This document shows positions 1-64,000 of a stretch of DNA of 64,000 nucleotides, piece after piece. Within the stretch, counting starts at the first letter, position 1, and the number at the start of each line of letters is the position of its first letter. The notes under the pieces are model-generated. The model made no database searches, was not told where the DNA came from, and was given only the letters and a program-made list of their open reading frames with translations. The stretch comes from a virus. Made by a program: the position numbers and the translations under genes. Location: positions 24,846-88,845 of the IMG/VR virus record IMGVR_UViG_3300048856_000029; one strand, written 5' to 3'.

Positions 1-98
1 TGCGTGACGACCCGTTGATCGAGCAGATCGCCGCGATCTTCAACATCACCTCCGAGCAGATCGACGAAGCCTGGCGTTACGCAGAATCTCTTGGATAG
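1..98 (+). CDS. 3' end of an upstream gene, possibly a tail-fibre assembly/chaperone-type protein (partial)
   Basis: Frame from base 3 reads RDDPLIEQIAAIFNITSEQIDEAWRYAESLG*, resembling C-termini of phage tail-associated proteins. Confidence 0.45.
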   Translation, partial: RDDPLIEQIAAIFNITSEQIDEAWRYAESLG

Positions 99-103
99 AG
101 TGA

Positions 104-123
104 TCAGTCAGTGTTTACTTATC
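104..123 (-). promoter_or_regulatory. Repeated palindromic operator copy
   Basis: TCAGTCAGTGTTTACTTATC upstream of phoH. Confidence 0.75.
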
Positions 124-172
124 GACATGCTTTCGCGTAAACTGGTGGCATTCGCATACATCGGAGTTCACC

Positions 173-1015
173 ATGTCCAAGGCACGCACGTCCCGGTCCA
201 CTAACAGACAGGAGCGCCGCGGCGCCTCTGTGAAGCCGAACAAACACGCCAACCTGATCCTGAAGGCCATTGAGGAAACTCAGCGGAAGGAGTCCGTCAA
301 GCCGCGCGTCGAGCCCGTTCGTCCGCTCACTGACGGCCAGCGCGCCTATGATGCCGCCTTCAAGTCCTCGGACATCGTCTTTGGTATCGGCTGCGCCGGC
401 ACGGGCAAGACCTGGTTTGCTGTCCAGCGCGCGGTGGAAGCCTATAAGGACGGCCTGGTCAGCAAGATCTATGTCACCCGTCCGAACGTCGACGTGGAGC
501 GTGGCTTCGGCTTCCTGCCCGGCGAGCTGGACGAGAAGTATGCGCCATATCTGGTGCCGCTCGAGGAGGCGTTCGTTGAGGCATTCGGATCCACGCATTA
601 CGAGCTGCTGGTCAAGAACAAGGTGATCGAGCCGGTGCCGCTGGCCTTCATGCGCGGCCGTACCCTCAAGAACGCCTGGGTGATCGCCGACGAAATGCAG
701 AACGCCACGAAGGCCGAGTTCCTGATGTTTCTCACCCGTATCGGCGAGGGCAGCAAATACATCATCAACGGCGACCCGGCCCAGGTCGATCGCGGCATTC
801 GCTCCGGTCTGATGGACGCTGTGGGCAGGGTAGGGCGGCTGGCCGAAGCAAAGGTTATCCGCTTCACGGAGGAAGACGTCGTTCGCCATGACCTCGTGCA
901 GAAAATCGTAAATCTTTATGCAGAGCCGACACGTCCTGACTATTCAGTAGCTGACGACGATGAAAATCGCGCAGGACTGGAAAGAGTGTTGAATGTCGCA
1001 GGCAGCAGAAATTGA
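173..1015 (+). CDS. phoH: PhoH-like ATPase
   Basis: Walker A GCAGTGKT, TRPNV, GFLPG, FMRGRTL, DEMQN and GDPAQ PhoH motifs. Confidence 0.95.
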   Translation: MSKARTSRSTNRQERRGASVKPNKHANLILKAIEETQRKESVKPRVEPVRPLTDGQRAYDAAFKSSDIVFGIGCAGTGKTWFAVQRAVEAYKDGLVSKIYVTRPNVDVERGFGFLPGELDEKYAPYLVPLEEAFVEAFGSTHYELLVKNKVIEPVPLAFMRGRTLKNAWVIADEMQNATKAEFLMFLTRIGEGSKYIINGDPAQVDRGIRSGLMDAVGRVGRLAEAKVIRFTEEDVVRHDLVQKIVNLYAEPTRPDYSVADDDENRAGLERVLNVAGSRN

Positions 1016-1703
1016 ACGTGTAGACCCGCTTGAGGGCGATATCATCGCCTTCAAGCACATTGACAAGAATCTCCTGAAGCTGGAGCCGGAGCTGTTCCGG
1101 ACCAAGTGGTTTGATTATCGCATGATCACGCCGCTCCAGGCGACTGAGCTTTATGTCGAGGCCTTCGCGGAGATCTATCGTTCCTATTTCGCGGTCGAGA
1201 TCGACCGGCGCAATGCGCAGCACGTTCGCATCCCGAACTTCCCGACCGTGATCGCTGGCGTCGAGGCCGGCGATCGCAAGCGCAAGACCTTCTTTGCTGG
1301 TTGCTGGCGCGGCCGGCAGGTCGCTGATGCGCTCGGAATGCCCTACAAGGAGTTCATTCATACGGTGATGGGCTATCGGCTTCGCTTCTGGAGCCAGAAC
1401 CATCTGCCGCGCCCGCATCAGCTCTACAACATGGCCGATGTCGAGCGGACGCAGGAGCGCTGGCAGGAGATGCAGGCCGGTCGTCTCTATCTCGCCGAGC
1501 ATCCAGCCTACATGCTGGAGAACTATGCCGGCATCCAGCACCAGGACGACTATCACGAATGGCTGTTCGCCCAGGCCTATCTGCGGTCCAACCCGTTCGA
1601 AGCGATGGCGACCTTCGTCAATGACAACATTCTGCCGCTCTCCAAGGTGGAAGCACGGGTCGATGAAGACCTGATCGACCGCGTTCATCGTCATCTCCAA
1701 TAG
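993..1703 (+). CDS. Conserved phage hypothetical protein upstream of the helicase
   Basis: 236-aa ORF overlapping phoH, host-like codon usage, in operon. Confidence 0.75.
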   Translation: MSQAAEIERVDPLEGDIIAFKHIDKNLLKLEPELFRTKWFDYRMITPLQATELYVEAFAEIYRSYFAVEIDRRNAQHVRIPNFPTVIAGVEAGDRKRKTFFAGCWRGRQVADALGMPYKEFIHTVMGYRLRFWSQNHLPRPHQLYNMADVERTQERWQEMQAGRLYLAEHPAYMLENYAGIQHQDDYHEWLFAQAYLRSNPFEAMATFVNDNILPLSKVEARVDEDLIDRVHRHLQ

Positions 1704-1730
1704 CACTCCGCTCATTTCTTGCTATTTAGT

Positions 1731-1750
1731 GATAAGTCAATACTGAATGA
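1731..1750 (+). promoter_or_regulatory. Repeated operator copy just downstream of a TATTTA -10-like box
   Basis: GATAAGTCAATACTGAATGA. Confidence 0.8.
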
Positions 1751-3126
1751 CTGAAGGAGTATCGATGTCATCGCAGGAAGCAGATGAAACTGCACACGAA
1801 AGCGGAGACGCAGGGCAGGCGCAGTGGGAATTTGATGAGGGCTTTCAGAAGAAGATCGCCTCGCTGTTCCTGCGCGACTCCCGGTTCGCGAACCAGACCA
1901 AAGATCTGATCCAGGGGGAGTATTTCGCCAACACCGCGCATGGCATGCTGGTCGACCTAGTGAAAGACCATGTCGCTGTTCACAAGGCCGTGCCGGACCC
2001 GCGCATCCTTACGCAGCTCGTGAAAGACGCCAAGGCAGCGAAACGTGTCCGCGAGGACATGATTCCCGACATCAAGAAGATGATCGTGGACTCGATGAAG
2101 GCCGATCTTTCGAACGCCAGCTATGTCGTCGGAAAGGTCACTGACTTCGCCAAGCACCAGGCTATGGAGCAGGCGATAATCAAGAGCGTCGAGCTTTTGC
2201 AGCGCGGCGATTTCAAGGGCATCGAGAAGCTGCAGAAAGCAGCGCTTGCGGTTGGCGCCGACTCCGACGACGAGGGTGACTACCACTACTTCCGCGAGAT
2301 CGACAATCGCACACAGCTCCGCGAGGACTGGAAGGCCGGCAAGATCATCAAGCGCGGCATCTCGACGGGCTATTCCGAGATCGACGCGCACCTCTATCAC
2401 AACGGCTGGGGTCGGCGCGAACTGTCGCTGATGATGGGCGCTGCGAAGGCCGGCAAGTCCCTTTCGCTCGGGGAGTTCACCAAGAACGCCTCGCTGCTTG
2501 GTTTTAACACCGCCTATCTGTCGTGCGAAGTCTCGAAGGACATCATCGCAGACCGTCTCGACGCGAACCTCGCCGACACGGCGATGCGTCTGCTGAAGGA
2601 CGATCCGCAGACGGTCAGGGCCAGGATCAAGGCGGCCGAGAAAGCTGCCGGCGAGTTGATCATCCGCGACTTCGCGTCTGGCACACTGAAGCCGTCGAAG
2701 GTCAAGCGCCTGCTCGAAAAATGGCGCGCAGAAGGCATCACCATCGATCTGCTGGCTATCGACTATGCCGACATCATGGCCGCGGAATATCGCTCCGACA
2801 ACACGATCGACAACCTGCGCTCGATCTACATCGATATCCGCGCAATCGCCTATGAAGAAGACCTGGCGCTGCTGTCTGCTACGCAGACGAACCGATCCGG
2901 CGCGGCTGCTCATACGGCCAAGATGACCGACGTCGCCGAAGACTTCAACAAGATCAGAACCGCTGACGTGGTCATCGGCATCAACGCTACCGATGCCGAA
3001 AAGCAGTCCGGCGAAGCGCGTCTGCATTGGGTCGCGTCGCGTAACTCGGAAGACGGCATGTCGCTGCGCATCCGACAGGACCGCGAGAAGCTCAAGTTCC
3101 TCACCAAAGTCCTCGGGAGGGTATGA
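1747..3126 (+). CDS. Replicative DNA helicase, DnaB/gp41-like (true start may be ATG 1765)
   Basis: STGYSEID, Walker A GAAKAGKS, SCEVS, IDYADIM, ATQTNR, SF4 helicase layout. Confidence 0.92.
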   Translation: MTEGVSMSSQEADETAHESGDAGQAQWEFDEGFQKKIASLFLRDSRFANQTKDLIQGEYFANTAHGMLVDLVKDHVAVHKAVPDPRILTQLVKDAKAAKRVREDMIPDIKKMIVDSMKADLSNASYVVGKVTDFAKHQAMEQAIIKSVELLQRGDFKGIEKLQKAALAVGADSDDEGDYHYFREIDNRTQLREDWKAGKIIKRGISTGYSEIDAHLYHNGWGRRELSLMMGAAKAGKSLSLGEFTKNASLLGFNTAYLSCEVSKDIIADRLDANLADTAMRLLKDDPQTVRARIKAAEKAAGELIIRDFASGTLKPSKVKRLLEKWRAEGITIDLLAIDYADIMAAEYRSDNTIDNLRSIYIDIRAIAYEEDLALLSATQTNRSGAAAHTAKMTDVAEDFNKIRTADVVIGINATDAEKQSGEARLHWVASRNSEDGMSLRIRQDREKLKFLTKVLGRV

Positions 3127-3127
3127 C

Positions 3128-4249
3128 GTGTCAGCCGAGATCTTCCAGGAGATCAAGGAGAACCTCGATCTGGAGTTCTTCTTCGACCGCGAGAGCCTCG
3201 CCTTCAAGATGGGGCGCGGCGCTTCAGGTATGCAGATCAACGCCAAGGACTGCCCCGAATGTGGTGACGGTCGCTGGCGCGTCTATCTCAATGCCGACTC
3301 CGGTCTTGGCAATTGCTTCGTCTGCAACGCACCCTTCAACAAGCTCACCTTCATCAAGAAGACCTATGGGCACGAGAGCTGGAAGGATACGATCAAAGTC
3401 TGTCAGGAGGTCATGCGTGACCAGGGCTGGCGTCCGAAGCGCATCGCAACCGTCGCGGTCGATCCCGGCGAGGTGAGACTGCCACATTCGATCGAGCTGC
3501 CCACGCCTGAAGGTGAGAACCTGCAGTATCTCGAAACGCGCGGCGTCACTGGCGAATATGCCCAGTATTTCCGCTTTCGCTGGTGCGAGTTCGGATTCTG
3601 GCAGTTCACCGACGACGATGGCACCAAGAAGATCCAGAAGTTCGACAATCGGGTGATCATCCCGGTCTACGACCTCGACGGCACGTTGAAGACCTTCCAG
3701 GGGCGCGACCTGGCGCCGCCCTTGACCAAGGTGCAGAAGGAGCTCGGTTTCTTCGAGCGACAGAAATACCTCTTCCCGAAGGGTTTGCCTGGCACCGGCC
3801 GCTATCTCTACAACGGCCAGAACGTCATCAGGACGGATGAGATCGCGATGGGTGAGGGGGCTTTCGACGTTGCGGCCATCAAGATCGCCTTCGACGAGGA
3901 CGTCAACCTGCGCCGCGTCGTGCCCGTCGGCTCATTCGGCAAGCACCTGTCCTACGGATCACCGACCGGTGACGATCAGATAGGCCGGCTGCTGATCCTC
4001 AAGCGACAGGGCGTCAAGAAGCTGACGATCATGTGGGATGGCGAGGAGAAGGCATTGATCGCTGCCCTCGACGCAGCCAAGCGCGCGACATCGATCGGGC
4101 TCAAGGCCTACATTGCGCTGCTCCCGCCTGGCAAAGACCCGAACGAGGTGCCGGGCGAAGTCGTGCGCGACGCCTACTACAAGGCGACCCTCTGGACGCC
4201 GGCGATCGACGTTAAATGGAGATTGCGCAATCCCTACGCGGTGAAGTGA
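3128..4249 (+). CDS. DNA primase (Zn finger + Toprim)
   Basis: GTG at 3128 just after the helicase stop; CPEC...CFVC zinc finger, NRVIIPVYD, GEGAFD, MWDGE and KDPNE Toprim motifs. Confidence 0.9.
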   Translation: MSAEIFQEIKENLDLEFFFDRESLAFKMGRGASGMQINAKDCPECGDGRWRVYLNADSGLGNCFVCNAPFNKLTFIKKTYGHESWKDTIKVCQEVMRDQGWRPKRIATVAVDPGEVRLPHSIELPTPEGENLQYLETRGVTGEYAQYFRFRWCEFGFWQFTDDDGTKKIQKFDNRVIIPVYDLDGTLKTFQGRDLAPPLTKVQKELGFFERQKYLFPKGLPGTGRYLYNGQNVIRTDEIAMGEGAFDVAAIKIAFDEDVNLRRVVPVGSFGKHLSYGSPTGDDQIGRLLILKRQGVKKLTIMWDGEEKALIAALDAAKRATSIGLKAYIALLPPGKDPNEVPGEVVRDAYYKATLWTPAIDVKWRLRNPYAVK

Positions 4250-4265
4250 AGCGTAGAAGAGGTAT

Positions 4266-4284
4266 TCAGTCAGTATTGACTATC
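4266..4284 (-). promoter_or_regulatory. Repeated operator copy
   Basis: TCAGTCAGTATTGACTATC. Confidence 0.75.
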
Positions 4285-4340
4285 ACCCCAAAGCAGAAAC
4301 AGCTATCAAAGCAACAGAGAGAAAACAGAAAGCGAAAACA

Positions 4341-4886
4341 ATGAGTTATCCGATTGACTTTGCGCAGGTGCGCTTGGATTTCAAGGGCGGCAACTCCGAC
4401 AAATTTTACTATCTCACCATGCTGGCGAACAAGGACGGCAAGGCGATTGTCATTCGTCGTTTCGGCCGCAACAAGGCAGGCGCCTTCGGTGAAATGAAGA
4501 TCGACACCTTCGAGAGCCAGATCAAGGCCGAGAAGGAGTTCGAGAAGCTCTATGACGAGAAGACCCGCAAGGGCTACTCAGTCACGGGCTCACCTCAGAA
4601 TATAGCGGCTGGAGATCAGGCCAGTCTGCGCATAGCCGTCGGCCCGGCTGTCTGGAGCAAGTTGCCGCCATCGGCGATCCAACACCTCGATCTCCGCATC
4701 CCGACCGACGGGCGCAAGGAATTGGGTGACACCCGCTTTGACGAAAACGGCAAATTCGTCGGCGAACCAAAGCCGAAGACCTTTTCGGCCGAGGAGATCG
4801 CCGAAGCACGCCGGCTCGAGCAGGAAGAGGCGCAGCGCGAAGCTGAAAAGGCCTATGCCGGGAACTCGCTCTATGGCCGCTTCTGA
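4341..4886 (+). CDS. WGR-domain protein with C-terminal YGRF tail
   Basis: SDKFY...RRFGR...AEKEFEKLYDEKTRKGY WGR pattern; ends YAGNSLYGRF*. Confidence 0.8.
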   Translation: MSYPIDFAQVRLDFKGGNSDKFYYLTMLANKDGKAIVIRRFGRNKAGAFGEMKIDTFESQIKAEKEFEKLYDEKTRKGYSVTGSPQNIAAGDQASLRIAVGPAVWSKLPPSAIQHLDLRIPTDGRKELGDTRFDENGKFVGEPKPKTFSAEEIAEARRLEQEEAQREAEKAYAGNSLYGRF

Positions 4887-5145
4887 CCTTCTCGGCGGCC
4901 TGTATCTGCGTGTTCACGAATGGCCGCGCGCTGATTTCAAGGATCTGCAGCAGGCGCTGATCACCGAGCTGGTGATGCGGGAAGACCTCGAGGATCTGAT
5001 TGGCGAGTTCACCGATCCTCACGACAGGACCGAGGCTCGCATCCGTGTATCGATCAGGCGCGCTCAACGACAACAGCACCGAAACGAGGTCGAGCGACAA
5101 AAGTCCGCCGATCCGAAATACGGCAAACTCTACGGGAGATTTTGA
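4873..5145 (+). CDS. Hypothetical protein with C-terminal YGRF tail
   Basis: ATG at 4873 overlaps the upstream gene end; ends DPKYGKLYGRF*; TGATG-coupled to the next gene. Confidence 0.65.
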   Translation: MAASDLLGGLYLRVHEWPRADFKDLQQALITELVMREDLEDLIGEFTDPHDRTEARIRVSIRRAQRQQHRNEVERQKSADPKYGKLYGRF

Positions 5146-5771
5146 TGGCCCTCTATCTCAGCCTATCGATGAAGAACCAGTTCCAATTCGTATGCCCCAT
5201 CTTCAACGCCAAGACCAAGATGGCCGCTTGCGTCATGCTCCGCGACCGCGTCTGGGCGGGATTCCGACCCGAGAAGCGCAAGGCGTGCCAGGTTGCGATG
5301 GACTGCTCCATGTGCCCGGTCGTCGCGATGGTCAAGAACATGGGCATGATCAATGGCGAGCTCACGTCCGATGATTACGGCTCACTTGAACCGAAGGTCG
5401 GCCGGCTGCACGCCGATATCCTCGAGCGGATCAAGAACATCATTCCCATTCCGTCGATCTTGAAGAAGGCGGATATCACGGCCGAGGAACGTCAGCTTTT
5501 GCTGACCACTCGCGGCCGGATCGAGGATCAGCTCAGGACTGCGCCTGGCCGTAACGGCAAGGCAACCGCCTACATCGCGCCGCAGAAGATCACGTCCTCA
5601 TTCACCTCCTTGCAATCGGCTTCGAAACGCGGCCGCAGGGACGAGGATCAGATCGACCAGACGGTCGAGACGCCGACCAGGCGCACCAAACCGACCCCCA
5701 CCAACAACATGATCAACGAGGCTGCGAGAACCGGCGATATGAGCGCCGCAATCAACGCCGCAGCAGCATAG
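5145..5771 (+). CDS. Cys-rich hypothetical protein with GDMSAAIN tail motif
   Basis: CPIF, CVM, CQVAMDCSMCP; ends EAARTGDMSAAINAAAA. Confidence 0.75.
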   Translation: MALYLSLSMKNQFQFVCPIFNAKTKMAACVMLRDRVWAGFRPEKRKACQVAMDCSMCPVVAMVKNMGMINGELTSDDYGSLEPKVGRLHADILERIKNIIPIPSILKKADITAEERQLLLTTRGRIEDQLRTAPGRNGKATAYIAPQKITSSFTSLQSASKRGRRDEDQIDQTVETPTRRTKPTPTNNMINEAARTGDMSAAINAAAA

Positions 5772-5779
5772 GAGAAGAC

Positions 5780-7315
5780 ATGAACGCTGCCGAAGCATTG
5801 GAGCGAATTAACGAAATCGCTAACGCAGGAGGTCGCAACGAAAAGCAAACGCTGCTCGCCGGCTTGCTGCAGGACGATCTCGGTCAATTCATCATCAAGT
5901 GGACCTACGATCCGTTCATCACCTACGGCGTTAAGGTCAAGAAGCTGCCGACCTATGCGCAGGAAGGGCCGGTCGAATTTACTGACAAGGTGGTCGAGCG
6001 CGTCCTGACGCAGCTTTCCACCCGCGAGCTGTCCGGTAACGCCGCGAAGGATGAAATCGAGATGTTGTTTGGCGGGCTGGACAATGCCGGCCGCGATCTG
6101 CTGTTTCGCATTCTGAGCAAGGATCTGAAGGCAGGTATCGCCAATTCGACGATCGAAGCCGTCATGCCGGGTTTCCTGCCGACCTTCGGCGTCATGCGCG
6201 CCCATCCTTACGAGGAAAAGCGGGTTATGCAGTTTCCGGTCCCGGTCGAGCCGAAGCTCGACGGAATGCGCTGCACCTTTATTGCGAAAGACGGGAAGGG
6301 GGCTTTCTTCACTCGCTCCGGCAAGGCGATTGAAAGCCTGCAATACCTGGCGAAGCCCTTGCTCGACGCCGCGTCGTTGATCGAGGCGCACGCAGCATCT
6401 GCCGAAGTCGACGACCACTATCGCAACCTCGCCAACTATCTGTTCGGCAGGGATGAAATGCCTGCCTTTGTGCTCGATACGGAGTCGATGAACGGGTTGT
6501 TTGCAAATTCCGGTGCCCTGCGCCGTAAGGGCGAGGAAGCCCGCGACGCCGAGCTGCACGCCTTCGACATTCTGCCCTATGATGGCTTTTTCGGCAGTGC
6601 CTCCTTCCTGGTGCCGTGGGAACAGCGCCGTGCTTTGCTTGAAACCTTCGTTAGCCAGGTCCGCGAGTTCACCCGGGCGCCGGTCTATGCGACCGAGATC
6701 TATGAGGCGAACTCGCACGAGGAGATCGAGGCCCTTTACGAGCGCATGATCAACCGAACGCTCGCCAACTATCTCGCCCGCGGGGACCAGGAGCGCGAGA
6801 AGGAGCTGGAGAAGATCACGGTGGACGACGCGACCGGCGAGCTGAAGTGCCTCGAGGGCGCGATGGTCAAAACCTATGACGGCGCCTACGAGAAGAAGAA
6901 ATCCTACACCTGGCTGAAGATCAAACCCGAGGACACAATCGACCTTTTCATCGTCGGCTTCTTCAACGGTGAGGAGAATAGCGAGAACGAAAACCGCATG
7001 GGCGGCGCGATCGTTGATCATAAAGGCGTCAACGTGCGCGTAGGCGGTGGCTGGAAAAGCAAGGAGCGCGAAGAACTCTGGGAAGACTGGTGCCACGACG
7101 CCAATATTCTGGGCATCGATCCGCATGTCGGCTTCAAACCTGGCTGGTCGACCTCGTTCGAACAGATCCAGCGTCACGCTCATCGCTTCAAGTTCCTCGG
7201 CCGCATGACCGAGTTGGAGTTCAACGAGGTTACGCCTGACGGCTCGCTGCGCCACCCGCGCCAGAAGCGCTTCCGCGATGACAAGGCCGGCGAGGTATTG
7301 CGGGAAGCCGCGTAA
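5780..7315 (+). CDS. ATP-dependent DNA ligase (T4 gp30-like)
   Basis: Motif I EPKLDGMRC, TRSGK, EGAMVK, WLKIKP, SLRHPR. Confidence 0.93.
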   Translation: MNAAEALERINEIANAGGRNEKQTLLAGLLQDDLGQFIIKWTYDPFITYGVKVKKLPTYAQEGPVEFTDKVVERVLTQLSTRELSGNAAKDEIEMLFGGLDNAGRDLLFRILSKDLKAGIANSTIEAVMPGFLPTFGVMRAHPYEEKRVMQFPVPVEPKLDGMRCTFIAKDGKGAFFTRSGKAIESLQYLAKPLLDAASLIEAHAASAEVDDHYRNLANYLFGRDEMPAFVLDTESMNGLFANSGALRRKGEEARDAELHAFDILPYDGFFGSASFLVPWEQRRALLETFVSQVREFTRAPVYATEIYEANSHEEIEALYERMINRTLANYLARGDQEREKELEKITVDDATGELKCLEGAMVKTYDGAYEKKKSYTWLKIKPEDTIDLFIVGFFNGEENSENENRMGGAIVDHKGVNVRVGGGWKSKEREELWEDWCHDANILGIDPHVGFKPGWSTSFEQIQRHAHRFKFLGRMTELEFNEVTPDGSLRHPRQKRFRDDKAGEVLREAA

Positions 7316-7391
7316 GTTTTCCGACGCACGCCGACTCCAGCTTACTATTATATAGCTGACGACATTGTCGTTTTGTCTCTCTCTCAACTAA

Positions 7392-7419
7392 GGGCGATCC
7401 TCACGGATCGCCCATTTTT
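7392..7419 (+). terminator. Rho-independent terminator after the ligase operon
   Basis: GGGCGATCC-tcac-GGATCGCCC followed by ATTTTT. Confidence 0.8.
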
Positions 7420-7504
7420 ATTACTCCGATTTAGGTAGATTTAGGGCTATTGCTGCAACCCAAGGTCGGGCGCATCATCTTCCTTTATGCCAAGGGAGGA
7501 CGCC

Positions 7505-8014
7505 ATGGGTATCGCTGTTTCGCGAGCAGGCATCGCCGTGCTCATAAGTTTGCTGGCTCAGCCAGCGTCGGCCGATTTTTGGAAAGACATCAATCCGCTC
7601 AGACCTATAACGCCGAACTGGGGACCACTCATCCCCAGGCCTAAGACTCCGGGCGAGGTTCTTCCTCCATGTTGGGGGAGCCCGCAGACCTGTCGCCCTG
7701 ACCACCCTTCGATGAGAGGAGATCAGCCTCGGTATCAACCGTATCAACAGCCGGTCGTTCGTACTTCAGCGAACGCGGTGTGTGTTTGTCTCGAGCGCGA
7801 TGGGCGCTTGGTCGCATGGTTCAACTATCGCCCCTCTGGATATGGCTCGGCGCCAAGACTCCATGTCTCGGCGCAAGGGTGCGATGGGTTCATTCAATGC
7901 AATTACCAATACTACACCAGGTTTAACTCAAGCATCCGAACGATCGGGTGGAGCTATCGTCAAAACACTCTCAACGGTCACACCATCTATCTGTTGACGG
8001 GACTTAAAGAGTAG
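7505..8014 (+). CDS. Putative exported accessory protein (moron)
   Basis: AGGGAGGA RBS, hydrophobic signal peptide ending PASA, Pro-rich then Cys-containing domain, lower GC. Confidence 0.6.
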   Translation: MGIAVSRAGIAVLISLLAQPASADFWKDINPLRPITPNWGPLIPRPKTPGEVLPPCWGSPQTCRPDHPSMRGDQPRYQPYQQPVVRTSANAVCVCLERDGRLVAWFNYRPSGYGSAPRLHVSAQGCDGFIQCNYQYYTRFNSSIRTIGWSYRQNTLNGHTIYLLTGLKE

Positions 8015-8021
8015 CGGGACC

Positions 8022-9131
8022 TCATCGACTTCGCCGCGCGATTTCATCAGTCAGATTGACCTTGCCTTCGCGGACAAGCCTGATCATCGCACGGTAATAT
8101 CCGCCCACATTCTTGATGGGATCCGCGCCAGGCGCCGGGGTTAGCTGCAGTTGCACCACATAGACGAGGACAGCCGCGGCCAGCAGCGGGCCAACCGCGC
8201 CGCGGGCCTCCTCCCAAGCCGACGGGCTGACGCCGAAGCCGCCCCGCATTCGCTCCACATTACCCACAAACTCCCGGTCGTTCCGCGCCGGTCCCACAAA
8301 CTCCATCGCATCCGGGCAGGATCTCGCCAAATCGCCGGCGTTCAAACCCGGGGCAGGCCGTTCCCGCCCCTCCATAACTCCTAAGCCGTTGTTACAAGAC
8401 TCATCAGGGGCATATTTGTTGTTGTCTTTGTGCCGGCAAGAATTGCCGCCACAGGCGGTATAATACAGTGCTTCGGCCTCTTCCCTGACTGCCTGCCACT
8501 CCTGTCGGAACGGATCGGCCAGTCCCGCGGTCGATCGCCGCGGTGTGACTCTGGCGAGCTCGATGGCGCGCTTCGTCAGTTCAGCAATATCTTGCTCGGG
8601 AAAATGCTCGGCGATAGCCCTGAGCGCTTCCTGGGCTGCCCTGCGATGAATCGTAAGCTCATCGAAGGCCAGCGATCGTTCGCGCTTCAAATCGTCCAGC
8701 GCCTGCTTGCGGGCGCGCAGCTCCTGGACCTGATTGAGAAGAGGGGAGAGGTCAAAGCCATAGGCCCGGATGATCTGCCCGTTTGCCGCTCTCTGCGCGA
8801 ACCTTTTGCCGTTCGGTGAATCCTTAGAGCAGACGACGCCCAAGGAAATCAGTTGACGAAGGCAGAAACGTAGAGTCCGGTCAGGAATTCCCGTGCTCTG
8901 CGAAAGGAATTCGTTCGAGGGCCAGACAAGGATTCGACCCTCGATCGGCTGATTTCCATAGACCCCAACAAGGTGATCAAGGATTTGTCGGCATTTGGAC
9001 GTCAAATTCAAGACCTCGCCGGCGAGCCGGGCAGCCTCGAATAGTTCTTTCTTTTCAGTGGTTAGCGGTTCGCTGTTATCCGGGACAATAGGATTCAGCG
9101 CACGCCAGCCGGTAGACTGCGCGTTCCTCAT
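8022..9131 (-). CDS. repC: RepC-type plasmid replication initiator (repABC/repC family)
   Basis: VWPSN, DSPNGKRF, AYGFDLSPLL N-terminal motifs and IKNVGGYYRAM C-terminal motif; ATG 9131 (alternative GTG 9170). Confidence 0.93.
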   Translation of the reverse strand: MRNAQSTGWRALNPIVPDNSEPLTTEKKELFEAARLAGEVLNLTSKCRQILDHLVGVYGNQPIEGRILVWPSNEFLSQSTGIPDRTLRFCLRQLISLGVVCSKDSPNGKRFAQRAANGQIIRAYGFDLSPLLNQVQELRARKQALDDLKRERSLAFDELTIHRRAAQEALRAIAEHFPEQDIAELTKRAIELARVTPRRSTAGLADPFRQEWQAVREEAEALYYTACGGNSCRHKDNNKYAPDESCNNGLGVMEGRERPAPGLNAGDLARSCPDAMEFVGPARNDREFVGNVERMRGGFGVSPSAWEEARGAVGPLLAAAVLVYVVQLQLTPAPGADPIKNVGGYYRAMIRLVREGKVNLTDEIARRSR

Positions 9132-9183
9132 GATTATTTCCTTATCACGAGGCAAAGCGATGCCGTTCACTTCCGAAGAAGTG

Positions 9184-9285
9184 TTGACAAATCACTGGTG
9201 ATTCGGGATAACCAAGGTGCGAAGATGGTTTAATCACCAGTCACTATTTAAAGGCCTCGGGACGCCAATCCTGGGGCCTTTTGCT
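9184..9285 (+). ncRNA. ctRNA (repC antisense RNA) with its promoter and terminator
   Basis: TTGACA at 9184, GATAAC 17 bp later, terminator stem AAAGGCCTCGGGA/TCCTGGGGCCTTT (9250-9281), antisense to the repC leader as in repABC plasmids. Confidence 0.75.
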
Positions 9286-9289
9286 TTGC

Positions 9290-9490
9290 CTACTTGTTTT
9301 CCTCCAAGAAGCGTTGGACTGCTGCCGCGATCACTTCGGAGCGATTGCGGTAGATGCCGGTCTTGACCACGGTGTCGAGCTGCTGCTTCAGATCCGCCTC
9401 AACCCAGATGTTGACTTGGCTCCTACCTTCAGCGGCCTTAGCCTGTCGGTAACGAATTGCTGGTGTGATGCGTTGGTTTTCGAGACCCAT
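9290..9490 (-). CDS. Ribbon-helix-helix (CopG/Arc-like) regulator
   Basis: QVNIWV...LKQQLD...YRNRSEVIAAAVQRFL; ATG 9490 (track start 9556). Confidence 0.75.
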   Translation of the reverse strand: MGLENQRITPAIRYRQAKAAEGRSQVNIWVEADLKQQLDTVVKTGIYRNRSEVIAAAVQRFLEENK

Positions 9491-9738
9491 TAGCGAAACC
9501 CTGGAACAAGTGACCTCGCTAGTGATGCCCGATTCGATCTGATTCTGGAAGGCCATGGTTAACGGACAACTTTTGCGTTAACCTTTCGTTCAATAATCGC
9601 ATAAGACGCATTATGGAACTAGATTGAATCCTTGAGATTTCCTTGGAAACTGGCGTCTTTGAATCCTTCAAAGTCCTGAAAAATAGGCATAATGATATCG
9701 CCCATAAGGAAATGCTGAAAAATTCAAGGACTCGAGCG

Positions 9739-9758
9739 TTAAGTAGGTATTGACTTAA
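9739..9758. promoter_or_regulatory. Repeated operator copy upstream of the XRE gene
   Basis: TTAAGTAGGTATTGACTTAA. Confidence 0.6.
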
Positions 9759-9891
9759 CGCCGTTCAATATGCCTATTTGGCCGCGTAGCGACCCAAGAA
9801 CTCCATGCTATTTTGCGCAGTATAAGAAATACAAAACAAACGCTGTCACGCAAATCACTGGGTTCAAGGAAGAAGGAAAGAGATTAAATCG

Positions 9892-10290
9892 ATGGTAACG
9901 AGCATTCACCCGTTCGCTGACAGCAAGGTGACAAAGTTTCTGCAGGAGCGCCTGGCGCAACTGGCTGATCGCAAGAGCGAGCGGCAGGTTGCAGCCGAAG
10001 CCGGCTTTAAGTCCCTCAATATCGTCAACATGATGAAAAAGGGTGACTCGAAGGTGCCGCTTGACCGCGTGGCTGGTTTGGCACGCGCCCTTGAAACCGA
10101 TCCGACGCATTTGTTCATCCTCGCGTTGGATCAGTATATGCCCTCGGACGCGCCCGAGATGTCGATTGCATCGACCATCCTCAGTAAGAATGAGAAGGCG
10201 ATCATCGACTACATACGCGAGGTCTCTGGTTCCTCCGATCCTGGTCTTAACGACCAGCGTAAGGAAGCCATCAAAAAGACCTTTGCCTGA
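9892..10290 (+). CDS. XRE/Cro-C1-type HTH regulator (candidate repressor)
   Basis: SERQVAAEAGFKSLNIVNMMKKGDSKVPLDRVAGLARAL HTH pattern. Confidence 0.8.
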   Translation: MVTSIHPFADSKVTKFLQERLAQLADRKSERQVAAEAGFKSLNIVNMMKKGDSKVPLDRVAGLARALETDPTHLFILALDQYMPSDAPEMSIASTILSKNEKAIIDYIREVSGSSDPGLNDQRKEAIKKTFA

Positions 10291-10314
10291 AAATCCTAAC
10301 TTTTAACCACTAAT

Positions 10315-10343
10315 AAAATGGCGGTGACGGGGCCGCCGTTTTT
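10315..10343 (+). terminator. Rho-independent terminator after the XRE gene
   Basis: AAAATGGCGGT-gacggg-GCCGCCGTTTTT. Confidence 0.65.
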
Positions 10344-10355
10344 CTTCTAAACGCT

Positions 10356-10375
10356 AGTCAGTCAATACTGACTGT
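10356..10375 (+). promoter_or_regulatory. Repeated operator copy
   Basis: AGTCAGTCAATACTGACTGT. Confidence 0.8.
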
Positions 10376-10401
10376 CCCGCACCAAAACAGGAAAGAATGG
10401 C

Positions 10402-10623
10402 ATGTCGCAGATCACCAAATCCCATCTCAACTCCTTTCAGACGATCGATTTCGACCTGGCACATGAAGAGGGTCAGAAGCTCGCGAACGTCGTCCGGTCA
10501 GAGGCAGATGGCGTAACCATTTACGCCGGCACCCATGCGCAACACGGCAATATCCATATCATCATCCCGCCGCTCGGTTGCGGAATCCTGCTCTTCCCGT
10601 TTGCTATCCGCGATTTTGAATGA
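10402..10623 (+). CDS. Small hypothetical protein
   Basis: 73-aa ORF with GGAAAG RBS, lying between two operators. Confidence 0.65.
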   Translation: MSQITKSHLNSFQTIDFDLAHEEGQKLANVVRSEADGVTIYAGTHAQHGNIHIIIPPLGCGILLFPFAIRDFE

Positions 10624-10630
10624 GATAAAT

Positions 10631-10650
10631 GATAAGTAAACACTGATTGA
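10631..10650 (+). promoter_or_regulatory. Repeated operator copy
   Basis: GATAAGTAAACACTGATTGA. Confidence 0.75.
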
Positions 10651-10662
10651 ACGGAGAGAATT

Positions 10663-13200
10663 GTGAATAACGAACTCGTCATCCTGCGCGAAGCGATCAA
10701 GAAGCTCATTCCGATGATCGCCGGTCGCGGCCTCAAGGTCACGCAGATCGGCACGCAGGCTTACGTGATGCCTAACCAGAAGACGGGAATGCCGGAGCGG
10801 GTGAATATCCCCAACATTCCGGATAACGCATCCGACGAGTTCATTCAGGCGATCCAGGGCTTCATCGATCACGAGGTCGCTCACGTCCTGAAAACCGACT
10901 TTCTCTTCAAGGCAGGCGAGAAGTCCCCTCGCCTGCACAATCTTCACAACATTATCGAAGACACCTGGATCGAGCGCGAAATGGGGAACGACTTCCCCGG
11001 ATCGAAGGGAAACATCGAACGACTTTCGCGCTACTATATCCAGAACGTCACTTCGAAGGCGATCGCGTCTGCGGCCGACGAAATGGAAGAATTCCACTAC
11101 CTCTTCGTCGTCTTGATGCGCGCGCTCGCCGGACACGTTCCTTTCCAGGAATACATGGACGACAACAACTTCTGGGAAAGACCGCTGGTCAAGGCATTCC
11201 TGCAGCGCTTCCCGGATGAAATGAAGAAGCGCCTGCCGCGCTGCGCCTCGACGGCCGAGGCATTCGAGATCGCGCTCGAATGCGAGAAGATCCTCTATCC
11301 CCCACCACCCCCTGCCCCGCCGCAGCCGCAACCACAGCAGAACGAGGAACAGTCGGAGGAGCAGAAAAGCTCCGACAAGGACGAGGACGACAGCGATAAC
11401 TCCGAGAGCGATGAGAAGGGCGGAGATCCTTCTGACAGCGACGAAGAACAGGACGGTGAAGGCGAGCAGTCCGAGTCCGGTGAAGGCGAGGATGACCAGG
11501 ATCACTCCGACGAAGAACAGGCCGGTGACGGTGAAGGCGACGGTGAGCGCGAGCACACCAAAGACAGCGATGACGCTTCAGGCGGAGAGGAAGGAGAAAA
11601 TGAAGAAGGCGACGAAGCCGAGGACGATGCTGACGCCCAGTCTGGCGGTGATGGCTCTGACGACGGCGATGAGCCGCAGAATGACGCCGGCGAGGAAGAC
11701 GAAAGCGGAAAGGGCGGCAAGTCCAAAAAAGACAAGTCCGATGCTGATGAAGACGCTGGCTCCGGTGACGCTGACCCATCTGAAGACGGCGACGAATCCG
11801 GCGAAGACGACGGCGCCGATCAGAATGCCGATGATCCGGCTGATCCCGCTGATGAAGGCGAGCCGGACGATGGTGCAGACGAGAAAGGCGGCTCTGACGC
11901 TGCTGGCGACGACGATCAAGGATCGGAAGAGGATAAGGCCGGTCAGGATCAGGGTGAAGGCGATGATGACGCCGAGGGCGAAGATGCCGACGGGGATTCT
12001 GATGGTAACGAGGGCGATCGCGATGGCGAGAGCGATGATGCCTCGGGTGATGACGCCGATGAGGAACAGGCCGGTAAGACGAACCTCGCGGTAGAGGTCG
12101 ACAACGACGACGGAAACTCCGGCTCGCCGGTCAAGGAAGACGAAGACGGCCTCGAACTGGCAGGTGTCGGCTATGACGGCACGAATCCTTTCCAGGAGAT
12201 GCGCGACGATGACCTGAAGAACAAGGATCTGTCGTCCTCGATCGCGATCATCATCCAGCGCCAGGCGATCCAGGCGCTGCACGGCGCCGACTACTCCGTC
12301 TACACGCGCGAGCTGGACGTCATTCAGCCGCTGCCCGTGCCCGCCGAGTTCAAGAACGACAAGGTGCAGGAGATGGAAGAGGAGACGCGGGCGATGACCG
12401 GCGTCATGCAGAAGGACATCGAGCGCATGATGGCCGCGCAGAGCCGCGTCTTCAATGTCGCGGGTCAGCGCTCCGGTCGCCTCAATGGGCCGAGCCTGCA
12501 CCGCCTGGTCGCCGGCGACGCGCGTGTGTTTGGTCGCCGCGAGGAGATCCGCGCAAAAGACACCGCGGTCATGCTCCTGAACGACTGCTCCGGCTCCATG
12601 CGTAACCGCAAGATCTCGACCGCTATGGCATCGTCCTACGCGCTGTCGTCGACCCTGGAGCGTGTCAACATTCCGCACGAGGTCATGGGCTTCACGACGG
12701 GCGGCCACTGGCACACTGGACCGATCACGTCGGCAAAGGCCGAGGAGCTCGCGCGTCAGGCGATGGAAGAAATGCGCAAGACCGGCGTTCGTTTCTCTCG
12801 CGTCTCGCCGATCTACATGCCGATCTTCAAGGAGTTCCACGAGCGCTTGAACTCCGAAGTGAAGCGCCGCTTCGCCTATATGCGCAACGTCCAGCCGAAT
12901 ATGGGCAACAATATCGACGGCGAGTCCCTGGAATATGCAGCGATGCGCCTCGCCAAGCGCAAGGAAAAGCGCAAGGTGATCATCGTTCTGTCTGACGGCT
13001 TCCCTGCCGGCGCCCATAACGACGACGAGCACCTGAAATACATGACCGAGCGCCTGACCAACATGGGCTTCGACCTCGTCGGCATCGGCATCGAGTCCGC
13101 AGCCGTCGAGCGCTTCTACGAAAACAATCTGGTCCTCAACTCGGTCGCCGAGTTGCCGGGTGCCGTGATGGGCAAACTTCGCTCCATCCTGTCGAAATAG
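10663..13200 (+). CDS. CobT-like vWA protein with N-terminal HExxH and a very long acidic linker
   Basis: FIDHEVAHV and NIIEDTWIE; D/E tract about 11340-12170; MIDAS NDCSGS, NIDGE, VLSDG, GIGI. Confidence 0.88.
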   Translation: MNNELVILREAIKKLIPMIAGRGLKVTQIGTQAYVMPNQKTGMPERVNIPNIPDNASDEFIQAIQGFIDHEVAHVLKTDFLFKAGEKSPRLHNLHNIIEDTWIEREMGNDFPGSKGNIERLSRYYIQNVTSKAIASAADEMEEFHYLFVVLMRALAGHVPFQEYMDDNNFWERPLVKAFLQRFPDEMKKRLPRCASTAEAFEIALECEKILYPPPPPAPPQPQPQQNEEQSEEQKSSDKDEDDSDNSESDEKGGDPSDSDEEQDGEGEQSESGEGEDDQDHSDEEQAGDGEGDGEREHTKDSDDASGGEEGENEEGDEAEDDADAQSGGDGSDDGDEPQNDAGEEDESGKGGKSKKDKSDADEDAGSGDADPSEDGDESGEDDGADQNADDPADPADEGEPDDGADEKGGSDAAGDDDQGSEEDKAGQDQGEGDDDAEGEDADGDSDGNEGDRDGESDDASGDDADEEQAGKTNLAVEVDNDDGNSGSPVKEDEDGLELAGVGYDGTNPFQEMRDDDLKNKDLSSSIAIIIQRQAIQALHGADYSVYTRELDVIQPLPVPAEFKNDKVQEMEEETRAMTGVMQKDIERMMAAQSRVFNVAGQRSGRLNGPSLHRLVAGDARVFGRREEIRAKDTAVMLLNDCSGSMRNRKISTAMASSYALSSTLERVNIPHEVMGFTTGGHWHTGPITSAKAEELARQAMEEMRKTGVRFSRVSPIYMPIFKEFHERLNSEVKRRFAYMRNVQPNMGNNIDGESLEYAAMRLAKRKEKRKVIIVLSDGFPAGAHNDDEHLKYMTERLTNMGFDLVGIGIESAAVERFYENNLVLNSVAELPGAVMGKLRSILSK

Positions 13201-13211
13201 GCGAAGCGAGT

Positions 13212-13231
13212 GATAAGTCATTATTGACTTG
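13212..13231 (+). promoter_or_regulatory. Repeated operator copy
   Basis: GATAAGTCATTATTGACTTG. Confidence 0.75.
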
Positions 13232-13245
13232 TAACCCTGCTGCGT

Positions 13246-13265
13246 ATTAAGTAAATACTGATTGA
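13246..13265 (+). promoter_or_regulatory. Repeated operator copy overlapping a TATTAA box
   Basis: ATTAAGTAAATACTGATTGA. Confidence 0.75.
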
Positions 13266-13309
13266 TCGCAAGGACAGAACAAGCGACAATCACAATCACG
13301 GAGAGACAA

Positions 13310-14581
13310 GTGAACGAGACAAGCGTTGAGCAAACCGCCGTCGCCGAAGAAGACGGCATGATCATCTGCAAAATCGACGGTGGGAAGTGCCACTCGATCA
13401 GGCTCTACCTCAAGGAAAATCATCCCGACTGGACGATGGAGCGCTACAAGGAAACCTATCCTGGCGCACCGATCCTGTCGGCTCACGGCCGCGACATGGC
13501 GCTGAAGGCGAAAGAGCGCAAGGAACAGGCTGAGAAGATGCGCAGCGGCGTGTCGACCGGCGCGGTGCACGCCTTCGCCTTCAAAGACGGCTACATGCAC
13601 GAGATCTTCGACCTCGGCGCCAATCCGGCCGCTATGTCGTCGACCGGCAACCCGATCGCAATCAAGGTTCTGCAGGACTGCCACGATGAGGCGCGCGCCT
13701 ATCTCGCTCCTGTTGATCCCGACTACGTCTTCAACATCGACCTGATCAAAAAGGTCTGCCTGGGCTTCGAGCTCGGCATGAACGTCTATCTCTGGGGTTA
13801 TCACGGCACCGGCAAGACGACCGTCCTTGAACAGTGCGCTGCCCGCACCGGCCGCGCCTTCCTTCGCGTCCAGCACACCGGCAATACCGAAGAGGCGCAC
13901 ATTCTCGGCCAGTATGTCGTCAAGACCGACATGGTCGAGGCGCAGGAAATCGGCCCCGACGGCAAGATCCATGCGGTCCTGAAGCCGCAGACCGTCACCG
14001 AGTTCCAGTATGGGCCGCTGGCGATGGCGATGAAATACGGCATGATCTACTGCGCCGACGAATACGACTTCGCCATGCCGAGCGTGATCGCGCTCTATCA
14101 GCCAGTCCTCGAAGGCAAGCCCTTGGTCATCAAGGATGCGCCCATTCATCAGCGCGTCATTCATCCGCATCCCGACTTCCGTTTCGTTGCGACCGGGAAC
14201 ACCAACGGCGTCGGCGACGAAACGGGCCTCTATCAAGGCACGATGATCCAGAACGCCGCGTCCTATTCGCGTTTCCACATCACCGAGGAAGTCAAATACA
14301 TGCCGGCCGAGCAGGAAGTCATGGTGCTGCGCTCCAAGACCGGCTTGGTCAAGAAAGATGCCGAGAAGTTCGTCAAGATCGCCAACGCGATCCGCGAGGA
14401 GTTCGCCAAGGGCTCGCTGTCGATGACGATCTCGCCGCGCGAGCTGATCACCGCAGCCAAGCTGTCGATCGTCTTCGCAAACAATCCCCAGATCGGCTTC
14501 AAGCTCGCTTTCGTCAACCGCTGCTCCCGCGTCGATCAAAAGGCGTGCTCGGACCTGATGCAGAGGCACTTCGGCTCATGA
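13310..14581 (+). CDS. CobS-like MoxR AAA+ ATPase
   Basis: WGYHGTGKT, ADEYD, LYQPVLEG, HPDFRFVATGNT, ISPREL; GTG 13310 after GGAGAG. Confidence 0.9.
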   Translation: MNETSVEQTAVAEEDGMIICKIDGGKCHSIRLYLKENHPDWTMERYKETYPGAPILSAHGRDMALKAKERKEQAEKMRSGVSTGAVHAFAFKDGYMHEIFDLGANPAAMSSTGNPIAIKVLQDCHDEARAYLAPVDPDYVFNIDLIKKVCLGFELGMNVYLWGYHGTGKTTVLEQCAARTGRAFLRVQHTGNTEEAHILGQYVVKTDMVEAQEIGPDGKIHAVLKPQTVTEFQYGPLAMAMKYGMIYCADEYDFAMPSVIALYQPVLEGKPLVIKDAPIHQRVIHPHPDFRFVATGNTNGVGDETGLYQGTMIQNAASYSRFHITEEVKYMPAEQEVMVLRSKTGLVKKDAEKFVKIANAIREEFAKGSLSMTISPRELITAAKLSIVFANNPQIGFKLAFVNRCSRVDQKACSDLMQRHFGS

Positions 14582-15204
14582 TCAGCGAGAAGGACTATGA
14601 GACCCTGGTGAAGCGCTTCTCCGGCGCTTTCTATAGGAAGATGCTCCGTTCCGGCGTGACCGCGTTCACGCTCGAGGACATTCAGCAGGAACACTGGCTC
14701 GGTTTCTGCCGCGCCAGGAACAGCTACAGCGCAGAGACCGGCGTGCCCTTCCAGGCCTATCTGATCAAGGGGCTGGAGCAGTTGCAGTCGGAGATGCGAC
14801 GCAAGGTGTCGAAGCGCTTCCATGAGCGAAATCACTTGTCGCTCGACGCGCCGATTGGGGATGAGGACAGCAAAATGCAGCTCCATGAAACGCTTGCCGG
14901 CGATGAAGAGGAACTCGGCTCATCCCTCGATCGCGACCAGCAGATCGAGCGCCTTTGCGCAAATTTGTCGGACCGGGCGCGGACCTACGTCCAGCTTATT
15001 TACCGGCAGCCGGCTGAACTGCTTGAGCAGACCAAGGCTATCCGAGCCCGCGCCGAACACGCCAGTAACATCGGTATCGCTCACTTTGCTCCGAGCGGTG
15101 TCTCCTCCTCCCTCGTCTTCAAACTGATGGGCGCGCCTCGCCAAGAGCGCACCCGCATCAATGCCGAGATCGAAAAAGCTCTCGGTCAACTCGCTAGAGG
15201 CTGA
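14578..15204 (+). CDS. Sigma-70-like factor (regions 2-3 recognisable)
   Basis: EDIQQEHWLGFCRARNSYSAETGVPFQAY resembles region 2; SLDAPIGDED resembles region 3.2. Confidence 0.65.
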   Translation: MISEKDYETLVKRFSGAFYRKMLRSGVTAFTLEDIQQEHWLGFCRARNSYSAETGVPFQAYLIKGLEQLQSEMRRKVSKRFHERNHLSLDAPIGDEDSKMQLHETLAGDEEELGSSLDRDQQIERLCANLSDRARTYVQLIYRQPAELLEQTKAIRARAEHASNIGIAHFAPSGVSSSLVFKLMGAPRQERTRINAEIEKALGQLARG

Positions 15205-15205
15205 C

Positions 15206-15721
15206 ATGACTACCATCCCGGACTTCTCACCTGGCTGCTTCGGCTCCGCGCTTGCATTCGATGAAGCTGCTCCGGTGTGTTCCGTGTGTGCGTTCGCTGC
15301 TCAGTGCAAGCCGATCCACGAACTCAACCTGAAGACTATGCGCGAGCGGCTCGGCATTCCGGCGCCGAAGATCACGCAACGTGCAAAGCGCGACACTGCC
15401 GACCAGCAGGGCATGACCGTGCCGGTGAAGACGCAGGCTCTGATCGAGAAGATCGAACGCGCCGGCATCCGCGTCACCGAAAGCTTCGCCAGCGGTCTTA
15501 ACCCCTTCACGGACATGGGCTCGAACTTCCTCAAGATCGTCGGCCACATGCTGCTCAAATCCCCGCGCCCGCTTGCGCGCAACGACTTCGCGATGGCCTT
15601 CCAGATGAAGCTCAACTGGTCGCAGGGCACGGCTGACAGCCACGCGCGCATGGCAATGCAGGCGCTTCAATACATCGGTGCGGTCGACGAGATCGACGGC
15701 ACAGTCACACTGAGGAGATAA
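15206..15721 (+). CDS. Hypothetical protein with N-terminal Cys cluster
   Basis: GCFG...CSVC...C putative Zn site; in operon before dnaE. Confidence 0.75.
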   Translation: MTTIPDFSPGCFGSALAFDEAAPVCSVCAFAAQCKPIHELNLKTMRERLGIPAPKITQRAKRDTADQQGMTVPVKTQALIEKIERAGIRVTESFASGLNPFTDMGSNFLKIVGHMLLKSPRPLARNDFAMAFQMKLNWSQGTADSHARMAMQALQYIGAVDEIDGTVTLRR

Positions 15722-15723
15722 TC

Positions 15724-18700
15724 TTGCACGCCATTCTCGCAGCACGAACCGACTTCTCGCTTGGCGAAAGTATCCTGACCGCTGAAAAGCTGGTCGATAT
15801 CGCCAAGGACACCGGTGCGAAGGCAATCGGCATCACCGACACAATGGCGATCACCGGTATGATCGACTTCACCAACCGCGCCAAGAAAGCCGGCGTGAAG
15901 CCCGTCATCGGCGTCAGGCTTCGGCTGTCGGAAGATCCGACCTGGCGTCCGGCGAAGGGCCAGAAGAAAAAGAACATGCCGCCCGAGCACTTCCTGTCCG
16001 CTTACGTGCTGACCGAACCGGGCATGAGGGCTGTCTATCGTCTGCTGACCAAGGGCAATTCTGCTGACCGCTTCTACTATACGGCGAAGCTCTCATATCA
16101 GGATCTCTACGACGAGCTCGACAGGATCGGCGAAGGCCACCTCGCCTTCCACCTTGGCGACACCCATGGCGTCATCATTCGCCCCGACATCGCCGATATC
16201 GTGCATGAGCTGGTCAGCCGTGTGGGCAAGAATTACATCTTTGCGCCGCTGATCGCGATGAACACGCCCTATTTCGGCGCCATCAACGCCCGCTCGCTCA
16301 CGCTGATCAAGGATCACGGCCTCGAGCCGCTGGTGATCCGGCCCGCCTACTACGAGCAGGACCAGGCCGACGCGCACGAGATCCTGACCGCGATCGCCGC
16401 GAACAACAAGGTGACGGACGGCTGGCACAAATCGACCTTCAACCGCGACTTCCACGTCATGAAGTCGGGCGATCTGGTCGAGGAATGCAAGCAGGCTGTC
16501 AATCATCTGACTCTGCGCGGTTTGAGCGGCGTCGGCCCGATTTTCAAGACCGGACTCATGAACACCGATCGCCTCGTCGATATGGTGACATACACCTGGG
16601 AAAAGCAGCCCGTCTCCCTGCCTGTCATGGCTGCGGACGAGTTCGCCAAGGTAGTCGAGGAATGCAAGAAGGGCTGGGCCGAGCGCTTCAGCCAGGAAGT
16701 CTTCGGACACAAGCCGACCAAGCAGGAGCTCATCGAGGTTTATAAACCGCGCCTCTCCTACGAGCTTGAAGTCCTCAAGAAGCTCTCATTCTCCGGCTAC
16801 TTCCTGCTCGTGCAGGACGTCGTCCAGTTCTCCAAGAACGCCGGCATCCTCGTCGGTCCTGGTCGTGGTTCCGTGGGCGGCTCCCTCGTCGCGTATCTGA
16901 TGGGCATCACCGACTGCGACCCGCTGCGGTTCGGGCTGCTGTTCGAACGCTTCATCAACCCTGAACGTATCGACTTGCCTGACGCCGACTTGGACTTCAT
17001 GTCCGAGCGCCGGCACGAGGTCGTCGATTACCTGGTGCAGAAATACGGCGACAAGCGCGTAGCCGGCGTGTCGAATTTCGGGCGCCTTGCTGCCGCATCA
17101 TCGATCCGAGACGTCGCGAAGGCCTTCCAGATCCCCGAGAAGGACTATGCGGTCTCGAAATTCGTGCCGAAGAAACATGGCGCGAATGTGCCGCTGCCAG
17201 AATGCGCCGAGCAGGTCTCGGAGATCCAGGAGTTCGCCGAGAAGTGGCCGGCGCACTGGGATATCATGACGCGCCTTGAAGGGACGATCCGCAACCTGTC
17301 GCAACACGCAGCCGGCATCGTCGTCGCCGGCGTCGATATCGAGGAAAGGGCCGTTGTCGAGCGGCGCAAGGGTGACAGCGCCGTTGTCTGTTGGGACAAG
17401 CGCATCGTCGAGGACCAGGGCCTGGTCAAGATGGATATCTTGGGCCTCAACACGCTCGACCTGATCGCGCTGGTGCTGAACTATATCCGCGAGCGGCACG
17501 GCAAGCGGATCAACCTGATGAAAATCCCGCTCGATGACGAGCCGACGCTTAAGAACTTCGCCGACGGACTGACGGTTGGCGTCTTCCAGTTCGAAAGTCC
17601 TGGAATGCGCAAGCTGCTGCGCGAGCTCGGCAAGGACGGCTGCATTAGCTTCGACGATATCACTGCGGCGACAGCGCTCTACCGACCTGGCCCGATGGAG
17701 TCAGGCATGATGGACAGCTATTACCTGCGCAAGCAGGGACTGGAGTCGGTCGACTATGATCATCCGCTGATGGAAGACGTGCTGCGCGAGACATATGGCG
17801 TCATCGTCTACCAGGAGCAGGTCATGAAGATCTCCCAGGTGATCGCCGGCTATTCCGGTGCCGACGCCGATAAGCTGCGCAAGATCATGGGTAAGAAATT
17901 GCCCGAGGAGATGAAGAAGGAGCGCGGCAAGTTCGTTGACGGCTGCGTCGCGACGATCCGCTGTGAAGCGGACTGGGCAGGCGCTCTGTTCGACAAGATC
18001 GAAGGATTCGCTGGCTACGGTTTCAACAAGTCGCACTCGGTCGAATACACGCTGATCTCCTGGGAGTCGATGTGGCTAAAGACCCACTATCCGGTCGAAT
18101 TCTTTGCCGCGGCGCTCACGCTGCTCGATGAGGATCGTCTGCCAACGCTGCTGCGCGATATGAAGCGCTTCGGCATCGACATCAACATGCCGGATATCAA
18201 TCTGTCGTCCGATCGCTTCGAGATCCTGACCGACGTCCGGCTGTCGATCCCGTTCCAGCGCATCAAGGGTATCTCGACCAATACCGCGGCCGCGATCCTC
18301 GAGGCGCGCAAGGGTGGTGAGTTCAAGAACAAGAAAGACTTCCTCGATCGCGTCAACAAGTCCAAGTGCAACAAGCGACACCAGGAAGTCCTCGACCTCG
18401 TCGGCGCCTTCTCGCGCATCGAGCCTGGGCAGCCTGGTCCGAACGATCCGGGTCGCATCAGGGATCAGCTTGAGCTCCTGCCTGGGCTGATCACCGCGAA
18501 CGTCCCGGTGCAGCGCGACCTCGACAACACCAAGGAGGCAAAGCACGCCATTGCCGACATCGTCGCTGAGTATCGCGAGGAGCTGTCCGAGGATGGTCTC
18601 ATGGTGCAGCCGCTATTCGGCAAGAAGGCGCGCTTCATGATCATCACGGACGCGCCCAACAATCCGGAGGAGCAGGAAGGCATGATGTCCTATGGCAAGA

Positions 18701-19077
18701 TGTCTGCGCCTGTGATCGACGCGCTTGCCGCCCACGAATTCGGCCGCGACGATGTCTACTGGACTGCGATGCTGAAACGTCCGAAGGCCGGCAAACAGCC
18801 CTCCCCTGACGAGATCCGCATGTATTGGCCCTATCTCGAGAAGGAAATTCAAGCTCTGCAGCCGCCTGTCATCGTGCTGCTCGGTTCCTCGGTCCTGCGC
18901 AAGTTCCTGCCCGACTTCAAGGGCAAGGCGTCGGATGAAGCCGGCAAGGTGGTCTATTCGAAGGAGCTGGATGCAAACCTCGTCGTCGGCTTCAATCCCG
19001 GCGAGCTCTACTACGCGCCCGAAAAGATGGAGCAGCTCGAGGCTGTCTTCGCGTCGGTCGTGGATCTGATCGACTAA
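15724..19077 (+). CDS. dnaE: DNA polymerase III alpha subunit with C-terminal UDG-family-4-like domain
   Basis: PHP N-terminus, GPGRGSVGGSL, ERIDLPDADLDF, KMDILGL, GYGFNKSHS; C-terminal VYWTAMLKRP...EIQALQPPVIVLLG. Confidence 0.95.
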   Translation: MHAILAARTDFSLGESILTAEKLVDIAKDTGAKAIGITDTMAITGMIDFTNRAKKAGVKPVIGVRLRLSEDPTWRPAKGQKKKNMPPEHFLSAYVLTEPGMRAVYRLLTKGNSADRFYYTAKLSYQDLYDELDRIGEGHLAFHLGDTHGVIIRPDIADIVHELVSRVGKNYIFAPLIAMNTPYFGAINARSLTLIKDHGLEPLVIRPAYYEQDQADAHEILTAIAANNKVTDGWHKSTFNRDFHVMKSGDLVEECKQAVNHLTLRGLSGVGPIFKTGLMNTDRLVDMVTYTWEKQPVSLPVMAADEFAKVVEECKKGWAERFSQEVFGHKPTKQELIEVYKPRLSYELEVLKKLSFSGYFLLVQDVVQFSKNAGILVGPGRGSVGGSLVAYLMGITDCDPLRFGLLFERFINPERIDLPDADLDFMSERRHEVVDYLVQKYGDKRVAGVSNFGRLAAASSIRDVAKAFQIPEKDYAVSKFVPKKHGANVPLPECAEQVSEIQEFAEKWPAHWDIMTRLEGTIRNLSQHAAGIVVAGVDIEERAVVERRKGDSAVVCWDKRIVEDQGLVKMDILGLNTLDLIALVLNYIRERHGKRINLMKIPLDDEPTLKNFADGLTVGVFQFESPGMRKLLRELGKDGCISFDDITAATALYRPGPMESGMMDSYYLRKQGLESVDYDHPLMEDVLRETYGVIVYQEQVMKISQVIAGYSGADADKLRKIMGKKLPEEMKKERGKFVDGCVATIRCEADWAGALFDKIEGFAGYGFNKSHSVEYTLISWESMWLKTHYPVEFFAAALTLLDEDRLPTLLRDMKRFGIDINMPDINLSSDRFEILTDVRLSIPFQRIKGISTNTAAAILEARKGGEFKNKKDFLDRVNKSKCNKRHQEVLDLVGAFSRIEPGQPGPNDPGRIRDQLELLPGLITANVPVQRDLDNTKEAKHAIADIVAEYREELSEDGLMVQPLFGKKARFMIITDAPNNPEEQEGMMSYGKMSAPVIDALAAHEFGRDDVYWTAMLKRPKAGKQPSPDEIRMYWPYLEKEIQALQPPVIVLLGSSVLRKFLPDFKGKASDEAGKVVYSKELDANLVVGFNPGELYYAPEKMEQLEAVFASVVDLID

Positions 19078-19093
19078 CGCTGAAAGGAAAATC

Positions 19094-19627
19094 ATGTCCG
19101 ATAAGCCCAAGAAGACCGTGAAGGTCACGAACTACATCGACACCACGCGGCTGAAGGCGGATCTCGCCTACACGCCGGTCAATCTCTCCGACGCCATGAT
19201 GACCCAGGCGAGCCTGTTTGCCCATTATGGCGAGCTGGCCGCGAAGGCATCCCGGCAGGTGGACAATCTCAAGCTGGTGCTCGAAAACACCGAGGCGGCC
19301 GTCTATCGCGTCATCCGCGATGAAGTGACCGACAGGGGCGAGAAGGTCACGGAAGGCCTGCTCGACAAACTGGTGACCCGTCATGAACGGGTGATCAACA
19401 CCAAGAAGGCACTCAACGAGGCCAAGCAGATCGAGGCGGTTGCCAAGACAGCCGTCGAAGCCTTCCGGCACCGGCGCGACATGCTCGTGCAGCAGGGTCT
19501 GATCATGCGCGAGGAACTGAAGGGTGAGGTTGCGATCGGCGCCCGGAATGTCCGCGAGCAGGAGGTCGAGGATCTCAAGGAGCGGTATCTGCAACGGGCG
19601 CAAAATCGCCAGAGCGAAGCTGCTTAA
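19094..19627 (+). CDS. Coiled-coil protein, possibly a UvsY-like recombination mediator
   Basis: Helical with AVEAFRHRRDML; lies between dnaE and the SSB gene; family call tentative. Confidence 0.55.
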   Translation: MSDKPKKTVKVTNYIDTTRLKADLAYTPVNLSDAMMTQASLFAHYGELAAKASRQVDNLKLVLENTEAAVYRVIRDEVTDRGEKVTEGLLDKLVTRHERVINTKKALNEAKQIEAVAKTAVEAFRHRRDMLVQQGLIMREELKGEVAIGARNVREQEVEDLKERYLQRAQNRQSEAA

Positions 19628-19662
19628 TCCTGTCGCACCCGTCAATTTTTGCGCTATTAAGT

Positions 19663-19682
19663 GATAAGTAAATACTGACTGC
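19663..19682 (+). promoter_or_regulatory. Repeated operator copy after a GCTATTAA box
   Basis: GATAAGTAAATACTGACTGC. Confidence 0.8.
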
Positions 19683-19699
19683 TCAGCAAAGGAGACACC

Positions 19700-19942
19700 A
19701 TGAAGCAGATAATCGAAAGTATCCGCGAGTTCTTCGGTCTCGAAGACACCGTCGAGAAGATCGAAAAGCCGATCACCTCGATCGTGTCCAAACTCGGCGC
19801 CTTGGAAGACAAGCACGTCCAGCGCGCACGCCTCGCTCGCGAGGAAGCGGAACGCCGCCTGAAGGCCGCTGAAGCTGCCGAAGCCGCAGCCATCCGCGCC
19901 GCAAAGGCTCGCTCGAAATACGAAGTCGCGTTCGCCGAATAA
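19700..19942 (+). CDS. Small coiled-coil hypothetical protein
   Basis: AAAGGAG RBS, 80 aa. Confidence 0.7.
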   Translation: MKQIIESIREFFGLEDTVEKIEKPITSIVSKLGALEDKHVQRARLAREEAERRLKAAEAAEAAAIRAAKARSKYEVAFAE

Positions 19943-19984
19943 CAGCGATTTTTCCAGTGCATTCCCTCTCGTGATCGTCTATTA

Positions 19985-20018
19985 TTCGATTAGCGATTTA
20001 GCGAAATCGCTAATCGAA
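19985..20018. repeat. Perfect 15-bp inverted repeat in the SSB leader
   Basis: TTCGATTAGCGATTT-agcg-AAATCGCTAATCGAA. Confidence 0.85.
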
Positions 20019-20069
20019 AAGCAGCAAAGCACGAAGCATCAACGCCAAAGCAGAAAAGGAAAAGCAGCA

Positions 20070-21020
20070 ATGGCCCTCTCTCCCGTCCTCCAGAAACTTG
20101 TCTCGCAGGCAGCGAACAAATATTCGCGCAGCTCCGGCTCGCGCATCAAGCCGAAGGAAGGCATCAACCGCTACCGCATCCTGGTTCCCGACGTAAACGC
20201 TCAGTTCTGGGCCGACCTCGGCGTCCACTGGATCAAGACCGAACTCTCCGACGGCGCCAAGCCGATCGCAGTTGTCGGTTGCTCTGACGTCGTCTACGGC
20301 ACGCCCTGCGCCATCGACACCGCTATCGACCAGGCCATCGGCTCCGCGATCGATGAAGATTCCAAGAAGCTGTACGAAAGCTGGCGCGCCCGCAAGTCGG
20401 TCCTCGTCAACGTTCTCGACCGCTCCAAGGGCTCGAGCGATCCGGACGCAGTTCAGATCCTGGAACTCACCCCGACCACGTTCGGCGCCATCATGGGCAT
20501 CGTCCAGCAGTTCGCCGAGGAAGGCGAAGATGTTCTCGACGCCAAGACCGGCATGGACATCGCGATCACCCGTTCCGGCAAGGGCCTCAACACCGAGTAT
20601 ACGGTGAACGTCGCTCCCGGTCAGTCGAAGCCGGTCACGAAGGCTCACCTCGAAGCCTGCCACAACCTCGTCGATCATATCGCGAAGGAATTCTTCAAGG
20701 GCGACGAGAACAAGGCACTCAGCGTCATCAGCCAGACCGCACAGATCAACGTGCCGCGTCTCGCTTCCAAGACGCCGACTGCCGCTCTGACCTCGAAGGC
20801 AGCTTCGGTGCCGGCAGACGACGCTGACGACGCAGCGGCCGATCTCGCCCAGGATCTCGAGGAAGAAGCCGTCGAGCAGGCTCCGGTCAAGGCCGCGGCC
20901 AAGACCACGACTGCCGCCCGCAAGCCGGCCCCGGCTCCCGAGCCGGAGGAAGACGATGCAGCCGCTTCGTCCGATGACGACGATCTGGCTGACGTCCTCA
21001 AGGATCTCGACGACCTGTAA
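20070..21020 (+). CDS. Single-stranded DNA-binding protein, T4 gp32-like
   Basis: RYRILVP, CAI, DIAITRSGKGLNTEYTV; acidic tail DDDDLADVLKDLDDL. Confidence 0.8.
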   Translation: MALSPVLQKLVSQAANKYSRSSGSRIKPKEGINRYRILVPDVNAQFWADLGVHWIKTELSDGAKPIAVVGCSDVVYGTPCAIDTAIDQAIGSAIDEDSKKLYESWRARKSVLVNVLDRSKGSSDPDAVQILELTPTTFGAIMGIVQQFAEEGEDVLDAKTGMDIAITRSGKGLNTEYTVNVAPGQSKPVTKAHLEACHNLVDHIAKEFFKGDENKALSVISQTAQINVPRLASKTPTAALTSKAASVPADDADDAAADLAQDLEEEAVEQAPVKAAAKTTTAARKPAPAPEPEEDDAAASSDDDDLADVLKDLDDL

Positions 21021-21184
21021 GAAAACCGTCGGCGTTCGTCGCGCCGACCGGCAGCCGGATTTGAGTCCGGCCGATATGCGAGACGGTTTTGATCCTTTCC
21101 CGTCTCGCCCTGATCGGAGCCCTGGCTCTCTTCCTCGTTCAAACAGGGCTCCGATCCCCTCCCCGAGCATGAAGGAATACCCCA

Positions 21185-22144
21185 ATGGACCGCTATCTGT
21201 TGATCGATGGCAGCAACATCACCCATGCTGCGAACGGAGCGAAGCCTCTCAAAGTGGGCGACACGCAGGTTCAGGCAATCTTTGGTTTTCTGCGCACGAT
21301 GCGCAAGATCTGCGCCACCTACCCGAACGTCACGCCGGTCGTGCTGTGGGACGGAGCTTCTTGGCGTAATATCGAATACCCGGACTACAAGGCCAACCGC
21401 GAGAAGAAGGACACCAAGTCCGACCAGGTCCAGCAGGAAGCGCGCAAGCAGGCTCGCAAGCAGATGCCGGCGATCAAGAAAGGTCTGTCGCTGCTCGGCG
21501 TGGCCCAGGTGCGTGCCGCAAACATGGAAGCTGATGATCTCGCCGCTATTCTCGGCGATCGCTATCTCGGCAAGGGCGGCAAGGTCATTCTCGTCTCGGG
21601 CGACAAGGACTGGGTCCAGCTCGTCAAGCCGAACATGATGTGGTTCGACCCGATCGTTGATCGCAAGATCCGCACTGCAGAGGACGTCAAGGAAGCGCTT
21701 GGCTACAAGGTCGCTGACTTCAAGCAGTTCCTCGAGCTCAAGGCCATCATGGGCGACATGGGCGACAATATCTCCGGTGTCGGTGGCATCGGTGAGAAGG
21801 GCGCACAGGAGTTCCTCGAGACCTATGGCAGCGTCTCCAACTTCTCGAACATGATCCTGGATAAGAGCCTCGATCCAAAGACCCTGCCGAAGAAGATCCG
21901 CGACTTCGCTGAAAGCGAGGACAAGCAGATCATCTTCCAGCGCAACCTCAAGCTCATGGATCTGCGGACGACGGCTCGTCCCGCGCCACTCAACCTCACT
22001 GTCGACAAGGGCGAGCCCGACACCGACCGTTTCGAGACGTTCTGCAACCGGCTGATGTTCCGCTCGATCACCAAGGATCTGCGGACCTGGCTGAGCGTCT
22101 TCCCCGCCTTCTATCATCTTCAAGAGGAGCTTGCTGCCGCATGA
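21185..22144 (+). CDS. 5'-3' exonuclease / RNase H (FEN family)
   Basis: LLIDGSN, EADD, SGDKDWVQL, GDMGDNISGVGGIGEKGA. Confidence 0.93.
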   Translation: MDRYLLIDGSNITHAANGAKPLKVGDTQVQAIFGFLRTMRKICATYPNVTPVVLWDGASWRNIEYPDYKANREKKDTKSDQVQQEARKQARKQMPAIKKGLSLLGVAQVRAANMEADDLAAILGDRYLGKGGKVILVSGDKDWVQLVKPNMMWFDPIVDRKIRTAEDVKEALGYKVADFKQFLELKAIMGDMGDNISGVGGIGEKGAQEFLETYGSVSNFSNMILDKSLDPKTLPKKIRDFAESEDKQIIFQRNLKLMDLRTTARPAPLNLTVDKGEPDTDRFETFCNRLMFRSITKDLRTWLSVFPAFYHLQEELAAA

Positions 22145-22338
22145 GTGCAGTCGCCATCACGCTTATCATCTGGCTCTATTTCTGCGGCCTGATCGCCACC
22201 GTCTACGTCATGGGGCAGCCGGATTGCCGCGGATATCGCAACCTGACCAGAGCTATCGCAATCCTTGTCTGGCCCGGCTTTTGGGTTGTCGTCTTCGTGC
22301 TCGGCGCGTTCGATGCAATGAGGACGCGCAATGTCTGA
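22141..22338 (+). CDS. Small membrane protein
   Basis: Two hydrophobic segments; ATGA overlaps at both ends. Confidence 0.65.
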   Translation: MSAVAITLIIWLYFCGLIATVYVMGQPDCRGYRNLTRAIAILVWPGFWVVVFVLGAFDAMRTRNV

Positions 22339-22861
22339 AGCCCGGAAAGCCCTCGAAGCCGCAATCGGCAAGATCGGCAAGGCCTACGGCGATCTGCTGA
22401 AGGTGGCCGAAAAGCACGGTGACGATATCGCCAAGGAAGACTACGAGAAGGCCCGCTACTACCTCGACCAGACCATCAAGAAGCTCTGGGACAAGGTCGA
22501 CGTGGTGCGCGACGTGGCAAAGGCGACGTCCGGCGAGTTTTCACTCGACAGTGTCGAAATGCCGGAAATGGTAGAGATGAAGTGGCTCGACAATGCCGGA
22601 GCAATGAGAACGTTCAAGGTGCCGGCCGACAGCGGGCTGGTGAAGCCGGACTGGGGCGGCCCGACCGGTGAGCCGCAGCAGACGCCTTCCGTTGATGGCC
22701 CGCTCGCAGTGAGCGACGGCAAGGTGCTCGCCAAGCAGATCGGCGGCCGGCTGACCAAGGCCGCTAAAGCTGCCCTCGCGCAATCAGTCAAAACTGAATT
22801 ACCCGAATCCTCATCGTCTGACGGCGATGGCGACGACGGTGTGGATTTTATCGACGACTAA
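22331..22861 (+). CDS. Hypothetical protein
   Basis: Coupled ORF with acidic tail DDGVDFIDD. Confidence 0.7.
   Translation: MSEARKALEAAIGKIGKAYGDLLKVAEKHGDDIAKEDYEKARYYLDQTIKKLWDKVDVVRDVAKATSGEFSLDSVEMPEMVEMKWLDNAGAMRTFKVPADSGLVKPDWGGPTGEPQQTPSVDGPLAVSDGKVLAKQIGGRLTKAAKAALAQSVKTELPESSSSDGDGDDGVDFIDD
22782..22801 (+). promoter_or_regulatory. Operator copy embedded in CDS upstream of recA
   Basis: AATCAGTCAAAACTGAATTA. Confidence 0.6.
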
Positions 22862-22871
22862 GGAGAAAGAA

Positions 22872-23990
22872 ATGGCTTCTGCAGCAAGTATCGCATCACT
22901 TTTGGAGGATGCGCTCGGTGGCAGTGACGAGCAGTCGACCGTCACCCACTATCTCGACACCGGTTATCCGCCCTTGAACCACGCTCTGACGCATCGTTGG
23001 GACGGTGGCCTGCCGGTCAAGCGCATCGTGGAGATCTACGGGCCTGAATCCTCTGGCAAGACGGCTCTCGCGACGATGGCAATGGCCGACGCGCAGCGCC
23101 AGGGCGGTTTCGCCGGCTTTAGCGATCATGAACGGTCCTTCGACGAGCCCCAGGGCATCAACCTCGGCCTGTCGACCGATCCGAACAAGTGGCTCTACAA
23201 GAAGCCGCGCACCTTCGAGGAGTCGCTCTCCATCTGCGTCAAGACGGCGACGATCCTGCGCCACAATAACCTCATTCCAGCCGACGCGCCGATCGCCTGG
23301 GTCTTCGACTCCCTCGCCTTCATGGTGCCAAACTCGGCGCTGTTCGAAATGAAGGGTGGCAAGGTCGTCAAGGAGAAGGATACGTCCGATCGCTCCATGC
23401 ACGACAACACCGCGCTCGCTCGTGCGACCTCGGCTCACTTCCCGGCTTTCGCGCAGCACTGCGAAGACCTCAATATCTGCGCGATCTTCCTCAACCAGAT
23501 CCGCATGAACATCGGCGTCACCTACGGCAACCCGGAAACCACACCGGGCGGCAAGACCCCGAAATATGTCTTCTCGCAGCGTATCGCGCTTGGCTCGTCC
23601 AAGATAACCAAGGGCGAAGGCGCCAATGCCGTCGTGCTCGGCGCTCAGATCACGGCCAAGGTGGTCAAGAACAAGGTCTCGCGGCCGTTCGAGACGGCCA
23701 AGTGGCGCTTCGAGTTCCAGGATAACGGTCAGGGTCACTTCGCCGTCGCTCGATCCCTCATCGAGTTCCTCGCCGAAGAGGGCATCTTGAAGAAGGCCGG
23801 CGCCTATATCCAGTGGACTGACGGCAAGAAGTATTTCGCCGTGCAGCTCGCCAAGAAGATCGAGGACGAAGGTCTCATGGACGAGTTGAAGGCGCTGCTG
23901 CCGGATGCCGAGGCCTACGAGGCTCCGGTTGATGTCTCGGATGACGCTGCTGGCACTGGCACCAGCGAAGACGCCGCGGAAGCGGCCTGA
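22872..23990 (+). CDS. recA: RecA/UvsX-like recombinase
   Basis: EIYGPESSGKT, VFDSLA, FLNQIRMNIG, TPGG, KVVKNKVSRPF. Confidence 0.93.
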   Translation: MASAASIASLLEDALGGSDEQSTVTHYLDTGYPPLNHALTHRWDGGLPVKRIVEIYGPESSGKTALATMAMADAQRQGGFAGFSDHERSFDEPQGINLGLSTDPNKWLYKKPRTFEESLSICVKTATILRHNNLIPADAPIAWVFDSLAFMVPNSALFEMKGGKVVKEKDTSDRSMHDNTALARATSAHFPAFAQHCEDLNICAIFLNQIRMNIGVTYGNPETTPGGKTPKYVFSQRIALGSSKITKGEGANAVVLGAQITAKVVKNKVSRPFETAKWRFEFQDNGQGHFAVARSLIEFLAEEGILKKAGAYIQWTDGKKYFAVQLAKKIEDEGLMDELKALLPDAEAYEAPVDVSDDAAGTGTSEDAAEAA

Positions 23991-24001
23991 TCGGAGCGTC
24001 C

Positions 24002-24238
24002 ATGATCGCATATGAAGTCGTCCTGTCGCGCACCGTGACCGTCACCTCGAGGGTGAAGGTCGAGGTTGAGGCGGGCGGCAAGATAGATGCAGGGGCGAAA
24101 GCACTCGCCCTTGCTGAAGAAGGGAAAGTCACCTGGTCAGAGACGCTTGGTGAGGCTCCGCTGCAAGGCGAGATCAAAATCGAGACCGTCATTCCGGTGG
24201 TCGATCTGGATTTCGCCGATGAAGAAATCGAACCCTGA
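24002..24238 (+). CDS. Small hypothetical protein
   Basis: GGAG RBS, TGATG-coupled to the next gene. Confidence 0.6.
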   Translation: MIAYEVVLSRTVTVTSRVKVEVEAGGKIDAGAKALALAEEGKVTWSETLGEAPLQGEIKIETVIPVVDLDFADEEIEP

Positions 24239-24813
24239 TGTTTCGCACCGCGTCGTTTGCGTCTATTTTTCAGAACGAAGCAGATAACAACGACGCGGCG
24301 CAGTTCATGAAGGTCATATCCATCTGGCAGCCCTATGCGACTCTGGTCGTCGAGGGCTTTAAATTTTTCGAGACACGCACCTGGGCGCCGCCCAAGTCGG
24401 TCATCGGACAGCGAATTGGCATCGCTTCGACAAAGAACGTCGTTCCAGCGCAGCGAGCCGAGTTCAACAGCGAGAACTTCCAGTTTTTCTACGAGGATCT
24501 TGGTCTACCAGCGCTCGAGGAATTGCCGATGGGCTATCTACTCGGCACGGTGCTCCTCGACAGCTACGAGGTGATCACGGACGACTTTCTGGATGATATC
24601 ACCGCTGAGGAGCAGGCTTATGGTTGGTATAAGCTGGGTGGTTACGCCTGGCGCTTGAAGAAGCCTGAAAAGCTCGCTCATCCGATCCCGATCCGCGGCG
24701 CACAGGGTCTCTACGAGTGGAAGGGATTCGACAATGGCGCGCAAGCCGAAGGTCAAAACAACGGAGATCAAGCGCGGTCGCAGGATCGTCGGTCGCATCT
24801 ATCACTTTGCTAA
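24238..24813 (+). CDS. ASCH-domain protein (start may be 24307)
   Basis: SIWQPYATLVVEGFKFFETRTW...PIRGAQGLYEW. Confidence 0.85.
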   Translation: MFRTASFASIFQNEADNNDAAQFMKVISIWQPYATLVVEGFKFFETRTWAPPKSVIGQRIGIASTKNVVPAQRAEFNSENFQFFYEDLGLPALEELPMGYLLGTVLLDSYEVITDDFLDDITAEEQAYGWYKLGGYAWRLKKPEKLAHPIPIRGAQGLYEWKGFDNGAQAEGQNNGDQARSQDRRSHLSLC

Positions 24814-25135
24814 CCGCGACGTCTTTCTCGCCAACAAGAAGCTGGACAACCTGATCCGGTTTGGCGAGAAATGCGGCTCGGATGCGGTCCGCAAGGAAGT
24901 CGCAGCCTGGGCGTTGGACGAGGAAACGCTGACTGAGCTCCGGCTCAAGGGCCTCAAATGGGTCGGCGTTCAGGTCCGCAACAATGGCGATATCTACGTC
25001 ACCCACATCTCCAACTACCTGGATTACGAGAAGACGCGCCCACCGGCAGTCGTCAACTCCTCTGTGCAGCGGCGATATCTGCCGCTAAAGTATTTTACTC
25101 ACCTTCCGGGGCGCATGAAGGTTCCGCGCCGCTAA
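24734..25135 (+). CDS. Hypothetical protein
   Basis: 133-aa basic ORF with host-like codon usage. Confidence 0.65.
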   Translation: MARKPKVKTTEIKRGRRIVGRIYHFANRDVFLANKKLDNLIRFGEKCGSDAVRKEVAAWALDEETLTELRLKGLKWVGVQVRNNGDIYVTHISNYLDYEKTRPPAVVNSSVQRRYLPLKYFTHLPGRMKVPRR

Positions 25136-25210
25136 AAGCGTTGTAATTATTTCTTCCCAATTCCGGAATTCTGGATATCCCTAGTGATGTCCAACGAAAG
25201 GTGAGTCTCA

Positions 25211-25393
25211 ATGACCGACAAGAAGCCAACATACATAGTTGCGGAGCACTTTATCCGTACTCCCGCCCTCAATCCGGAACGCCTCGAGAAAAGCTTCATG
25301 CGAACTCCAACGGTGCAACCTGCTGCGAGCACAGCGCCTGCGCAATCCTCGACCGCAACTCCCGCCTCGCCCGCTGCGGAAAAGAAGCCATGA
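25211..25393 (+). CDS. Small peptide ORF with F[IM]RTP repeats
   Basis: FIRTP and FMRTPTVQPAAS; ATGA overlap with the next ORF. Confidence 0.5.
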   Translation: MTDKKPTYIVAEHFIRTPALNPERLEKSFMRTPTVQPAASTAPAQSSTATPASPAAEKKP

Positions 25394-25578
25394 AGATACC
25401 GAAACTCCCGAACCTGCCGGGCGCACCCAATTTGAGCATCCCGATCCCGACGTCGACTTTGGGTAAGGAAGAGGGCGGCTTTATACGCACGCCTATCGTT
25501 CGACCCGCCGCAAGTCAGAGCGATAGCACCAAAAAGTCTGAAGCCCCGAAGCCCGACAGCGGGTCGAAAAAGAAATGA
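25390..25578 (+). CDS. Small peptide ORF, paralogue-like of the upstream peptide
   Basis: FIRTPIVRPAAS; ATGA overlaps at both ends. Confidence 0.5.
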   Translation: MKIPKLPNLPGAPNLSIPIPTSTLGKEEGGFIRTPIVRPAASQSDSTKKSEAPKPDSGSKKK

Positions 25579-26183
25579 AGGAGTGGCTTGATCGGATCCG
25601 CACCTCGGTTGAAACCTTCTGGGGTGTGGATCAAAGCATTCCTCTTTATGGCCCGGATACCACTTGGCTCGATATTCTCGGCGCGGTCAGCTCCGTGTCT
25701 GCTTTTGTCGCGTTGATCTTCGCCGGCATTAGTGTGCTTCAAAATACCAAAAGCCGTAACCTCTCGACCATCGTAGAGTTCACCGCGCAGCTCGCACAAG
25801 AACGACGCTTGGGTTTTGAGGCAAAGGTTTTCGGCGACATGTCCGATTCTCAAATCCACGCCTATCAAATGGCGCATCTGGTGGAATCAGCAGCCTTCAT
25901 CATCAATAGAAACATGATCACAGGCCAAGCGAAGGCGTTCCTATTGGACTGGTTGGCGGTAGAAGTTCCGCATATGGAACAACAGAAAGTCTATCAGGAT
26001 TTGTTTTCATCCACGATAGAGGGCGAAATGGCTGAGTTCTTCCGGCTCCGCAAGAATCTCGCACGGCAGCATGCAAAGCGGGAGCGAGAACTTCTTCAGT
26101 TGCGCCACTGGGACAAACTCGAAAGAGACGATCTCCGAGAACGCGCTGCAGCCCTCCAAAAGAGTTTATCCAGTCAGTATTGA
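25575..26183 (+). CDS. Single-pass membrane protein (accessory cassette)
   Basis: TM segment ILGAVSSVSAFVALIFAGISVL; atypical codon usage. Confidence 0.7.
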   Translation: MKEWLDRIRTSVETFWGVDQSIPLYGPDTTWLDILGAVSSVSAFVALIFAGISVLQNTKSRNLSTIVEFTAQLAQERRLGFEAKVFGDMSDSQIHAYQMAHLVESAAFIINRNMITGQAKAFLLDWLAVEVPHMEQQKVYQDLFSSTIEGEMAEFFRLRKNLARQHAKRERELLQLRHWDKLERDDLRERAAALQKSLSSQY

Positions 26184-26187
26184 CTTG
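26170..26187 (-). promoter_or_regulatory. Repeated operator copy
   Basis: CCAGTCAGTATTGACTTG. Confidence 0.7.
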
Positions 26188-26215
26188 CAGCCCTACACAG
26201 TTCTGTCTATTAAGT

Positions 26216-26235
26216 AGTCAGTAAGAACTGACTGA
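26216..26235 (+). promoter_or_regulatory. Operator copy downstream of a TTGCAG-N18-TATTAA promoter
   Basis: AGTCAGTAAGAACTGACTGA. Confidence 0.7.
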
Positions 26236-26637
26236 ATGGAGAGATGTGTGAAAGAGAAGATGAAAATTCTGGACGACGGCACGGAGATTCCGCAGCGGGT
26301 CTTTGGTCAGCTTTTCGGAGGCGGACAGGCCAAAGCCCGCAAAGTCGTGCGTAGGCTCAAGGTGCGCGACCAGGTCATCGGTTTCACGATCGAGGATATG
26401 AGCCCGTTGAGCGACCTGATCGAAGGCACGTTTCAGGAAAATGAGCGCCTGATGAGCGAGGTTGAAACGCTCCGGGCTCGTATCCAGGAGCTTGAGCGAA
26501 TGCAGGTCGGCGCCTTCGGTCTACCGGTTCGTCGAAAGCGCGGCCGTCCGCGCAAGCATCCCCTCCCCGCGCCCCAGGCAACCTCCAAACCGCGCGTTCG
26601 CGTCAAGGCCTACTCCAACACGGTTTCTGCAGCATGA
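26236..26637 (+). CDS. Hypothetical protein with AT-hook-like motif
   Basis: Coiled coil then RRKRGRPRKHP. Confidence 0.65.
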   Translation: MERCVKEKMKILDDGTEIPQRVFGQLFGGGQAKARKVVRRLKVRDQVIGFTIEDMSPLSDLIEGTFQENERLMSEVETLRARIQELERMQVGAFGLPVRRKRGRPRKHPLPAPQATSKPRVRVKAYSNTVSAA

Positions 26638-27728
26638 GCTATGTCCTCGTCTCCGATATCCACGCTCACAAGTGGAGCCTCTTCTCTCGCCAGACACCGA
26701 GCGGCGTCAACGGCCGGCTGCAGATCATCCTCAATGAACTGAAGCGCGCCGCAGGCTACGCTGTTAGCCAGGGCGCTCGAACGATGGTGATCGCTGGCGA
26801 TATCATGCACGTCCGGGGTTCGATCGATCCGCACGTCCTCAACCCTCTGGAGCAGGCGTTCCAGGAGATCATGGACATGGGCATCGACATATACGCGATC
26901 CCTGGCAATCACGACCTGGCTGACAAGGAAACGACCGAGCTCGGCAATGCCATCAAGACCTTCGGCAAGCTGCGCGGCAACGGCGGTCGAGACTTCAATG
27001 TCTATGACAGACCGACGGCTGTGTCGCCGTATGGGTGCGATCACCCTATCATATTCGTTCCGTGGTTCTCGAAGACCGAGGATCTACTCCGGCATGTCGG
27101 AGAGTTGGCAAAGTTCAACCCGTCGAGCGCGGATTTGATCATCCACGCCGGCATTGATGGAGTGCTGCCGAACATGCCTGGTCACGGCCTGACGCCGGAA
27201 GTCCTGGCAGACTTCGGCTTCCGCAACGTCTTCGCCGGTCACTACCATAATCACAAGGGTTTCCCCGGCAATGTCTGGTCGATCGGCGCGACCACGCACC
27301 AGACCTGGGGCGATGTCGGCACTAAGGCCGGCTTTCTGTATGTCGATGACGACGGCAAGGTCACGTATCAGGCGAGCCGGGCGCCGCGTTTCGTCGATGT
27401 TACAGGGCTCGACGAGGACGACATGCAGCTCGCGGCCGATGGCAACTATGTCCGCTTCACCGGCAAGGACATGCTGCCAACCGAGATCGCCGAACTGCGC
27501 AAGTTCTTCGAGGACGCCGGTGCGCTTGGCACCTCTATCATCGCCACGCCGAAACTCGCCGCATCCCGCAGAGCCGGCACGACCAAGTCTGCGCTGACGC
27601 TCGATCAGTCCGTCGCGACCTATGTCGATGAACACAAGGATCTACCGGCGCAGATCGACAAGGAGCGTCTCAAGGCCGATTGCGCCGAGATCCTGCAGGC
27701 TGCTCGCGCCGTCAATGAAGACGCCTAA
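26634..27728 (+). CDS. SbcD/Mre11/gp47-like nuclease
   Basis: SDIH, AGDIMH, PGNHD, GHYH metallophosphoesterase motifs. Confidence 0.92.
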   Translation: MSYVLVSDIHAHKWSLFSRQTPSGVNGRLQIILNELKRAAGYAVSQGARTMVIAGDIMHVRGSIDPHVLNPLEQAFQEIMDMGIDIYAIPGNHDLADKETTELGNAIKTFGKLRGNGGRDFNVYDRPTAVSPYGCDHPIIFVPWFSKTEDLLRHVGELAKFNPSSADLIIHAGIDGVLPNMPGHGLTPEVLADFGFRNVFAGHYHNHKGFPGNVWSIGATTHQTWGDVGTKAGFLYVDDDGKVTYQASRAPRFVDVTGLDEDDMQLAADGNYVRFTGKDMLPTEIAELRKFFEDAGALGTSIIATPKLAASRRAGTTKSALTLDQSVATYVDEHKDLPAQIDKERLKADCAEILQAARAVNEDA

Positions 27729-27781
27729 AGCATCCCTCTCTTACACAAGCTATTGTAAATAAACGACAATCGGAGAGAGCT

Positions 27782-28132
27782 ATGCAGCTTTACAAGATCG
27801 AATACGACCAGCTCACCCTGGTCAGCGTCTTTGACGAAAAGGGCACGAAGATCGGCAACAAGGAGGAGCGTATCCGCCTGTCGATGAACGACCTGCCGCT
27901 CCAGACGGCGCAGATGTATCGCGACAAGATGAAGGGCTTGAACTTCGTCATGACGGCGCAGGCGCTGTCGCGCGACGAGCCGCGCACCCGCAAGCAGAAG
28001 AAGATCTACGAGCGCGAGGCGAGAACCGCTGCGCCGAAGACGGTCACTCCGCAGAAATCGCGCGAGGAGCAGCTCAAGGAAGCAGCTCAGTCCGGCGACA
28101 TGGCCGCGGCAATCAACATGAGGAGCAAGTAA
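27782..28132 (+). CDS. Hypothetical protein with GDMAAAIN tail motif
   Basis: Ends KEAAQSGDMAAAINMRSK; GGAGAG RBS. Confidence 0.75.
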   Translation: MQLYKIEYDQLTLVSVFDEKGTKIGNKEERIRLSMNDLPLQTAQMYRDKMKGLNFVMTAQALSRDEPRTRKQKKIYEREARTAAPKTVTPQKSREEQLKEAAQSGDMAAAINMRSK

Positions 28133-28135
28133 GCC

Positions 28136-30082
28136 GTGAAGTTCACCAAACTGACAATTGAGAATTTTCTGGCGATCAGCAACGGCGAGATTGGTCTCTC
28201 CGATCGCGGGCTGGTTCTCATCCAGGGCGTCAATAACGACGACACCTCGGCCGCCTCGAACGGCGCCGGTAAATCCTCCCTCGCCGACGCGCTCTGCTGG
28301 TGCCTCTATGGCGTCACGGCTCGCGGCGTATCCGGTGATGCGGTTATCAACGAGGTCGCCGCCAAGGGCACGAAGGTCGAGGTCGTCATCAATGACGGCG
28401 TGGATATCTATACGATCGCCAGGCACCGCAAGCACAAGACGGGCAAGAACAACCTTACCGTCACCCATCTGCCGCCCACGCTTGGCGCAACGCCCAAGGA
28501 TCTCACCAAGGGCACGGACAAGCTGACGCAGGAGATCGTCGACAAGGTGATCGGCGCGTCCTACGACGTCTTCAAGTCGGCCGTCTATGCCGGTCAGGAG
28601 CAGATGCCGGACCTGCCGGCGATGACCGACAAGCAGTTGAAGATGCTGATCGAGGAAGCATCCGGCGTCACCTTGCTCGAGGAGGCTTATAACCAGGCCC
28701 GCGAGCGGCTGAACACCAGGAAGGCGACCCACGAGCAGTTCCAGTCGTCGCTGACCCGCGCCGGCGAGCGCCACGCGCAGCTTGTTGCGGATCTTGCACG
28801 CGCTCAGGCCAATCAGGCCGATTGGGAGGCAAAGCGCACCGCCCGGATCGGCCAGCTCGTCGCCAGCGCCAAGAATGACATCGCCCAGGTGAAGGCGATC
28901 ACCACGGCAATTGCTGCCCTGACAGACCCCGCCGAGCTGGAGAAGCAGATTGCCGAGGTCGATCAGAAGATCGCCGACGTCGACCACGAGAACACGGAGC
29001 TTGCCGAGCACAACACCCTCGTCGCCAGGGCGTCGGCGCAGCTCGCCTCACTGACGCGGGAAACCGCGGCTGCGCTTAACCGCGTCAGGACTGCCAAGGC
29101 TGAAGTCGAGGCGGTGCAGCACAGGATCGGCTGCGCCTGTGGTGAATGCGGCCGCGAAATCACAGCCGATGAAGTCGCTGCGACCGAGGCGGCCGCAAAG
29201 CGCAAGCTGAAACAGACGGTCAGCGAATACAACGACATCAAACGACAGTCGGAAAGCGCGCAGAAAGAGCTAGAGAAGCTCACAGACGAGCGGGACGCAT
29301 TCAAAGCGTCAATGACTGATCTAACTGCAACGGTCGCGCTGCGAAGCGATCTGCAGCGATCCCTGAACGAAATTCGCAGCAAGGAGGCAGAGAAGAAACG
29401 CTTCCACGACAGCGCCACGCGAAACGGCGAGGATGCCAAGCGCGTCAAAGCCGAGGTCAATCCATTCGACGCCGAGATCACCCGGTTCGGCGGATTGATC
29501 GACAAGCAGTTGCAGGAGATCCGCGACGCCGAGGAATGCGTGAAAAAGTCAGAGGTGGACCTAGTCCACGCCGACGCGGCCGTCAAGGTATTCGGACCTG
29601 CCGGCGTGCGTGCCTTCCTGCTCGACGAGGTGACGCCGCTCCTCAACGATCGCACGGCGCACTATCTGACGACGCTCTCCGACGGCAATATCAGCGCGAC
29701 CTGGTCGACGCTCGTGCCAAACGCCAAGGGCGAGCTGAAGGAGAAGTTCTCGATCGAGGTCAAGAACGAGAAAGGCTCGCAGAGCTTCGCCGGCCTGTCA
29801 GGCGGTGAGAAGCGCAAGGTCCGTGTCGCCTGTGCGCTGGCATTGCAGGATCTGGTCGCAACCCGCGCCACCAAGCCGATTGACCTCTTCATCGGCGACG
29901 AGATCGACCACGCGCTTGATGAACCTGGTCTGGAACGCCTGACGCAGATCCTCGAAGAGAAGGCGAGCGAGCGCGGCTCTGTATTCGTCATCAGCCATTC
30001 CGATCTGTCGGACTGGATCAGTCAGATCGTCACGGTCAAGAAGACGGGCAAGCAGTCGGTGATCGAGGAAACGACAGTCTGA
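28136..30082 (+). CDS. SbcC/Rad50/gp46-like ATPase
   Basis: SNGAGKSS, coiled coil with CGEC zinc hook, LSGGEKRK, GDEIDHALD. Confidence 0.93.
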   Translation: MKFTKLTIENFLAISNGEIGLSDRGLVLIQGVNNDDTSAASNGAGKSSLADALCWCLYGVTARGVSGDAVINEVAAKGTKVEVVINDGVDIYTIARHRKHKTGKNNLTVTHLPPTLGATPKDLTKGTDKLTQEIVDKVIGASYDVFKSAVYAGQEQMPDLPAMTDKQLKMLIEEASGVTLLEEAYNQARERLNTRKATHEQFQSSLTRAGERHAQLVADLARAQANQADWEAKRTARIGQLVASAKNDIAQVKAITTAIAALTDPAELEKQIAEVDQKIADVDHENTELAEHNTLVARASAQLASLTRETAAALNRVRTAKAEVEAVQHRIGCACGECGREITADEVAATEAAAKRKLKQTVSEYNDIKRQSESAQKELEKLTDERDAFKASMTDLTATVALRSDLQRSLNEIRSKEAEKKRFHDSATRNGEDAKRVKAEVNPFDAEITRFGGLIDKQLQEIRDAEECVKKSEVDLVHADAAVKVFGPAGVRAFLLDEVTPLLNDRTAHYLTTLSDGNISATWSTLVPNAKGELKEKFSIEVKNEKGSQSFAGLSGGEKRKVRVACALALQDLVATRATKPIDLFIGDEIDHALDEPGLERLTQILEEKASERGSVFVISHSDLSDWISQIVTVKKTGKQSVIEETTV

Positions 30083-30118
30083 TTTCCATGTCGTTCCGCG
30101 ACTTTCGCGCTATCTTCT

Positions 30119-30138
30119 GATAAGTAAAAACTGATTGA
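30119..30138 (+). promoter_or_regulatory. Repeated operator copy
   Basis: GATAAGTAAAAACTGATTGA. Confidence 0.75.
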
Positions 30139-30155
30139 TAAGGTGGGAAAATCCA

Positions 30156-30644
30156 ATGGCTAAGGCGCCGAAGGACAAATTCGATGAAGCTCGCCGGGCG
30201 ATGAAGGAGCGGATTGCCGCTCGTATGCTCGCCGAGATCAAGAAGCTCGATCTGGTGATGTCGCCGGAAGGGCTTCACACCCTGCCCCACAAGACGAAGG
30301 AGCGGGGTTATCGCCAGCTCGCCGTCGAGATGGGACAGGAGTTCATGCTCTCCAACATCTATGTTGGCGCGCGTGGGCAGCTCATCCTCTGCTTCACGCC
30401 GGTCGATGCGCAGGACTACGAGCATGTCGAGGTCGACGAGAAGAAGATCGACGAGGTCTTCCCGCTGCTCGGGCCGGCATACGGCACCGCGATCAAATGC
30501 GTGGACGAGGATTTCAAGCTGTTGATCCTCGCGACCGAACAGTTGCTGCTGGCCGAGGACGAGGTCGCCGCAAAAGCTGAGGTCGAAGCCAAGCAGGCTG
30601 CGGACGTCGAATACACGGCTAATCCCTTGTTCGGCAGGTTCTGA
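30156..30644 (+). CDS. Hypothetical protein with C-terminal FGRF tail
   Basis: Ends YTANPLFGRF*. Confidence 0.75.
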   Translation: MAKAPKDKFDEARRAMKERIAARMLAEIKKLDLVMSPEGLHTLPHKTKERGYRQLAVEMGQEFMLSNIYVGARGQLILCFTPVDAQDYEHVEVDEKKIDEVFPLLGPAYGTAIKCVDEDFKLLILATEQLLLAEDEVAAKAEVEAKQAADVEYTANPLFGRF

Positions 30645-30646
30645 TC

Positions 30647-31084
30647 ATGGCGATGCTGACCGAGGCAATGATGCGGGAGGCCATGAACCAGATGAAGGAC
30701 GATCTCCCTCCCCTGGGAATCTCTTTCGACGTGGTCAAGCGGCAGACGATCCCGTTCATCGACTACCCGTCGGACATCTTCACGGCGACCGCGCAGAAGA
30801 ACATGACCGCGACCGAAGTCGAGCAGGCGAATGCCCTGCGTGAGACGGTTTGGGCCAAGGCGATGAAAGAGCGTCGCGAAGGCAATCCGGATGATCAAAG
30901 CCTGTCACGCCTCGCCTTTGATCTGCGAGAGCTCCAGCGTGAGTTCAAGCGGGCGGCCGACGTAGTCAAGAGACTCGCCGACACCGTGCTCGACCAGGAC
31001 AAGCGGCTGAAGGCCCAAAAGGAAAAGATCGAGGAGCTGGAAGAGCGCCTCGACGCACACAACCCCAATTACGGAAGGTTCTGA
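30647..31084 (+). CDS. Coiled-coil hypothetical protein with C-terminal YGRF tail
   Basis: Ends DAHNPNYGRF*. Confidence 0.75.
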   Translation: MAMLTEAMMREAMNQMKDDLPPLGISFDVVKRQTIPFIDYPSDIFTATAQKNMTATEVEQANALRETVWAKAMKERREGNPDDQSLSRLAFDLRELQREFKRAADVVKRLADTVLDQDKRLKAQKEKIEELEERLDAHNPNYGRF

Positions 31085-31085
31085 A

Positions 31086-31667
31086 ATGGCAATTATCAAA
31101 GTGGCTGGGCTCGACGGCTCTCTGCGCAACTTCGGCATCTCCAAGATGCTATTCGACACCGACAGCTATGCCCTGTCCGTCGATGACCTGATCCTCATCG
31201 AGACGGAAAAGACCAAGTCCAAGCAGGTCCGGGCGTCGTCCGATAGCTTCGAAAGCGCGCGGGCTCTGGCTGAAGGCGCGCAGAAGGCTCTCGCGGATTG
31301 TCATGTCTGCTTCGCTGAAATCCCCTTCGGCGGAAAGAGCTATGCCGCAGTCCTCGGCTTTGGCATCGTCATCGGCACCTATGCCGGCATCTCGCTCAAG
31401 GTTCCGCTGATCGAAGTGGCGCCGGCCGAGACGAAGAAATCGACCGTCGGCACCCGCACCGCCTCGAAAGAGGAGATGATCGATTGGGCCTTCAACGAGT
31501 ATCCGGCCGCTCCCTGGCTGACCGTCAAGCGCGGTGGCAAGCTCGTGCCGACGCAGAAGAACGAACACCTGGCTGACGGCTGTGCGGTCGTCCACGCCGG
31601 CATCAAGACACCCGCCTTCCGTCAGGTGGCTGCGATCCTCGCGGCGAGCCAGGCTAAGGCAGCATAA
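31086..31667 (+). CDS. RuvC-like Holliday junction resolvase
   Basis: VAGLDGSLRNFG, FAEIP, KEEMIDWA, NEHLADG acidic catalytic pattern. Confidence 0.85.
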   Translation: MAIIKVAGLDGSLRNFGISKMLFDTDSYALSVDDLILIETEKTKSKQVRASSDSFESARALAEGAQKALADCHVCFAEIPFGGKSYAAVLGFGIVIGTYAGISLKVPLIEVAPAETKKSTVGTRTASKEEMIDWAFNEYPAAPWLTVKRGGKLVPTQKNEHLADGCAVVHAGIKTPAFRQVAAILAASQAKAA

Positions 31668-31688
31668 TTCTAAAAATCAAGTCTATAT

Positions 31689-31710
31689 GATAAGTCATTA
31701 CTGACTTATC
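31689..31710. promoter_or_regulatory. Fully palindromic operator copy upstream of the RNR gene
   Basis: GATAAGTCA-ttac-TGACTTATC. Confidence 0.85.
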
Positions 31711-31742
31711 ATTAGCACCCTTTCGCATACAGGAGCCAACAC

Positions 31743-34031
31743 ATGAACATGCACACGCCTGCTCGGGATTACTTTCCGGGCATGGGTCAGGCTGTCGCCG
31801 ACCGAACCATCAACCGCAAGATCACCGATCCTGACGGCACCACCCGCGTCGAGACTTGGGCCGAAGTTGCCCACCGCGTAGCGCTCGGTAACTCGCTGCT
31901 CGATCCTCGCGGCGCAAACGCTGCACAGAGCGAATACATCACGCTGAACCACCATCTGCGCCAGGCCTCGCTGCTCATGTCCGGCCGGCACCTGCAGCAT
32001 GGTGACGAGACGCAGCCGGAGCGTAACCAGGAAGTCTTCACAAACTGCTCAACGGCCGCGGCCACCTTCCTGCTGTTCTATCTGCTCCTCAACGGCTCCG
32101 GTGTCGGCCGTGCCTACGACGATGCGATGATCAAGGCCGACTACAACGAGATGCCGATCGTCGTGCCGGTGATCGATTGGAGCCACAAGGATGTTCAGCG
32201 CGGCATCATCTCTGGCTACAAGACGCGCCGCGACGCCGAGCACCTCTATGCCGGCCGCAAGATAACCATCTTCGAAGTGCCAGACAGCCGCGAAGGTTGG
32301 GCAAAGGCCGTCGAAATCATCGAGCGCATGGCGTTTCAGGGTCGTCGTGACGAGGTGCTGATCCTCGACTTCACCGGCGTTCGCGAAAACGGCGCACCCA
32401 TCAAGGGAATGCAGAACCGCCCGGCTTCTGGCCCTGGGCCGCTGATGTCCGCGATCGCCAATATCGCCCTGCTGCGCGACGCCGGCATGGAGCCCTGGCG
32501 CGCTGCCATGTATGCCGACCACTATGCCGCTGAATGCGTGCTCGTCGGTGGCGCTCGGCGTGCTGCCCGCATGGCGACCAAGCACTGGAAGGACAAGTCG
32601 ATCTTCGGCTTCATCCAGTTGAAGCGCGGTGGCTTCCTCTGGTCGTCCAACAACTCCGTCACCATCGACGATGAGTTCCGCGCCGCTTGCCGCAAGGTCG
32701 CCAACCAACTCGGCGGTGGAGACTTCGAAAACTCCGTGCCGCGCCTGGTCTTCCTGCGCGCCATCAATGCCATCACGGAGACCGAGGCGCACGCCTGGAA
32801 GGTTCTGGTTGAGCTTGCCAAAGCTGCCTATTTCGATGGCACCGGCGAGCCTGGCATCATCAATCAGGACAAGCTGACACAGCGCGACGAAGGCATCGAG
32901 TCCTATGTCGATGGCCTCTATGCAGAGTCCAGCCGCTTCAAGGTCGATCCGGAGACGGTGCCGCTGATGGCTGCCCTCGCCCGCGTGGTCATGGGCGTCA
33001 AATACACCATGATCACCAACCCTTGCGGCGAAATCTGCCTGCTGATGCTTGGCGCCTACTGCGTCATAGCAGACGTGGTGCCGTTCCATGCCCAGGACGA
33101 CGACGATGCCGAAAGCGCCTTCCGTGCCGCTGTCCGGGCGCTGATGCGCACGAACACCATGGACTGCCTCTATCGCCGCGAGGTCAATCGCACCAACCGG
33201 ATCGGCGTCGGCATCACCGGCTTCCATGAATGGGCTTACAGCCGTTTCAAGTTCACCTGGCACGATATCGTCAATGAGACGAAGTCGAAGGAAATGTGGA
33301 TGACGCTGTCGCGCTTCAAGCGGGCCATCGTCGACGAGGCTGAGAAGTTCGCAAAGCTGCTCGGCGTCGTTGTTCCTCACACGAACACGACCTTCAAGCC
33401 TGCCGGCACGACCTCGAAGCTGTTTGGTCTTACCGAAGGCGCTCACCTGCCCTCGATGCGCGAGTTCATTCGTTGGGTGCAGTTCCGCAACGACGATCCG
33501 CTCGTGGCTGACTATGAGGCTATGGGCTATCCGGTGAAGCGCCTGAAGACCTACGAAGGAACGACGATCGTCGGCTTCCCGACCAAGCCGAAGATCTGCG
33601 AGTTGGACGGTGGCGAATGGGTTGTGACCGCTGCCGAGGCGACGCCCGAGGAGCAGTATGAGTTCCTGCGCCTGCTTGAGAAGTATTGGATCCACGGCGT
33701 CGATGAAAACGGCGAGTCCCTTGCCGAAGAAACCGGCAACCAGGTCAGCTATACGCTCAAGTATGATCCGAAGAAGGTCGACTTCGAGTCCTTCCTGAAC
33801 ACGCTGATCGACGGCCAGTTCTCGATCCGCTGCTGCTCGGTGATGCCGCAGACCGACACGTCGGCCTACGAGTATCAGCCGGAACAGCCGGTGACGAAGG
33901 CGCAGTTCGAAATGATTGCCTCAGCGATCTCCAACGACAACGTGAAGGAAGACATCGGCTTCGAACACGTTGACTGCGGTGCCGGCGCCTGCCCGATCGA
34001 CTTCTCGGAAGACCAGAAGGAGGCGGCGTGA
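31743..34031 (+). CDS. nrdJ: Class II (adenosylcobalamin-dependent) ribonucleotide reductase
   Basis: TNPCGEI, FKPAGTTSKL, C-terminal CGAGAC; no small-subunit gene nearby. Confidence 0.88.
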   Translation: MNMHTPARDYFPGMGQAVADRTINRKITDPDGTTRVETWAEVAHRVALGNSLLDPRGANAAQSEYITLNHHLRQASLLMSGRHLQHGDETQPERNQEVFTNCSTAAATFLLFYLLLNGSGVGRAYDDAMIKADYNEMPIVVPVIDWSHKDVQRGIISGYKTRRDAEHLYAGRKITIFEVPDSREGWAKAVEIIERMAFQGRRDEVLILDFTGVRENGAPIKGMQNRPASGPGPLMSAIANIALLRDAGMEPWRAAMYADHYAAECVLVGGARRAARMATKHWKDKSIFGFIQLKRGGFLWSSNNSVTIDDEFRAACRKVANQLGGGDFENSVPRLVFLRAINAITETEAHAWKVLVELAKAAYFDGTGEPGIINQDKLTQRDEGIESYVDGLYAESSRFKVDPETVPLMAALARVVMGVKYTMITNPCGEICLLMLGAYCVIADVVPFHAQDDDDAESAFRAAVRALMRTNTMDCLYRREVNRTNRIGVGITGFHEWAYSRFKFTWHDIVNETKSKEMWMTLSRFKRAIVDEAEKFAKLLGVVVPHTNTTFKPAGTTSKLFGLTEGAHLPSMREFIRWVQFRNDDPLVADYEAMGYPVKRLKTYEGTTIVGFPTKPKICELDGGEWVVTAAEATPEEQYEFLRLLEKYWIHGVDENGESLAEETGNQVSYTLKYDPKKVDFESFLNTLIDGQFSIRCCSVMPQTDTSAYEYQPEQPVTKAQFEMIASAISNDNVKEDIGFEHVDCGAGACPIDFSEDQKEAA

Positions 34032-34249
34032 TGGGCTGGCGGATCGTCAGCCGACCTAACTGCATCTGGTGCCGTCGGGCCAAGGCTCACCTGGCTGTCC
34101 GCGGCATTGAGTTCGAGGAGCAACTGCTTGCCACGCGGCGGGAGCAGCTCGACTTCAAGGACTGGTCCGGCGAGGACACCTTTCCGCAGATCTGGGACGG
34201 CACGACACACGTCGGCGGGTTCGACAAGCTGAAGGAATATCTCCTCTAG
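34031..34249 (+). CDS. Glutaredoxin (NrdH-like)
   Basis: CIWC active site, TFPQIW...VGGF. Confidence 0.9.
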   Translation: MGWRIVSRPNCIWCRRAKAHLAVRGIEFEEQLLATRREQLDFKDWSGEDTFPQIWDGTTHVGGFDKLKEYLL

Positions 34250-34264
34250 CTGAGATATCGGGGT

Positions 34265-34286
34265 TAGGGCTGCGAACGCAGCCCTA
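34265..34286. terminator. Hairpin between convergent genes (probable bidirectional terminator)
   Basis: TAGGGCTGCG-aa-CGCAGCCCTA followed by TTCTCTTT. Confidence 0.65.
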
Positions 34287-34844
34287 TTCTCTTTGCATTA
34301 ATTGGGAAAGCTTTTCAAATGGAAGAGTCGCAACCTTCGTGATGAGTGCAACCGCGATCATTATATGAAGGCGAATGCCGATCCATCCCGCGTGACGCGG
34401 CCGATCCAGAGAGAGAGCCTCGTTATACTCATCCCTTGCATCAAGTATCATCTGCTCCACCACCCGCTCGAAAACCTTCTTCGGAAGGATAAATCGGAGT
34501 GCGCCGGAAACCACATGACCAGGAGCTTTGTAGAGACGAGGTTTCGCGATTTTCCTCGTGTTTGCTACCGTTGCAATATGCGGAAATGGAGTAAAAATTT
34601 TTAAAGTGCCGTTCTTCTGAGACTCTTCCAAGTGTTCCACAACAGCGCGGTAACGCTCCGAAGCGGTCGCGAAATGCTTGGTTTGTATGTACACGGTTTC
34701 CGAAAAATCGAGGGTCAACTGCGTGAAGTCCGGTTTCTCAGCCCTCTGCCGCACCGTGCTGCTAATCCGCATACTGCCAGACGTGTACAAAACATCGTCC
34801 TTGAAGCATTTGATTATCGGAAGCGGCTTTTGATCGTCACTCAT
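34284..34844 (-). CDS. Hypothetical protein with C-terminal hydrophobic segment, coupled to the PadR gene
   Basis: Low-GC ORF overlapping the PadR stop by 4 nt. Confidence 0.65.
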   Translation of the reverse strand: MSDDQKPLPIIKCFKDDVLYTSGSMRISSTVRQRAEKPDFTQLTLDFSETVYIQTKHFATASERYRAVVEHLEESQKNGTLKIFTPFPHIATVANTRKIAKPRLYKAPGHVVSGALRFILPKKVFERVVEQMILDARDEYNEALSLDRPRHAGWIGIRLHIMIAVALITKVATLPFEKLSQLMQRE

Positions 34845-35143
34845 GCCATTGCTCCCGAATAATCACTCATGACATTCCTTGCAGCGAGAGTGGCGCGGTA
34901 GGCCCGCTGACCTTCGCCCGTAATGAAGTATCGGCGCCTTGCCATACCAGATTGGCCGGGAACCTGCTCGGCTTCAGAACGAAGCCACTTCTTATCCTCC
35001 ATACGAGACAGGTGGACATAGATCGTCGCTTTTTTTAACTGTGATGAAGCCTTCACCATTTCAAGACCGTACATTCCCTGCTTGCCTACAAGCAGATTGA
35101 GCACCTCAAACTGAATGTCAGACACGTTGATGTTGAAGCTCAT
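34841..35143 (-). CDS. PadR-family winged-helix regulator
   Basis: MYGLEMVK...TIYVHLSRMEDKKWL...RRRYFITGEG. Confidence 0.85.
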   Translation of the reverse strand: MSFNINVSDIQFEVLNLLVGKQGMYGLEMVKASSQLKKATIYVHLSRMEDKKWLRSEAEQVPGQSGMARRRYFITGEGQRAYRATLAARNVMSDYSGAMA

Positions 35144-35239
35144 AATACGCACCGTCGTAGTTTGGACACGAGTGACTCTTGCACCCTGTAAGAGTGAGTC
35201 TTACACCTAGTTAGATACGTCCGCAACTCAAAATTCCTG

Positions 35240-35283
35240 TTGCAGCCCATGTGAGCTTCGTCTATTAAGTAAATACTGACTGA
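35240..35283 (+). promoter_or_regulatory. Promoter TTGCAG-N17-TATTAA with overlapping operator
   Basis: TTGCAG 35240, TATTAA 35263, operator ATTAAGTAAATACTGACTGA 35264-35283. Confidence 0.75.
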
Positions 35284-35370
35284 TAGCGAGTAGTCATCGG
35301 TTCAATTAGATACGACGAGGTGCGAATGAAGCTCTGAGCAATAGGTGGCCGTTCGAACGGTATTGACTAA

Positions 35371-35479
35371 CCAAGACGTGCCGGGAGCGTCAGAAAACAA
35401 GCCCGGCGCTTATGTGAGGCGCTGCGGTCTTGGAGATAAGTGAGGTCTCCTTCGATCGATAGGCCAGCGCCTCTCATAA
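35371..35479 (+). ncRNA. Candidate structured RNA with possible pseudoknot
   Basis: 35371-77 pairs 35427-33; 35380-85 pairs 35402-07; 35411-24 pairs 35465-78 (one mismatch); no credible ORF. Confidence 0.4.
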
Positions 35480-35481
35480 AC

Positions 35482-35568
35482 GATCTGGTAGCGAAGTGGT
35501 TGAACGCGCAGGACTGCAAATCCTGTTCCGTAAGGGCGTCGCTGGTTCGAATCCAGCCCAGATCTCCA
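35482..35568 (+). tRNA. tRNA-Cys(GCA), 87 nt, long variable arm, encoded CCA
   Basis: Acceptor GATCTGG/CCAGATC, U73, anticodon arm CAGGA-CTGCAAA-TCCTG, T arm GCTGG-TTCGAAT-CCAGC, 15-nt variable region. Confidence 0.92.
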
Positions 35569-35570
35569 TT

Positions 35571-35650
35571 CAGCGGCAGCTTCTCCCCTGGGCTGTCCGT
35601 CTCCGACCAGGAGGTTCTCTCCTCCTCCCAAGCGCCTCCTGGTCGGCCCA
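35571..35650 (+). ncRNA. Cuckoo/ar14-like two-hairpin sRNA candidate
   Basis: Hairpin with TTCTCCCCT loop, then 12-bp stem CCGACCAGGAGG/CCTCCTGGTCGG with a CTCCTCCTCCC loop. Confidence 0.55.
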
Positions 35651-35675
35651 CTTTCAACAATGAGGACAAAGACAA

Positions 35676-35951
35676 ATGGGTCAGGTTCTTCCATTCCCCA
35701 CGCGCGAACGAGCGCAACCGGCGCCACAGCAGCCGACGAAGATCACCGAAGCCGAATGCCGGCTGCTCGACAAGATCAAGCTGGTGACGGATCACTCGCT
35801 CGACGTGGTCAATTCCGGCCAGGCGCTCATGCGCGACTTCCTCGCCGGCAAGAAGATGGTCGGCGCCAAGTTCGAATACCTTGGCAAGAATTATCAGGTG
35901 CTGGTTTCGCTGGAAGAGCAGACCGATGCTCCACCGCCCCGTTACGCCTGA
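35676..35951 (+). CDS. Hypothetical protein
   Basis: 91 aa, host-like codons. Confidence 0.65.
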   Translation: MGQVLPFPTRERAQPAPQQPTKITEAECRLLDKIKLVTDHSLDVVNSGQALMRDFLAGKKMVGAKFEYLGKNYQVLVSLEEQTDAPPPRYA

Positions 35952-36117
35952 TCCCGACATCGAGCTGCGGCGCAAGATCGCCGCGCTCCGCGAACAAGAA
36001 ACTTCCCACTACATCGCCGGCAACCGCATCGAAGCCCATGAGGCCGCGATCGACGCCGCGCGTCTAACAAAGGAGCTGAGACGTTGCACAACGGAAACCC
36101 TTTTGAGCGGCGGGTGA
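35926..36117 (+). CDS. Small hypothetical protein
   Basis: ATG 35926, overlapping neighbours. Confidence 0.45.
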   Translation: MLHRPVTPDPDIELRRKIAALREQETSHYIAGNRIEAHEAAIDAARLTKELRRCTTETLLSGG

Positions 36118-36293
36118 CTGACAAGGAGCCGCGAAACGAAAACAAGTTGAAGGCTGTGGCCGGCCTTCTGCAGAGCCTCTCCTACCGGGAGATGCAGAAG
36201 TTCGTCCGTATGATGACGAATGGCTCCAATGCCGACGACTTCGCCACCCGGCTCCTCGACGTTACCGACCAAATCCTCAACGAAAAGGAGTAA
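36084..36293 (+). CDS. Small hypothetical protein
   Basis: AAAGGAG RBS, TTG start. Confidence 0.55.
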   Translation: MHNGNPFERRVTDKEPRNENKLKAVAGLLQSLSYREMQKFVRMMTNGSNADDFATRLLDVTDQILNEKE

Positions 36294-36296
36294 CCA

Positions 36297-37253
36297 GTGT
36301 CGAAAGACCAGATGTTCGCCAAGGTCGTGCTTGCATCCAAGCCAACCAACGGCGCGCCACCCATCATCACAATGCACTGGCACTACCCTCGCCCCATTCA
36401 CGGCGAGGTCATGACGCATCGCGTCTTCAGCCGGAACGCTAGATCCTCGCGCGCCGTGCCTGTCGCGACGATGCTGAAGGAGATCCGTGAGGCTCCGTTC
36501 GTTCCGTGGCACTGGGGAAAGAACCAGAAGGGGATGCAGGCCGGCGAAGAGTGCAAAGGGCTCGTTGATATGAGCGGCACCCTGTTTGCTGGCATCGGCA
36601 ATCCGCTCGTGCGCGAAAGCGCCTGGAAGCTGGCCGCAGAGTCCGCCGCTGGTATGGCCGAAGCCTTCTCCGACGCCGGCTACCATAAGCAGATCGCCAA
36701 CCGTCTGATTGAGCCGTTCTCCTGGATCGACACGCTGATCACCTCGACGTCCTGGGCGAACTTCCTGCATCTGCGCGATCACAAGGACGCTGAGCCGCAC
36801 TTCCAGGATCTCGCCGCGATGGTTCGGGAGGCGATCGACAGTGCAGAGTTCGAACCTCTCCGCCCCGGACAGTGGCATCTCCCGTATGTCCCGCATTGGG
36901 AGCGCGCAGATATCGTTAAGGCAATTACCGGCAAAAAATGGGACGAAGATTGGGATCAACGTGACTACCTGGCGATGGCGAAGATCTCCGTCGCCCGTTG
37001 CGCCCGCATCTCCTACAAGCCTTTCGACGGAGACGGCTCCATTGAGAAGGAGCTGGAGCGCTATGAGACGCTCGTCGGCTCGTCACCGCTGCACGCCTCA
37101 CCGGCCGAGCACCAGGCCACACCTGATTGGACTGAGGTCGATTATCACGGTGAGCCGCTGTGGGCCAACCAGAACCTGTCCGGCAATCTCGGCCCCGGCT
37201 GGATCCAGTATCGCAAGACACTGCCCGGCGAATACATCGCCGACGCGGCATGA
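36297..37253 (+). CDS. thyX: Flavin-dependent thymidylate synthase (ThyX/Thy1 phage type)
   Basis: THRVFSRNARSSRAVP, HKQIANRLIEPF, NFLHLR, HASPAEHQA. Confidence 0.88.
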   Translation: MSKDQMFAKVVLASKPTNGAPPIITMHWHYPRPIHGEVMTHRVFSRNARSSRAVPVATMLKEIREAPFVPWHWGKNQKGMQAGEECKGLVDMSGTLFAGIGNPLVRESAWKLAAESAAGMAEAFSDAGYHKQIANRLIEPFSWIDTLITSTSWANFLHLRDHKDAEPHFQDLAAMVREAIDSAEFEPLRPGQWHLPYVPHWERADIVKAITGKKWDEDWDQRDYLAMAKISVARCARISYKPFDGDGSIEKELERYETLVGSSPLHASPAEHQATPDWTEVDYHGEPLWANQNLSGNLGPGWIQYRKTLPGEYIADAA

Positions 37254-37271
37254 TCAGTCAAAACTGAAAGG
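37252..37271 (+). promoter_or_regulatory. Repeated operator copy
   Basis: GATCAGTCAAAACTGAAAGG. Confidence 0.6.
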
Positions 37272-37278
37272 ATAGGAA

Positions 37279-37686
37279 ATGCTGAAAATCATCGGCTATA
37301 GCTTCGGCGGTTTCGCCCTGCTTGCCGCCCTCTCCCTCGCCTCGGGTGCCTTCACCTATATCACCGCGCCCTTCTTCGGCCGTGTCGAGGCTGAGCGCCA
37401 GATAGAGTCCGGCGCATCCCGCACCGCGCTTTACAACGAGTTCTTCGACCTATGCGCCGGTGTGCAGGCGATCGAAGGCCAGATCGACGCACAGATTGAC
37501 GTGAAAAATCCGAACGCACCGATCAACATCGCCGGCTTGCAGTCGCGCCGTTCTCAGGTGATCGCGCAATACAACGCGAACGCCACCAAGAGCTACACGG
37601 CCGCCCGCTTCCTCGACGCCAAGCTGCCCTATCAGCTCGTGGCTGGCACCTATACCGGCGCAAACAAGACCGTCTGCGCTCAATAA
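37279..37686 (+). CDS. Membrane-anchored/exported protein
   Basis: N-terminal hydrophobic helix. Confidence 0.75.
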   Translation: MLKIIGYSFGGFALLAALSLASGAFTYITAPFFGRVEAERQIESGASRTALYNEFFDLCAGVQAIEGQIDAQIDVKNPNAPINIAGLQSRRSQVIAQYNANATKSYTAARFLDAKLPYQLVAGTYTGANKTVCAQ

Positions 37687-37710
37687 TCCTCAATCCAACA
37701 GGAGAATAAA

Positions 37711-38286
37711 TTGAAATTCCTCACCCGCATTGCACTTTTTGCCGCCCTCGCCTTCTCGGCAGTCGGGCTATCTGCCTGTGAGCCGACCCAGGCCGGGACC
37801 GCACGCCAGGCTGCCGCTCGTGCCGAGGAGAGCAACCGCGCCGCCCAGGACAACGTCATGGCGACCGCGACGGCGAAAATTCCCGTGCCTGTCACCAAGA
37901 ACTTTCTGGCACGCAAGAATCTCGCCGAATACATGAAGCGCATGGATGATCCAGCCAAGACCTGGTACGTCTATATCCTCGCCGACAGCGGCGCCAAGCT
38001 CGGCTATTACGTCGCCTCGACTTACCCGCAGTCCTCTTGCTCCTTCATGACGCCGCCCGAGCAGGTCAAGGAAATCAGCGTTGCCGGCGAGGGTGCCAAT
38101 CCAATCGCAATTACGTCCGCACCGTCGCTGATGGGTGTGTATTACAAAGGCGGTGGATGCGAGAACACCTTCTTCTTCGACGCCAATTCGAACGCTCTGA
38201 TCATTCTAACCGGCGTGAAGACCTGGGCCTCCGACGTCCCGCTGAACGTTGACGCCCCTCTCATCACGGTTGCGAAGTCCCAATAG
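37711..38286 (+). CDS. Lipoprotein
   Basis: Signal peptide with lipobox LSAC. Confidence 0.8.
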   Translation: MKFLTRIALFAALAFSAVGLSACEPTQAGTARQAAARAEESNRAAQDNVMATATAKIPVPVTKNFLARKNLAEYMKRMDDPAKTWYVYILADSGAKLGYYVASTYPQSSCSFMTPPEQVKEISVAGEGANPIAITSAPSLMGVYYKGGGCENTFFFDANSNALIILTGVKTWASDVPLNVDAPLITVAKSQ

Positions 38287-38313
38287 CAGCCCGCGACGTT
38301 TCTGCTATTAAAT

Positions 38314-38333
38314 GATAAGTCATTATTGACTAG
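38314..38333 (+). promoter_or_regulatory. Operator copy after a GCTATTAA box
   Basis: GATAAGTCATTATTGACTAG. Confidence 0.8.
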
Positions 38334-38359
38334 ATAAGCGCAAGCAGATAGGCAGGAAT

Positions 38360-38575
38360 ATGAACGAAACGATCTCCTACCAGCTCAGTGAGCACCGGGA
38401 AGATACCATCGCAAACCGCTTCGGCGCCGGCTGGTATTTCACATTCGATACAGAACGCGAGCCGACCTATGTCGGCCCGTTCGACACACAGGCTCTCGCT
38501 GATGAGGCTGCCAAAGCCGAGATCCAGCAGGCCATGACCGATTTCGTAGCTGAAGCCCTCGGCTTCGCAGCATAA
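38360..38575 (+). CDS. Small hypothetical protein
   Basis: 71 aa, CAGGAA RBS. Confidence 0.7.
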   Translation: MNETISYQLSEHREDTIANRFGAGWYFTFDTEREPTYVGPFDTQALADEAAKAEIQQAMTDFVAEALGFAA

Positions 38576-38587
38576 AGGAGAATTTCA

Positions 38588-39058
38588 ATGGGTGGCATCA
38601 TCCGAGACGAGGTCAAGGTTGCAGTGAAGGTGCTGAAGGAAGGCGCACGTTTGCCGACCTACGGCACTGATCAGGCAGCCGGCGCAGACCTCTACGCCTA
38701 TGTCGAAGGCGACGCGATCAAGCTCGACGTTGGCGAGCGCAAGCTCATCCCGTGCGAGATCGCCATCGAACTACCGGAAGGCTACGAGGCGCAGGTTCGG
38801 CCGCGCTCGGGCCTGGCGCTCAAGCAGGGCATCACCGTCCTCAACGCCCCTGGTACGATCGACAGCGACTATCGCGGCCCGATCGGCGTCGTCCTCTACA
38901 ACGCCGGCCAGAAGCCCTTCTACATCAACCACCATGACCGCATCGCTCAGATGGTCGTGGCGCCGGTCTCGCTGGCGCTCTTCTCGATCACCGAGGATGA
39001 GCTTTCCGAAACCGAGCGTGGTGAGGGCGGCTATGGCTCGACCGGAGTCGCCGGCTGA
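38588..39058 (+). CDS. dut: Trimeric dUTPase
   Basis: AGADL, RPRSGLA, GTIDSDYRG, RIAQ, RGEGGYGSTG. Confidence 0.96.
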   Translation: MGGIIRDEVKVAVKVLKEGARLPTYGTDQAAGADLYAYVEGDAIKLDVGERKLIPCEIAIELPEGYEAQVRPRSGLALKQGITVLNAPGTIDSDYRGPIGVVLYNAGQKPFYINHHDRIAQMVVAPVSLALFSITEDELSETERGEGGYGSTGVAG

Positions 39059-39684
39059 TGCTCTATGCCTGCATTGGCGCTCACCGCTCCGGCAAGACGA
39101 CCACGGCTCAGAAGGTCGCGGAACAGCTTGGCATCGAGTTCGTCGATGCCTCGTTCAACGTGGCCCGCGAATTCGGCTATGATCCGGTCGGCTTTCTGCC
39201 CCTCGCCGACCGTCTGCTGATGCAGATGAAGGTGATGGAGCATCATCTGAAGGTCATCGAGGCGGCGCAGCGGCCGGCAATCACCGATCGCACGCCCCTC
39301 GACTTCTTCGCCTATACGCTTGCGGAATACGGCATTCTCTCGCACGTGGCAGCCAATGACGCGGAGCTGCTCGCGACCGTGAAGCGTTTCAGCGAAGTCT
39401 GCATCCAGATGACGGTCATGCACTACGACATGGTCTTCCTCTTGGAGACCCTGCCGGTCTATGTCGTGGACAACACCAAAGCCACGCCCGCGGAGAATCC
39501 CGCGTTCCAGCTCCATATCGACTCGCTCATTCATGGCGCGCTGTCCAAGGCACACAGCTCCGACCTCAACTATGCGGTCGTGCCGGTAATGGAACAGCAG
39601 AAACGGGTCGATTTCATCTGCGACCAGATCGTCGAGCGGATGAACGACATCGAGGAGCTGCGGAAAGTCGCAGGAATGCACTGA
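39058..39684 (+). CDS. P-loop nucleotide kinase-like (AAA_28/NadR-type)
   Basis: GAHRSGKTT, TDRTPLD. Confidence 0.75.
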   Translation: MLYACIGAHRSGKTTTAQKVAEQLGIEFVDASFNVAREFGYDPVGFLPLADRLLMQMKVMEHHLKVIEAAQRPAITDRTPLDFFAYTLAEYGILSHVAANDAELLATVKRFSEVCIQMTVMHYDMVFLLETLPVYVVDNTKATPAENPAFQLHIDSLIHGALSKAHSSDLNYAVVPVMEQQKRVDFICDQIVERMNDIEELRKVAGMH

Positions 39685-39698
39685 CCATCAAACTCTGC

Positions 39699-39746
39699 CA
39701 CGCGCATCCCTGCGATGCGCGTGCTATTAAGTAAGTATTGAATGAC
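39699..39746 (+). promoter_or_regulatory. 10-bp hairpin, TATTAA box and operator copy upstream of rIIA
   Basis: CACGCGCATC/GATGCGCGTG then TTAAGTAAGTATTGAATGAC. Confidence 0.6.
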
Positions 39747-39781
39747 AAGTGAAAAACGCTTGCGTTGAGAAGGAGAGATAA

Positions 39782-42172
39782 ATGCAGGTTTCACAGTTGG
39801 TCGAGCTCGATACCCACGCCGTTATCGGCGGTGGCAAGGCGCGCTCATTCTCGATGTCGGACTCGGCTGAGTTCTTCACCGTCCTGTCCGATACCCTTTA
39901 CCGCGACAAGAAGCGCGCAGTCGTCCGCGAAGTCATCTGCAATGGCTGGGACGCGCATATCATGAATGATTGCACGGACACCTACCTCGAGGTGACGCTG
40001 ACCGAGGACGAGATCATCTTCAAGGATTTCGGGCCAGGCATCGCCGACGAAAAGATCGTGCCTATCTACTGCGTCTATGGCGCGTCGACCAAGGTCCGCG
40101 ACGCGAACCAGACAGGCGGCTTTGGCCTCGGGTCCAAGTCACCCTTTGCCTATTCCGACCATTTCACCGTCACGAGCTGCTTTGAAGGCATGAAGCGGGT
40201 TTACGCGATCAGCCGAGGCGGCACTGAAACGGAAGGTCGGCCTGAGATCCGCGAGATGGTCAGCGTGCCGACGACCGAGACCGGCATCACCGTGACGATC
40301 CCGCTGCGCGACAAGAGCGACCTGCCGGAGTTCCAGCAGAACATCTTCTCCGTCGCCTATCAGGGTGGCATGAAGGTGAAGCTCAACGGCAGGCAGCTCG
40401 CAACGCTGAACTACGAGCCTGCGCGTAAGCAGGGCTTCTGTGCCATCGAGAACGTGCGCGCTGAACTGCGCGAGTCATATGCCTATCTGCTTTACGGCAC
40501 CGTTCTCTATCCAATCACCACAACGGATGCCAGAATCTCCGAGGCGGCCTTGAGGGCCGGTAATCTCGTCGGCAACGGCTACAGACTTGTGCTGATCGCG
40601 CCGCCCAACTCGGTCGGCATCACGCCCAGCCGCGAGTCCCTTTCCTATTCCGAGTTAACGACGCAGACCATCCTTCGCCTCCTGAAACGTGCGACGAAGT
40701 CGCTCGAGGCGAGCATCCCGAGCGCCGGCAAGAAGATCATCACTCGCCTCGCGGCAACGATGGAGCTCGACAAGGCCGGCGACGGCACGATGCAGAACAT
40801 GTCCATGCGCCAGGCTCACCAGATGCCGCAGACCCTGGTCACGCCGGAGCAGATCGCGGCATACACTATCCGGTGCGATTTCGATCGCATCCCGCGTGCC
40901 ACGCGCCGCAAGTGGATCTACGACGGTCTGGCGAAGAAGTATCCGCACATGCGCGCAACGCTTCGCAAGGCTCGTGGCGCGGGCGTGGACTTCTCCGTGA
41001 TGACGAGACAACACGCTCACACCCGGTTCGTCCGGCTGGCCGTCAAAACCGGCCTGCTCAATGGCGCGTTGATCTACGACGACAACCACAGCTACCACGG
41101 CACGTCCCGGCTCGACAGCATCCGCAGGGAGTTGGGTGACGGTGCCATCGGAAAGAACATCTACGTGGCGCCGAACCGTCGCGAGCTGACGTCGATGATC
41201 GTCGGCAGCAAGAGCGACCCAACCTCACGCAGCCGCAATCTCTATCTTGGCCTGGTCGTTGGACAGAAGCCGTCGCGCGATCTGCTGGACCGGCTGCGCA
41301 CGGAAGCGAAGACTTTTGGTTTCACCCTTGACGAATACGACTGGGAGTTCGTGAAGCCGAAGGTGGTTCGAAAGCAGAAGGCGAGCGAGAAGTTCCATGC
41401 CTTCGTCGACTACCGCGACAAAGATAAGACGATGGTCGAGCCGAGCCTCGAGGCGCCTAAGTTCTTCATGCGCGGCTACACTTACGATGGCGAGCTGCGC
41501 CTGGGTATCGATGATCACGGCGCTCGCCATATCCTCGCCGAGATGTATCCCGAGCTCGCCGTCATTACGACGAAGGAGCAGGAGCAGAAGCTTCGCGCGG
41601 CCGGCGTTGTGCATGTGATCGAGGACGTTGAGAAGCGTCTGGCAAAGATGGTCAAGTGCCGTGAGGTGCAATACGGGCTGATGGTGCAGGACCGGAATTT
41701 CTGCAACAAGACCGGGCTCACCTACTACTACGAAAGCTACAAGCTTTGTGAAACGGCACTCGCACTCGCCCGGCTGCACATGGACATTGCCCGGCTGATC
41801 TTCCCGGATCGCGCAAAGCCGGGCGAGAAGTGGAAGGAAGCCAGGCAGCTTGTTCGCGTTATGCGAACCTTCCCGCACAGCAGCCAGAACTATGCCGACA
41901 GCAAGGAAGCACCCGCATCCGTCCTGTCGAAGCTCGAAAATGCGGCTCGTGAGACGTTCAAGGATATGATCGTCACCAAGAACGATGCGGCGAAGCGGCT
42001 CGGCTATCTGTCGGTGCTGATCGGATCCGAATGGATCACCGATCGCAGCAGCCTCGACGAGCCGGCCCGTGACAAACTTATCGGCGTAATCCGCTATCTG
42101 CAGCGCTTTGCCGATAAGTCAAAACTGACTGTCAAGCACACCAACACCATCGCCCAGAAGGAGGCAGCATGA
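39782..42172 (+). CDS. rIIA-like protein (GHKL ATPase)
   Basis: LSDTLYRDKKRAVVREVICNGWDAH, DFGPG, STK, GGFGLGSKSPFAYSD. Confidence 0.88.
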   Translation: MQVSQLVELDTHAVIGGGKARSFSMSDSAEFFTVLSDTLYRDKKRAVVREVICNGWDAHIMNDCTDTYLEVTLTEDEIIFKDFGPGIADEKIVPIYCVYGASTKVRDANQTGGFGLGSKSPFAYSDHFTVTSCFEGMKRVYAISRGGTETEGRPEIREMVSVPTTETGITVTIPLRDKSDLPEFQQNIFSVAYQGGMKVKLNGRQLATLNYEPARKQGFCAIENVRAELRESYAYLLYGTVLYPITTTDARISEAALRAGNLVGNGYRLVLIAPPNSVGITPSRESLSYSELTTQTILRLLKRATKSLEASIPSAGKKIITRLAATMELDKAGDGTMQNMSMRQAHQMPQTLVTPEQIAAYTIRCDFDRIPRATRRKWIYDGLAKKYPHMRATLRKARGAGVDFSVMTRQHAHTRFVRLAVKTGLLNGALIYDDNHSYHGTSRLDSIRRELGDGAIGKNIYVAPNRRELTSMIVGSKSDPTSRSRNLYLGLVVGQKPSRDLLDRLRTEAKTFGFTLDEYDWEFVKPKVVRKQKASEKFHAFVDYRDKDKTMVEPSLEAPKFFMRGYTYDGELRLGIDDHGARHILAEMYPELAVITTKEQEQKLRAAGVVHVIEDVEKRLAKMVKCREVQYGLMVQDRNFCNKTGLTYYYESYKLCETALALARLHMDIARLIFPDRAKPGEKWKEARQLVRVMRTFPHSSQNYADSKEAPASVLSKLENAARETFKDMIVTKNDAAKRLGYLSVLIGSEWITDRSSLDEPARDKLIGVIRYLQRFADKSKLTVKHTNTIAQKEAA
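42113..42132 (+). promoter_or_regulatory. Operator copy embedded in the rIIA 3' end
   Basis: GATAAGTCAAAACTGACTGT. Confidence 0.7.
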
Positions 42173-43734
42173 GCACGAATATTGTCGTCATTGTCGGCGC
42201 AATCGCCGGTGCCAAGGGGATCACCCTTTACCACAAGGATGGCCGCGAAACGAACCTGGCACTTGAAAGCTGGCGCACGAAGCAGATCATGGACAAGGTA
42301 ACGCCCTTCATTGCGCGACGCGAACCTGTCGAGATTGATCTCGACACCTATGACGTCCACGCTCACATCGAGCGTAAGTCGGGCGGCCTGATCCGGTTCG
42401 TGCGCGAGAAGATCGCGTCCGTCAGAACCTGGTTCAAGCCGACTGCCGGCGACGATGCCTCTAAGGAGGTGATGGCGTTTCAGCAGACCGAGCCGGTCGA
42501 GGGACACGTCTATGGCGTCCCTGCCGCTGCTCCCGACCAGGAAACCGTCGTTGCTGTCATCGGTGACAGGAAGGTGCCGGGTGTCGAGGCGCTCGAAAAG
42601 CACATGGAGCACGCGCTCGCTACCGGCAACACCGAGGGCGTCGAGAACTTCATGAAGCGCTGCGCTGCCGTCATCGACACGCGCGGGCACTCGATCCAGG
42701 AACTGCTCAACTTCATGCGCAAGGGCGACCTGCCGATCGCTAAGGACGGCTCGATCATCGCCTATAAGGTGCTGCAAACAGCGACGATCGACGGGAAGCA
42801 GGTGATTGTCGACTGCGCCTCCAGGAAGGTCATCCAGCGCGTCGGCTCGCGCGTCGTCATGGATGAGAAGCTGGTTGATCCGAGCCGAAGAACCCAGTGC
42901 TCGTCCGGACTGCATATCGCGCGGCGCGGCTATCTCGGCCACTTCGGCGGCGACGTGATTATGATGGTCAAGATCGCTCCCGAAGACGTCATCGCCGTCC
43001 CGGTCGGAGAGCCCGATAAGATGCGCGTCGCCGCCTATCATGTCGTCGGTCAGATCCCCAACAACGTTCACGCGCTGCTGCGCTCCAATAAGCCGATGAC
43101 GGGCGACGACGCTGCCAGCCGATTGCTTGCCGACGTGATCGCCGGCAACCATGTCGGTGTGCTCGAAGAGGTTCGCATCACTGGACCTTACGGCGCCGGG
43201 CTGAAGATCACGCCGCTTGTCGAGCAGTCGCCGGCAATCAAGGAAGGCATCAGTGGCACGGCCAAGGCCCTTGATGATGAACAGAAGCCTGCTGTTACGG
43301 CCAAGGAACTGCGTGAAGCGGTGCGGGCGGTCGCTGCAGACGCTCCAGCACCTGAAGCCGAGATCACACGTAACCACGTTCAGATGATCAATGGCGAGCT
43401 GCATGTCGACGGCGAGAAGATGGAAACTGAGACAGCGCAGGAACGGCGCAACCGCTTGAAGCGCGAGACGCGTGCCGCGAAGAAGCCGAGTCCGCAGGTG
43501 CAGGAAGCAGCAAAGACCGGCGATCTCTCCGCTGCGATCACCCAGGCGGTTATGCCAAAGGCGGCGCCGGCTGATCAGTCAAAATTGACTGGAAAGCCCA
43601 ATGAGAAGCATGAGCGGGCGCTCGCTCTGCACAAGGAAGGAAAGTCGAACCGCGCGATCGAGGCCGAGCTCCACATCTGCCGCAAGACCCTGAAGAAGCT
43701 TTTCGACAAGCACGGCCTGAAGCCCAACGGCTGA
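42169..43734 (+). CDS. rIIB-like protein with C-terminal HTH-like extension
   Basis: LPIAKDGSIIAYK, VDPSRRTQCSSGLH, KIAPEDVIAVP, KMRV; C-terminal SNRAIEAELHICRKTL. Confidence 0.85.
   Translation: MSTNIVVIVGAIAGAKGITLYHKDGRETNLALESWRTKQIMDKVTPFIARREPVEIDLDTYDVHAHIERKSGGLIRFVREKIASVRTWFKPTAGDDASKEVMAFQQTEPVEGHVYGVPAAAPDQETVVAVIGDRKVPGVEALEKHMEHALATGNTEGVENFMKRCAAVIDTRGHSIQELLNFMRKGDLPIAKDGSIIAYKVLQTATIDGKQVIVDCASRKVIQRVGSRVVMDEKLVDPSRRTQCSSGLHIARRGYLGHFGGDVIMMVKIAPEDVIAVPVGEPDKMRVAAYHVVGQIPNNVHALLRSNKPMTGDDAASRLLADVIAGNHVGVLEEVRITGPYGAGLKITPLVEQSPAIKEGISGTAKALDDEQKPAVTAKELREAVRAVAADAPAPEAEITRNHVQMINGELHVDGEKMETETAQERRNRLKRETRAAKKPSPQVQEAAKTGDLSAAITQAVMPKAAPADQSKLTGKPNEKHERALALHKEGKSNRAIEAELHICRKTLKKLFDKHGLKPNG
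43573..43592 (+). promoter_or_regulatory. Operator copy embedded in the rIIB 3' end
   Basis: GATCAGTCAAAATTGACTGG. Confidence 0.7.
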
Positions 43735-43798
43735 TCCCAGGCGCGATCCCAACAGGTGCCGGCGCTCCGTCGGCACCAGCCAACAAGAGGAAAAGGAA

Positions 43799-43909
43799 AT
43801 GACCATCGAAACCGCAAAGGCTCGCATGAGCCGCAATCGCAAGCTCGCGCTGATCTTCATCGCGTGGGCGATCGTCTTCTACGTCGCAGGAGGTCTGCTC
43901 AATGGCTAA
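43799..43909 (+). CDS. 36-aa membrane peptide (not in ORF track)
   Basis: MTIETAKARMSRNRKLALIFIAWAIVFYVAGGLLNG*; AGGAAAAGGA RBS; overlaps the next start. Confidence 0.6.
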   Translation: MTIETAKARMSRNRKLALIFIAWAIVFYVAGGLLNG

Positions 43910-44603
43910 TCGGCAGGAAATCCGCAACGACGCCGGCGAGTTGGTCGGTATCCGCTCCACCAATCTCGGCATCGTCGAAGCCCGGCGCGGCAAATACATG
44001 CACACGTCGAACGGCAAGAAATACTGGCCGATGGATCCGCGCCCCGAGGAAGTGCATATCGAGGTGGTCGCGCATCACCTGGCAACCCGCTGCCGCTACA
44101 ATGGCGCCGTCCAGCATCCGATCTTCCGCTCCAGGATCTTCTATTCCGTGGCTGAGCATTCGGTCCTGGTTTCGCGATACATCGAGGAAGTGCTGCGCAA
44201 GCCGGAATACGCGCTTGAAGGTCTGCTGCACGACGGCTCCGAGGCCTATAACGGCGATCTCATTCGGCCACTCAAGTATGATCCGATTTTCCGGGAGCCC
44301 TTCAAGGTGGTCGAGGAGCTGAACGAGGCTGCCGGCGCGTCCCGCTTCGCCCTGGTCTATCCTTATCCGCAGGAGGTGAAGATCGCCGACGAGGCCGTCA
44401 CCAATGCCGAAATCGCCCAGATCGTGCCGAAAGATCCGAACGAGGACTTCACGACCGGCAAGCTCCACGACGACAGCCGAATGGCGCCTTACGAGATCGT
44501 CATGCTCGATCCGTTCGCGGCCAAGGAGCAATTCCTGATGCGGTTCGAGGAGCTGATGCGCAAGCGGGACCGCTTTAATCCTGTCGCATCCCACGCTGCT
44601 TGA
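43902..44603 (+). CDS. HD-domain 5'-deoxynucleotidase-like (YfbR-type)
   Basis: CRYNGA, FYSVAEHSVLV, LLHDGSEAYNGD, KIADE. Confidence 0.85.
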   Translation: MANRQEIRNDAGELVGIRSTNLGIVEARRGKYMHTSNGKKYWPMDPRPEEVHIEVVAHHLATRCRYNGAVQHPIFRSRIFYSVAEHSVLVSRYIEEVLRKPEYALEGLLHDGSEAYNGDLIRPLKYDPIFREPFKVVEELNEAAGASRFALVYPYPQEVKIADEAVTNAEIAQIVPKDPNEDFTTGKLHDDSRMAPYEIVMLDPFAAKEQFLMRFEELMRKRDRFNPVASHAA

Positions 44604-44610
44604 CGCTATT

Positions 44611-44630
44611 AATCAGTCAATACTGATTGC
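44611..44630 (+). promoter_or_regulatory. Operator copy overlapping a TATTAA box
   Basis: AATCAGTCAATACTGATTGC. Confidence 0.8.
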
Positions 44631-44647
44631 ATGATAAGGAAAGACAC

Positions 44648-44995
44648 ATGCAGGAGCCTCATATCAAAGTTGCACCGTCCTGGCCGGTGACGATCCATAT
44701 CGCTGGTGATCCCTTCAAGGCTCGCGTCGCCTGCGCGAGCTTCTGCGACAAGGTAGGTCTCTGCGTCACCGTTAGCGATACCGACTATGTTTACAGCTTC
44801 GGCTCAGAGGTCGGCGTTCGCGTCGGCCTCATCAACTACCCTCGCTTCCCGAAGACGCCCGCCGAGATCGAGGAGACGGCCTACAAACTCGCGCTCCTTC
44901 TTCGCGATCAGCTCGACCAGCAGAGTTTCACGATCGAGACGCCAGACCAGACAACGTGGTTCTCCTGGCGCGATCAGGACACCAAGGCCGCCTGA
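44648..44995 (+). CDS. Conserved phage hypothetical protein
   Basis: GLINYPRFP motif; TAAGGA RBS. Confidence 0.75.
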   Translation: MQEPHIKVAPSWPVTIHIAGDPFKARVACASFCDKVGLCVTVSDTDYVYSFGSEVGVRVGLINYPRFPKTPAEIEETAYKLALLLRDQLDQQSFTIETPDQTTWFSWRDQDTKAA

Positions 44996-45255
44996 TGTCT
45001 CTCCCGTCCACCGACGAGTGGCCGACACACCGCGAGGAACTGTCCCGCAAATTGACGGAGACGACCGCTCGCTACGTGTCAGCCCATGCTGAAGGCAAGA
45101 TCAGCGACAAGGAGCTCTATCGCGTGGTGAGCGCGCTCTGGGACACTTGCTCCGGCCTTGTCGAAGGCCCTCCCCTGCGTCTGCTGGAAGAAATCCACAA
45201 GGAGCTTCGGAAGACCATGCTCGAGAAGCGAAAGGCACGTCTCAATGGCCGCTAA
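44995..45255 (+). CDS. Hypothetical protein
   Basis: TGATG-coupled, 86 aa. Confidence 0.65.
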   Translation: MSLPSTDEWPTHREELSRKLTETTARYVSAHAEGKISDKELYRVVSALWDTCSGLVEGPPLRLLEEIHKELRKTMLEKRKARLNGR

Positions 45256-45820
45256 GTTCGACAAGGACGCCTGGATCAAGAAGGCGATCGCCCTTGGCTA
45301 CCTGGTGCCGCGCGAAGACGGCACCGTCTACCGGCGTAAGCACATCTCGGCCGACGGTCGGACCATGAGCAAGGAGCTGGTGCCGATCAAGACGAGGGTC
45401 CACAGGAAGACGGGTCGGGTCTTTTTCGACCTGACCTTCCTCGGCATCAAGAAGTCGGTCCTGCTCAACCGAGTGATCGCGCTCGCCTTCCTGCCCAACC
45501 CGCTCAATCTGCCGCAGGTGAACCACATCGACGGTGACAAGAAGCACAACTACCTGCGCCAGCCGACAGCCGAGCTGCGCGCGAAGTGGGGCGAGTTTCA
45601 GCTTGAATGGTCGACGGGTCAGGACAACGAGCGTCACGCCCATCGCACCGGCCTGAAAACAGGCCGTGGCTCGCAAAATTCCAATGCTAAGCTGACGCCC
45701 GAAGACGTGTTGGAGATCCGCGCATCCCAGGAGTCGGACAGTGCCATTGCAGAGCGCAAAGGTGTCAGTCGCTCAACTGTAGTCAATATCAGGAAGAAAA
45801 AGACATGGACGCATCTCTGA
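45245..45820 (+). CDS. HNH homing-endonuclease-like protein with C-terminal HTH
   Basis: RVIALAFLPNP...VNHIDGDKKHN...LEW...N; AKLTPEDVLEIR...IAERKGVSRSTV. Confidence 0.85.
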   Translation: MAAKFDKDAWIKKAIALGYLVPREDGTVYRRKHISADGRTMSKELVPIKTRVHRKTGRVFFDLTFLGIKKSVLLNRVIALAFLPNPLNLPQVNHIDGDKKHNYLRQPTAELRAKWGEFQLEWSTGQDNERHAHRTGLKTGRGSQNSNAKLTPEDVLEIRASQESDSAIAERKGVSRSTVVNIRKKKTWTHL

Positions 45821-46305
45821 GCAACGCCGTCTTCTCTGACTGCGGTCTCTATCGCTATCGCCTCGACCGCATCGTCGCCGAGCTCGGCATCACGATTGCC
45901 TATTTCGGGGTCAATGGGTCAAGGGCCGGCGTCGTCGATGAGGATCAGACGACGAAGAAGTGGCGCCAGTTCACCATCCAGAACGGTGGGAGGCGCTATA
46001 TCGCCGGCAACCCGTTCGGCAAGACCGCGACCGACGTCAAGGAACTCGCCACCTGGGAAGATCCCGTTGGTCCGGATAATGACCGGCATCTGACAAACAT
46101 CATCGCTGAAGCGGATCTGCTCGTGCCCTGCTGCGGCAGCCGGCTAAAGCTTCCTCCTCGCCTGCGGCCGCACCTGGATGCGCTCTATGACCGTCTGTTC
46201 GCCTCGGGCAAGCCGGTGAAAATCTTCGGGCTGACTCAGTCGGGCGATCCACAGCATCCGCTCATGCTGCCCTACTCCACCAAGCTGGTTGACTGGGTGC
46301 GCTAA
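45805..46305 (+). CDS. DUF1643-family protein
   Basis: AVFSDCGLYRYRLDR, GVN.S.A...DQT, HPLMLPY. Confidence 0.8.
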   Translation: MDASLSNAVFSDCGLYRYRLDRIVAELGITIAYFGVNGSRAGVVDEDQTTKKWRQFTIQNGGRRYIAGNPFGKTATDVKELATWEDPVGPDNDRHLTNIIAEADLLVPCCGSRLKLPPRLRPHLDALYDRLFASGKPVKIFGLTQSGDPQHPLMLPYSTKLVDWVR

Positions 46306-46613
46306 TGGCATGGGGTGCGCGCAAGGAAGAAGACGGCTCCTGGCGCCTCTGCGAGCGGCGTGGTCGCTCGATCCTGCACGTCAGCCGTAAGCTGCGGCCA
46401 CCGATCGAGATCCGCTTCCCAGGGCGCGCTATGGCCGAGGACTGCGCCCACAAACTCAACGAGCTTTACTGGCCGGCCTATCACAAGGTCCGTTCCAAAG
46501 ACGAAACAGCGCCGGTGCCGTGCGCCTGGGAGATGCTCGACATCATCCTCGAGCACAAGGGCATTACCCCGGCCGACATGGTAATCATCAAGGAGAAATG
46601 GTCGAATGATTGA
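46305..46613 (+). CDS. Hypothetical protein
   Basis: TAATG-coupled, 102 aa. Confidence 0.65.
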   Translation: MAWGARKEEDGSWRLCERRGRSILHVSRKLRPPIEIRFPGRAMAEDCAHKLNELYWPAYHKVRSKDETAPVPCAWEMLDIILEHKGITPADMVIIKEKWSND

Positions 46614-47175
46614 AGCAGGCTTCGACACTGAAACGACCGGCCTCGAGGTCGGCGATCACCGCATCATCGAAATCTATATAGGTCTGTGGCGCGATGGCGT
46701 GCTGCTGCGCAAGTTCCATACCTTCATCGATCCGAGGCGGTCGATCACGGCCGAAGCCCAGGCGGTCCACAAGATCACTGCCGCGGATCTCGTCGGCAAG
46801 CCGGAATGGAAAGAGGTCGCGCCGACCATCCAGGCCTATCTCGCCAAGGCTGACCGGCATGTGGCTCATAACGCGCCGTTCGATATCGGCTTCCTGGAAT
46901 ACGAGTTGAAGCGGGTCGGGCTGCAGTTCCCCAAGCGCCCTGTCATCGACACCGGCACGTTCGTATGGGCAACGCCTGACGGCAAGAAGCCGACGCTCCA
47001 GGAGCTCTGCTTTGCATGTGGTGTCGACTACGCCGTCACCTCGTCTATGGGCACAGGCGCACACGCCGCGGATTACGACGTGGACGTCATGATGCAGAGC
47101 CTGGCTGCCGCACGTCGCTTCGGCTTCGTCGCTGAACCGGAGCAGGCACATGAGCAAATCCAACAGGCAGCGTGA
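46606..47175 (+). CDS. DEDDh 3'-5' exonuclease (DnaQ/epsilon-like)
   Basis: FDTETTG, AHNAPFDIGFL, HAADYD. Confidence 0.92.
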   Translation: MIEAGFDTETTGLEVGDHRIIEIYIGLWRDGVLLRKFHTFIDPRRSITAEAQAVHKITAADLVGKPEWKEVAPTIQAYLAKADRHVAHNAPFDIGFLEYELKRVGLQFPKRPVIDTGTFVWATPDGKKPTLQELCFACGVDYAVTSSMGTGAHAADYDVDVMMQSLAAARRFGFVAEPEQAHEQIQQAA

Positions 47176-47263
47176 GTATCCTGCCGCTTTCCTGAAATCG
47201 GTGCAGTACAAAGATAATGCGAAAGAAAACAGCGACTTGATCGCACTCACACAGGAGACAGAA

Positions 47264-48088
47264 ATGACCAAGCAGATCGTCACCACCGCACAACAGACCA
47301 ATATCCAGGCTATCGAAGACATGCTCGACGACCTGGAACTGGACTCGCTCGAAGCCGGCGCCGATGCCGACCTCGTCGAACAGGACGTCGTCGAACTGGA
47401 AGACGGCAGCGCCGACGGTGACACCGTCATCGAAGGCGAGATCATCGAGCCGGCCAATGTCAGCGACGAGGAGCTGGAAGCTTCCGTCGACATCGAGGAA
47501 CTGGATATCGAGCTTGAGCGCAACGAGACCTACTCGGCGCAGGAAAGCGAAACCGAGACCACCGACGACGCCGGCAAGGCGATCAAGGCGGCCAAGGACA
47601 GTTCCGAGAAGCCGGCGAAGACTGCCAGCGCCGCATCCCGCGCGCCCGCAGGACCGCGCACGCCGCGCGATCTGTCCGCGCTCGAGGCACAGCACTTCGT
47701 TCTTGAAGGCGACGCCGCGACGATGAGTGCCGGCGACCTCGACAAGAACAAGGCGGCCGTCCTCGCATCGATGCCGACGCAGAAGAAGATCGCCGAGAAG
47801 TTCGAAAACCTGCTGATCGCCATTGCCGTCAACAAGCAGCCGTCGGTCTACGTCAAGCAGGCATTCAAGCTGCTCGAGGAGAAGAAGACGATCACCAGCG
47901 CCGATATCGTCGGTATGTTCAAAGGCTCCTACTCCCAGGGCACGGCACAGAGCCAGGCCGGCCAGATCATGACGCTGTTCTCGACGGTCAAGATCGCCGA
48001 TCGCGCCAAGAACACCTTGACGCTCAACGACAACTCGGTCGTTGCCGCAAAGCTGCGCGCGATCTACGCGGCCGGTGCCGCAGCTTAA
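47264..48088 (+). CDS. Hypothetical protein with acidic N-terminus
   Basis: CAGGAG RBS before ATG 47264; D/E-rich then globular C-terminal domain. Confidence 0.75.
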   Translation: MTKQIVTTAQQTNIQAIEDMLDDLELDSLEAGADADLVEQDVVELEDGSADGDTVIEGEIIEPANVSDEELEASVDIEELDIELERNETYSAQESETETTDDAGKAIKAAKDSSEKPAKTASAASRAPAGPRTPRDLSALEAQHFVLEGDAATMSAGDLDKNKAAVLASMPTQKKIAEKFENLLIAIAVNKQPSVYVKQAFKLLEEKKTITSADIVGMFKGSYSQGTAQSQAGQIMTLFSTVKIADRAKNTLTLNDNSVVAAKLRAIYAAGAAA

Positions 48089-48103
48089 CGCTGCGGCCTC
48101 GCC

Positions 48104-48123
48104 GATCAGTCAGTATTGAATAT
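48104..48123 (-). promoter_or_regulatory. Repeated operator copy
   Basis: GATCAGTCAGTATTGAATAT. Confidence 0.65.
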
Positions 48124-48164
48124 CCAACCGCGCGTCCCTTGGGCGCAGAAAGGTTTGTGCGACA

Positions 48165-48617
48165 ATGCCTCAGACACTTTACGGCCGCACCTGGCCGGCA
48201 GCCGGCGACGAGCTCGTCTTCCTCGATCAGAACGGTCGCGACTCGGAACGCGAGGAGGCCCGCAAGCACTTCACCAAGGACCAGATCCTAAAGGTGAGGA
48301 ATATCGAGACTGGCGACTGGTCGAACTCCATCGAATTCGAGGAGGTGCCGGGCAAGCGATTCAACGGCGTCATGTTTGAACTGTTGGGCGATGACGTGCT
48401 GCCTGAAGAGGAGCCGGACATGCCAATCGCGCTTCAGGTCACTGCTCAGCAGCGCGACATGATCCTCGCGGCGCTGCGGCTCTGGACCGAGGTCGTCAAC
48501 GACGGTGCCGAATACATCACGCCGGGGCTGCTGGATATCGCCACGAATGGCGGAAAGCACGCCCTGATGGACGTCAACGAGATCGACAACCTCTGCGAAG
48601 CGCTGAACCGGGAGTAA
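48165..48617 (+). CDS. Hypothetical protein
   Basis: 150 aa, host-like codons. Confidence 0.7.
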   Translation: MPQTLYGRTWPAAGDELVFLDQNGRDSEREEARKHFTKDQILKVRNIETGDWSNSIEFEEVPGKRFNGVMFELLGDDVLPEEEPDMPIALQVTAQQRDMILAALRLWTEVVNDGAEYITPGLLDIATNGGKHALMDVNEIDNLCEALNRE

Positions 48618-48621
48618 GGCC

Positions 48622-49026
48622 ATGTGGATCCATTTCACCGATGAAGAAGCGCGTCTGATTGCGGATGCGATGCGCGGGCTTTCCTCAGACAAGCCGGGAG
48701 ACCCGACTGTCTACGACCCGATCCACGATAAGATCATGCAGGCGATCGCCAACTTCGATCCGGCCGATCCCTACCGTGCCGCGGCGCAGGAAGACGCTGA
48801 CGATGAATTGGAGGTGGATGACGACGCTGCCGTCTCGCCGGGTGAAGATCCCGGCGCCTGGGTTCAAGCATGGATCTGGATCACCGACGAGGAGGCAGGC
48901 CGCTTCACCTGCGAAGAATGCTCCGGCGTCTTCACCCTGGATCGCCGTCACTGCTCGATCGAGGGCATTTGCGACGAGTGCGCCCAGAAGGACGACGAGG
49001 AAGATGGATCAGGCGCTCTATCCTAA
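48622..49026 (+). CDS. Hypothetical protein with C-terminal CxxC...CxxC
   Basis: CEEC and CDEC. Confidence 0.7.
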   Translation: MWIHFTDEEARLIADAMRGLSSDKPGDPTVYDPIHDKIMQAIANFDPADPYRAAAQEDADDELEVDDDAAVSPGEDPGAWVQAWIWITDEEAGRFTCEECSGVFTLDRRHCSIEGICDECAQKDDEEDGSGALS

Positions 49027-49043
49027 AAACCATATCACTGGTT

Positions 49044-49066
49044 GATGATAAGGCTCCCTTATCATC
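49044..49066. repeat. 10-bp inverted repeat (terminator or operator-related)
   Basis: GATGATAAGG-ctc-CCTTATCATC. Confidence 0.55.
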
Positions 49067-49168
49067 GGCCCTGTCATAAAAACTTCGTGTAGAGTCCATC
49101 AGGCGCCAGCCGGAAGCCGAAGTAACTTGTGCAATTATTACTTAGATTAAACTAAGGAGTTGCGCACA

Positions 49169-49444
49169 ATGGGACTTGTATACGATGAGAGCGGCAAAGG
49201 CGACTTCGCAAGCGTTCGCATCGATCAGATGGACGGAACCAAAAACTTCCTGAAGCACTACGGAAACAAGCTCTATCTGTCCTTCCTGGCGAAGAACGGA
49301 ACGCAACAGGAGAGGTGGCAAGCGGAGAAGGAGTTGAAGATCGCGGAACGTAAGATGGCGTTTTGGGAAAAACATCCTAGATATGAGCCCCTCACCGCGC
49401 GACAAGGTATGGAGAGGCTCAATAAAGAGTGGAGAGGCGCTTAG
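49169..49444 (+). CDS. Small hypothetical protein (low-GC insert)
   Basis: TAAGGAG RBS. Confidence 0.65.
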   Translation: MGLVYDESGKGDFASVRIDQMDGTKNFLKHYGNKLYLSFLAKNGTQQERWQAEKELKIAERKMAFWEKHPRYEPLTARQGMERLNKEWRGA

Positions 49445-49464
49445 GCCTCTCCCATTCTAGCGGT

Positions 49465-49671
49465 TCAAGCGGCTGCGGTTGTGTCCTCTGGATATAGATC
49501 TGCGCCGAAAAAGTGGGCTTCTCGAGCCATATAGCTGATGTCCGTGGATGCTTGTTCGGTCAACAGCTCTAGGTCGAAAGCCAGCCCTCGCTCCTCAAAG
49601 AAACCCGCCACCGCTTGTTTAATGTGGGTGGACAGGTCAGTCACACTTGCCTCGAAGACTCGCCGGTTCAT
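49465..49671 (-). CDS. Small hypothetical protein, possibly LexA-regulated
   Basis: 68-aa ORF; LexA box 74 bp upstream. Confidence 0.55.
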   Translation of the reverse strand: MNRRVFEASVTDLSTHIKQAVAGFFEERGLAFDLELLTEQASTDISYMAREAHFFGADLYPEDTTAAA

Positions 49672-49744
49672 TCCGCTCTTACCTTTCTACATGGGGAATA
49701 GGACTTCATTCCTATCGTCCTTGCGACGGCAAGGCAAGCGGTTT

Positions 49745-49759
49745 GTTCACGCTTCGTTC
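49745..49759. promoter_or_regulatory. Alphaproteobacterial LexA (SOS) box
   Basis: GTTC-acgcttc-GTTC in an AT-rich divergent intergenic region. Confidence 0.6.
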
Positions 49760-49873
49760 CTGGAACTGGTCCCTCGCTACTTAACAAGTTCCTAATGTGA
49801 TCGCAAGTTATTTTCGCGTGACCTAAAGCATCCCGATGTATATTCGTCTATTATAGTTTTAGCATTCGACATC

Positions 49874-50239
49874 ATGCGAATGATGATTACACATACAGGA
49901 AAGGAGCCCATTTCGGTGGAACATTCAGATAACACTCATCTTCAGGCTGTTAAGGAAACAGCTCGGACCCTTTCGATCAGCAAAGGAGACTGTGGCATTT
50001 TAATTCAGCAGGATGGGAAAATCCGTCTCTTCCAGCACGAGATGCCGATCGAACAGCTCCGCAAGCCGATCGAGCTGATGAGCCCGCAGGAGCGCGCAAT
50101 GCTGGAAAACGGTAGACTTCTCTCGGTGCTGGCGGTCGTTGCCAGTTCGCCTGAACTGCAGGAGACGATCGCAAACGCAACCCTCGCCGATGACCCTGGG
50201 CGGGCTGTCACAGCGGGGAACAGCAATGCCAAGCACTAA
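49874..50239 (+). CDS. Hypothetical protein
   Basis: 121 aa; exact start uncertain. Confidence 0.55.
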   Translation: MRMMITHTGKEPISVEHSDNTHLQAVKETARTLSISKGDCGILIQQDGKIRLFQHEMPIEQLRKPIELMSPQERAMLENGRLLSVLAVVASSPELQETIANATLADDPGRAVTAGNSNAKH

Positions 50240-50633
50240 CAAGGTCGCGAAGGCGATCGAGGCGTTGGACATGGAGATGCGCACGCCGGAGCGCATCTTC
50301 GCGGCCATCCGGCAGGTGATCGAGAAGCATCCGGCCAGCATTGGCGAGATCTTCCCGGATCACGAGATCGTCCGGCGCAAGATGACCACGGCCGAGCGGG
50401 TCAAGAACGCCGCAAAAAGCGCAGCTCTGCGCACCAAGAAGGACGCCGGCCAGCGCGCGGAGCTCGTTAAGCCGATCATCCAGAAGGTGCTGGACGACAA
50501 TCCGCAGGCCTCGCTGGCCCAGATTAAGAATGCGCTCGACAAGAGCGGCATCAAGCCGGCCCGGGCCGCGCACTGGAATCGCTCCTCGATCAACAAGCTG
50601 ATGAAACGGGAAGGTTTGATTACTCGTGACTAA
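50226..50633 (+). CDS. Stand-alone serine-recombinase-type DNA-binding domain protein
   Basis: SLAQIKNALDKSGIKPARAAHWNRSSINKLM; no catalytic domain. Confidence 0.6.
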   Translation: MPSTNKVAKAIEALDMEMRTPERIFAAIRQVIEKHPASIGEIFPDHEIVRRKMTTAERVKNAAKSAALRTKKDAGQRAELVKPIIQKVLDDNPQASLAQIKNALDKSGIKPARAAHWNRSSINKLMKREGLITRD

Positions 50634-50865
50634 GGTAAGCCGGAAACGGCTCGAATACGCATGTCAGGCATTCCTGAACCAGATGGCTCGGGCATACGCC
50701 GCGGCGCATCCCGACGAGGCGTCGCCCATAAAGACGATCACCGATTACTCGCCCGAGCAGCGGTCGATATTGATGAAGGCGATTGGCGCCGCGATCAAAT
50801 CGACTTTGCCAGAGGCTGACCAGGCATTTGCAGACTGGCATTCACGTCAAATGAATGATCAGTAA
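50626..50865 (+). CDS. Small hypothetical protein
   Basis: GTG start overlapping the upstream stop. Confidence 0.6.
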   Translation: MTKVSRKRLEYACQAFLNQMARAYAAAHPDEASPIKTITDYSPEQRSILMKAIGAAIKSTLPEADQAFADWHSRQMNDQ

Positions 50866-50913
50866 ATACTGATTGACTGACATTCGAATCGGCGATAAGT
50901 GAACACTGAACAG
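50857..50913 (+). promoter_or_regulatory. Two tandem operator copies
   Basis: GATCAGTAAATACTGATTGA (50857) and GATAAGTGAACACTGAACAG (50894). Confidence 0.7.
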
Positions 50914-51375
50914 GAGAGAGCAATGCCTTTAGACCCAGATATACTGCGGTGCGCAATTGTCACCGCACCCTTCCGCGCGGGCAAATCCATTGCGCTGGCT
51001 GAATACGCCAAGCTGATGAGCGAAATGACCAAGGTGGTCGTGCCTGATCCTCGTGCGCGCGGCACGACGATGGGCACCATGATCGTCATGGACGAGTTCT
51101 ACCGCCCTCCTCCTTATCGCGTCGATTTTGCGCTTGTGGCGCAATTCAAGGACCACCGCTTCCCTGGCTGCACCGTGACCGTTCGGGAAGAGGATCTTGA
51201 GAGGCACGATCCACGCAACCGCAATCCACGCGCCGGCCGACAGAAGTGCTGGATCGTCTCGGGTGGCGGGACCGAGGACAAGACGCTCTACAATCTCAAC
51301 CAGGCAAAATTCATCGCTAAAACCCTGCACAAGCGCCTGGTCTCCGCTGCACTATCCTCCCGTTTTCCTTCGTAG
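50899..51375 (+). CDS. Hypothetical protein (start may be ATG 50923)
   Basis: CAGGAGAG RBS before MPLDP. Confidence 0.5.
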   Translation: MNTEQERAMPLDPDILRCAIVTAPFRAGKSIALAEYAKLMSEMTKVVVPDPRARGTTMGTMIVMDEFYRPPPYRVDFALVAQFKDHRFPGCTVTVREEDLERHDPRNRNPRAGRQKCWIVSGGGTEDKTLYNLNQAKFIAKTLHKRLVSAALSSRFPS

Positions 51376-51382
51376 CTCATGC

Positions 51383-51402
51383 GATAAGTAATTATTGATT
51401 GA
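51383..51402 (+). promoter_or_regulatory. Operator copy upstream of the kinase gene
   Basis: GATAAGTAATTATTGATTGA. Confidence 0.75.
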
Positions 51403-51420
51403 TCACGACAGGAGAGAGAC

Positions 51421-51978
51421 ATGAGCCGTCGACAAATCAATTTCGCCCGCGCTGCCGCAAGCCTCGCTCTTTATCGAGGCTATGATCGCCGCTCGACTGT
51501 GCGCCAACTGACCGATGCCGGCTGGCAGATACTCGGTCGAGGCGGTTTTGCGACGGTGCTGACGCATCCTGATTGCGAGAGCCTGGTCATTAAGGTGTCG
51601 GCGAAAGTTTCGAACCGCTTCACCCACTGCACCGATGCCTTTCCCCGCTATGCCCGCTGGCTGCTGGAAAACAAGATCCGCTCCAAGTTTGCGCCGCGCA
51701 TTCATTTCGTGCGCGCCAAGGGCGACGATCGTGTTGCCATCGTGGTCATGGAGCGCTGCTTCAGGCTGAGGGATTCGACCTTCGCCTGGAAGGCGGAAGA
51801 GACAGGAGACGCTCTCTCGCATGGGCGTGAGCCGCACAAGTCTGCCGAACTGACCGGTTGGCCGCGCCGCTTCATTGATCGGCTTGGCTTCCTTGGCACC
51901 TACGACCTGCATTCCAAGAACATCATGCAGCGCGTCGATGGCACGCCTGTCTTCACCGATCCCCTCATCGACTACTAA
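51421..51978 (+). CDS. T7 gp0.7-like Ser/Thr protein kinase
   Basis: LGRGGFATV Gly loop, VIKV, DLHSKNIM catalytic loop, VFTDP. Confidence 0.8.
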   Translation: MSRRQINFARAAASLALYRGYDRRSTVRQLTDAGWQILGRGGFATVLTHPDCESLVIKVSAKVSNRFTHCTDAFPRYARWLLENKIRSKFAPRIHFVRAKGDDRVAIVVMERCFRLRDSTFAWKAEETGDALSHGREPHKSAELTGWPRRFIDRLGFLGTYDLHSKNIMQRVDGTPVFTDPLIDY

Positions 51979-51988
51979 GGAGAGAGCT

Positions 51989-52534
51989 TTGAGCCACTAT
52001 TCGCTGCTCGGCATGAGCATGATCCAGAACGCCCAGGTCTTTGCGACCGCGGCGCATGGCGCGATCGATCAACGCCGTAAATACACCGGCGAGCCCTATA
52101 TCACCCATCCGGCTGCCGTTGCCGCGATCGTGGGCTGCGTCCGAGGCCACACCTGGCAGATGATCTGCGCTGCTTGGCTGCATGACGTGGTGGAAGACAC
52201 CAAGGTCGAGCTGCCGGTGATCGCGCAGATCTTCGGCGAGGACGTCGGTCGCATGGTCGAGGCGCTGACCAATGTGCCGCTATCTGCCGGTAATCGCGCG
52301 ACGCGGATGGTGCTAAATCTGGAGAAGCTCTCCAGAGCGTCCGCAGAGGTTCACACGATCAAGATCGCGGATCTGCTCCACAACACCAAGTCGATCGTGG
52401 AGCACGATCCGAAGTTCGCGCCGGTCTATCTCCGCGAGAAGATCGCCGCGCTCAACGTTCTGCGCCGCGGCGATCCGGTTCTCTGGTCGATGGCCTGGCG
52501 GCAATGCGCCACGCATCTGAGGATGATCGCATGA
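51989..52534 (+). CDS. RelA/SpoT-type HD hydrolase (small alarmone hydrolase/Mesh1-like)
   Basis: AAHG..QRRK.TGEPYITHP..VA, LHDVVEDT, KIADLLHN; TTG 51989 after AAGGAGAG. Confidence 0.85.
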   Translation: MSHYSLLGMSMIQNAQVFATAAHGAIDQRRKYTGEPYITHPAAVAAIVGCVRGHTWQMICAAWLHDVVEDTKVELPVIAQIFGEDVGRMVEALTNVPLSAGNRATRMVLNLEKLSRASAEVHTIKIADLLHNTKSIVEHDPKFAPVYLREKIAALNVLRRGDPVLWSMAWRQCATHLRMIA

Positions 52535-52919
52535 ACAAGCGGGAATACTATCTCACCAAGCTGGTCGAGGAATGCCTCGAGGTCGCACAGCGGGCAACCA
52601 AAGCGATGTGCTTGGCCTGGACGAGATCCAGCCGGGGCAGCCGTTCACCAATCTCCAGCGGCTGAACCAGGAATACAACGATCTCCTCGGCACGCTCGAG
52701 ATGATGGCAGAAGATGCCGACATCGAGCTTTACCGCGATGTCAGCCTGATCATCCGCAAACGCGAGAAGCTCAAGAAGTTCATGGCTTACTCGCGCGAGC
52801 AGGGCTGCCTCTCCGACGAGCCTCCATCACACGTTTCGCGTCTAGACGGCCGGCTCCTTGTGACAAGAAGCGACACGCGGTGCATGGACGAAGTCATCCC
52901 GCAACCTGAGAGACAGTGA
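52531..52919 (+). pseudogene. MazG-like nucleotide pyrophosphohydrolase, split by a 1-nt deletion near 52612
   Basis: MNKREYYLTKLVEECLEVAQRATKAMC in one frame; GLDEIQPGQPFTNLQRLNQEYNDL continues in another; restoring TTT gives CFGLDE. Confidence 0.7.
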
Positions 52920-52932
52920 AAGGACAAAGCCA

Positions 52933-53876
52933 ATGCTGAAAGTGCTTGAGTTCGCCCTCGCGGGCCACATTAACAGCCACGTCGATAGCGCTCTCGCTTC
53001 TACCCGTGAGTTCTGGCGGAGGAAGCTCGGCTTTCCAGAGGATGTCGTGACCGATCCGCGCCCGATCGCTGAGATCGCCGCATCACTTACTGCCACGCCC
53101 GCACCCCAATCGAATTTGCGGGGTGTCCAACCATCGAAGTTTGTCTATTCGTCGGTGATGCCGAAGTTCAAGAACGACGACACCGATGAGGTGGACCACC
53201 TTGAATGTTGGGTCCATACCATGCTGATAGCTCAGGATCAGGCTGAACTTTACCGGCAAGCTACCGCACTAGCAGAAGCTGCGACGGCTTTGACCAGCCC
53301 ATCGCCCGAAACTAATGTGGAGGGTGACTTCCTCAAGCCATCCACTACTGCAAGAGGCTTCGGGCTTCTGACGTTCACCGACAGGAGCGGGACCGAATGC
53401 ACCTTGCAAGAAAGCAGTCTCGCCACTGAGGCCGCGATCTGGTTTGGCGCGGCGAAACTCGAAGTCAAACGGTTTCCCGGCAACTACACCGGATGGCATG
53501 ACGTAGACTTTGCCGCTCTCTTGCCGGGACAGGACATCGTAGGCAATGAGCGGATGCACCTCACGCAGGATCACGTTCGTCGTTTGCTACCGGCTTTACA
53601 GCACTTCGCAGAGACCGGCGAGCTTCCGACCGACCCATCACCCCAACCGAATATGGTGTCGGAAGACTGCCTAGACTCAGAAGACCACCGTGACCGGAAA
53701 ATCGCCAGCGTCGTCCCGCCAGACAACGGAACGCCACACGAAGTCCTATTGGCTGTTCTCGAATGCGCGAAGTCATGGGCTCCGGAAGCCGGATCATTGG
53801 TAATGTTCGAGCGAGTGACATCGCTAGAGCCATCGAGGCCGTTACCCAACCGCAGACCAGGGAGGATTGCGGTTGA
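52933..53876 (+). CDS. Multi-domain phage hypothetical protein with an apparent 1-nt deletion near 53790
   Basis: RGFGLLTFTDRSGTECTLQESSLATE domain; shifted frame gives EARIIGNVRASDIARAIEAV and a TGATG junction at 53874-78. Confidence 0.55.
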
Positions 53877-54700
53877 TGCCGAACGTTGAATTCCATCTCG
53901 CGCAACTTCGGCACGCCTTTACGCAGCTCAACGCCGACACCGTCATCAATCAGAAGGATTTCGCCAAGGGCCTCCTGGCGCCGGCGATCACCCACTTCGA
54001 GAACGAGGAAAGTCTGTGGCGCTTCTGGAACGAGAAGGCTCAGACCCTCGCCGAAGAGAATATGCGCCTGCGCCTGACGCTCGGCTTCGTCGCGACCTGG
54101 GCCTGGCGCGAAGATCCGCCGAACGCAAACAACCGACTCACCGACGACGTGCGACTGTCGGCGATCAAATATCACCCAATCGTCAAGGACACTTGGGAGA
54201 CGGATAAGGCCAAGGCGGCAGATCCCGATCTACAGACCGCGTTCGATACCCTCACCTCCTGGCTTCTCAACAACACGGAGCAGGTTTTCGAAGAGGAACC
54301 GGAGATTGATGCAGCCCGAACCGCAATCGCAGAAAGGATGGTGAAAATGACCGATATCTTTGTATTTGGCTCCAACCTTGCGGGCCGACACGGCGCCGGA
54401 GCCGCGCTCTACGCCGCGAAGAATCGCGGCGCGATCTACGGTCAGGGCATCGGCTTGCAGGGCACGTCCTATGGCATCCCGACCAAAGATCGTCAGATCG
54501 AAACTCTGCCGCTCTCCGAAATCCGGCGCCACGTCAACGACTTCATCGTGTTCGCCAAGAGCCGGCCGGACCTGACCTTCGACATCACGCCGATCGGCTG
54601 CGGTCTCGCCGGCTACAAGCGGGCGCAGATCAAGCCGATGTTCGAAGGAATGCCGGCCAACTGCCGCTTCAACAAGACCTGGGAGGATCCTGATCTATGA
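53876..54700 (+). CDS. Hypothetical protein fused in frame to an A1S_2505-type (macro-like) phage domain
   Basis: From 54347: IFVFGSNLAGRHGAGAA...YGIPT...TPIGCGLAGY. Confidence 0.75.
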   Translation: MPNVEFHLAQLRHAFTQLNADTVINQKDFAKGLLAPAITHFENEESLWRFWNEKAQTLAEENMRLRLTLGFVATWAWREDPPNANNRLTDDVRLSAIKYHPIVKDTWETDKAKAADPDLQTAFDTLTSWLLNNTEQVFEEEPEIDAARTAIAERMVKMTDIFVFGSNLAGRHGAGAALYAAKNRGAIYGQGIGLQGTSYGIPTKDRQIETLPLSEIRRHVNDFIVFAKSRPDLTFDITPIGCGLAGYKRAQIKPMFEGMPANCRFNKTWEDPDL

Positions 54701-54978
54701 CCAAGAAAATATCACCGTCGGAAATCGAGTTCGACATCAAGAAGGGCAAGTCGGCCTGGGATCACAAAACGCCGGTCGTCTCCATCCTGATCGCCACGAA
54801 GGACGAAGACCACGATGACTCCGACAACCTCGGCCGTCACAACGTCTCCGACCTGCCCAAGATCATCGGCACTGAGCATTCGGAATGCTCCTTCGAGGTC
54901 CGCGACGGCGACCTTGACGACATCAAGGCGCAGATGATCGCGGCCGGCTTCACCTACAAGAAAATGAGGAATTGGTAA
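54697..54978 (+). CDS. Small hypothetical protein
   Basis: ATGA overlap upstream, TAATG downstream. Confidence 0.65.
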   Translation: MTKKISPSEIEFDIKKGKSAWDHKTPVVSILIATKDEDHDDSDNLGRHNVSDLPKIIGTEHSECSFEVRDGDLDDIKAQMIAAGFTYKKMRNW

Positions 54979-56428
54979 TGAGCAATATCTCGGGCAAGAC
55001 GCTCGTAGCGTGGGGCTTGCAGCCAGGCGCATGGTTCAAGGAAGCGCTCCCGCTCGCGCGCCAGCTCCGCGAGGACGGCAAGACGGACAAGGAGATCATC
55101 CAGGCGCTGTTCCCGATGCAGGCAACCAAGGCTGTCGAGGAAGGCGTGCCGCTGCGCACCAACAACATTCCGTTCGGCCAGTTCATCGAGCCGGAAGGGG
55201 AAGACGAGAAGGCCAACGTCGCCTCGGTTCTCGCTCACATGGATGCGCTGATGCGCGTCCCGACGATCGAGCGCGGCGCAGTCATGCCGGACGCTTGCCC
55301 GTCAGGCTCGGCAATGGGCACGATCCCGGTCGGTGGTGTCGTCGCCGCGAAGAACGCGATCCACCCGGGCTTCCATTCCGCGGATATCTGCTGCTCGATG
55401 GCGATCTCCGTCTTCAAGCGCGACGTGCCAGTCGACTACGTCCTGGATATCGCGATGAAGGCCACGCATTTCGGCGTCGGCAAACGAACGGCATCGGAAG
55501 CGCGCCAGCAGAAGGAGCTGGTGCAGTTGGTGAATGTCTTTGAGCAGAACCCCTTCCTCAAGGGTCTCGAGGACTATGCCATCCATCACTTCATGACCCA
55601 GGGCGACGGCAACCACTTCTTCTATGTCGGCGAATTGGAATCGACCGGGCAGTTGGCGATCGTCACGCATCATGGCTCTCGCGGACTGGGCGGCCAGCTC
55701 TACAAGCGCGGCAAGGCAGCGGCTGAACGCCATACCCGAATTGTCGCCGGCCGGGTGCCGTTGCACAACGCCTGGATCGAGGCCGACACCCAGGTCGGTC
55801 AGGATTACTGGCAGGCACTGCAGGCGATCCGCCTGTGGACGAAGATGAACCATTTCGCCATTCACAACCTGGTCGCCAAGCGCCTCGGCAATCAGATCAT
55901 CGGGCAGTTCTGGAACGAACATAACTTCGTCTTCCGGCGCTCCGACGGCCTTTTCTACCACGCCAAGGGCGCCACGCCGAATTTCAAGGGCTTCTCGAAG
56001 GACGACCAGGGCCTCACCCTGATCCCGATGAACATGAGCCAGCCGATCCTCATCACGGAGCATGTCAACAACGAGGATGCTCTGGGTTTCGCACCGCACG
56101 GCGCCGGCCGCAATCTCTCTCTCGCACCGGACACATCAAGCGCCTGATGGAAGAATTCGGCGATACGCGCGGTCTGGGGCCGAACGCTATCAAGGCGATC
56201 ATGGAGCGCGAAACCAAGGGGCTCGACGTCCGGTTCTACACCGGCGATCCGGACGTGTCGGAGCTGCCGAGCGCCTACAAGAATTCAGCCCAGGTTCAGG
56301 CACAGATCGAGAAGTTCGGGCTCGCCAAGATCTCCGATCGCGTTCTACCGCGCGGGTCGATCATGGCCGGCGAAATGAAGTGGCACAAGGGCAAGAAGCC
56401 CAAGGCTGACGCCGCTCAGACAGCCTGA
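54978..56428 (+). pseudogene. rtcB: RtcB-family RNA ligase interrupted by a 2-nt (TC) insertion near 56114-56123
   Basis: MPDAC, SADICCSM, GDGNHFF, HHGSRG, NEHN, HGAGRNLS; C-terminal SELPSAYK lies in the +2 frame (56147-56428). Confidence 0.85.
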
Positions 56429-56495
56429 ATCCGATCACCGACATGGGGAGCCGCATCCCGCGGCTCCCTCGCCTATCGAAGAGGAAGGAGGCATC

Positions 56496-56837
56496 GTGAC
56501 TGACGACGAGAAGAAGGCGCGCATCCGAGAACTGAATGACGAGTTGCGGCGAAAAGGTCATGCGCGCAACGGCAGAATGATTGCAGTCGGCGCACTAGCC
56601 CAAGACCATTATGTGAAAGGCCTAGCCGCCGCCGTCGCGGCCGGCCTCTTCACCGACTTTAACGAGGAAAATGATCCTCACGGCGAGCACGACTGCGCCA
56701 CGTTCATGTTCAACGGCGAGCGGTTCATGTTCAAGATCGACTATTTCGCCTTGGATGAAGAGACGCTCTCCGAGCACCCCGAGGATCCAAACATCACCAT
56801 CCGCATCATGAGCGTCATGTATGCCGAGGACTACTGA
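56496..56837 (+). CDS. DUF3768-family protein
   Basis: IRELNDELRR, DFNEENDPHGEHD, FKIDYF, MSVMYAEDY. Confidence 0.85.
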   Translation: MTDDEKKARIRELNDELRRKGHARNGRMIAVGALAQDHYVKGLAAAVAAGLFTDFNEENDPHGEHDCATFMFNGERFMFKIDYFALDEETLSEHPEDPNITIRIMSVMYAEDY

Positions 56838-57136
56838 TGCACGAGGCGCTGATCGAGTCATTCGTCGATAAGGTCAATCGATATTTCGTGGGGTTGACCG
56901 AGATCACGCAGGACGTCTGGAACGAGGACGAAAAGCCGACCTATCGCATTCAGGTCACTGCCCTCGCGGACGGCGTCAATGAGCACGACATCACCTGCAA
57001 AGGCGAACGCCGGGCGCGCCAGATCTTCAAAAAGTTCTGTCGAGAATACGGAATGACGGTCGAAAGCGACGATGGCGAGGCCGTGCCGGAGCCGAGGGCC
57101 GACTATACCGATAACCCGCTCTATGGTCGCTTCTGA
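56837..57136 (+). CDS. Hypothetical protein with C-terminal YGRF tail
   Basis: Ends YTDNPLYGRF*. Confidence 0.75.
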   Translation: MHEALIESFVDKVNRYFVGLTEITQDVWNEDEKPTYRIQVTALADGVNEHDITCKGERRARQIFKKFCREYGMTVESDDGEAVPEPRADYTDNPLYGRF

Positions 57137-57199
57137 TCCCAGTAGGAGCCCTTGTGCGCTCATGCGACACTGAGAGCATAGTGAATTGCAGAGGAATGA

Positions 57200-57460
57200 A
57201 TGAGCAAGAGACTGAGGATTCCGCAGGAGATCATCGACGTGCTTGAGGAGGTAGGCGACTACTCCTTCGAGGAAGGGACCAAGCACACCAAGATCCTGCT
57301 TTGCGGCCGGCAGGTCGGAATCCTACCGAACGGCAAGGGGCGTGACGGCCAGAACCGCGGCCGGCAGCACAAGAATACGGTCGCCGGGATCAAAAGAAAG
57401 ATCCGGGAGATCAAGGAAGCGGCTATGCAAACTGGCGCCGCAATGATAAGTCAATACTGA
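57200..57460 (+). CDS. Small basic protein, HicA-like fold possible
   Basis: EEGTKHTKILL pattern; no HicB adjacent. Confidence 0.45.
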   Translation: MSKRLRIPQEIIDVLEEVGDYSFEEGTKHTKILLCGRQVGILPNGKGRDGQNRGRQHKNTVAGIKRKIREIKEAAMQTGAAMISQY

Positions 57461-57464
57461 CTGC
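57445..57464 (+). promoter_or_regulatory. Near-consensus operator copy
   Basis: GATAAGTCAATACTGACTGC. Confidence 0.85.
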
Positions 57465-57476
57465 GAGGAGCAACCA

Positions 57477-57890
57477 ATGAACGTTTCCGTCCAGCACATG
57501 AACTTTCCCGCCCTGCTCTACCGGGTTGGCAACACCAAGACCAACCTCGGCTGCTGGTATGACGACGAAGGGCGCTCGACCGGCATCATTCACACTTTGA
57601 GCGATGGCCCGGCCAAGGTGCTGCCGATGGGCTGGCACCCGATCTTCAGCTCCGATTATCGGCGTTGGATCAGTGCGACCGATCGGCTCGCCGACATCGC
57701 CAGGTGGTTCAGCCGGAGGGACATGACCGAACTTCTGGAACGCGGCTACGCGCTCGAGGAGATCGCTGTCAGCAGCTACCGGCGCTTCCAGTTTGCAACC
57801 TACGGGCACGCCGTCTTCTGCGCCGAGGAGGTCATCTCCCGGAAGATGATCGAGCCCTGGCTGCCGTATGAGATGAGGAAGGCCGCCTGA
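57477..57890 (+). CDS. Hypothetical protein
   Basis: GAGGAG RBS. Confidence 0.7.
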   Translation: MNVSVQHMNFPALLYRVGNTKTNLGCWYDDEGRSTGIIHTLSDGPAKVLPMGWHPIFSSDYRRWISATDRLADIARWFSRRDMTELLERGYALEEIAVSSYRRFQFATYGHAVFCAEEVISRKMIEPWLPYEMRKAA

Positions 57891-58240
57891 TGTCCGCGGA
57901 GATCAAGACCCGCATCAAATGGCACACCGGTCACAGGACCGGTCGGGGCTTTGCCTATAGCTGGCGCATGGGCGACCGGCGCATTGAGGGCAAGCTCCGC
58001 GACAACGCGCTGGTGATCAAGGATTTGCTGCTGAGCGGCGATCCGGAGCACTTCATCGCCTCGCTGCGGAGCATCATCGAATACGGCAGGGTCGGCGAGC
58101 AGCGCATCGACTGGATCTACGTCGAGCAGATCAATTTCCGGGTCGCAAACCGCCTGGTTGCCGAGCTGCAGTTCCGTGTCGAGCCAGGCATCACCGTTGA
58201 TTGCTGGCGCCAAGCCGACGGCCTGGAGCTGCCGCTATGA
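57890..58240 (+). CDS. Hypothetical protein
   Basis: TGATG-coupled. Confidence 0.65.
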   Translation: MSAEIKTRIKWHTGHRTGRGFAYSWRMGDRRIEGKLRDNALVIKDLLLSGDPEHFIASLRSIIEYGRVGEQRIDWIYVEQINFRVANRLVAELQFRVEPGITVDCWRQADGLELPL

Positions 58241-58563
58241 GCCCGCTTCAATACGATACAAGCCGATGGACCCTGCTCTCGAGGAGCGGCAGATGGGCTC
58301 TGCTCACGTCGAAGACCCAGACCGATCAAGCCATGCTTGCGGAATACGCCGATGGCGAATGGGAATTAAATGAAACTGGAGACTTCGAAGCCATGCGGTC
58401 GAAGTTTACCCGCGTCACCGGTCAGGAACACGATAGCTATGGCACCATGACGATCGAAGGCTCAGACCATGAGCCGGTCAGGGTCCAGGTCATCATCTCC
58501 GATCCCATACAGCACAAGCCGGCCGATCCCTACGCAGACAATCCGCTATTCGGGCGGTTCTGA
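58237..58563 (+). CDS. Hypothetical protein with C-terminal FGRF tail
   Basis: Ends YADNPLFGRF*. Confidence 0.7.
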   Translation: MSPLQYDTSRWTLLSRSGRWALLTSKTQTDQAMLAEYADGEWELNETGDFEAMRSKFTRVTGQEHDSYGTMTIEGSDHEPVRVQVIISDPIQHKPADPYADNPLFGRF

Positions 58564-58877
58564 TGAAGCGAGGCGAAGGAAGACGCACCTGGCGCGAGCT
58601 TTATCCGGCCGAAGAATGGTCGACCGTCGAAGGCTTCACCGTCCACGGCATCAAATATGTCCTCTTCCGGCAGCGGGTCAGGTCGCCCAATCCACCGGCC
58701 GCTGTCCTATCGTTCGACGGCCAGCACGGCATGTTGCTCTGGGAGGTCGTCAACGAGGGCAACCTCATCGACGTGACCAACGCCTTCATGCAGCAGAAGC
58801 GCATCCTGACAGCCTCAACCTCATCGCCAAGAGAGCCGCGGGACTACCACGACCACCCTGATTTCGGCAGGTTCTAA
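58563..58877 (+). CDS. Hypothetical protein with C-terminal FGRF tail
   Basis: Ends YHDHPDFGRF*. Confidence 0.7.
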   Translation: MKRGEGRRTWRELYPAEEWSTVEGFTVHGIKYVLFRQRVRSPNPPAAVLSFDGQHGMLLWEVVNEGNLIDVTNAFMQQKRILTASTSSPREPRDYHDHPDFGRF

Positions 58878-58972
58878 CTATGTATTTTGGAAATGAAAAC
58901 AGGCTGTTAGCGCCTGCCGTAACCCTATCTGCGTCGCTCTATCATGCTCATATTCAACAAACGGAGCGCGAC

Positions 58973-59263
58973 ATGAAACGCACACTCACCAACCTGCTCA
59001 AGCACTGCGCGGCTCAGGGCTACACCTTCGTCTGCTACTACGACGACGCCGACGAGCCTGACTACAAGGGCACGAGCCAGCGCGAAGCCAAGGAAGCGCT
59101 CGAAGCCTGCGACGTGATGAACCTCATCATCCTGACGCCGGAAGGCAAACGTTGGGGATGGGTCTTCATCGTTAACGAGCCCGGACAAGATCCCGAAGAA
59201 CAGATGGCTGACTATACAGTCAATGACCCGGTCAACACCTGGATGGAAGGAGAAACCGCATGA
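58973..59263 (+). CDS. Hypothetical protein
   Basis: CGGAG RBS before ATG 58973. Confidence 0.7.
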   Translation: MKRTLTNLLKHCAAQGYTFVCYYDDADEPDYKGTSQREAKEALEACDVMNLIILTPEGKRWGWVFIVNEPGQDPEEQMADYTVNDPVNTWMEGETA

Positions 59264-59508
59264 CCAAGGCGCGGCGCTACAAGGCTCCAAACGGAATAGA
59301 GATCTCCGGCACGTCCGAAATTCTGCCGGCAACTGCCTTGATTGACAGCATCAACGACGACGGCACGCCGAACTATGCCGGCGAAAGTAAGCTCTGGTGG
59401 GACGACCAGAAAACCAAGACGCGCGACGGCAAGATCCTTTTCGTCGACGAAAGCGGTGAGGAGTGGACCTTCGACCAACTCACGCCCATTCAGGAGGAAG
59501 GCGAATGA
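59260..59508 (+). CDS. Hypothetical protein
   Basis: ATGA-coupled. Confidence 0.7.
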   Translation: MTKARRYKAPNGIEISGTSEILPATALIDSINDDGTPNYAGESKLWWDDQKTKTRDGKILFVDESGEEWTFDQLTPIQEEGE

Positions 59509-59900
59509 GCAGCCTCGACAGCGCACGCAAACGGATGCGCCCAATCAGCAACATCCCGGCATCCCGATCCGGCATCTCGGATACCCAGAAGCTGATCCGC
59601 ATAGTTCACGCGGAGATGGGAATCATCGCCACGACGCCACCCCATGCCATGAAATATCCGAAGCACCAGGACAAGGAGAAAGGCTCGGTCTGGCGCGGGC
59701 TCTGCAACCGCACCGCTTGCGACGGCTTCCCGGCCCAGCACTATAACCTTGGCACCTATGGCTACTATTGCGCGCCGTGTGCCCACGCCATCAACCGCGG
59801 GCACCGACAGCAACCGCTTTGCATCGAGGTCGACCACAGTCTGTCGCTCGAGGAGATGGACCGTCTCTACCGCGACCATCACGCCGAGGTGTTCAAATGA
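59505..59900 (+). CDS. Hypothetical protein with Cys/His cluster
   Basis: GLCNRTAC...YYCAPCAHAIN. Confidence 0.7.
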   Translation: MSSLDSARKRMRPISNIPASRSGISDTQKLIRIVHAEMGIIATTPPHAMKYPKHQDKEKGSVWRGLCNRTACDGFPAQHYNLGTYGYYCAPCAHAINRGHRQQPLCIEVDHSLSLEEMDRLYRDHHAEVFK

Positions 59901-60259
59901 GCAGCGTTTCCCTCTCGTCAGCCGATATGCGGGAGATCGCCCGGCGCGCAAGTAGGTACGGGGACGTCAAGCGCGCTACAGACGAAGTCGTTCGCGAAAA
60001 GCAGACCAAACGACAGCAGGACGAGGCGCGCTACAACACGCATCGCATGACCGAGGACAAGCGCCGTATCCAGGCAAGGGACGCATGGCCCCTGCCTTGG
60101 CTGCCAGTAAAATCGCAGCCGTGGATCACGAACCTTGAAGGAGGCATGGCAACTGGTCGGATCGAGGCTAAGGATCTCCTCACGGTTCTCCAGGACGGCA
60201 GAGAGCCGGTAACGTTCGCCAGCCTCGACGACTTGGTTCAGTGGTGGAGCGTGGACTGA
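59897..60259 (+). CDS. Hypothetical protein
   Basis: ATGA-coupled; last gene of the + operon. Confidence 0.6.
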   Translation: MSSVSLSSADMREIARRASRYGDVKRATDEVVREKQTKRQQDEARYNTHRMTEDKRRIQARDAWPLPWLPVKSQPWITNLEGGMATGRIEAKDLLTVLQDGREPVTFASLDDLVQWWSVD

Positions 60260-60261
60260 CT

Positions 60262-60714
60262 TCAGTCTAGCACATGGATCATATCTTCGAGCCCGATATC
60301 GGTCCAGATTTTGATCAACTGCGCCTTTGTTTCTCTGACTCTCGCATTCGGCGGCTTGCTACGCTCCGCGAAATACAGCACCGAGCGCGCGTCTGGATGA
60401 TCCATCACTCCTGGCGTCGCATCATCACGGTCGATCACCGCTTTCGCATTTATAGCGAGTGCGCTCCCACCAGGTGCGGTAAGATTAGCGAATGCCAGAT
60501 CATCGAACATCTTGACGACATCGCCCATTTCGTCTGTCACATAGTATTTGGATCCCGCATAGACCATCGTTTTGCAGTCAGGATCTATTTTCAGGGCCTT
60601 GTGCATGCCCTCTAGAAGCTCACCAACGTAACAAACTGAATCTGGCGCGACTTTAACGTCGCCCCATCCGGGAGTTTTAGGGTAACTTTGGTCATCTCGG
60701 GACTCCGGTTGCAC
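60262..60714 (-). CDS. Hypothetical protein (low-GC accessory region)
   Basis: GGGAG RBS, GTG start. Confidence 0.6.
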   Translation of the reverse strand: MQPESRDDQSYPKTPGWGDVKVAPDSVCYVGELLEGMHKALKIDPDCKTMVYAGSKYYVTDEMGDVVKMFDDLAFANLTAPGGSALAINAKAVIDRDDATPGVMDHPDARSVLYFAERSKPPNARVRETKAQLIKIWTDIGLEDMIHVLD

Positions 60715-60806
60715 TCCCGCAATACTCTCTCATAAGTTAAAGGAATTACAAATACCATTTGGTGCAGCCGTTTCTTAGGCTTTTTACAGATCTGGGTATT
60801 GAAGCA

Positions 60807-61310
60807 CTAGACCTTCCCGTTGCGCTCAACAGCATATTTCCCCAGCGCACTAACAAGCTCAAGTTGCGCCGCGCGATATGGTTTGAATGCCTCAGACATT
60901 CCTTCGCCTATTGAGCCGGTTTCTCCATTGAGACGCTTTACACCAGCCTGGCTCATCCAGAGCAGGTAGCTGTCGGATGCCCTATCAAGAGCGTTAACCG
61001 GATCCAACAGAGACGGAAAGTATAGGGCTGCAATCGAGATTGTCGTGTAAATCGGAGGCGGCCCCAGGTCGATCTTTTCTCCAAACGCTATGACATTCCG
61101 CTTATTATCAAGCCAGTGGTCATGCGTGTAGATCGACGTAAACATGGCCTCAAATCGCTCGAGGCGCTTGGACCGCTCGGCGTTCCTCGCGGTGAGAAAG
61201 TTTGAGATGAATGGCCCAACAGCTCCACCTAATACAGCGAGAAGCCCACCCACGATCACCGGGAGCAAGATCGGCCAAAAACTAACTTCTCCGGCGTTCA
61301 TTCCGACCAC
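60807..61310 (-). CDS. Membrane-anchored hypothetical protein
   Basis: N-terminal TM FWPILLPVIVGGLLAVLGG. Confidence 0.65.
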   Translation of the reverse strand: MVGMNAGEVSFWPILLPVIVGGLLAVLGGAVGPFISNFLTARNAERSKRLERFEAMFTSIYTHDHWLDNKRNVIAFGEKIDLGPPPIYTTISIAALYFPSLLDPVNALDRASDSYLLWMSQAGVKRLNGETGSIGEGMSEAFKPYRAAQLELVSALGKYAVERNGKV

Positions 61311-61353
61311 CCCTCAATTAAAAGTGTATACGGGAGCGAGACGTGCTGACACA

Positions 61354-61635
61354 TCAAAGCGGCGATGAGCGAACCATGTGAAAATGCACGTGGTCATCCA
61401 TCCCCAGCAAGTAGTCGCCACCTTGGTTGCTCGAACTTGTCCGGACCCAAACCCAAGTTCTTCTGTCCTGCTCGGCGTAATAATATACTTCGGCAGCGAC
61501 GACATCGGTGATCGTTACCTTCTCCCCGCCCAATCGCATGGTGATAACCCCGCTTCCGCCAGGCGCATAGTGGGCAAGAAGTATTGGCCTCTTCACCGGC
61601 CCAGAAATTTCCTGTGCTCTTAATTCATCGGCCAT
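61354..61635 (-). CDS. Small hypothetical protein
   Basis: GAGGA RBS; diverges from repeat 1. Confidence 0.55.
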   Translation of the reverse strand: MADELRAQEISGPVKRPILLAHYAPGGSGVITMRLGGEKVTITDVVAAEVYYYAEQDRRTWVWVRTSSSNQGGDYLLGMDDHVHFHMVRSSPL

Positions 61636-61653
61636 CGCTTTTCCTCAATCTGT

Positions 61654-61734
61654 GATGATAGATATCAACCGATAGTCGCCTTTGACCTGGAAATTCGCAA
61701 CCAACAAAACAAGGACTTCCAAGGTAAAGATATG
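61654..61734 (+). repeat. 81-bp leader repeat, copy 1
   Basis: GATGATAGATATCAACCGATAGTCGCCTTTGACC...AAAGATATG. Confidence 0.8.
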
Positions 61735-61977
61735 ATCCTGGACGCTACACCCAAAGATGGAACACTGAAGTCCCTGGCATACTGGCTGTCTCAGCATGAC
61801 CTTCATCTCGGTATCAGTGTCGACGCTGCGAGGTTTGGACGCGATGACATCGTTGCAAAAGCTGATCTTCACACAGAAGAGGCGACGGAGAATCTGATTT
61901 CGAGCCTGCGATCGTTCTTACACCAGAACGGCATCTATCCATGGCCAACGCCAGATGAGGCGCCTAACAATCCGTGA
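61732..61977 (+). CDS. Small hypothetical protein
   Basis: Starts at the ATG ending repeat 1. Confidence 0.55.
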   Translation: MILDATPKDGTLKSLAYWLSQHDLHLGISVDAARFGRDDIVAKADLHTEEATENLISSLRSFLHQNGIYPWPTPDEAPNNP

Positions 61978-61980
61978 CTA

Positions 61981-62214
61981 CTACTGGGGCGGCCGACCAG
62001 CTCGACGGCGTGCCTCTTGAATCCGATAGCCGCGAAGCTCTCGGTTCTCGGCACGAGCCTGACGAATGTCAGCCTTTGCCTGCTTCTTGTCCTCGCTCGA
62101 TAAGATGTATTCGGCAAATCGGAAGATAGCGCCGATCAATTTGAACAGGCCAATGAGCAACGCAATCAGCACCCCACAGGCAACTTTAATCGCTCTCATC
62201 ATTGGGGCTGACAC
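61981..62214 (-). CDS. Small membrane-anchored basic protein
   Basis: TM then Arg-rich tail; GAGGTG RBS. Confidence 0.55.
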   Translation of the reverse strand: MSAPMMRAIKVACGVLIALLIGLFKLIGAIFRFAEYILSSEDKKQAKADIRQARAENRELRGYRIQEARRRAGRPPQ

Positions 62215-62224
62215 CTCGACGCAG

Positions 62225-62305
62225 GATGATAAATATCAACCGATAGTCACCTTTGACTCGTAAATTTGCAACCAGCAAAACAGGGAATTCTAAGCAAAAG
62301 AAATG
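62225..62305 (+). repeat. 81-bp leader repeat, copy 2
   Basis: GATGATAAATATCAACCGATAGTCACCTTTGACT...AAAGAAATG. Confidence 0.8.
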
Positions 62306-62539
62306 CAGTTCGTTGGCACGATCCTGTGGCTGCTCGCCCTCTTCGTCGGCAGCCTTTCCATAACCGCGTTCACAGAGGACCGAGACCTCAAATTGGGCAT
62401 CACCATCTTAGCCGTGGCAGCGGCCCTGGGCGTTATCGCTTGGCATTTTCCAACCTATGGCTGGTCGTCTGGATCGCATCGCGGGAGCAACTGCTACACC
62501 GACTGGGATGGGCGCTCCAACCCGACCGTATGTGACTGA
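62303..62539 (+). CDS. Small two-TM membrane protein
   Basis: Two hydrophobic helices then CYTDWDGRSNPTVCD. Confidence 0.6.
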   Translation: MQFVGTILWLLALFVGSLSITAFTEDRDLKLGITILAVAAALGVIAWHFPTYGWSSGSHRGSNCYTDWDGRSNPTVCD

Positions 62540-62623
62540 TCGCTCAGTGCCGTGCGGTTTATGGTTAACCAACCATTAAAACCGCACGCGTCGTCGTCAA
62601 ATGAAATGTCCGATAATGTTGCA

Positions 62624-63136
62624 TTATCGGACGTTTTGAAAGGGCGCGGTCAGAGCTTCTATCGACGCTCTCGCCCGACCCAGGCACGCCTCAAGTCCCT
62701 CAACCACACTCGCCTGCGGGCGTCGTTCGCCGAAGTCCAAAGCGGCATTGCTTCCGGGCGGCGTGATCACCGCATAGTGGTCATTCGGGCTGTAGATCGA
62801 GATCCGGTAGCCTTTAAACTGCTCGACATAACTGGGCACTGGCGCGATCTCCTCGTCTCGCCGACGCAGCATAGCATCCCAATACTCCTCGACAACTCTG
62901 GCTGCGTCAGACGCCGTGGGCATCCAACCATTGTTCGGCATGATCCAGGTGCGACACCCCGTCGGATACTGCCCGGCCCAGCGCCACTGCCCTGCCTTCA
63001 AGGTTTGATCGTCAAGGTAGATCCGGCCAATATTCACCTCGCCGTCGAAACCGACATAGTCTTCCGGCACGTTGCCGTGCCTGTCACGGTCGTCGGGCCA
63101 GGTGCGGGACCAGCGGTATTTCTTCTGCCACACCAT
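62624..63136 (-). CDS. Hypothetical protein of the rhizobial prophage-associated type
   Basis: YRWSRTW...DYVGFDGEVNIGRIY...WRWAG. Confidence 0.65.
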   Translation of the reverse strand: MVWQKKYRWSRTWPDDRDRHGNVPEDYVGFDGEVNIGRIYLDDQTLKAGQWRWAGQYPTGCRTWIMPNNGWMPTASDAARVVEEYWDAMLRRRDEEIAPVPSYVEQFKGYRISIYSPNDHYAVITPPGSNAALDFGERRPQASVVEGLEACLGRARASIEALTAPFQNVR

Positions 63137-63261
63137 CGAACGTTAGGGTTCTCTTAACTACGAATTGCTAATGTGATCACGGCAGCAATCTCCTCCCCTC
63201 GTATGCTGCTGTCGTTTTAGGAACTTGGCCCAGGCTCTCGCCCTGGGCCTTTTTCCTTTGG

Positions 63262-63546
63262 TCAGCGCGGAAGCTGGCCGAGGATCCATCCATTCCCGCT
63301 TTTGTTGCCGCACGCCAGGCATCGGAGCCGTGGCGCTAGCGAAAGAACCGGCGTCTCCTGGCCCCATTTCCGCGCCAACTCGTAGCGCAGCAGCCAGGCC
63401 TCACGCTCACATTTCGAGCAGTGCGCACCAAGGGCGTGCCACTCTGGAATGTCGGCAAATGTCACCCGTGGCTCCGTAAGCGGACCCAGATAGATGATCT
63501 CGTCACGGCCTGGTCGGCCGAGGGTTATGCCGCGGCGATGCCTCAT
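63262..63546 (-). CDS. Small Zn-ribbon protein, LexA-box preceded
   Basis: CSKC and CLAC; start placed at ATG 63546. Confidence 0.7.
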   Translation of the reverse strand: MRHRRGITLGRPGRDEIIYLGPLTEPRVTFADIPEWHALGAHCSKCEREAWLLRYELARKWGQETPVLSLAPRLRCLACGNKSGNGWILGQLPR

Positions 63547-63561
63547 GTTCTCTATTTGTTC
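63547..63561. promoter_or_regulatory. Alphaproteobacterial LexA (SOS) box abutting the start codon
   Basis: GTTC-tctattt-GTTC. Confidence 0.7.
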
Positions 63562-63735
63562 ACATGCTGCTATAGAGTCAATCCTCTTGGTGCCATTCGC
63601 GTTCCACGACGAAATATGCGATAGAGGTCGAGTCGAGAGCGAAGCAGCAGGCGTCGTGCCAGCCGACGTCAACTCACGGAGATGAGCATCGTGAGGTGAG
63701 GCAGCAGGCTCTGCTCTCGAACCGAGGAGGTGAGA

Positions 63736-63828
63736 ATGATGTGGCTAATACCCATCAGGATCACGCTGCGGATACAGAAAACCCGGACGAGCTGGTCAGT
63801 GACCGTCCGGGTTAATCTGTTATCCTAA
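63736..63828 (+). CDS. 30-aa small protein (not in ORF track)
   Basis: GAGGAGGT RBS; MMWLIPIRITLRIQKTRTSWSVTVRVNLLS*; strong hairpin downstream (63838-63869). Confidence 0.55.
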   Translation: MMWLIPIRITLRIQKTRTSWSVTVRVNLLS

Positions 63829-64000
63829 GCAGTAAACGAGGGTCAGGCGGTTCGCGCTGCCTGGCTCTCACTCCGGAAAGATACAGCGATCGACTCCGGA
63901 TTTCAAGGTCCGTCGCCTGCCTGCCGCATCCCTGAACGTCGCATTCATGGCCGTCGCCGCGATTCTTTTTCCATCGCCGGTGGCCACTACGAGCGATACC

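Follow-up and report, generated by a model that had tools for sequence, protein, structure and literature searches.

The window is a stretch of 64,000 nucleotides (positions 24,846 to 88,845 of IMG/VR virus record IMGVR_UViG_3300048856_000029) from a Rhizobium phage-plasmid of 115.7 kb (~116 kb), and belongs to a Rhizobium siphophage of the RHEph10/RHph_Y2_11 type with plasmid-like genes aboard. Three of its genes encode proteins that bear a common peptide tag (Table 1). Carrier A is encoded between two GRF-tagged ORFs and an ATP-dependent DNA ligase gene (5780-7315); translation probably starts from an ATG at 5145 that shares bases with the preceding stop codon. Carrier B is laid out as a folded beta-hairpin/helix domain (residues 1-60), a disordered linker (61-93) and the tag (92-106). 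Carrier C (521 aa) has a clade-specific C-terminal extension composed of a linker, the tag, another linker and an HTH-like end. Searches of Pfam and PHROGs returned no family for carriers A and B, a look-alike search of the ESM Atlas returned nothing usable, and a Foldseek search of the carrier B model against the PDB gave no match below E 0.5. The window also encodes a CobT-like protein, with HEVAH at residue 70 and, in a VWA domain that spans residues ~600-845, an intact MIDAS (D-C-S-G-S ... T ... D), and a CobS-like ATPase; CobN is absent from the genome.

Table 1. Tag copies, tag carriers and candidate partner genes in the window.
Feature	Position	Strand	Sequence	Remarks
Tag copy 1	5712..5756	+	INEAARTGDMSAAIN	Followed by AAAA and stop; motif HMM 32.4 bits
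Tag copy 2	28073..28117	+	LKEAAQSGDMAAAIN	Followed by MRSK and stop; motif HMM 29.1 bits
Tag copy 3	43498..43542	+	VQEAAKTGDLSAAIT	Internal; motif HMM 26.7 bits
Carrier A	5145..5771	+		Cys-rich protein; core FxCP...C...GCQ...CP
Carrier B	27782..28132	+		116-aa protein; between sbcD (26634-27728) and sbcC (28136-30082)
Carrier C	42169..43734	+		rIIB homologue; phrog_2886, E 2e-116
CobT-like protein	10663..13200	+		Hypothetical candidate partner; HExxH head, acidic linker, C-terminal VWA
CobS-like protein	13262..14581	+		MoxR-class AAA+ ATPase, AAA_5 + CbbQ_C; motor subunit of the candidate

A 13-residue motif in three unrelated proteins, written with different codons, had been described in a sequence-only reading of this DNA. 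All three positions were confirmed by translation: EAARTGDMSAAIN was read from 5718-5756, EAAQSGDMAAAIN from 28079-28117 and EAAKTGDLSAAIT from 43504-43542, each in frame and on the coding strand, and no fourth copy was found in the whole 115.7-kb genome. The motif was extended to 15 residues, [IVL]xxAAx[TS]GD[ML]xAAI[NST], by a conserved hydrophobic residue three positions upstream. Across six-frame ORFs of the genome, the core AA.[TS]GD[ML].AAI was observed 3 times against 3.9e-5 expected (Poisson P ~1e-14) and had 0 occurrences in 2000 residue shuffles, so that a chance origin was ruled out. At identical residues, each pair of copies had 4 codons in common (3.2-3.8 expected from codon usage), and the DNA flanks were unrelated (25-43% identical). 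With codon sharing at the level set by codon usage and no relation between the flanks, selection acts on the peptide and not on the DNA. The placement proposed for the motif, close to the C-terminus and behind a basic linker rich in Pro and Thr, held for carriers A and B, where 4-5 residues follow the 13-mer, and failed for rIIB, where the tag is internal, 64 residues ahead of the C-terminus and with an HTH-like tail after it. Carriers A and B have basic linkers, other carrier families acidic ones; linker charge is therefore outside the signal.

In bacterial genome matches, the degenerate core GDxxAAI was found as a common helix-turn-helix corner of TPR-like and other proteins, so the fold as such is unspecific. 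The core GD[LM]xAAI fits the generic turn between two packed helices that is known from TPR- and UBA-like corners (G-D/N-x-x-x-A-I), which explains the background matches in bacterial genomes. Unlike those folds, the tag stands alone as a single 15-residue stretch that closes a disordered tail; tandem 34-residue repeats, a three-helix bundle and a Pfam match are all absent.

Conservation was judged on homologues gathered without use of the motif. With tblastn, the motif was found to be kept in 6/6 phages for each of the three carrier families, and a search by the N-terminal domain of carrier B alone added 8/8 further homologues that keep it. The G and D were invariant in all 26 instances collected in this way, as the sequence-only reading would have it for homologues of the three ORFs. 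Much of the wider census was obtained with a DNA pattern that demands AA..GD.xAA; since the pattern itself fixes these columns, their invariance was judged on the 26 unbiased instances only. While the carrier domains are 25-57% identical and linker residues 60-98 are unalignable, the tag columns are invariant (alignment A1). The pattern search gave 56 coding-strand matches in 25 related records, against 0 for a reversed-pattern control on either strand and 0 opposite to genes in the same records. A motif HMM, as had been suggested, separated ~20 true instances (18-32 bits) from noise (<=6 bits), with the degenerate rIIB copy of B1VFA in between at 10.1 bits. A BLAST comparison of tails recovered the A-B pair; this method misses short tags such as GRF. 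In both sequence and carriers the tag differs from the GRF tag, in line with the independence claimed for it.

The initial scope of three proteins was too narrow. Tag carriers make up at least six unrelated families; over 26 related genomes they also include a zinc-ribbon protein, the head-module protein phrog_916, one SbcC and one CobT, and the tag is found as well on a PF11836 chaperone-like protein of integrase-portal-protease/capsid islands. Among ordinary PF11836 chaperones in 200 sampled Alphaproteobacteria, 1/30 carried the tag, which ruled it out as a general feature of GTA-type tail chaperones. By BLAST, islands and phage had no capsid or portal similarity and only tail-related parts in common, and a resident helper was not found in an island-bearing Aquamicrobium genome with carrier A as query. 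Among cultured phages, tblastn matches to the tail were confined to the RHEph10 clade. In a literature search, the peptide strings were absent from papers and nothing was found on a motif in these phages. Terminal copies are followed by 0-11 variable residues; internal copies occur in rIIB, SbcC and CobT, and carriers A, D and E have some as well.

Tags of unrelated carriers were then compared within and between genomes. At the 9 variable tag positions, unrelated carriers of one genome had an identity of 4.0-4.2, against 3.0-3.25 under permutation (p ~5e-5 to 1e-4, also with clades collapsed, by a permutation that does not fully remove ancestry); at the deepest clade collapse, with 4 genomes left, the concordance gave p = 0.006. 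The same-codon fraction was 0.468 within genomes and 0.469 between genomes (p = 0.54). With no excess of same codons, the within-genome likeness is not due to gene conversion, and a DNA-level repeat or gene conversion was ruled out on this ground together with the codon sharing at expectation described above. The concordance, which is one of protein sequence, points to one shared, lineage-specific constraint on the tags. Tag flavours include an L-A and an M-S/T type; the phages X66 and N1_10 both infect R. phaseoli and differ in tag flavour, which favours a partner encoded by the phage.

AlphaFold models of two unrelated carriers comprised a confident domain (pLDDT 83-97) and a tail drawn as helix, G-D turn and helix (pLDDT 40-60), with the tag not packed on the carrier domain. 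The helix-turn-helix-like peptide first proposed is thus also what the models predict, here on a flexible tail. As judged from alignment and models, the tag would be classed as a short linear motif, a conserved peptide amid non-conserved, predicted disordered sequence; unrelated proteins bear it, and their orthologues retain it.

The motif is real, selected at the peptide level, modular, carried on a flexible tail and co-varying within genomes. We consider it probable (roughly 0.6) that the 15-residue peptide is a portable docking tag for a common partner. Of the docking proposed by the sequence-only reading, the portability of the peptide was supported, and its within-genome co-variation is as one common partner would predict; binding, folding on binding and the identity of the partner are matters on which we infer rather than observe. 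The free tag would be weakly helical or disordered; a bound tag would fold into a short helix, the G-D turn and a second short helix, and would offer the invariant Asp and a small-residue face to a tight site on the partner. In this way the tag would link the Cys-rich neighbour of the ligase, the small sbcCD-operon protein and rIIB to one partner; in relatives, the zinc-ribbon protein, the head-module protein, one SbcC and one CobT would be tied likewise. Since the carriers of a genome shift flavour in step, and phages of one host species can differ in it, the partner would be phage-encoded, or the tags would bind one another.

That second option, in which helical hairpins of the carriers bundle together into one complex with no third party, is unlikely. 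Agreement on identical residues within a genome is what a symmetric interface would produce, the face of small residues (A..G..A) is suited to close packing of helices and the tails are undocked in monomer models; however, three hydrophobic residues in 15 are thin for a stable bundle, and no biological reason is known why one complex should unite rIIB with a protein linked to SbcCD, a head protein and an island chaperone. A host partner was given a lower probability than any other reading weighed here. The tag would then copy a host docking peptide and bind a conserved alphaproteobacterial hub. This is favoured by the near-identity of the tags that phages and the chromosomal islands of several Hyphomicrobiales carry, and by the fact that C-terminal tips on disordered linkers typify hub binders such as the SSB tail (general knowledge). 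In a bacterial scan (>=120 stretches), the 80 loci examined held phage-plasmid and island copies plus unrelated internal matches, but no host family with a C-terminal copy. The difference in flavour between phages of the same host species also counts against a host hub, and clamp, SSB-tail and FtsZ-tail motifs were not matched. The SSB C-terminal tip and the clamp-binding peptides of T4 gp43, gp33 and gp55 resemble the tag in being short conserved peptides after a non-conserved flexible linker, on unrelated proteins of one genome and, as proposed here, recruiting to one partner. The tag differs from them in lacking an acidic-Phe end or QL[SD]LF, in its predicted helix-turn-helix where those peptides are extended, and in that it can be internal. 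The beta-clamp consensus (QL[SD]LF / QLxLxL) was fitted by 0/62 tag instances, and the annotation of the relative RHph_Y2_11 lists no sliding-clamp gene; in place of an SSB-type tip, an acidic tail with an aromatic residue at its carboxyl end, the tails end in AAAA, MRSK, AGAK and the like, after linkers that are basic in carriers A and B.

Two further readings, each judged improbable and somewhat less so than the host hub, assign the tag to the particle or to a protease. A particle-targeting peptide would bind the procapsid interior or the portal, and the carriers would be packaged and injected with the DNA. Two carrier families sit in head modules: phrog_916 is encoded downstream of the capsid gene (adjacent in this genome; in X66 and Y2_11, two genes further along), and the island carrier between the portal and a protease-capsid fusion. 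A flexible linker with a terminal peptide is also, from general knowledge, the arrangement of cargo-loading peptides; encapsulin cargo-loading peptides and the T4 capsid-targeting sequence are carried in this way by unrelated cargo, and the tip of P22-type scaffolds, among scaffolding C-termini, is likewise a helix-loop-helix. The scaffolding protein of this phage, however, ends in ...KLYGVSRIALGLEKSK, like the GRF tag and unlike the tag described here. Moreover, the tags of islands and phage are nearly identical yet their capsids and portals have no BLAST-level similarity, the rIIB tag is internal within a 521-aa protein, and the literature search found no virion proteomics for the clade. As a degron or processing site, the tag would direct the timed removal or cleavage of its carriers by host ClpXP, Lon or HslUV, by a phage HslV-like peptidase or by the HExxH head of CobT. 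Assembly helpers and early proteins, which may have to be cleared, are among the carriers; carrier A terminates in Ala-Ala, the tag lies between domains in rIIB and in some carrier A variants, RHph_Y2_11 is annotated with an HslV-like peptidase and CobT-like proteins of the clade keep the HExxH head. The residues after the tag vary (AAAA, MRSK, AGAK, DALRQVAE), however, unlike LAA-type C-terminal degrons, so that the conserved last residues at a free carboxyl end that mark ssrA/LAA-type degrons are not seen, and near-identical proteases across Rhizobium hosts leave the lineage-specific flavours unexplained.

With a docking tag as the preferred reading, the CobN-less CobS/CobT-like machine is the leading single candidate for the partner, at a probability that is still low. 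A structure of CobSTN from Brucella places the final two helices of CobN, with their loop, at the CobT MIDAS (bioRxiv 10.64898/2026.07.21.739949). By analogy, the VWA MIDAS would take the Asp of the tag as a ligand, and the AAA+ motor, possibly with the HExxH head, would then act on the client. The Asp is invariant in all tag instances and the DxSxS..T..D site is intact on the putative receptor; a CobT-like VWA was found in 10/10 further complete genomes of the clade, and also in ten of ten relatives listed, with the MIDAS invariant in 11/11 VWA domains and the zincin-type HExxH kept by CobT-like proteins of the clade. One CobT bears the tag itself. MoxR-VWA machines (CobST-CobN, CbbQO-Rubisco, NorQD) may offer a parallel: like the MIDAS ligands of VWA and integrin I domains, the tag has an invariant acidic residue that is exposed on a flexible element, the Brucella client presents a C-terminal helix-loop-helix at the MIDAS (10.64898/2026.07.21.739949) and the phage CobS/CobT pair has an intact MIDAS. 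The present case is unlike CobST-CobN in that CobN C-termini of 30 Hyphomicrobiales were without the motif, and the tag was absent from SSU5, nickie, BUCTxx99, CRP-810 and JGB6, which stand for five further phage lineages that have CobT-like genes. The only similar-looking CobN tail was of the Mesorhizobium type (...DDDLAALIAEA). Of two loose matches in other cobST phages, one was a tail-fibre repeat and the other a non-coding frame.

A predicted complex in which the tail of carrier B was paired with the CobT-like VWA and Mg scored 0.54 (best control 0.35), a difference below the required margin that counts neither way. The island stretches (loci of 4-15 kb) gave no BLAST match to phage CobS/CobT, in a comparison that was not a direct search for those genes. 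The full form of this proposal, in which the tag is a client signal, the MIDAS captures its Asp, the AAA+ ring and HExxH head remodel or trim the client and islands tap the machine of a co-infecting phage, is doubtful, if a little less so than a bundle of tags. If true, it would supply the first clients, and hence a function, for the widespread phage cobST genes; with a CobN-less CobS/CobT as partner, the long-open role of these common phage genes would become directly testable.

Docking peptides common to unrelated proteins reveal how the proteins of a virus are wired to each other, and phages have so far yielded few examples. The tag, which is sharply defined, marks proteins whose function is poorly understood, namely rIIB, an SbcCD-associated protein and a Cys-rich protein beside the ligase, and its within-genome co-variation provides a handle for the partner search. 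It is common to phage and to island elements that resemble capsid-forming satellites, and may mark a point of piracy between these elements.

Translation returned the three peptides exactly as the sequence-only reading had written them, each within a plus-strand ORF. No Pfam or PHROG family was found for the Cys-rich protein (carrier A) or the 116-aa protein (carrier B). The core of the 15-residue tag, AA.[TS]GD[ML].AAI, was counted in all six-frame ORFs of the 115.7-kb phage genome, of which the window covers positions 24846-88845; 3 occurrences were observed against 3.9e-5 expected, and residue shuffles contained it in 0/2000 cases. Core patterns matched 56 times on the gene strand of 25 related records, and neither the reversed pattern nor the strand opposite to the genes gave a match in these records. 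Codons indeed differed between copies, as had been claimed: 4 were shared per pair vs 3.2–3.8 predicted from codon usage, without excess. Because codon sharing follows this expectation and the flanks of the three copies are unrelated to each other, it is the peptide itself that is conserved.

The nearest cultured relatives are the Rhizobium siphophages RHph_Y2_11, RHEph10, RHph_N1_10, RHph_X66, B1VFA and V1VFA-S. These relatives encode repC and parA/parB, and the name "phage-plasmid-like" is used for them (PMC12509600). The proposed motif proved to be kept in homologues of the carriers, in 3/3 families in 6/6 distinct relatives, and decayed solely in rIIB (carrier C) of the X66/B1VFA branch. 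When the N-terminal domain of carrier B alone was used as query, 8 further homologues were recovered, all tagged. In the 26 instances that were recovered without use of the motif, neither G nor D ever changed, the two Ala pairs were altered once and T/S was substituted four times. Carrier domains fell to 25–57% identity and linkers could not be aligned, while the tag columns held. The suggested HMM was built (15 columns) and separated true instances (18–32 bits) from noise (≤6 bits), with one degenerate rIIB copy in between at 10.1 bits; it also revealed that the third position upstream holds a conserved hydrophobic residue. In this clade, rIIB finishes in an HTH-like C-terminal stretch (43543-43734; ...GKSNRAIEAELHICRKTLKKLF...) missing from the rIIB of other phages, which align to residues 1-375 only. 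A tagged carrier B homologue lies on a whole 114,107 bp contig of a bacterial assembly, Ancylobacter rudongensis NZ_FMTP01000010.1 (locus L163), of the same length as one IMG/VR record of this phage type; the contig is compatible with plasmid maintenance.

Features discussed (window positions unless otherwise stated; L-numbers are examined loci, L312 and L313 being on the phage's own genome; H, helices by residue number)
Feature	Position	Strand	Remarks
Carrier A, Cys-rich protein	5145-5771	+	just upstream of ATP-dependent DNA ligase
Carrier B, 116-aa protein	27782-28132	+	between sbcD and sbcC
Carrier C, rIIB	42169-43734	+	phrog_2886, E 2e-116
CobT-like gene	10663-13200		CobT_C/VWA
CobS-like AAA+ gene, MoxR-class ATPase	13262-14581		AAA_5/CbbQ_C
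GRF-tag ORFs	4341-4886, 4726-5145, 30135-30644, 30647-31084, 56837-57136, 58201-58563, 58469-58877
Scaffolding protein, phrog_206	L313:10767-11711		ends ...KLYGVSRIALGLEKSK, also given as ...PERKLYGVSRIALGLEKSK
T-like ORF with second tip	L312, own genome 2092-2397		outside window
TAC-like island proteins, ~200 aa	L087:6166-6813, L129:4003-4629, L133:3016-3618		same terminal peptide as T-like ORF
Islands	L055, L079, L087, L088, L090, L116, L129, L133		IMG/VR contigs, 14-19 kb
Zinc-ribbon protein, tagged			relatives; adjoins sbcCD-linked protein
Head-module protein phrog_916, tagged			relatives
SbcC-like protein, 646 aa	L077:6845-8785		internal tag AAATTGDLSAAIS in coiled coil, ~70 residues before zinc hook
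CobT-like protein of genome G205, one tagged case	L320		AAKTGDLAAAL within an inserted segment
Carrier B tail helices	H94-104/H107-114		AlphaFold2
PF11836 carrier tail helices	H103-112/H115-125		AlphaFold2

AlphaFold2 models of two unrelated carriers each contained a confident folded domain and a tail of low confidence, in which a helix, a G-D turn and a second helix were left unpacked against the domain. The helix-turn-helix-like shape proposed earlier is thus reproduced in both models, at low tail confidence. The linker, also proposed to be basic and Pro/Thr-rich, was of this kind in two families but acidic in another two, and its charge is therefore no part of the signal.

Additional carriers in related phages bear the tag terminally or internally, with a single tagged SbcC among them. 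In two distant phages (L062:3699-4430, L063:7744-8430) the Cys-rich carrier extends past the tag through a Pro/Ala-rich linker to a further conserved tip, ...LSLLERARL..., and thus several tips can occupy one tail. The related 112-kb Pseudomonas phage nickie (L411-L416) has a CobT-like gene, and several of its unrelated ORFs (e.g., 66459-67154, 67145-68029, 86314-86712, 93121-93513) end in a recurrent tag of their own, ...[FI]G[GST]WA; no copy of the present tag was found in nickie.

Pattern scanning of IMG/VR placed the tag on another unrelated family, PF11836 (GTA-gp10-type chaperone), in islands ordered integrase, portal, tagged PF11836, protease-capsid, TAC-like, HNH, adaptors, TerS and TerL, the tagged protein sitting between portal and an S78-protease/capsid fusion. 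Ordinary PF11836 proteins lack the tag: in 200 sampled Alphaproteobacteria 1/30 carried it, that one being an island-type element. Among the matches listed, the loose core in bacterial genomes fell mostly in unrelated internal helix-turn-helix corners (TPR-like, superoxide dismutase, EF-G and other proteins), and strong C-terminal copies were confined to the 114-kb Ancylobacter phage-plasmid contig and an Aquamicrobium island. Two islands encode a further ~900-aa tape-measure-like protein, 33% identical to the phage tape-measure protein over the latter's C-terminal part, and one of these a gpM-like protein 51% identical to that of the phage. A second shared tip (...DPNFDRAGLHALKGK) ends the T-like frameshift-extension ORF, which lies upstream of the tape-measure gene; its best match among the TAC-like proteins shows 71% identity over 24 residues, and the other TAC-like proteins have DPEFDRAGLRALK. 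The islands look like capsid-forming satellites that also supply tail-tip parts.

A partner was sought as a phage protein core to the clade, lacking a known client and with a site able to take an exposed Asp. These requirements fit the CobS/CobT-like pair, which is our leading candidate and to which we give a low probability. All of the further complete genomes (10/10) had VWA, which was also matched in all ten listed relatives; MIDAS residues were invariant (11/11), and the N-terminal head retained HExxH in every sequence including that part. The phage's own CobT-like protein combines an HExxH zincin motif (GFIDHEVAH) with an intact MIDAS, no CobN was found in its genome, and the pair is possibly an ATP-driven processing machine rather than part of a chelatase. 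For the cobaltochelatase of Brucella, a preprint reports that the final two CobN helices, with the loop that joins them, adjoin the CobT MIDAS (10.64898/2026.07.21.739949); the tag shares this topology. Against the pair as partner count the absence of the motif from CobN tails of 30 Hyphomicrobiales, the absence of the tag from other phages that have CobT-like genes (five lineages), and the lack of BLAST matches between phage CobS/CobT and the examined island stretches.

Co-variation was examined in 61 tagged copies from five carrier families (A-E) and 26 genomes, one CobT copy being left out, by asking whether, across unrelated carriers, tag copies resemble each other more within than between genomes. 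At nine variable positions 4.0–4.2 residues were shared within a genome vs 3.0–3.25 after shuffling genome labels within families (p ~5e-5, shared ancestry being incompletely removed); with one genome per clade, concordance persisted at 13 and 10 clades (p ~1e-4). Gene conversion is not the source, since identical residues used the same codon equally within and between genomes (0.468 vs 0.469, p = 0.54). A rival in which the tag mimics a host motif is set beside RHph_X66 and RHph_N1_10, which share the host R. phaseoli and carry GDLAAAI throughout and GD[ML][ST]AAI, respectively; such different flavours argue against a conserved host hub. Particle targeting by the tag is weakened because the phage scaffolding protein ends like the other shared tag, Y..NPL[YF]GRF (...NPL[YF]GRF or ...KLYGRF at the stop), rather than the present one, and because island and phage capsid and portal proteins are unrelated by BLAST. 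From this resemblance in sequence, it may be the GRF tag that relates to the capsid or scaffold. Near the ligase and sbcCD genes, ORFs with the GRF tag are interspersed with carriers of the present one.

As further rivals, the peptide may be a degron or a site of processing, or the tags may associate with one another. The peptide itself was not found in the searchable literature; hub-binding tips (SSB tail, T4 clamp-binding ends) and cargo-loading peptides share the layout of the tag carriers but differ in sequence. The tag is classed as a putative docking peptide on a disordered tail, and the within-genome concordance is as expected from a single lineage-specific constraint common to the carriers, whether a varying common partner or tag-tag contact.

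Follow-up and report, generated by a model that had tools for sequence, protein, structure and literature searches.

The leader described here lies on the + strand of the window, the whole 64,000-nucleotide stretch of DNA that was analysed, which is part of a 115.7-kb virus record (99% complete) and is a phage, or phage-plasmid, of the RHEph10 group. On one side it is flanked by a class II ribonucleotide reductase gene, a glutaredoxin gene and a divergent PadR-like gene, and on the other by an operon of small genes and the thymidylate synthase gene, ThyX. The order of parts is a 5' hairpin, a ribosome-binding site with a mini-ORF, a spacer of ~36 nt, a 37-nt stem-loop, a long hairpin, a cargo, the gene of the P0001 family, and ThyX (Table 1).

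Table 1. Features of the leader and of the genes behind it, numbered along the window
Feature	Position	Strand	Remarks
Promoter, TTGCAG (-35) and TATTAA (-10), 17-bp spacer	35240-45 and 35263-68	+	Conserved in relatives
Operator motif copy	35264-83	+	Roughly 18-20 bp, overlaps promoter
5'-terminal hairpin, TGACT/AGTCA	35277-35296	+	MFE fold; weak evidence
Shine-Dalgarno GAGGTG and mini-ORF ATG AAG CTC TGA (MKL*)	35317-22 and 35326-37	+	Conserved
Small hairpin, CCGTTCGAACGG	35349-60	+	One compensatory change in relatives
GTATTGACTAA	35360-70	+	Resembles right half of operator
Near-invariant 37-nt block, CCAA-GACG-T-GCCGGG-AG-CGTC-AGAAAACAAG-CCCGGC	35371-35407	+	21/21 copies
Possible alternative pseudoknot stem, GACG:CGUC	35375-78/35388-91; A-rich loop 35392-401	+	Complementarity
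GC stem, GCCGGG/CCCGGC	35380-85/35402-07	+	Covariation
Long hairpin	35410-35479; arms 35410-24/35465-79	+	Abuts block; compensatory changes
GTCTTGG	35427-35433	+	Window-specific, outside conserved module
tRNA-Cys(GCA), long variable arm	35482-35568	+	Variable cargo slot
Two hairpins with CCUCCUCCC-type loops	35571-35650	+	Further cargo; weak U tract behind the last hairpin
91-aa gene, P0001 family	35676-35951	+	Always behind leader and cargo
Thymidylate synthase ThyX	36297-37253		Pfam and PHROGs

Relatives of the record include the Rhizobium phages RHEph10, RHph_N1_10, N1_15, N2_6 and Y2_11 (roughly 116 kb), a 115.7-kb plasmid of Pararhizobium qamdonense, and several contigs from IMG/VR, NCBI, JGI, ENA and Logan. 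RHEph10 has been treated among phage-plasmid-like elements (PMC7969092). The first sign of a family of leaders came from BLAST, in which positions 35312-35425 were ~78% identical to an unannotated gap in RHph_N1_10-type phages. The set of copies was built by pattern scans, from contigs encoding relatives of P0001, and with a covariance model (R1) made from the first copies. It comprises 21 phage and plasmid copies, among them copies in GenBank Rhizobium phages, on a Pararhizobium plasmid and in metagenome contigs. To these is added one decayed remnant on a chromosome (L025), which adjoins transposase fragments and was the sole match in a pattern scan of species-representative genomes. Counts given below for the mini-ORF, the long hairpin and the tRNA refer to the 20 complete copies.

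Wider searches added little to this set. PLSDB held one plasmid with the module, and a profile-guided scan of IMG/VR returned known loci only, while a loose block pattern in the same database gave, beyond the family, GC-rich chance matches only. A metagenome pattern scan for the block produced 0 matches, and nothing new was found in 150 Rhizobiaceae genomes with model R1, or in 400 Rhizobiaceae genomes with the block pattern at 3 mismatches. Judged from these sequence comparisons, the leader is a real, conserved and previously undescribed RNA motif of narrow distribution, found in one small phage-plasmid clade.

No Rfam family matches the leader. With Rfam 15 (4227 models), positions 35275-35481 gave noise only (MIR844, E = 8); on the window, at the gathering threshold and at E = 10, only tRNAs matched besides noise, as they did in 10 relatives at E = 0.5-1, the leaders of which had no match. 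Models of hammerhead, HDV, twister, pistol and hatchet ribozymes did not match even at E = 10, in agreement with the initial annotation, which had recognised no hammerhead or HDV core by eye and had taken the region for a non-coding RNA of no recognised class. That view has held, in the form of a conserved, structured RNA module behind a conserved promoter.

Promoter, operator and mini-ORF

The clear promoter claimed upstream of the leader is borne out by the relatives: in TTGCAG-17-TATTAA (35240-35268), the -35 element, the exact 17-bp spacer and the -10 element are kept in 14 of the 15 checked. It does not figure in the list returned by a generic promoter scan. The window has some 26 copies of the operator-type motif, as a rule immediately upstream of a Shine-Dalgarno sequence and an ATG, and the combination of promoter and operator normally heads genes in this phage. 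Transcription is predicted to start near 35275. Where the window has the TGACT/AGTCA hairpin, the relatives carry differently built 5' inverted repeats, and the leader of the window folds somewhat better than its shuffles (z = -2.2).

The leader had been described as ORF-free, which proved incorrect, as a Shine-Dalgarno sequence and a mini-ORF of three codons occupy 35317-35337 and recur in the relatives. A Shine-Dalgarno sequence followed by an ORF of 2-4 codons is present in all 20 complete copies, and in the window takes the form GAGGTG-N3-ATG AAG CTC TGA, the format of a phage (bar-like) minigene, in which a start codon, 1-7 sense codons and a stop lie behind the Shine-Dalgarno sequence. 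The Shine-Dalgarno sequence is mostly GAGGUG, with GAGGCG or AGGG in a few copies; AUG is followed by AAG in 19/20, then by 0-2 further codons and a stop. The resulting peptides are MK, MKL, MKF, MKK, MKQ, MKR, MKSL, MKHL, MKLI, MKRL and MTKF, and the stops are UAA, UAG or UGA, in at least six different contexts. Differences in length are always multiples of 3. Frame 0 stops within 4 codons in 16 of 16 distinct sequences, as against 1 of 16 in the control frame, +2 (median 14 codons), and the distance from the stop codon to the GACG of the block is 35-39 nt, independent of the length of the mini-ORF. The L025 remnant carries mutations in the ATG as well as in the Shine-Dalgarno sequence.

Because stops, frame and spacing are kept while the peptides vary, it was concluded that selection probably acts on the translation of a tiny ORF, and not on the peptide itself. 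That the ORF keeps a constant spacing to a conserved structure suggests a function in structure or regulation. Two other coding possibilities were rejected: a second ORF re-initiating at GUG after the mini-ORF stop, the frame of which is not conserved, and protein coding across the block, which is ruled out by stops and indels.

Among known systems, the mini-ORF appears closest to the bar-type minigenes of lambda, which likewise combine a Shine-Dalgarno sequence with a tiny ORF (2-8 codons), are phage-borne, lie behind an early promoter, and encode a peptide that is itself unimportant (PMC2490762). What the bar minigenes are known for is toxicity to pth-defective hosts, exerted by sequestering one tRNA (PMC2490762). 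Here, in contrast, the final sense codon may specify Leu, Phe, Lys, Gln, Arg or Ile, a variation that argues against sequestration of a single tRNA, and the ORF stands at a fixed distance from a conserved structure.

Structure of the conserved module

Between the mini-ORF and the block, the small hairpin differs between the window and L029/L031 (CCGATCAATCGG) by one compensatory change, from U-A to A-U, with L035 as an intermediate carrying a U.U mismatch. The sequence TTGAYTRA, conserved in all copies, matches the half-sites of the operator, and some of the conservation in this operator-like part of the spacer may therefore act at the level of DNA.

The 37-nt block, whose consensus is GACG:CGUC plus GCCRGG:CCYGGC, hardly varies, even though identity in the neighbouring protein is no more than 42-64%. 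The helix of GCCGGG (35380-35385) with CCCGGC (35402-35407), correctly placed in the initial annotation, is supported by a compensatory change: among 21 distinct rows, 15 have GC and 6 have AU at one of its pairs, none is half-changed, and AU appears against at least three different sequence backgrounds. The closing position of the stem is G.U in one copy, and the only mismatch is found in the decayed remnant. Alone, the GC hairpin has a folding energy of about -11 kcal/mol, and its loop is 15-17 nt across the copies.

The long hairpin, in which TATGTGAGGCGCTG (35411-35424) pairs with CAGCGCCTCTCATA (35465-35478), had also been correctly positioned and has strong support from covariation. Across nine copies, both sides have changed in 8 of the 14 pairs and pairing is kept in 97.5% of cells, a level of covariation reached by 0 of 500 shuffles. 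The arms differ between copies (CCUUAUG..., UCUUAUG..., CUUGAGC..., CCUUACUCGAGG...), each being paired with the 3' arm of its copy; the G.U pairs lie on the + strand. The hairpin, with a folding energy of -33.5 kcal/mol, directly follows the block in 17-18 of the 20 complete copies, at a length of 70-148 nt. It is taken to stack on the 37-nt stem-loop. L029/30 and L031/32 lack it, so the core does not require it. A dimeric DNA-binding site would be another possible cause of symmetric changes in an inverted repeat. A reading of the hairpin as an integron attC-like or homing site was rejected, for want of an integrase or endonuclease gene and because of differences in the conserved bases.

A pseudoknot had been proposed, in which a helix of CCAAGAC (35371-35377) with GTCTTGG (35427-35433) interleaves with the long hairpin. 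Both heptamers lie at these positions and the two helices do interleave in the window, but the helix that would make the knot is not conserved. The perfect 7-bp complement occurs in the window only; in the 11 other copies tested, no stretch at a comparable position complements CCAAGAC over 6 bp or more, and in 197 nt chance alone would produce about one 7-bp helix of this kind (shuffle mean 1.0). The MFE fold of the window leader contains the GC stem and the long hairpin and lacks this helix. Because the helix is unique to the window, the proposed topology is unsupported, and of the three helices covariation among the homologues favours two, the long hairpin and the GC stem.

A different, H-type pseudoknot is geometrically feasible in all 21 copies, where GACG, lying 5' of the GC stem, complements CGUC within the loop. 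It would consist of a 4-bp stem, a loop 1 of 1-2 nt, a 6-bp stem, a loop 2 of 2-3 nt, and an A-rich loop 3 of 9-10 nt. GACG and CGUC are both invariant (21/21), so that covariation counts say nothing for or against their pairing. The linkers vary in sequence and length, with A, U or UU on one side and AU, AG, UG or AAC on the other, as expected if they are pseudoknot loops, and the last residue of the block loop is G, A or absent. The GACG:CGUC stem adds roughly -5 kcal/mol before the knot penalty and, at 4 bp, is thermodynamically marginal. Formation of this pseudoknot, from GACG:CGUC and the GC stem, is put at about even odds. A fifth pair (GACGN/NCGUC) looked compensatory, as A-U against U.G, and was dropped when it failed in the UU-type copies.

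Cargo slot and downstream gene

As the initial annotation noted, the element ends just before the tRNA, the end of the hairpin lying 2-3 nt upstream of the tRNA start (35482). The further suggestion of a tRNA-processing element did not survive comparison, with a tRNA following the module in only 4 of the 20 complete copies: the window, and L007, L036 and L008, in which the cargo is an ordinary 75-nt tRNA-Cys. In L002, L005, L006, L029 and L031 the cargo consists of tRNA-like or other structured modules, a small membrane-protein gene also being present in L029 and L031, and in the Pararhizobium plasmid it is a lipoprotein gene. N1_15 and Y2_11 have no cargo, and there the hairpin abuts the operator copy and ribosome-binding site of the next gene. 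Because the sequence behind the hairpin or block differs from copy to copy, the leader is not a tRNA-processing element, and, as far as sequence can tell, the tRNA is an optional cargo and not a constant partner of the leader. The cargo of the window comprises the tRNA-Cys and the hairpins with CCUCC loops, which bear a weak likeness, below threshold, to ar14/CcsR1.

The P0001-family gene is the constant neighbour. The covariance model placed the leader core upstream of a gene of this family in 21 of the 21 loci fetched, and in the searches made neither leader nor gene was found apart from the other. The P0001 protein has no known domain in Pfam or PHROGs and no arginine-rich motif, and its AlphaFold model is of low confidence (pLDDT 58).

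Interpretation and rival explanations

On the best reading, to which a probability of roughly 50% is given, the module is the cis-acting leader of an operator-controlled early operon, a stabilising, processing and regulatory 'launch pad' with a cargo slot. In layout, it seems closest to the lambda pL-nutL-RNase III hairpin-N leader. The lambda pL leader carries the oL operators, nutL boxA/boxB and an RNase III-sensitive hairpin, followed by the N gene; both start from an early promoter under operator control and go on to a small stem-loop whose loop is purine-rich, a long hairpin and a small gene. The lambda leader acts in cis and governs the expression and processing of an early operon, and the same is proposed here by analogy. 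The two differ in that the small stem-loop has a 6-bp stem and a loop of 15-17 nt here, against a 5-bp stem and a 5-nt GNRA-like loop in lambda boxB, no boxA was found, and a mini-ORF is present; the downstream protein lacks an arginine-rich motif, there is no similarity of sequence or model, and the host is alphaproteobacterial.

We infer that the launch pad would act in cis as follows. The 5' hairpin, ribosomes on the mini-ORF, and the compact folds would give a long, largely untranslated transcript a stable head, which, by analogy, may resist Rho as well as RNases that depend on the 5' end. The long hairpin could be a target of the RNase III type, severing the leader from its cargo, or might insulate the two. 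RNase P cuts at the 5' end of tRNAs, and in the window such a cut would trim the leader 2-3 nt after the hairpin. The invariant block may be recognised, through its sequence, by a protein, RNA polymerase or the ribosome, and so gate downstream expression. Its folding may in addition respond to the ribosome that terminates upstream, with a CGUC 6-13 nt behind the stop codon competing against the loop CGUC for the one GACG.

Structured leaders of phage early operons, such as the lambda N leader, put, and the c4/CI RNAs, are classic models of RNA control, and we know of almost none from alphaproteobacterial phages, or from phage-plasmids outside P1 and N15. With 21 copies, a strictly kept minigene, an invariant 37-nt core and a covarying hairpin, the present motif is well defined; it is tied to one protein family, P0001, and marks a slot in which tRNAs, small RNAs and small membrane-protein genes are swapped. 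It offers a compact system for studying how a tiny ORF and a pseudoknot-like element may cooperate, and is a candidate addition to RNA family databases. Its narrow distribution limits its immediate importance, and its interest is moderate. Because the testable defining features of known families are absent, other than the minigene format and the pseudoknot geometry, the element is not filed under any of them.

Several other explanations have been weighed against a cis-acting launch pad. The stem-loop or pseudoknot of the block might be an RNA operator for the P0001 protein, as an autoregulatory or N/nut-like antitermination module. The strict co-occurrence of leader and P0001-family gene (21/21) favours this, the invariant loop nucleotides suggest sequence-specific recognition, and the layout parallels the lambda leader; set against it are the lack of a known domain or arginine-rich motif in P0001, the poor model (pLDDT 58), and the failure to find features like boxA or boxB, the block having no boxA by eye and a 6-bp stem with a loop of 15-17 nt. 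This explanation is considered unlikely. A similarly low probability is given to a trans-acting, processed small RNA of ~200 nt, bounded by the start site and the 3' end of the long hairpin and acting on host or phage targets. RNase P, cutting at the tRNA, would free it in the window, and other cuts or terminator-like modules would do so elsewhere. Phage-plasmid leaders yield immunity RNAs (P1 c4, N15 CA RNA and P4 CI RNA); here, the hairpin ends 2-3 nt before the tRNA 5' end, and in L005, L008 and L026 it is followed by a terminator-like hairpin and UUUU. Most relatives have a further operator copy in front of the downstream gene, which may therefore have its own promoter. In the window, however, neither an operator nor a promoter lies between the tRNA and the gene behind it, so that the RNA must also serve as a leader. 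Moreover, neither the C4-type fold (RF01695; window and relatives) nor any other Rfam family matches, and a duplex search, itself uninformative, recognised no conserved complementarity between the leader and the downstream translation start region. The neighbourhood is one of nucleotide metabolism, and not an immunity region.

Were the RNA to have a dual role, as leader and small RNA, it would be closest to the processed leader RNAs of phage-plasmids and satellites (P1/P7 c4, N15 CA RNA and P4 CI RNA) and to the IsrK RNA of Gifsy-1 (PMC4825925). With this group it shares its place as leader of a repressor-controlled operon in a phage-plasmid, a 3' end possibly made by RNase P at a tRNA or tRNA-like structure, and the possibility of doubling as leader and small RNA. 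In contrast to all of these, the present element has no matching model and no conserved antisense target was found for it, and it lies in a nucleotide-metabolism cluster rather than an immunity or antirepressor region.

The remaining explanations carry less weight. An element acting as DNA, in which the inverted repeat GCCRGG-N15-17-CCYGGC and the operator-like sequence are protein-binding or recombination sites and the folds are incidental, would account for the operator-like sequence in the spacer, for symmetric half-site changes that mimic covariation, and for the beginning of cargo variation exactly at the 3' end of the block in L029 and L031. It is nonetheless very unlikely, given that the half-site spacing varies from 15 to 17 bp, one copy has G.U at the closing position of the stem, the block is single-copy in the genome, and the adjacent long hairpin covaries over 14 pairs, which a DNA-binding site leaves unexplained. 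Still less probable is the pseudoknotted tRNA-processing element of the initial annotation, or a new self-cleaving ribozyme, that frees the tRNA or cargo. The interleaving helices of the window and the abutting tRNA speak for it, as does the near-invariant core beside a variable hairpin, a combination also seen in ribozymes, but the knot helix occurs in the window only, a tRNA adjoins 4/20 copies, and no ribozyme model matches at E values up to 10. A riboswitch for a nucleotide- or folate-related ligand, serving the thymidylate synthase operon, is scarcely credible. The position between ribonucleotide reductase/glutaredoxin and thymidylate synthase genes and a compact, pseudoknot-like fold with invariant nucleotides speak for it; against it stand the lack of any Rfam riboswitch match, of an expression platform (a terminator, or a nearby and sequestered ribosome-binding site), and a distribution confined to one small clade, the search of ~550 Rhizobiaceae genomes and the species-representative scan having added only one remnant.

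A more elaborate form of the launch pad can also be envisaged, in which the translated minigene, ~36 nt from the pseudoknot, gates its folding, and the knot is a put-like antiterminator, or a self-cleaving or self-processing RNA, that launches swappable cargo RNAs; it is judged quite unlikely. HK022 put RNA is similarly a structured RNA of ~70-100 nt, strongly conserved in sequence, just after an early promoter, and by analogy the present element could act on the transcribing polymerase; put, however, consists of two stem-loops with no ORF and no pseudoknot, and shows no similarity to it. As a possible knot, the block may be closest to the H-type pseudoknot in the gene 32 leader of T4/T2, a phage mRNA leader element recognised by a protein, with a loop 1 of 1 nt (1-2 nt here). 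That knot lies just upstream of the start it regulates; in the present leader 130-1100 nt separate the block from the next real start codon, and GACG:CGUC, which would be the first stem, is a candidate. If the gating device were real, it would launch and release a range of cargo (tRNA-Cys, tRNA-like and CCUCC-loop RNAs).

Gating would depend on competition for the single GACG of the block. In most copies a second CGUC lies 6-9 nt after the mini-ORF stop and is predicted to pair with GACG, so that folding of the block may depend on the upstream terminating ribosome, which would mask the post-stop CGUC and free GACG for the CGUC of the loop. The idea is attractive, but relies on 4-nt complementarities, and it fails in L029/L031, where the upstream CGUC is absent, and is weak in the window, where it lies further from the stop codon. 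The helix CGUCGG/CCAAGACG (P1) was rejected as a part of the module, being absent in L029/L031 and weak in the window; it is kept as a possible competitor, and appears in the MFE folds of the RHEph10-type copies.

tRNA-Cys and other non-coding modules of the cargo slot

The tRNA-Cys(GCA) of the window encodes U73 and the CCA end, and a copy 88% identical to it, without the leader, is found in Rhizobium phage B1VFA. An ordinary 75-nt tRNA-Cys occupies the corresponding slot in three relatives (L007, L036 and L008), whereas that of the window has a long variable arm, so that one locus accommodates two unrelated tRNA-Cys types. In both subclades, the cargo slot repeatedly contains a second conserved non-coding module, which begins with UUCGCCCGAAYGGGCAACG at its 5' end and has no Rfam match. 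L006 and L031 carry tRNA-like domains, neither of which was called by ARAGORN or by the Rfam tRNA and tmRNA models.

Coordinates of the cargo-slot and regulatory features (L numbers denote fetched loci, leader relatives among them; L025 is a decayed chromosomal remnant)
Feature	Position	Strand	Remarks
tRNA-Cys(GCA)	window 35482-35568; L003 344-430		class-II-like long variable arm
Second non-coding module	L002 2760-2930; L029 2000-2270; L031 2060-2270		
Second non-coding module	L005 about 3100-3240; L007 about 1040-1170	- (both)	
tRNA-like domain	L006 about 330-480	-	13-bp acceptor-like stem, GGUUCGACUCC T-loop
tRNA-like domain	L031 about 1920-2065		T-arm, GCCA end
Hairpins with CCUCCUCCC-type, CCUCCCC or CCUCCC loops	window 35571-35650; L002 about 2620-2655		3' of the tRNA in the window
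Terminator-like hairpin, then UUUU	L005 3230-3300 (- strand); L008 7105-7170; L026 2762-2815		
Inverted motifs, GTCTTACAC / GTAAGAC type	window 35165-35215; L026 2415-2470		repeated
18-20-bp repeat, GATAAGTCAATACTGACTGA type	window, about 26 sites, e.g. 31689, 35264, 37252, 57445		whole genome also scanned
Decayed promoter and leader core	L025 6830-6990	-	Rhizobium sp. 2YAF20 contig

Hairpins in and after the leader

The hairpins with CCUCCUCCC-type loops bear a weak, below-threshold likeness to ar14/CcsR1. In RHph_N1_10, the long leader hairpin instead has CCUCCCC and CCUCCC loops at its apex. The terminator-like hairpin and its UUUU lie immediately 3' of the long hairpin in L005, L008 and L026, and the same module is found at the apex of the long hairpin in L007.

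Repeated and inverted motifs

In most operons, a GATAAGTCAATACTGACTGA-type motif immediately precedes the Shine-Dalgarno sequence and ATG, and these repeats may represent an operator regulon or a piece of a phage-specific promoter. Relatives contain one near-copy within the leader (AAGTCCAAAATTGATTGA), and another immediately 5' of the gene for P0001, the 90-91-aa family downstream of leader and cargo. The PadR operator probably corresponds to the GTCTTACAC / GTAAGAC-type inverted motifs, which lie in the interval separating the divergent PadR-like gene from the leader promoter.

A decayed chromosomal copy

The remnant in Rhizobium sp. 2YAF20 has lost both the mini-ORF and the hairpin, and adjoins transposase fragments and a two-partner-secretion gene.

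What the first reader, a model, noticed from the sequence alone, without database searches (positions are those of the whole stretch)
35482..35568. tRNA-Cys(GCA) with a long variable arm (class II body)
Seen in the sequence: 87 nt with GCA anticodon and U73 (Cys identity elements), but a 15-nt variable region (TTCCGTAAGGGCGTC, forming a short stem with a GTAA loop) and an A13-A22-type D stem as in Tyr/Ser/Leu tRNAs. Established: bacterial tRNA-Cys is normally class I; long-arm Cys tRNAs are rare (e.g. selC*-type). Inference: a Tyr/Ser-derived anticodon-shifted tRNA that may evade tRNA-targeting defences or be mischarged with Ser at Cys codons. It is the only tRNA in the window.
Basis: partly seen in the sequence, partly recalled or inferred. 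Interest (0 to 1): 0.7.

Follow-up and report, generated by a model that had tools for sequence, protein, structure and literature searches.

The report
Phage cysteine tRNA with extra arm
A soil phage-plasmid carries a real cysteine tRNA gene with an extra hairpin arm; the same design recurs in many phages and is the only cysteine tRNA of one bacterial class, so it is odd in shape, apparently undescribed in print, and most likely ordinary in action (it inserts cysteine).

Summary
Window 35482-35568 (+) is an 87-nt tRNA-Cys(GCA) with a 7/5 acceptor/T branch, U73, an encoded CCA and a 15-nt variable region that forms a 3-bp stem with a GUAA loop. It is the only tRNA in the 115.7-kb genome, a relative of the Rhizobium phage-plasmid B1VFA.

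- **Not rare.** The same tRNA occurs in at least five relatives. About 60 IMG/VR contigs and several jumbo phages carry long-arm Cys tRNAs. A complete Phycisphaeraceae chromosome has one as its sole tRNA-Cys, beside a canonical CysRS.
- **Not selC\*-type.** selC* tRNAs are 8/4; this one is 7/5.
- **The R13:A22 D stem is also a hallmark of ordinary tRNA-Cys.**
- **Body looks Cys-like.** With anticodon, N73 and the arm masked, the body scores best against a class-I Cys profile. Nearest-neighbour and tree tests leave a Tyr origin open.
- **Arm geometry is Tyr-like, not Ser-like.** Serine mischarging is unlikely.
- **Interchangeable with a normal Cys tRNA.** A close relative, RHph_X66, has a class-I tRNA-Cys at the same locus.

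Best reading: the host CysRS charges it and it decodes cysteine codons. What the arm does is unknown. This scan had already found the family on other DNA. I found no paper describing it.

The parts
35482..35568 (+). tRNA-Cys(GCA) gene, 87 nt including the encoded CCA; 7/5 cloverleaf with a long variable arm
   Evidence: ARAGORN; Rfam RF00005, 63.7 bits
35491..35507 (+). D arm: 3-bp stem (GCG/CGC), A13:A22 mismatch, 9-nt loop with G15 and G18G19
   Evidence: bracket string; 13:22 statistics
35516..35518 (+). anticodon GCA in the loop CUGCAAA (A36-A37-A38), identical to the loop of the Shinella host-type tRNA-Cys
35526..35540 (+). variable region, 15 nt: 1-nt spacer, 3-bp stem (35527-35529 with 35534-35536), GUAA tetraloop (35530-35533), 4-nt 3' spacer ending in C48
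   Evidence: pair changes U.G / C-G / U-A across relatives; GNRA loops
35565..35565 (+). discriminator U73, followed by the encoded CCA at 35566-35568
   Evidence: U73 in 113 of 114 long-arm and 85 of 85 short Cys tRNAs, A73 in 34 of 34 Tyr
35407..35482 (+). strong hairpin directly abutting the tRNA 5' end (18-nt arms; -41.1 kcal/mol, z -3.46); role unknown, possibly a processing or termination signal
35603..35646 (+). perfect 12-bp inverted repeat 35 nt downstream of the tRNA (-26.7 kcal/mol, z -3.59), with a weak T run after it; possible terminator of the tRNA transcript
   Evidence: not called by the terminator scan

Best explanation
This is a functional, phage-plasmid-borne cysteine tRNA of class-II shape. 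It is transcribed from the 500-bp intergenic gap between a PadR-like gene and the nucleotide-metabolism genes. It already carries its CCA end. The host's own CysRS charges it with cysteine through U73 and the GCA anticodon, and it reads UGC/UGU like any tRNA-Cys. Its effect is to add to the host's Cys-tRNA supply (one gene among the 51 tRNA matches on the Shinella chromosome examined). The extra hairpin (3 bp plus a GNRA loop) would point away from CysRS and be tolerated. Shown here: the gene, its fold, its identity nucleotides, its conservation, its interchangeability with a class-I Cys tRNA, and the existence of a bacterium that lives on such a tRNA alone. Inferred: charging by CysRS, expression, and the benefit to the phage. 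What the arm itself contributes is not known.
For: (1) The cloverleaf is intact, with all the usual invariant positions. (2) Cys identity set: GCA, U73, G1-C72, G15:C48, purine13:A22 and an A36A37A38 loop. These are the same features as the class-I tRNA-Cys of a Shinella chromosome. (3) With anticodon, N73, the arm and the search-pattern columns masked, the body scores 45.9 against a class-I Cys profile, versus Tyr 29.8, Ser 19.6 and Leu 18.8. By the same test 109 of 114 long-arm Cys tRNAs classify as Cys. Leave-one-out accuracy is 78/85, 30/34, 83/91 and 76/78. (4) Purifying selection: the tRNA is 82-93% identical in B1VFA, a Shinella plasmid and three IMG/VR contigs. In the same comparisons its flanks do not align and the neighbouring genes are 67-75% identical. 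(5) Stem changes keep pairing in the variable, acceptor, anticodon and T stems. (6) RHph_X66 is a phage reported 93-94.5% identical to B1VFA/V1VFA-S (PMC12509600). It has a 76-nt class-I tRNA-Cys at the same spot upstream of rIIA, with aligned flanks, so the two forms substitute for each other. (7) Proof of principle: a complete 3.15-Mb Phycisphaeraceae chromosome has 44 tRNAs with a single tRNA-Cys, which is 83 nt and class II, plus a canonical CysRS at 307 bits. (8) The phage has no CysRS of its own, so a host enzyme must charge the tRNA. (9) CCA is encoded, as in all the Shinella tRNAs examined.
Against: There are no expression or charging data for this tRNA or any relative. The reported absence of a Cys tRNA in V1VFA-S (PMC12509600) shows it is dispensable. 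Cys codons are not visibly enriched in the phage (about 1.1% of codons), so a supply benefit is not demonstrated. Nearest-neighbour and tree analyses do not exclude a Tyr ancestry. Tolerance of the arm by a Rhizobiaceae CysRS is inferred from other organisms, not tested.
Confidence: 0.78

Rival explanations
1. The extra arm is an adaptation. It makes the phage's Cys tRNA a poor substrate for a host tRNA-cleaving or tRNA-depleting defence, or marks it for a phage factor, while the tRNA still inserts cysteine. This adds to the main reading and does not exclude it.
For: Long-arm Cys tRNAs are recurrent and conserved in many unrelated phage groups. The variable hairpin is maintained: GNRA loops in 74 of 114, and at least 3 Watson-Crick pairs in 65% against 39% in shuffles. 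The same viral contigs hold long-arm versions of other class-I isotypes, such as Lys and Asn.
Against: No Cys-specific defence nuclease turned up in the literature search. The anticodon loop, the usual target of such nucleases, is identical to the host type. A free-living bacterial class uses the same design without any phage context. A sister phage does well with a class-I form and another with none (PMC12509600). The genome has no RNA ligase for tRNA repair.
Confidence: 0.12
2. It is a recoded tRNA-Tyr (U35 to C and A73 to U), and that descent is what gives it the class-II shape. Function today is still Cys decoding.
For: The arm geometry is 1/3/4/4 (spacer/stem/loop/spacer), close to the Tyr mode of 1/3/3-4/3. 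The best single neighbour outside the family is a Bacillus-plasmid tRNA-Tyr (0.769). Outside the family, the better BLAST hits in phages and plasmids include many Tyr tRNAs. In the tree the clade sits next to 11 Tyr tRNAs.
Against: The profile test favours a Cys body by 16 nats. The R13:A22 mismatch is typical of Cys and less so of Tyr. Family-wide, 74 of 114 long-arm Cys tRNAs are nearest to class-I Cys. It is only 64% identical to the Shinella tRNA-Tyr. Support on the relevant tree nodes is only 0.71-0.81.
Confidence: 0.3
3. It is a mischarging tRNA that puts Ser or Tyr at Cys codons.
For: The only support is the class-II shape.
Against: N73 is U, whereas Ser tRNAs have G73 in 78 of 91 and Tyr tRNAs have A73 in 34 of 34. 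The Ser arm mode is 1 nt / 5-7 bp / 1 nt, against 3 bp and a 4-nt 3' spacer here. C35 replaces the U35 of Tyr. U73 and GCA are the major CysRS determinants (PMC9976931). The same design is the only Cys tRNA of a bacterium. The locus alternates with a normal Cys tRNA.
Confidence: 0.03
4. It is a relic or a DNA-level element (attachment site or recombination hotspot) and not an active tRNA.
For: It is dispensable in one relative (PMC12509600) and its position has moved relative to neighbouring genes.
Against: The 99%-complete genome has no tyrosine integrase and carries ParB genes, so it looks like a plasmid prophage, not an integrating one. The tRNA is far better conserved than its surroundings, and base changes keep the stems paired. 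The Rfam score of 63.7 bits is that of a normal tRNA.
Confidence: 0.05

Closest known systems
Canonical class-I bacterial tRNA-Cys (e.g. the 74-nt tRNA-Cys of the Shinella chromosome, L384; E. coli cysT)
   Same: GCA anticodon, U73, G1-C72, 3-bp D stem with purine13:A22, G15:C48, CUGCAAA loop, 7/5 branch, and a body that scores best against the Cys profile.
   Different: The variable region is 15 nt with a stem-loop instead of 4-5 nt, and the D loop is 9 nt. Only 67% overall identity to the host-type gene.
selC* tRNA-Cys (Mukai et al. 2017, PMC5389517)
   Same: Cys identity elements (U73, GCA) on a tRNA with a long variable arm.
   Different: selC* has an 8/4 branch, often an A51a bulge and a longer anticodon stem, and sits with selB*/cysS* in anaerobes that have Sec machinery. 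This one is a plain 7/5 tRNA in a phage-plasmid. Examples of the 95-96-nt type turned up separately in the genome scan (L224, L233, L251, L284).
Bacterial tRNA-Tyr (class II)
   Same: Overall length, D-loop size, and a short 3-bp variable stem with a 3-4-nt 3' spacer. It differs in the anticodon by one base.
   Different: A73 and GUA in all 34 Tyr tRNAs examined, against U73 and GCA here. 13:22 is often paired in Tyr. The profile score is lower.
7/5 long-arm tRNA-Cys of phages and of Phycisphaerae
   Same: Same architecture and identity nucleotides. Cultured examples are B1VFA, Pseudomonas phages D6 and RVTF4, Caulobacter phage CcrPW and Xanthomonas phage XacN1, all annotated simply as tRNA-Cys where annotated. 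It is the sole tRNA-Cys of a Phycisphaeraceae chromosome.
   Different: The groups differ greatly in sequence and in arm length (12-24 nt). The window's clade is confined so far to B1VFA-like phage-plasmids, plus one Jeotgalibacillus megaplasmid copy at about 75% identity.
Allo-tRNAs and nematode nev-tRNAs (class-II tRNAs with non-cognate anticodons; PMC5389517, PMC3333845)
   Same: A class-II shape combined with an anticodon of a class-I amino acid.
   Different: Those keep the Ser or Leu identity set and are charged against their anticodon. Here the identity set matches the anticodon, so no recoding is expected.

Membership tests
tRNA (Rfam RF00005) | Cloverleaf with conserved core, scoring above the family's gathering score | tested here: met
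   63.7 bits against 29, full-length match; ARAGORN call
tRNA-Cys (CysRS substrate) | Anticodon G34-C35-A36 | tested here: met
   GCA at 35516-35518
tRNA-Cys (CysRS substrate) | Discriminator U73 | tested here: met
   T at 35565. U73 in 198 of 199 Cys tRNAs surveyed and in 0 of 34 Tyr. It is a major determinant according to PMC9976931.
tRNA-Cys (CysRS substrate) | Cys-type body (acceptor, D arm, stem ends) once anticodon, N73 and the variable arm are masked | tested here: met
   Profile score: Cys 45.9, Tyr 29.8, Ser 19.6, Leu 18.8. Nearest-neighbour and tree tests are indecisive.
tRNA-Cys (CysRS substrate) | Actually aminoacylated with cysteine | not testable with these tools
   Needs an in vitro charging assay or tRNA sequencing. 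The only indirect support is a bacterium with such a tRNA as its sole tRNA-Cys plus a canonical CysRS.
Class II tRNA architecture | Variable region longer than 10 nt forming a stem-loop, 3-bp D stem, enlarged D loop | tested here: met
   15-nt region, 3-bp stem plus GUAA loop, 9-nt D loop. Relatives keep the pairing.
selC* tRNA-Cys | 8/4 acceptor/T branch (8-bp acceptor stem, 4-bp T stem, often an A51a bulge) | tested here: not met
   7-bp acceptor and 5-bp T stem with no bulge; definition from PMC5389517
selC* tRNA-Cys | Genomic link to selB*/cysS* or Sec machinery | tested here: not met
   Neighbours are a PadR-like gene, RNR, ThyX, dUTPase, dTMP kinase and rIIA. No CysRS gene in the genome.
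Bacterial tRNA-Tyr | A73 and GUA anticodon | tested here: not met
   U73 and GCA here; 34 of 34 Tyr tRNAs have A73
tRNA-Ser / allo-tRNA (SerRS substrate) | G73 and a long variable stem (5-7 bp) with a 1-nt 3' spacer | tested here: not met
   U73, a 3-bp stem and a 4-nt 3' spacer here. The Ser mode is 1/5-7/4/1, with G73 in 78 of 91.

The most novel reading that the evidence does not exclude
The variable hairpin is not neutral. It is a selected feature that lets phage-borne (and Phycisphaerae) Cys tRNAs escape or engage a factor that reads tRNA shape, such as a tRNA-directed defence nuclease, a decay pathway or a phage protein. Long-arm versions of class-I isotypes would then form a general, unrecognised layer of phage-host conflict over the tRNA pool.
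Probability: 0.12. Interest if true: 0.8.

Novelty: new variant of a known kind. Interest (0 to 1): 0.45.

Why it matters
Textbooks and current reviews restrict long variable arms in bacteria to tRNA-Leu, -Ser, -Tyr and -Sec, with selC* as a special 8/4 exception. A plain 7/5 cysteine tRNA with such an arm breaks that rule. It is conserved in a phage-plasmid lineage, recurs across many phages, and is the sole Cys tRNA in Phycisphaerae. This shows that CysRS, EF-Tu and the ribosome accept the shape.

It also gives a natural, matched pair for experiments: B1VFA with the class-II allele and RHph_X66 with a class-I allele at the same locus. That pair could show what, if anything, a variable arm does for a tRNA.

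For annotation, isotype callers that weigh the arm may mislabel such genes. For this window itself the practical conclusion is modest: an accessory Cys tRNA, not a recoding device.

Tried and rejected
- **Codon supply.** The phage uses Cys at about 1.1% of codons (TGC 269, TGT 77). My host comparison set (greedy longest ORFs around Shinella tRNA loci) is clearly contaminated by spurious high-GC ORFs, so no conclusion was drawn.
- **Expression.** No RNA holder is listed. The only full holder is a soil metagenome that may be the source of this DNA. No reads were laid.
- **tRNA-repair context.** No PF09414 RNA ligase in the genome, although the relative RHph_X66 is annotated with an RNA ligase 2.
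- **Attachment-site idea.** No PF00589 integrase.
- **Phage-encoded CysRS.** None.
- **Promoter/terminator scan.** One weak sigma-70-like site 335 nt upstream inside the PadR-like ORF, and no canonical terminator.
- **Tree of tRNA bodies.** The window clade is supported at 0.81, but its neighbours are a mix of Tyr and Cys, so the origin stays undecided.
- **Alphaproteobacterial, actinobacterial and other genome hits to the search pattern (L231, L262, L263, L279, L293 and others).** These are not tRNAs by ARAGORN or Rfam. They are chance matches and give no sign of long-arm Cys on Rhizobiales chromosomes.
- **BLAST of the 82-nt viral group against cultured phages.** No match.
- **Relatives of G000.** They cannot be drawn for a virus record.
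- **Literature searches.** No description of a 7/5 long-arm tRNA-Cys was found.
- **Formal covariation counting on the MAFFT alignment A3.** Not run, because the variable arms of L039 and the Jeotgalibacillus copy are out of register there. Pairing was read per sequence instead.

Full report
**The object**

ARAGORN finds one tRNA in the window, tRNA-Cys(GCA) at 35482-35568 on the + strand. It is also the only tRNA in the whole 115,723-bp, 58.9% G+C genome. Rfam's tRNA model matches it end to end at 63.7 bits, E=1.7e-11.

The sequence and ARAGORN's bracket string give:
- a 7-bp acceptor stem;
- a 3-bp D stem with A13:A22 and a 9-nt D loop;
- a 5-bp anticodon stem with the loop CUGCAAA;
- a 15-nt variable region;
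- a 5-bp T stem with the loop UUCGAAU;
- U73 and an encoded CCA.

**The genome**

This is a virus record, estimated 99% complete. It came from a soil metagenome.
- It has no tyrosine integrase and has two ParB-domain ORFs.
- Its rIIA, thyX and dUTPase genes are 67-75% identical at the DNA level to those of Rhizobium phages B1VFA and RHph_X66.
- B1VFA and V1VFA-S are published as siphophages with phage-plasmid features (PMC12509600).
- A 117-kb circular Shinella zoogloeoides plasmid carries the same tRNA.

The tRNA lies in a 500-bp gap. A PadR-like ORF sits on the minus strand at 34841-35152. On the plus strand follows a run of ORF 35660-36067, thyX, dUTPase, a thymidylate kinase-like ORF and rIIA at 39782-42172. 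Ribonucleotide reductase lies upstream.

**Relatives of the tRNA**

The same 87-88-nt tRNA occurs at 82-93% identity in five other records:
- B1VFA;
- the Shinella plasmid;
- three IMG/VR contigs of 70-121 kb (L010, L039, L040).

In these comparisons the alignment stops within a few bases of the tRNA ends. In the relatives with alignable neighbouring genes (B1VFA, L039, L040) the tRNA sits just upstream of rIIA, not upstream of thyX as here. So the gene is much better conserved than its surroundings and has moved.

Changes in stems keep pairing:
- the first pair of the variable stem is U.G (window, L040), C-G (B1VFA, Shinella, L010) or U-A (L039);
- the loop is GUAA, GGAA or GAAA in five of the six;
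- the acceptor, anticodon and T stems show paired changes too.

**A natural swap**

RHph_X66 is reported 93-94.5% identical to B1VFA/V1VFA-S (PMC12509600). At the same place upstream of rIIA it has a 76-nt class-I tRNA-Cys. The flanks and the 3' third of the tRNA align with B1VFA; the rest does not. V1VFA-S is reported to have no Cys tRNA at all (PMC12509600). A class-I and a class-II Cys tRNA therefore occupy one locus in sister phages. This is what one expects if both do the same job and the job is accessory.

**How common is the design?**

I scanned for a Cys anticodon arm followed at class-II distance by a T loop.
- **IMG/VR.** The pattern hit 94 contigs, uncapped. ARAGORN finds a 79-93-nt tRNA-Cys(GCA) in about 60 of them. 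They fall into several unrelated sequence groups, often inside large tRNA arrays.
- **Cultured phages.** Pseudomonas phages D6 and RVTF4, Caulobacter phage CcrPW and Xanthomonas phage XacN1 have one. Where annotated, it is labelled simply tRNA-Cys.
- **A megaplasmid.** A Jeotgalibacillus megaplasmid has one in a tRNA array.
- **Bacterial genomes.** I took one complete Phycisphaeraceae chromosome and recovered all 44 of its tRNAs. It has exactly one tRNA-Cys, 83 nt and class II, plus a canonical CysRS.

A 7/5 long-arm tRNA-Cys can therefore carry all cysteine decoding in a cell.

The alphaproteobacterial hits in that scan are not tRNAs. The one Rhizobiaceae chromosome I could examine has a normal 74-nt tRNA-Cys. 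So the design is a phage trait here, not a host trait.

**Identity**

I surveyed 1,271 unique tRNAs called from all the loci fetched.
- U73 is present in 113 of 114 long-arm and 85 of 85 short Cys tRNAs.
- Tyr has A73 in 34 of 34, and Ser has G73 in 78 of 91.
It is less typical of Tyr, which is paired in 20 of 34.
- G15:C48, G1-C72 and the anticodon loop match the Shinella tRNA-Cys.

U73 and GCA are the major CysRS determinants (PMC9976931). The phage has no CysRS of its own.

**The arm**

The table gives geometry as 5' spacer / stem / loop / 3' spacer.

| tRNA | Geometry |
|---|---|
| Window | 1 / 3 / 4 / 4 |
| Tyr (mode) | 1 / 3 / 3-4 / 3 |
| Ser (mode) | 1 / 5-7 / 4 / 1 |
| Leu (mode) | 0 / 4-5 / 4 / 1 |

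The arm is Tyr-like and unlike Ser. From my own knowledge (Himeno et al. 1990, not checked here), converting tRNA-Tyr to a Ser acceptor needed a longer arm and G73. Together with U73 this makes Ser charging improbable.

Family-wide, the hairpin is more than chance:
- 65% have at least three Watson-Crick pairs, against 39% in shuffles (maximum 51% in 200 shuffles);
- 74 of 114 loops are GNRA.

**Origin**

The evidence is mixed.
- **Nearest single neighbour.** Leaving out anticodon, N73 and the arm, the window's best non-family neighbour is a Bacillus-plasmid tRNA-Tyr (0.769), just ahead of a phage class-I Cys (0.754).
- **Host tRNAs.** Against the Shinella tRNAs nothing exceeds 68% identity, so it is not a recent host capture.
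- **Family-wide neighbours.** 74 of 114 long-arm Cys tRNAs are nearest to class-I Cys. My Cys set is larger than my Tyr set, which biases this count.
- **Tree.** A FastTree of the bodies supports the window clade at 0.81 and places it beside a mix of 11 Tyr, 3 short Cys and 1 Ser tRNA at 0.71.
- **Profile test.** Position-specific isotype profiles, with the columns fixed by my search pattern also masked, classify the window's body as Cys: 45.9 against Tyr 29.8, Ser 19.6 and Leu 18.8. They classify 109 of 114 long-arm Cys tRNAs the same way, with leave-one-out accuracy of 88-97%.

I lean towards a tRNA-Cys that gained a hairpin, but a recoded Tyr remains possible, at roughly 0.3.

**Mechanism**

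- **Most likely.** The host CysRS charges the tRNA through U73 and GCA. It then delivers Cys at UGC/UGU, adding to the output of the host's tRNA-Cys gene, which was single on the Shinella chromosome examined.
- **Tolerance of the arm (inference).** CysRS is a class-I enzyme that approaches from the D-arm and minor-groove side, so the arm should face solvent. This is textbook synthetase geometry; I did not model it.
- **Not shown.** Expression, charging and benefit to the phage.
- **The arm as a counter-defence device.** This stays speculative. The anticodon loop is host-like, no Cys-directed defence nuclease turned up, and a free-living lineage uses the same design.

**Comparison with the known**

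- selC* tRNA-Cys (PMC5389517) shares the long arm and the Cys identity. It is defined by an 8/4 branch and a link to Sec machinery; both were tested here and not met.
- Allo-tRNAs and nev-tRNAs are class-II tRNAs charged against their anticodon. Here the identity set and the anticodon agree.
- Six literature searches found no description of a 7/5 long-arm tRNA-Cys.
- This scan had already met the family on other DNA, both in phages and in Phycisphaerae. I reached the same points independently before reading those notes, and I re-tested them.

**Verdict**

This is a new variant of a known kind: unusual in shape, probably ordinary in function, and one more member of a family that deserves a proper description and a charging experiment.

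Noticed in passing
window 35407-35482 and 35603-35646: Two strong hairpins bracket the tRNA. An 18-nt-arm inverted repeat ends exactly at the tRNA's first base (-41.1 kcal/mol, z -3.46). A perfect 12-bp inverted repeat lies 35 nt downstream (-26.7 kcal/mol, z -3.59). They may be processing or termination signals. The flanks do not align with relatives.
   Followed up: partly
L385 4068-4143 (Rhizobium phage RHph_X66, MW960030.1): A 76-nt class-I tRNA-Cys sits at the same locus upstream of rIIA where B1VFA has the 87-nt class-II one. The T arm and the downstream flank align, but the 5' two thirds do not. An RNA ligase 2 gene is annotated a few kb downstream in X66. The window's genome has no PF09414 match.
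   Followed up: partly
L003 220-527 (Jeotgalibacillus malaysiensis 603-kb plasmid, CP009417.1): An 88-nt long-arm tRNA-Cys about 75% identical to the window's sits in an unannotated tRNA array. ARAGORN calls its neighbours as tRNA-Gly(UCC) and a 67-nt tRNA-Lys(UUU), which is unusually short for a bacterial tRNA. This is a Firmicute copy of a tRNA otherwise seen in Rhizobiaceae phage-plasmids.
   Followed up: no
viral loci, e.g. L011 237-321: Long-arm versions of other class-I isotypes occur in the same IMG/VR contigs. Examples are an 85-nt tRNA-Lys(UUU), and among unique Ile, 5 Lys, 4 Met, 3 Thr, 3 Trp and 2 Asn with variable regions of 9 nt or more. Some may be ARAGORN miscalls.
   Followed up: no
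L224, L233, L251, L284 (genome contigs): These loci hold 93-96-nt tRNA-Cys(GCA) calls with very long arms, and their length suggests the selC* type. They come from Solibacteraceae, a Firmicutes MAG, Carboxydothermus islandicus and Coriobacteriaceae. I did not check their acceptor/T configuration.
   Followed up: no
L240 4122-4374 (Phycisphaerales MAG JAYVRG010000067.1): ARAGORN finds two 81-nt long-arm tRNA-Cys genes in this locus, and the two pattern matches lie 216 nt apart. The two genes differ in the D arm. Every other Phycisphaerae locus showed a single copy.
   Followed up: no
window 31743-42172; G000:C1:102663-103769: A nucleotide-metabolism block (ribonucleotide reductase, ThyX, dUTPase, thymidylate kinase-like ORF) is followed by rIIA and a probable rIIB (42169-43734, named by position and the X66 annotation; Pfam found no family for it). 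A PadR-like regulator at 34841-35152 (-) faces the tRNA. Outside the window are two ParB_N ORFs, and the genome has no integrase, which fits a plasmid prophage lifestyle.
   Followed up: partly
L119, L134, L162 (IMG/VR): These viral contigs carry a class-I tRNA-Cys identical or nearly identical to the Shinella chromosomal tRNA-Cys. They are probably prophage ends integrated at tRNA-Cys, or host carry-over.
   Followed up: no
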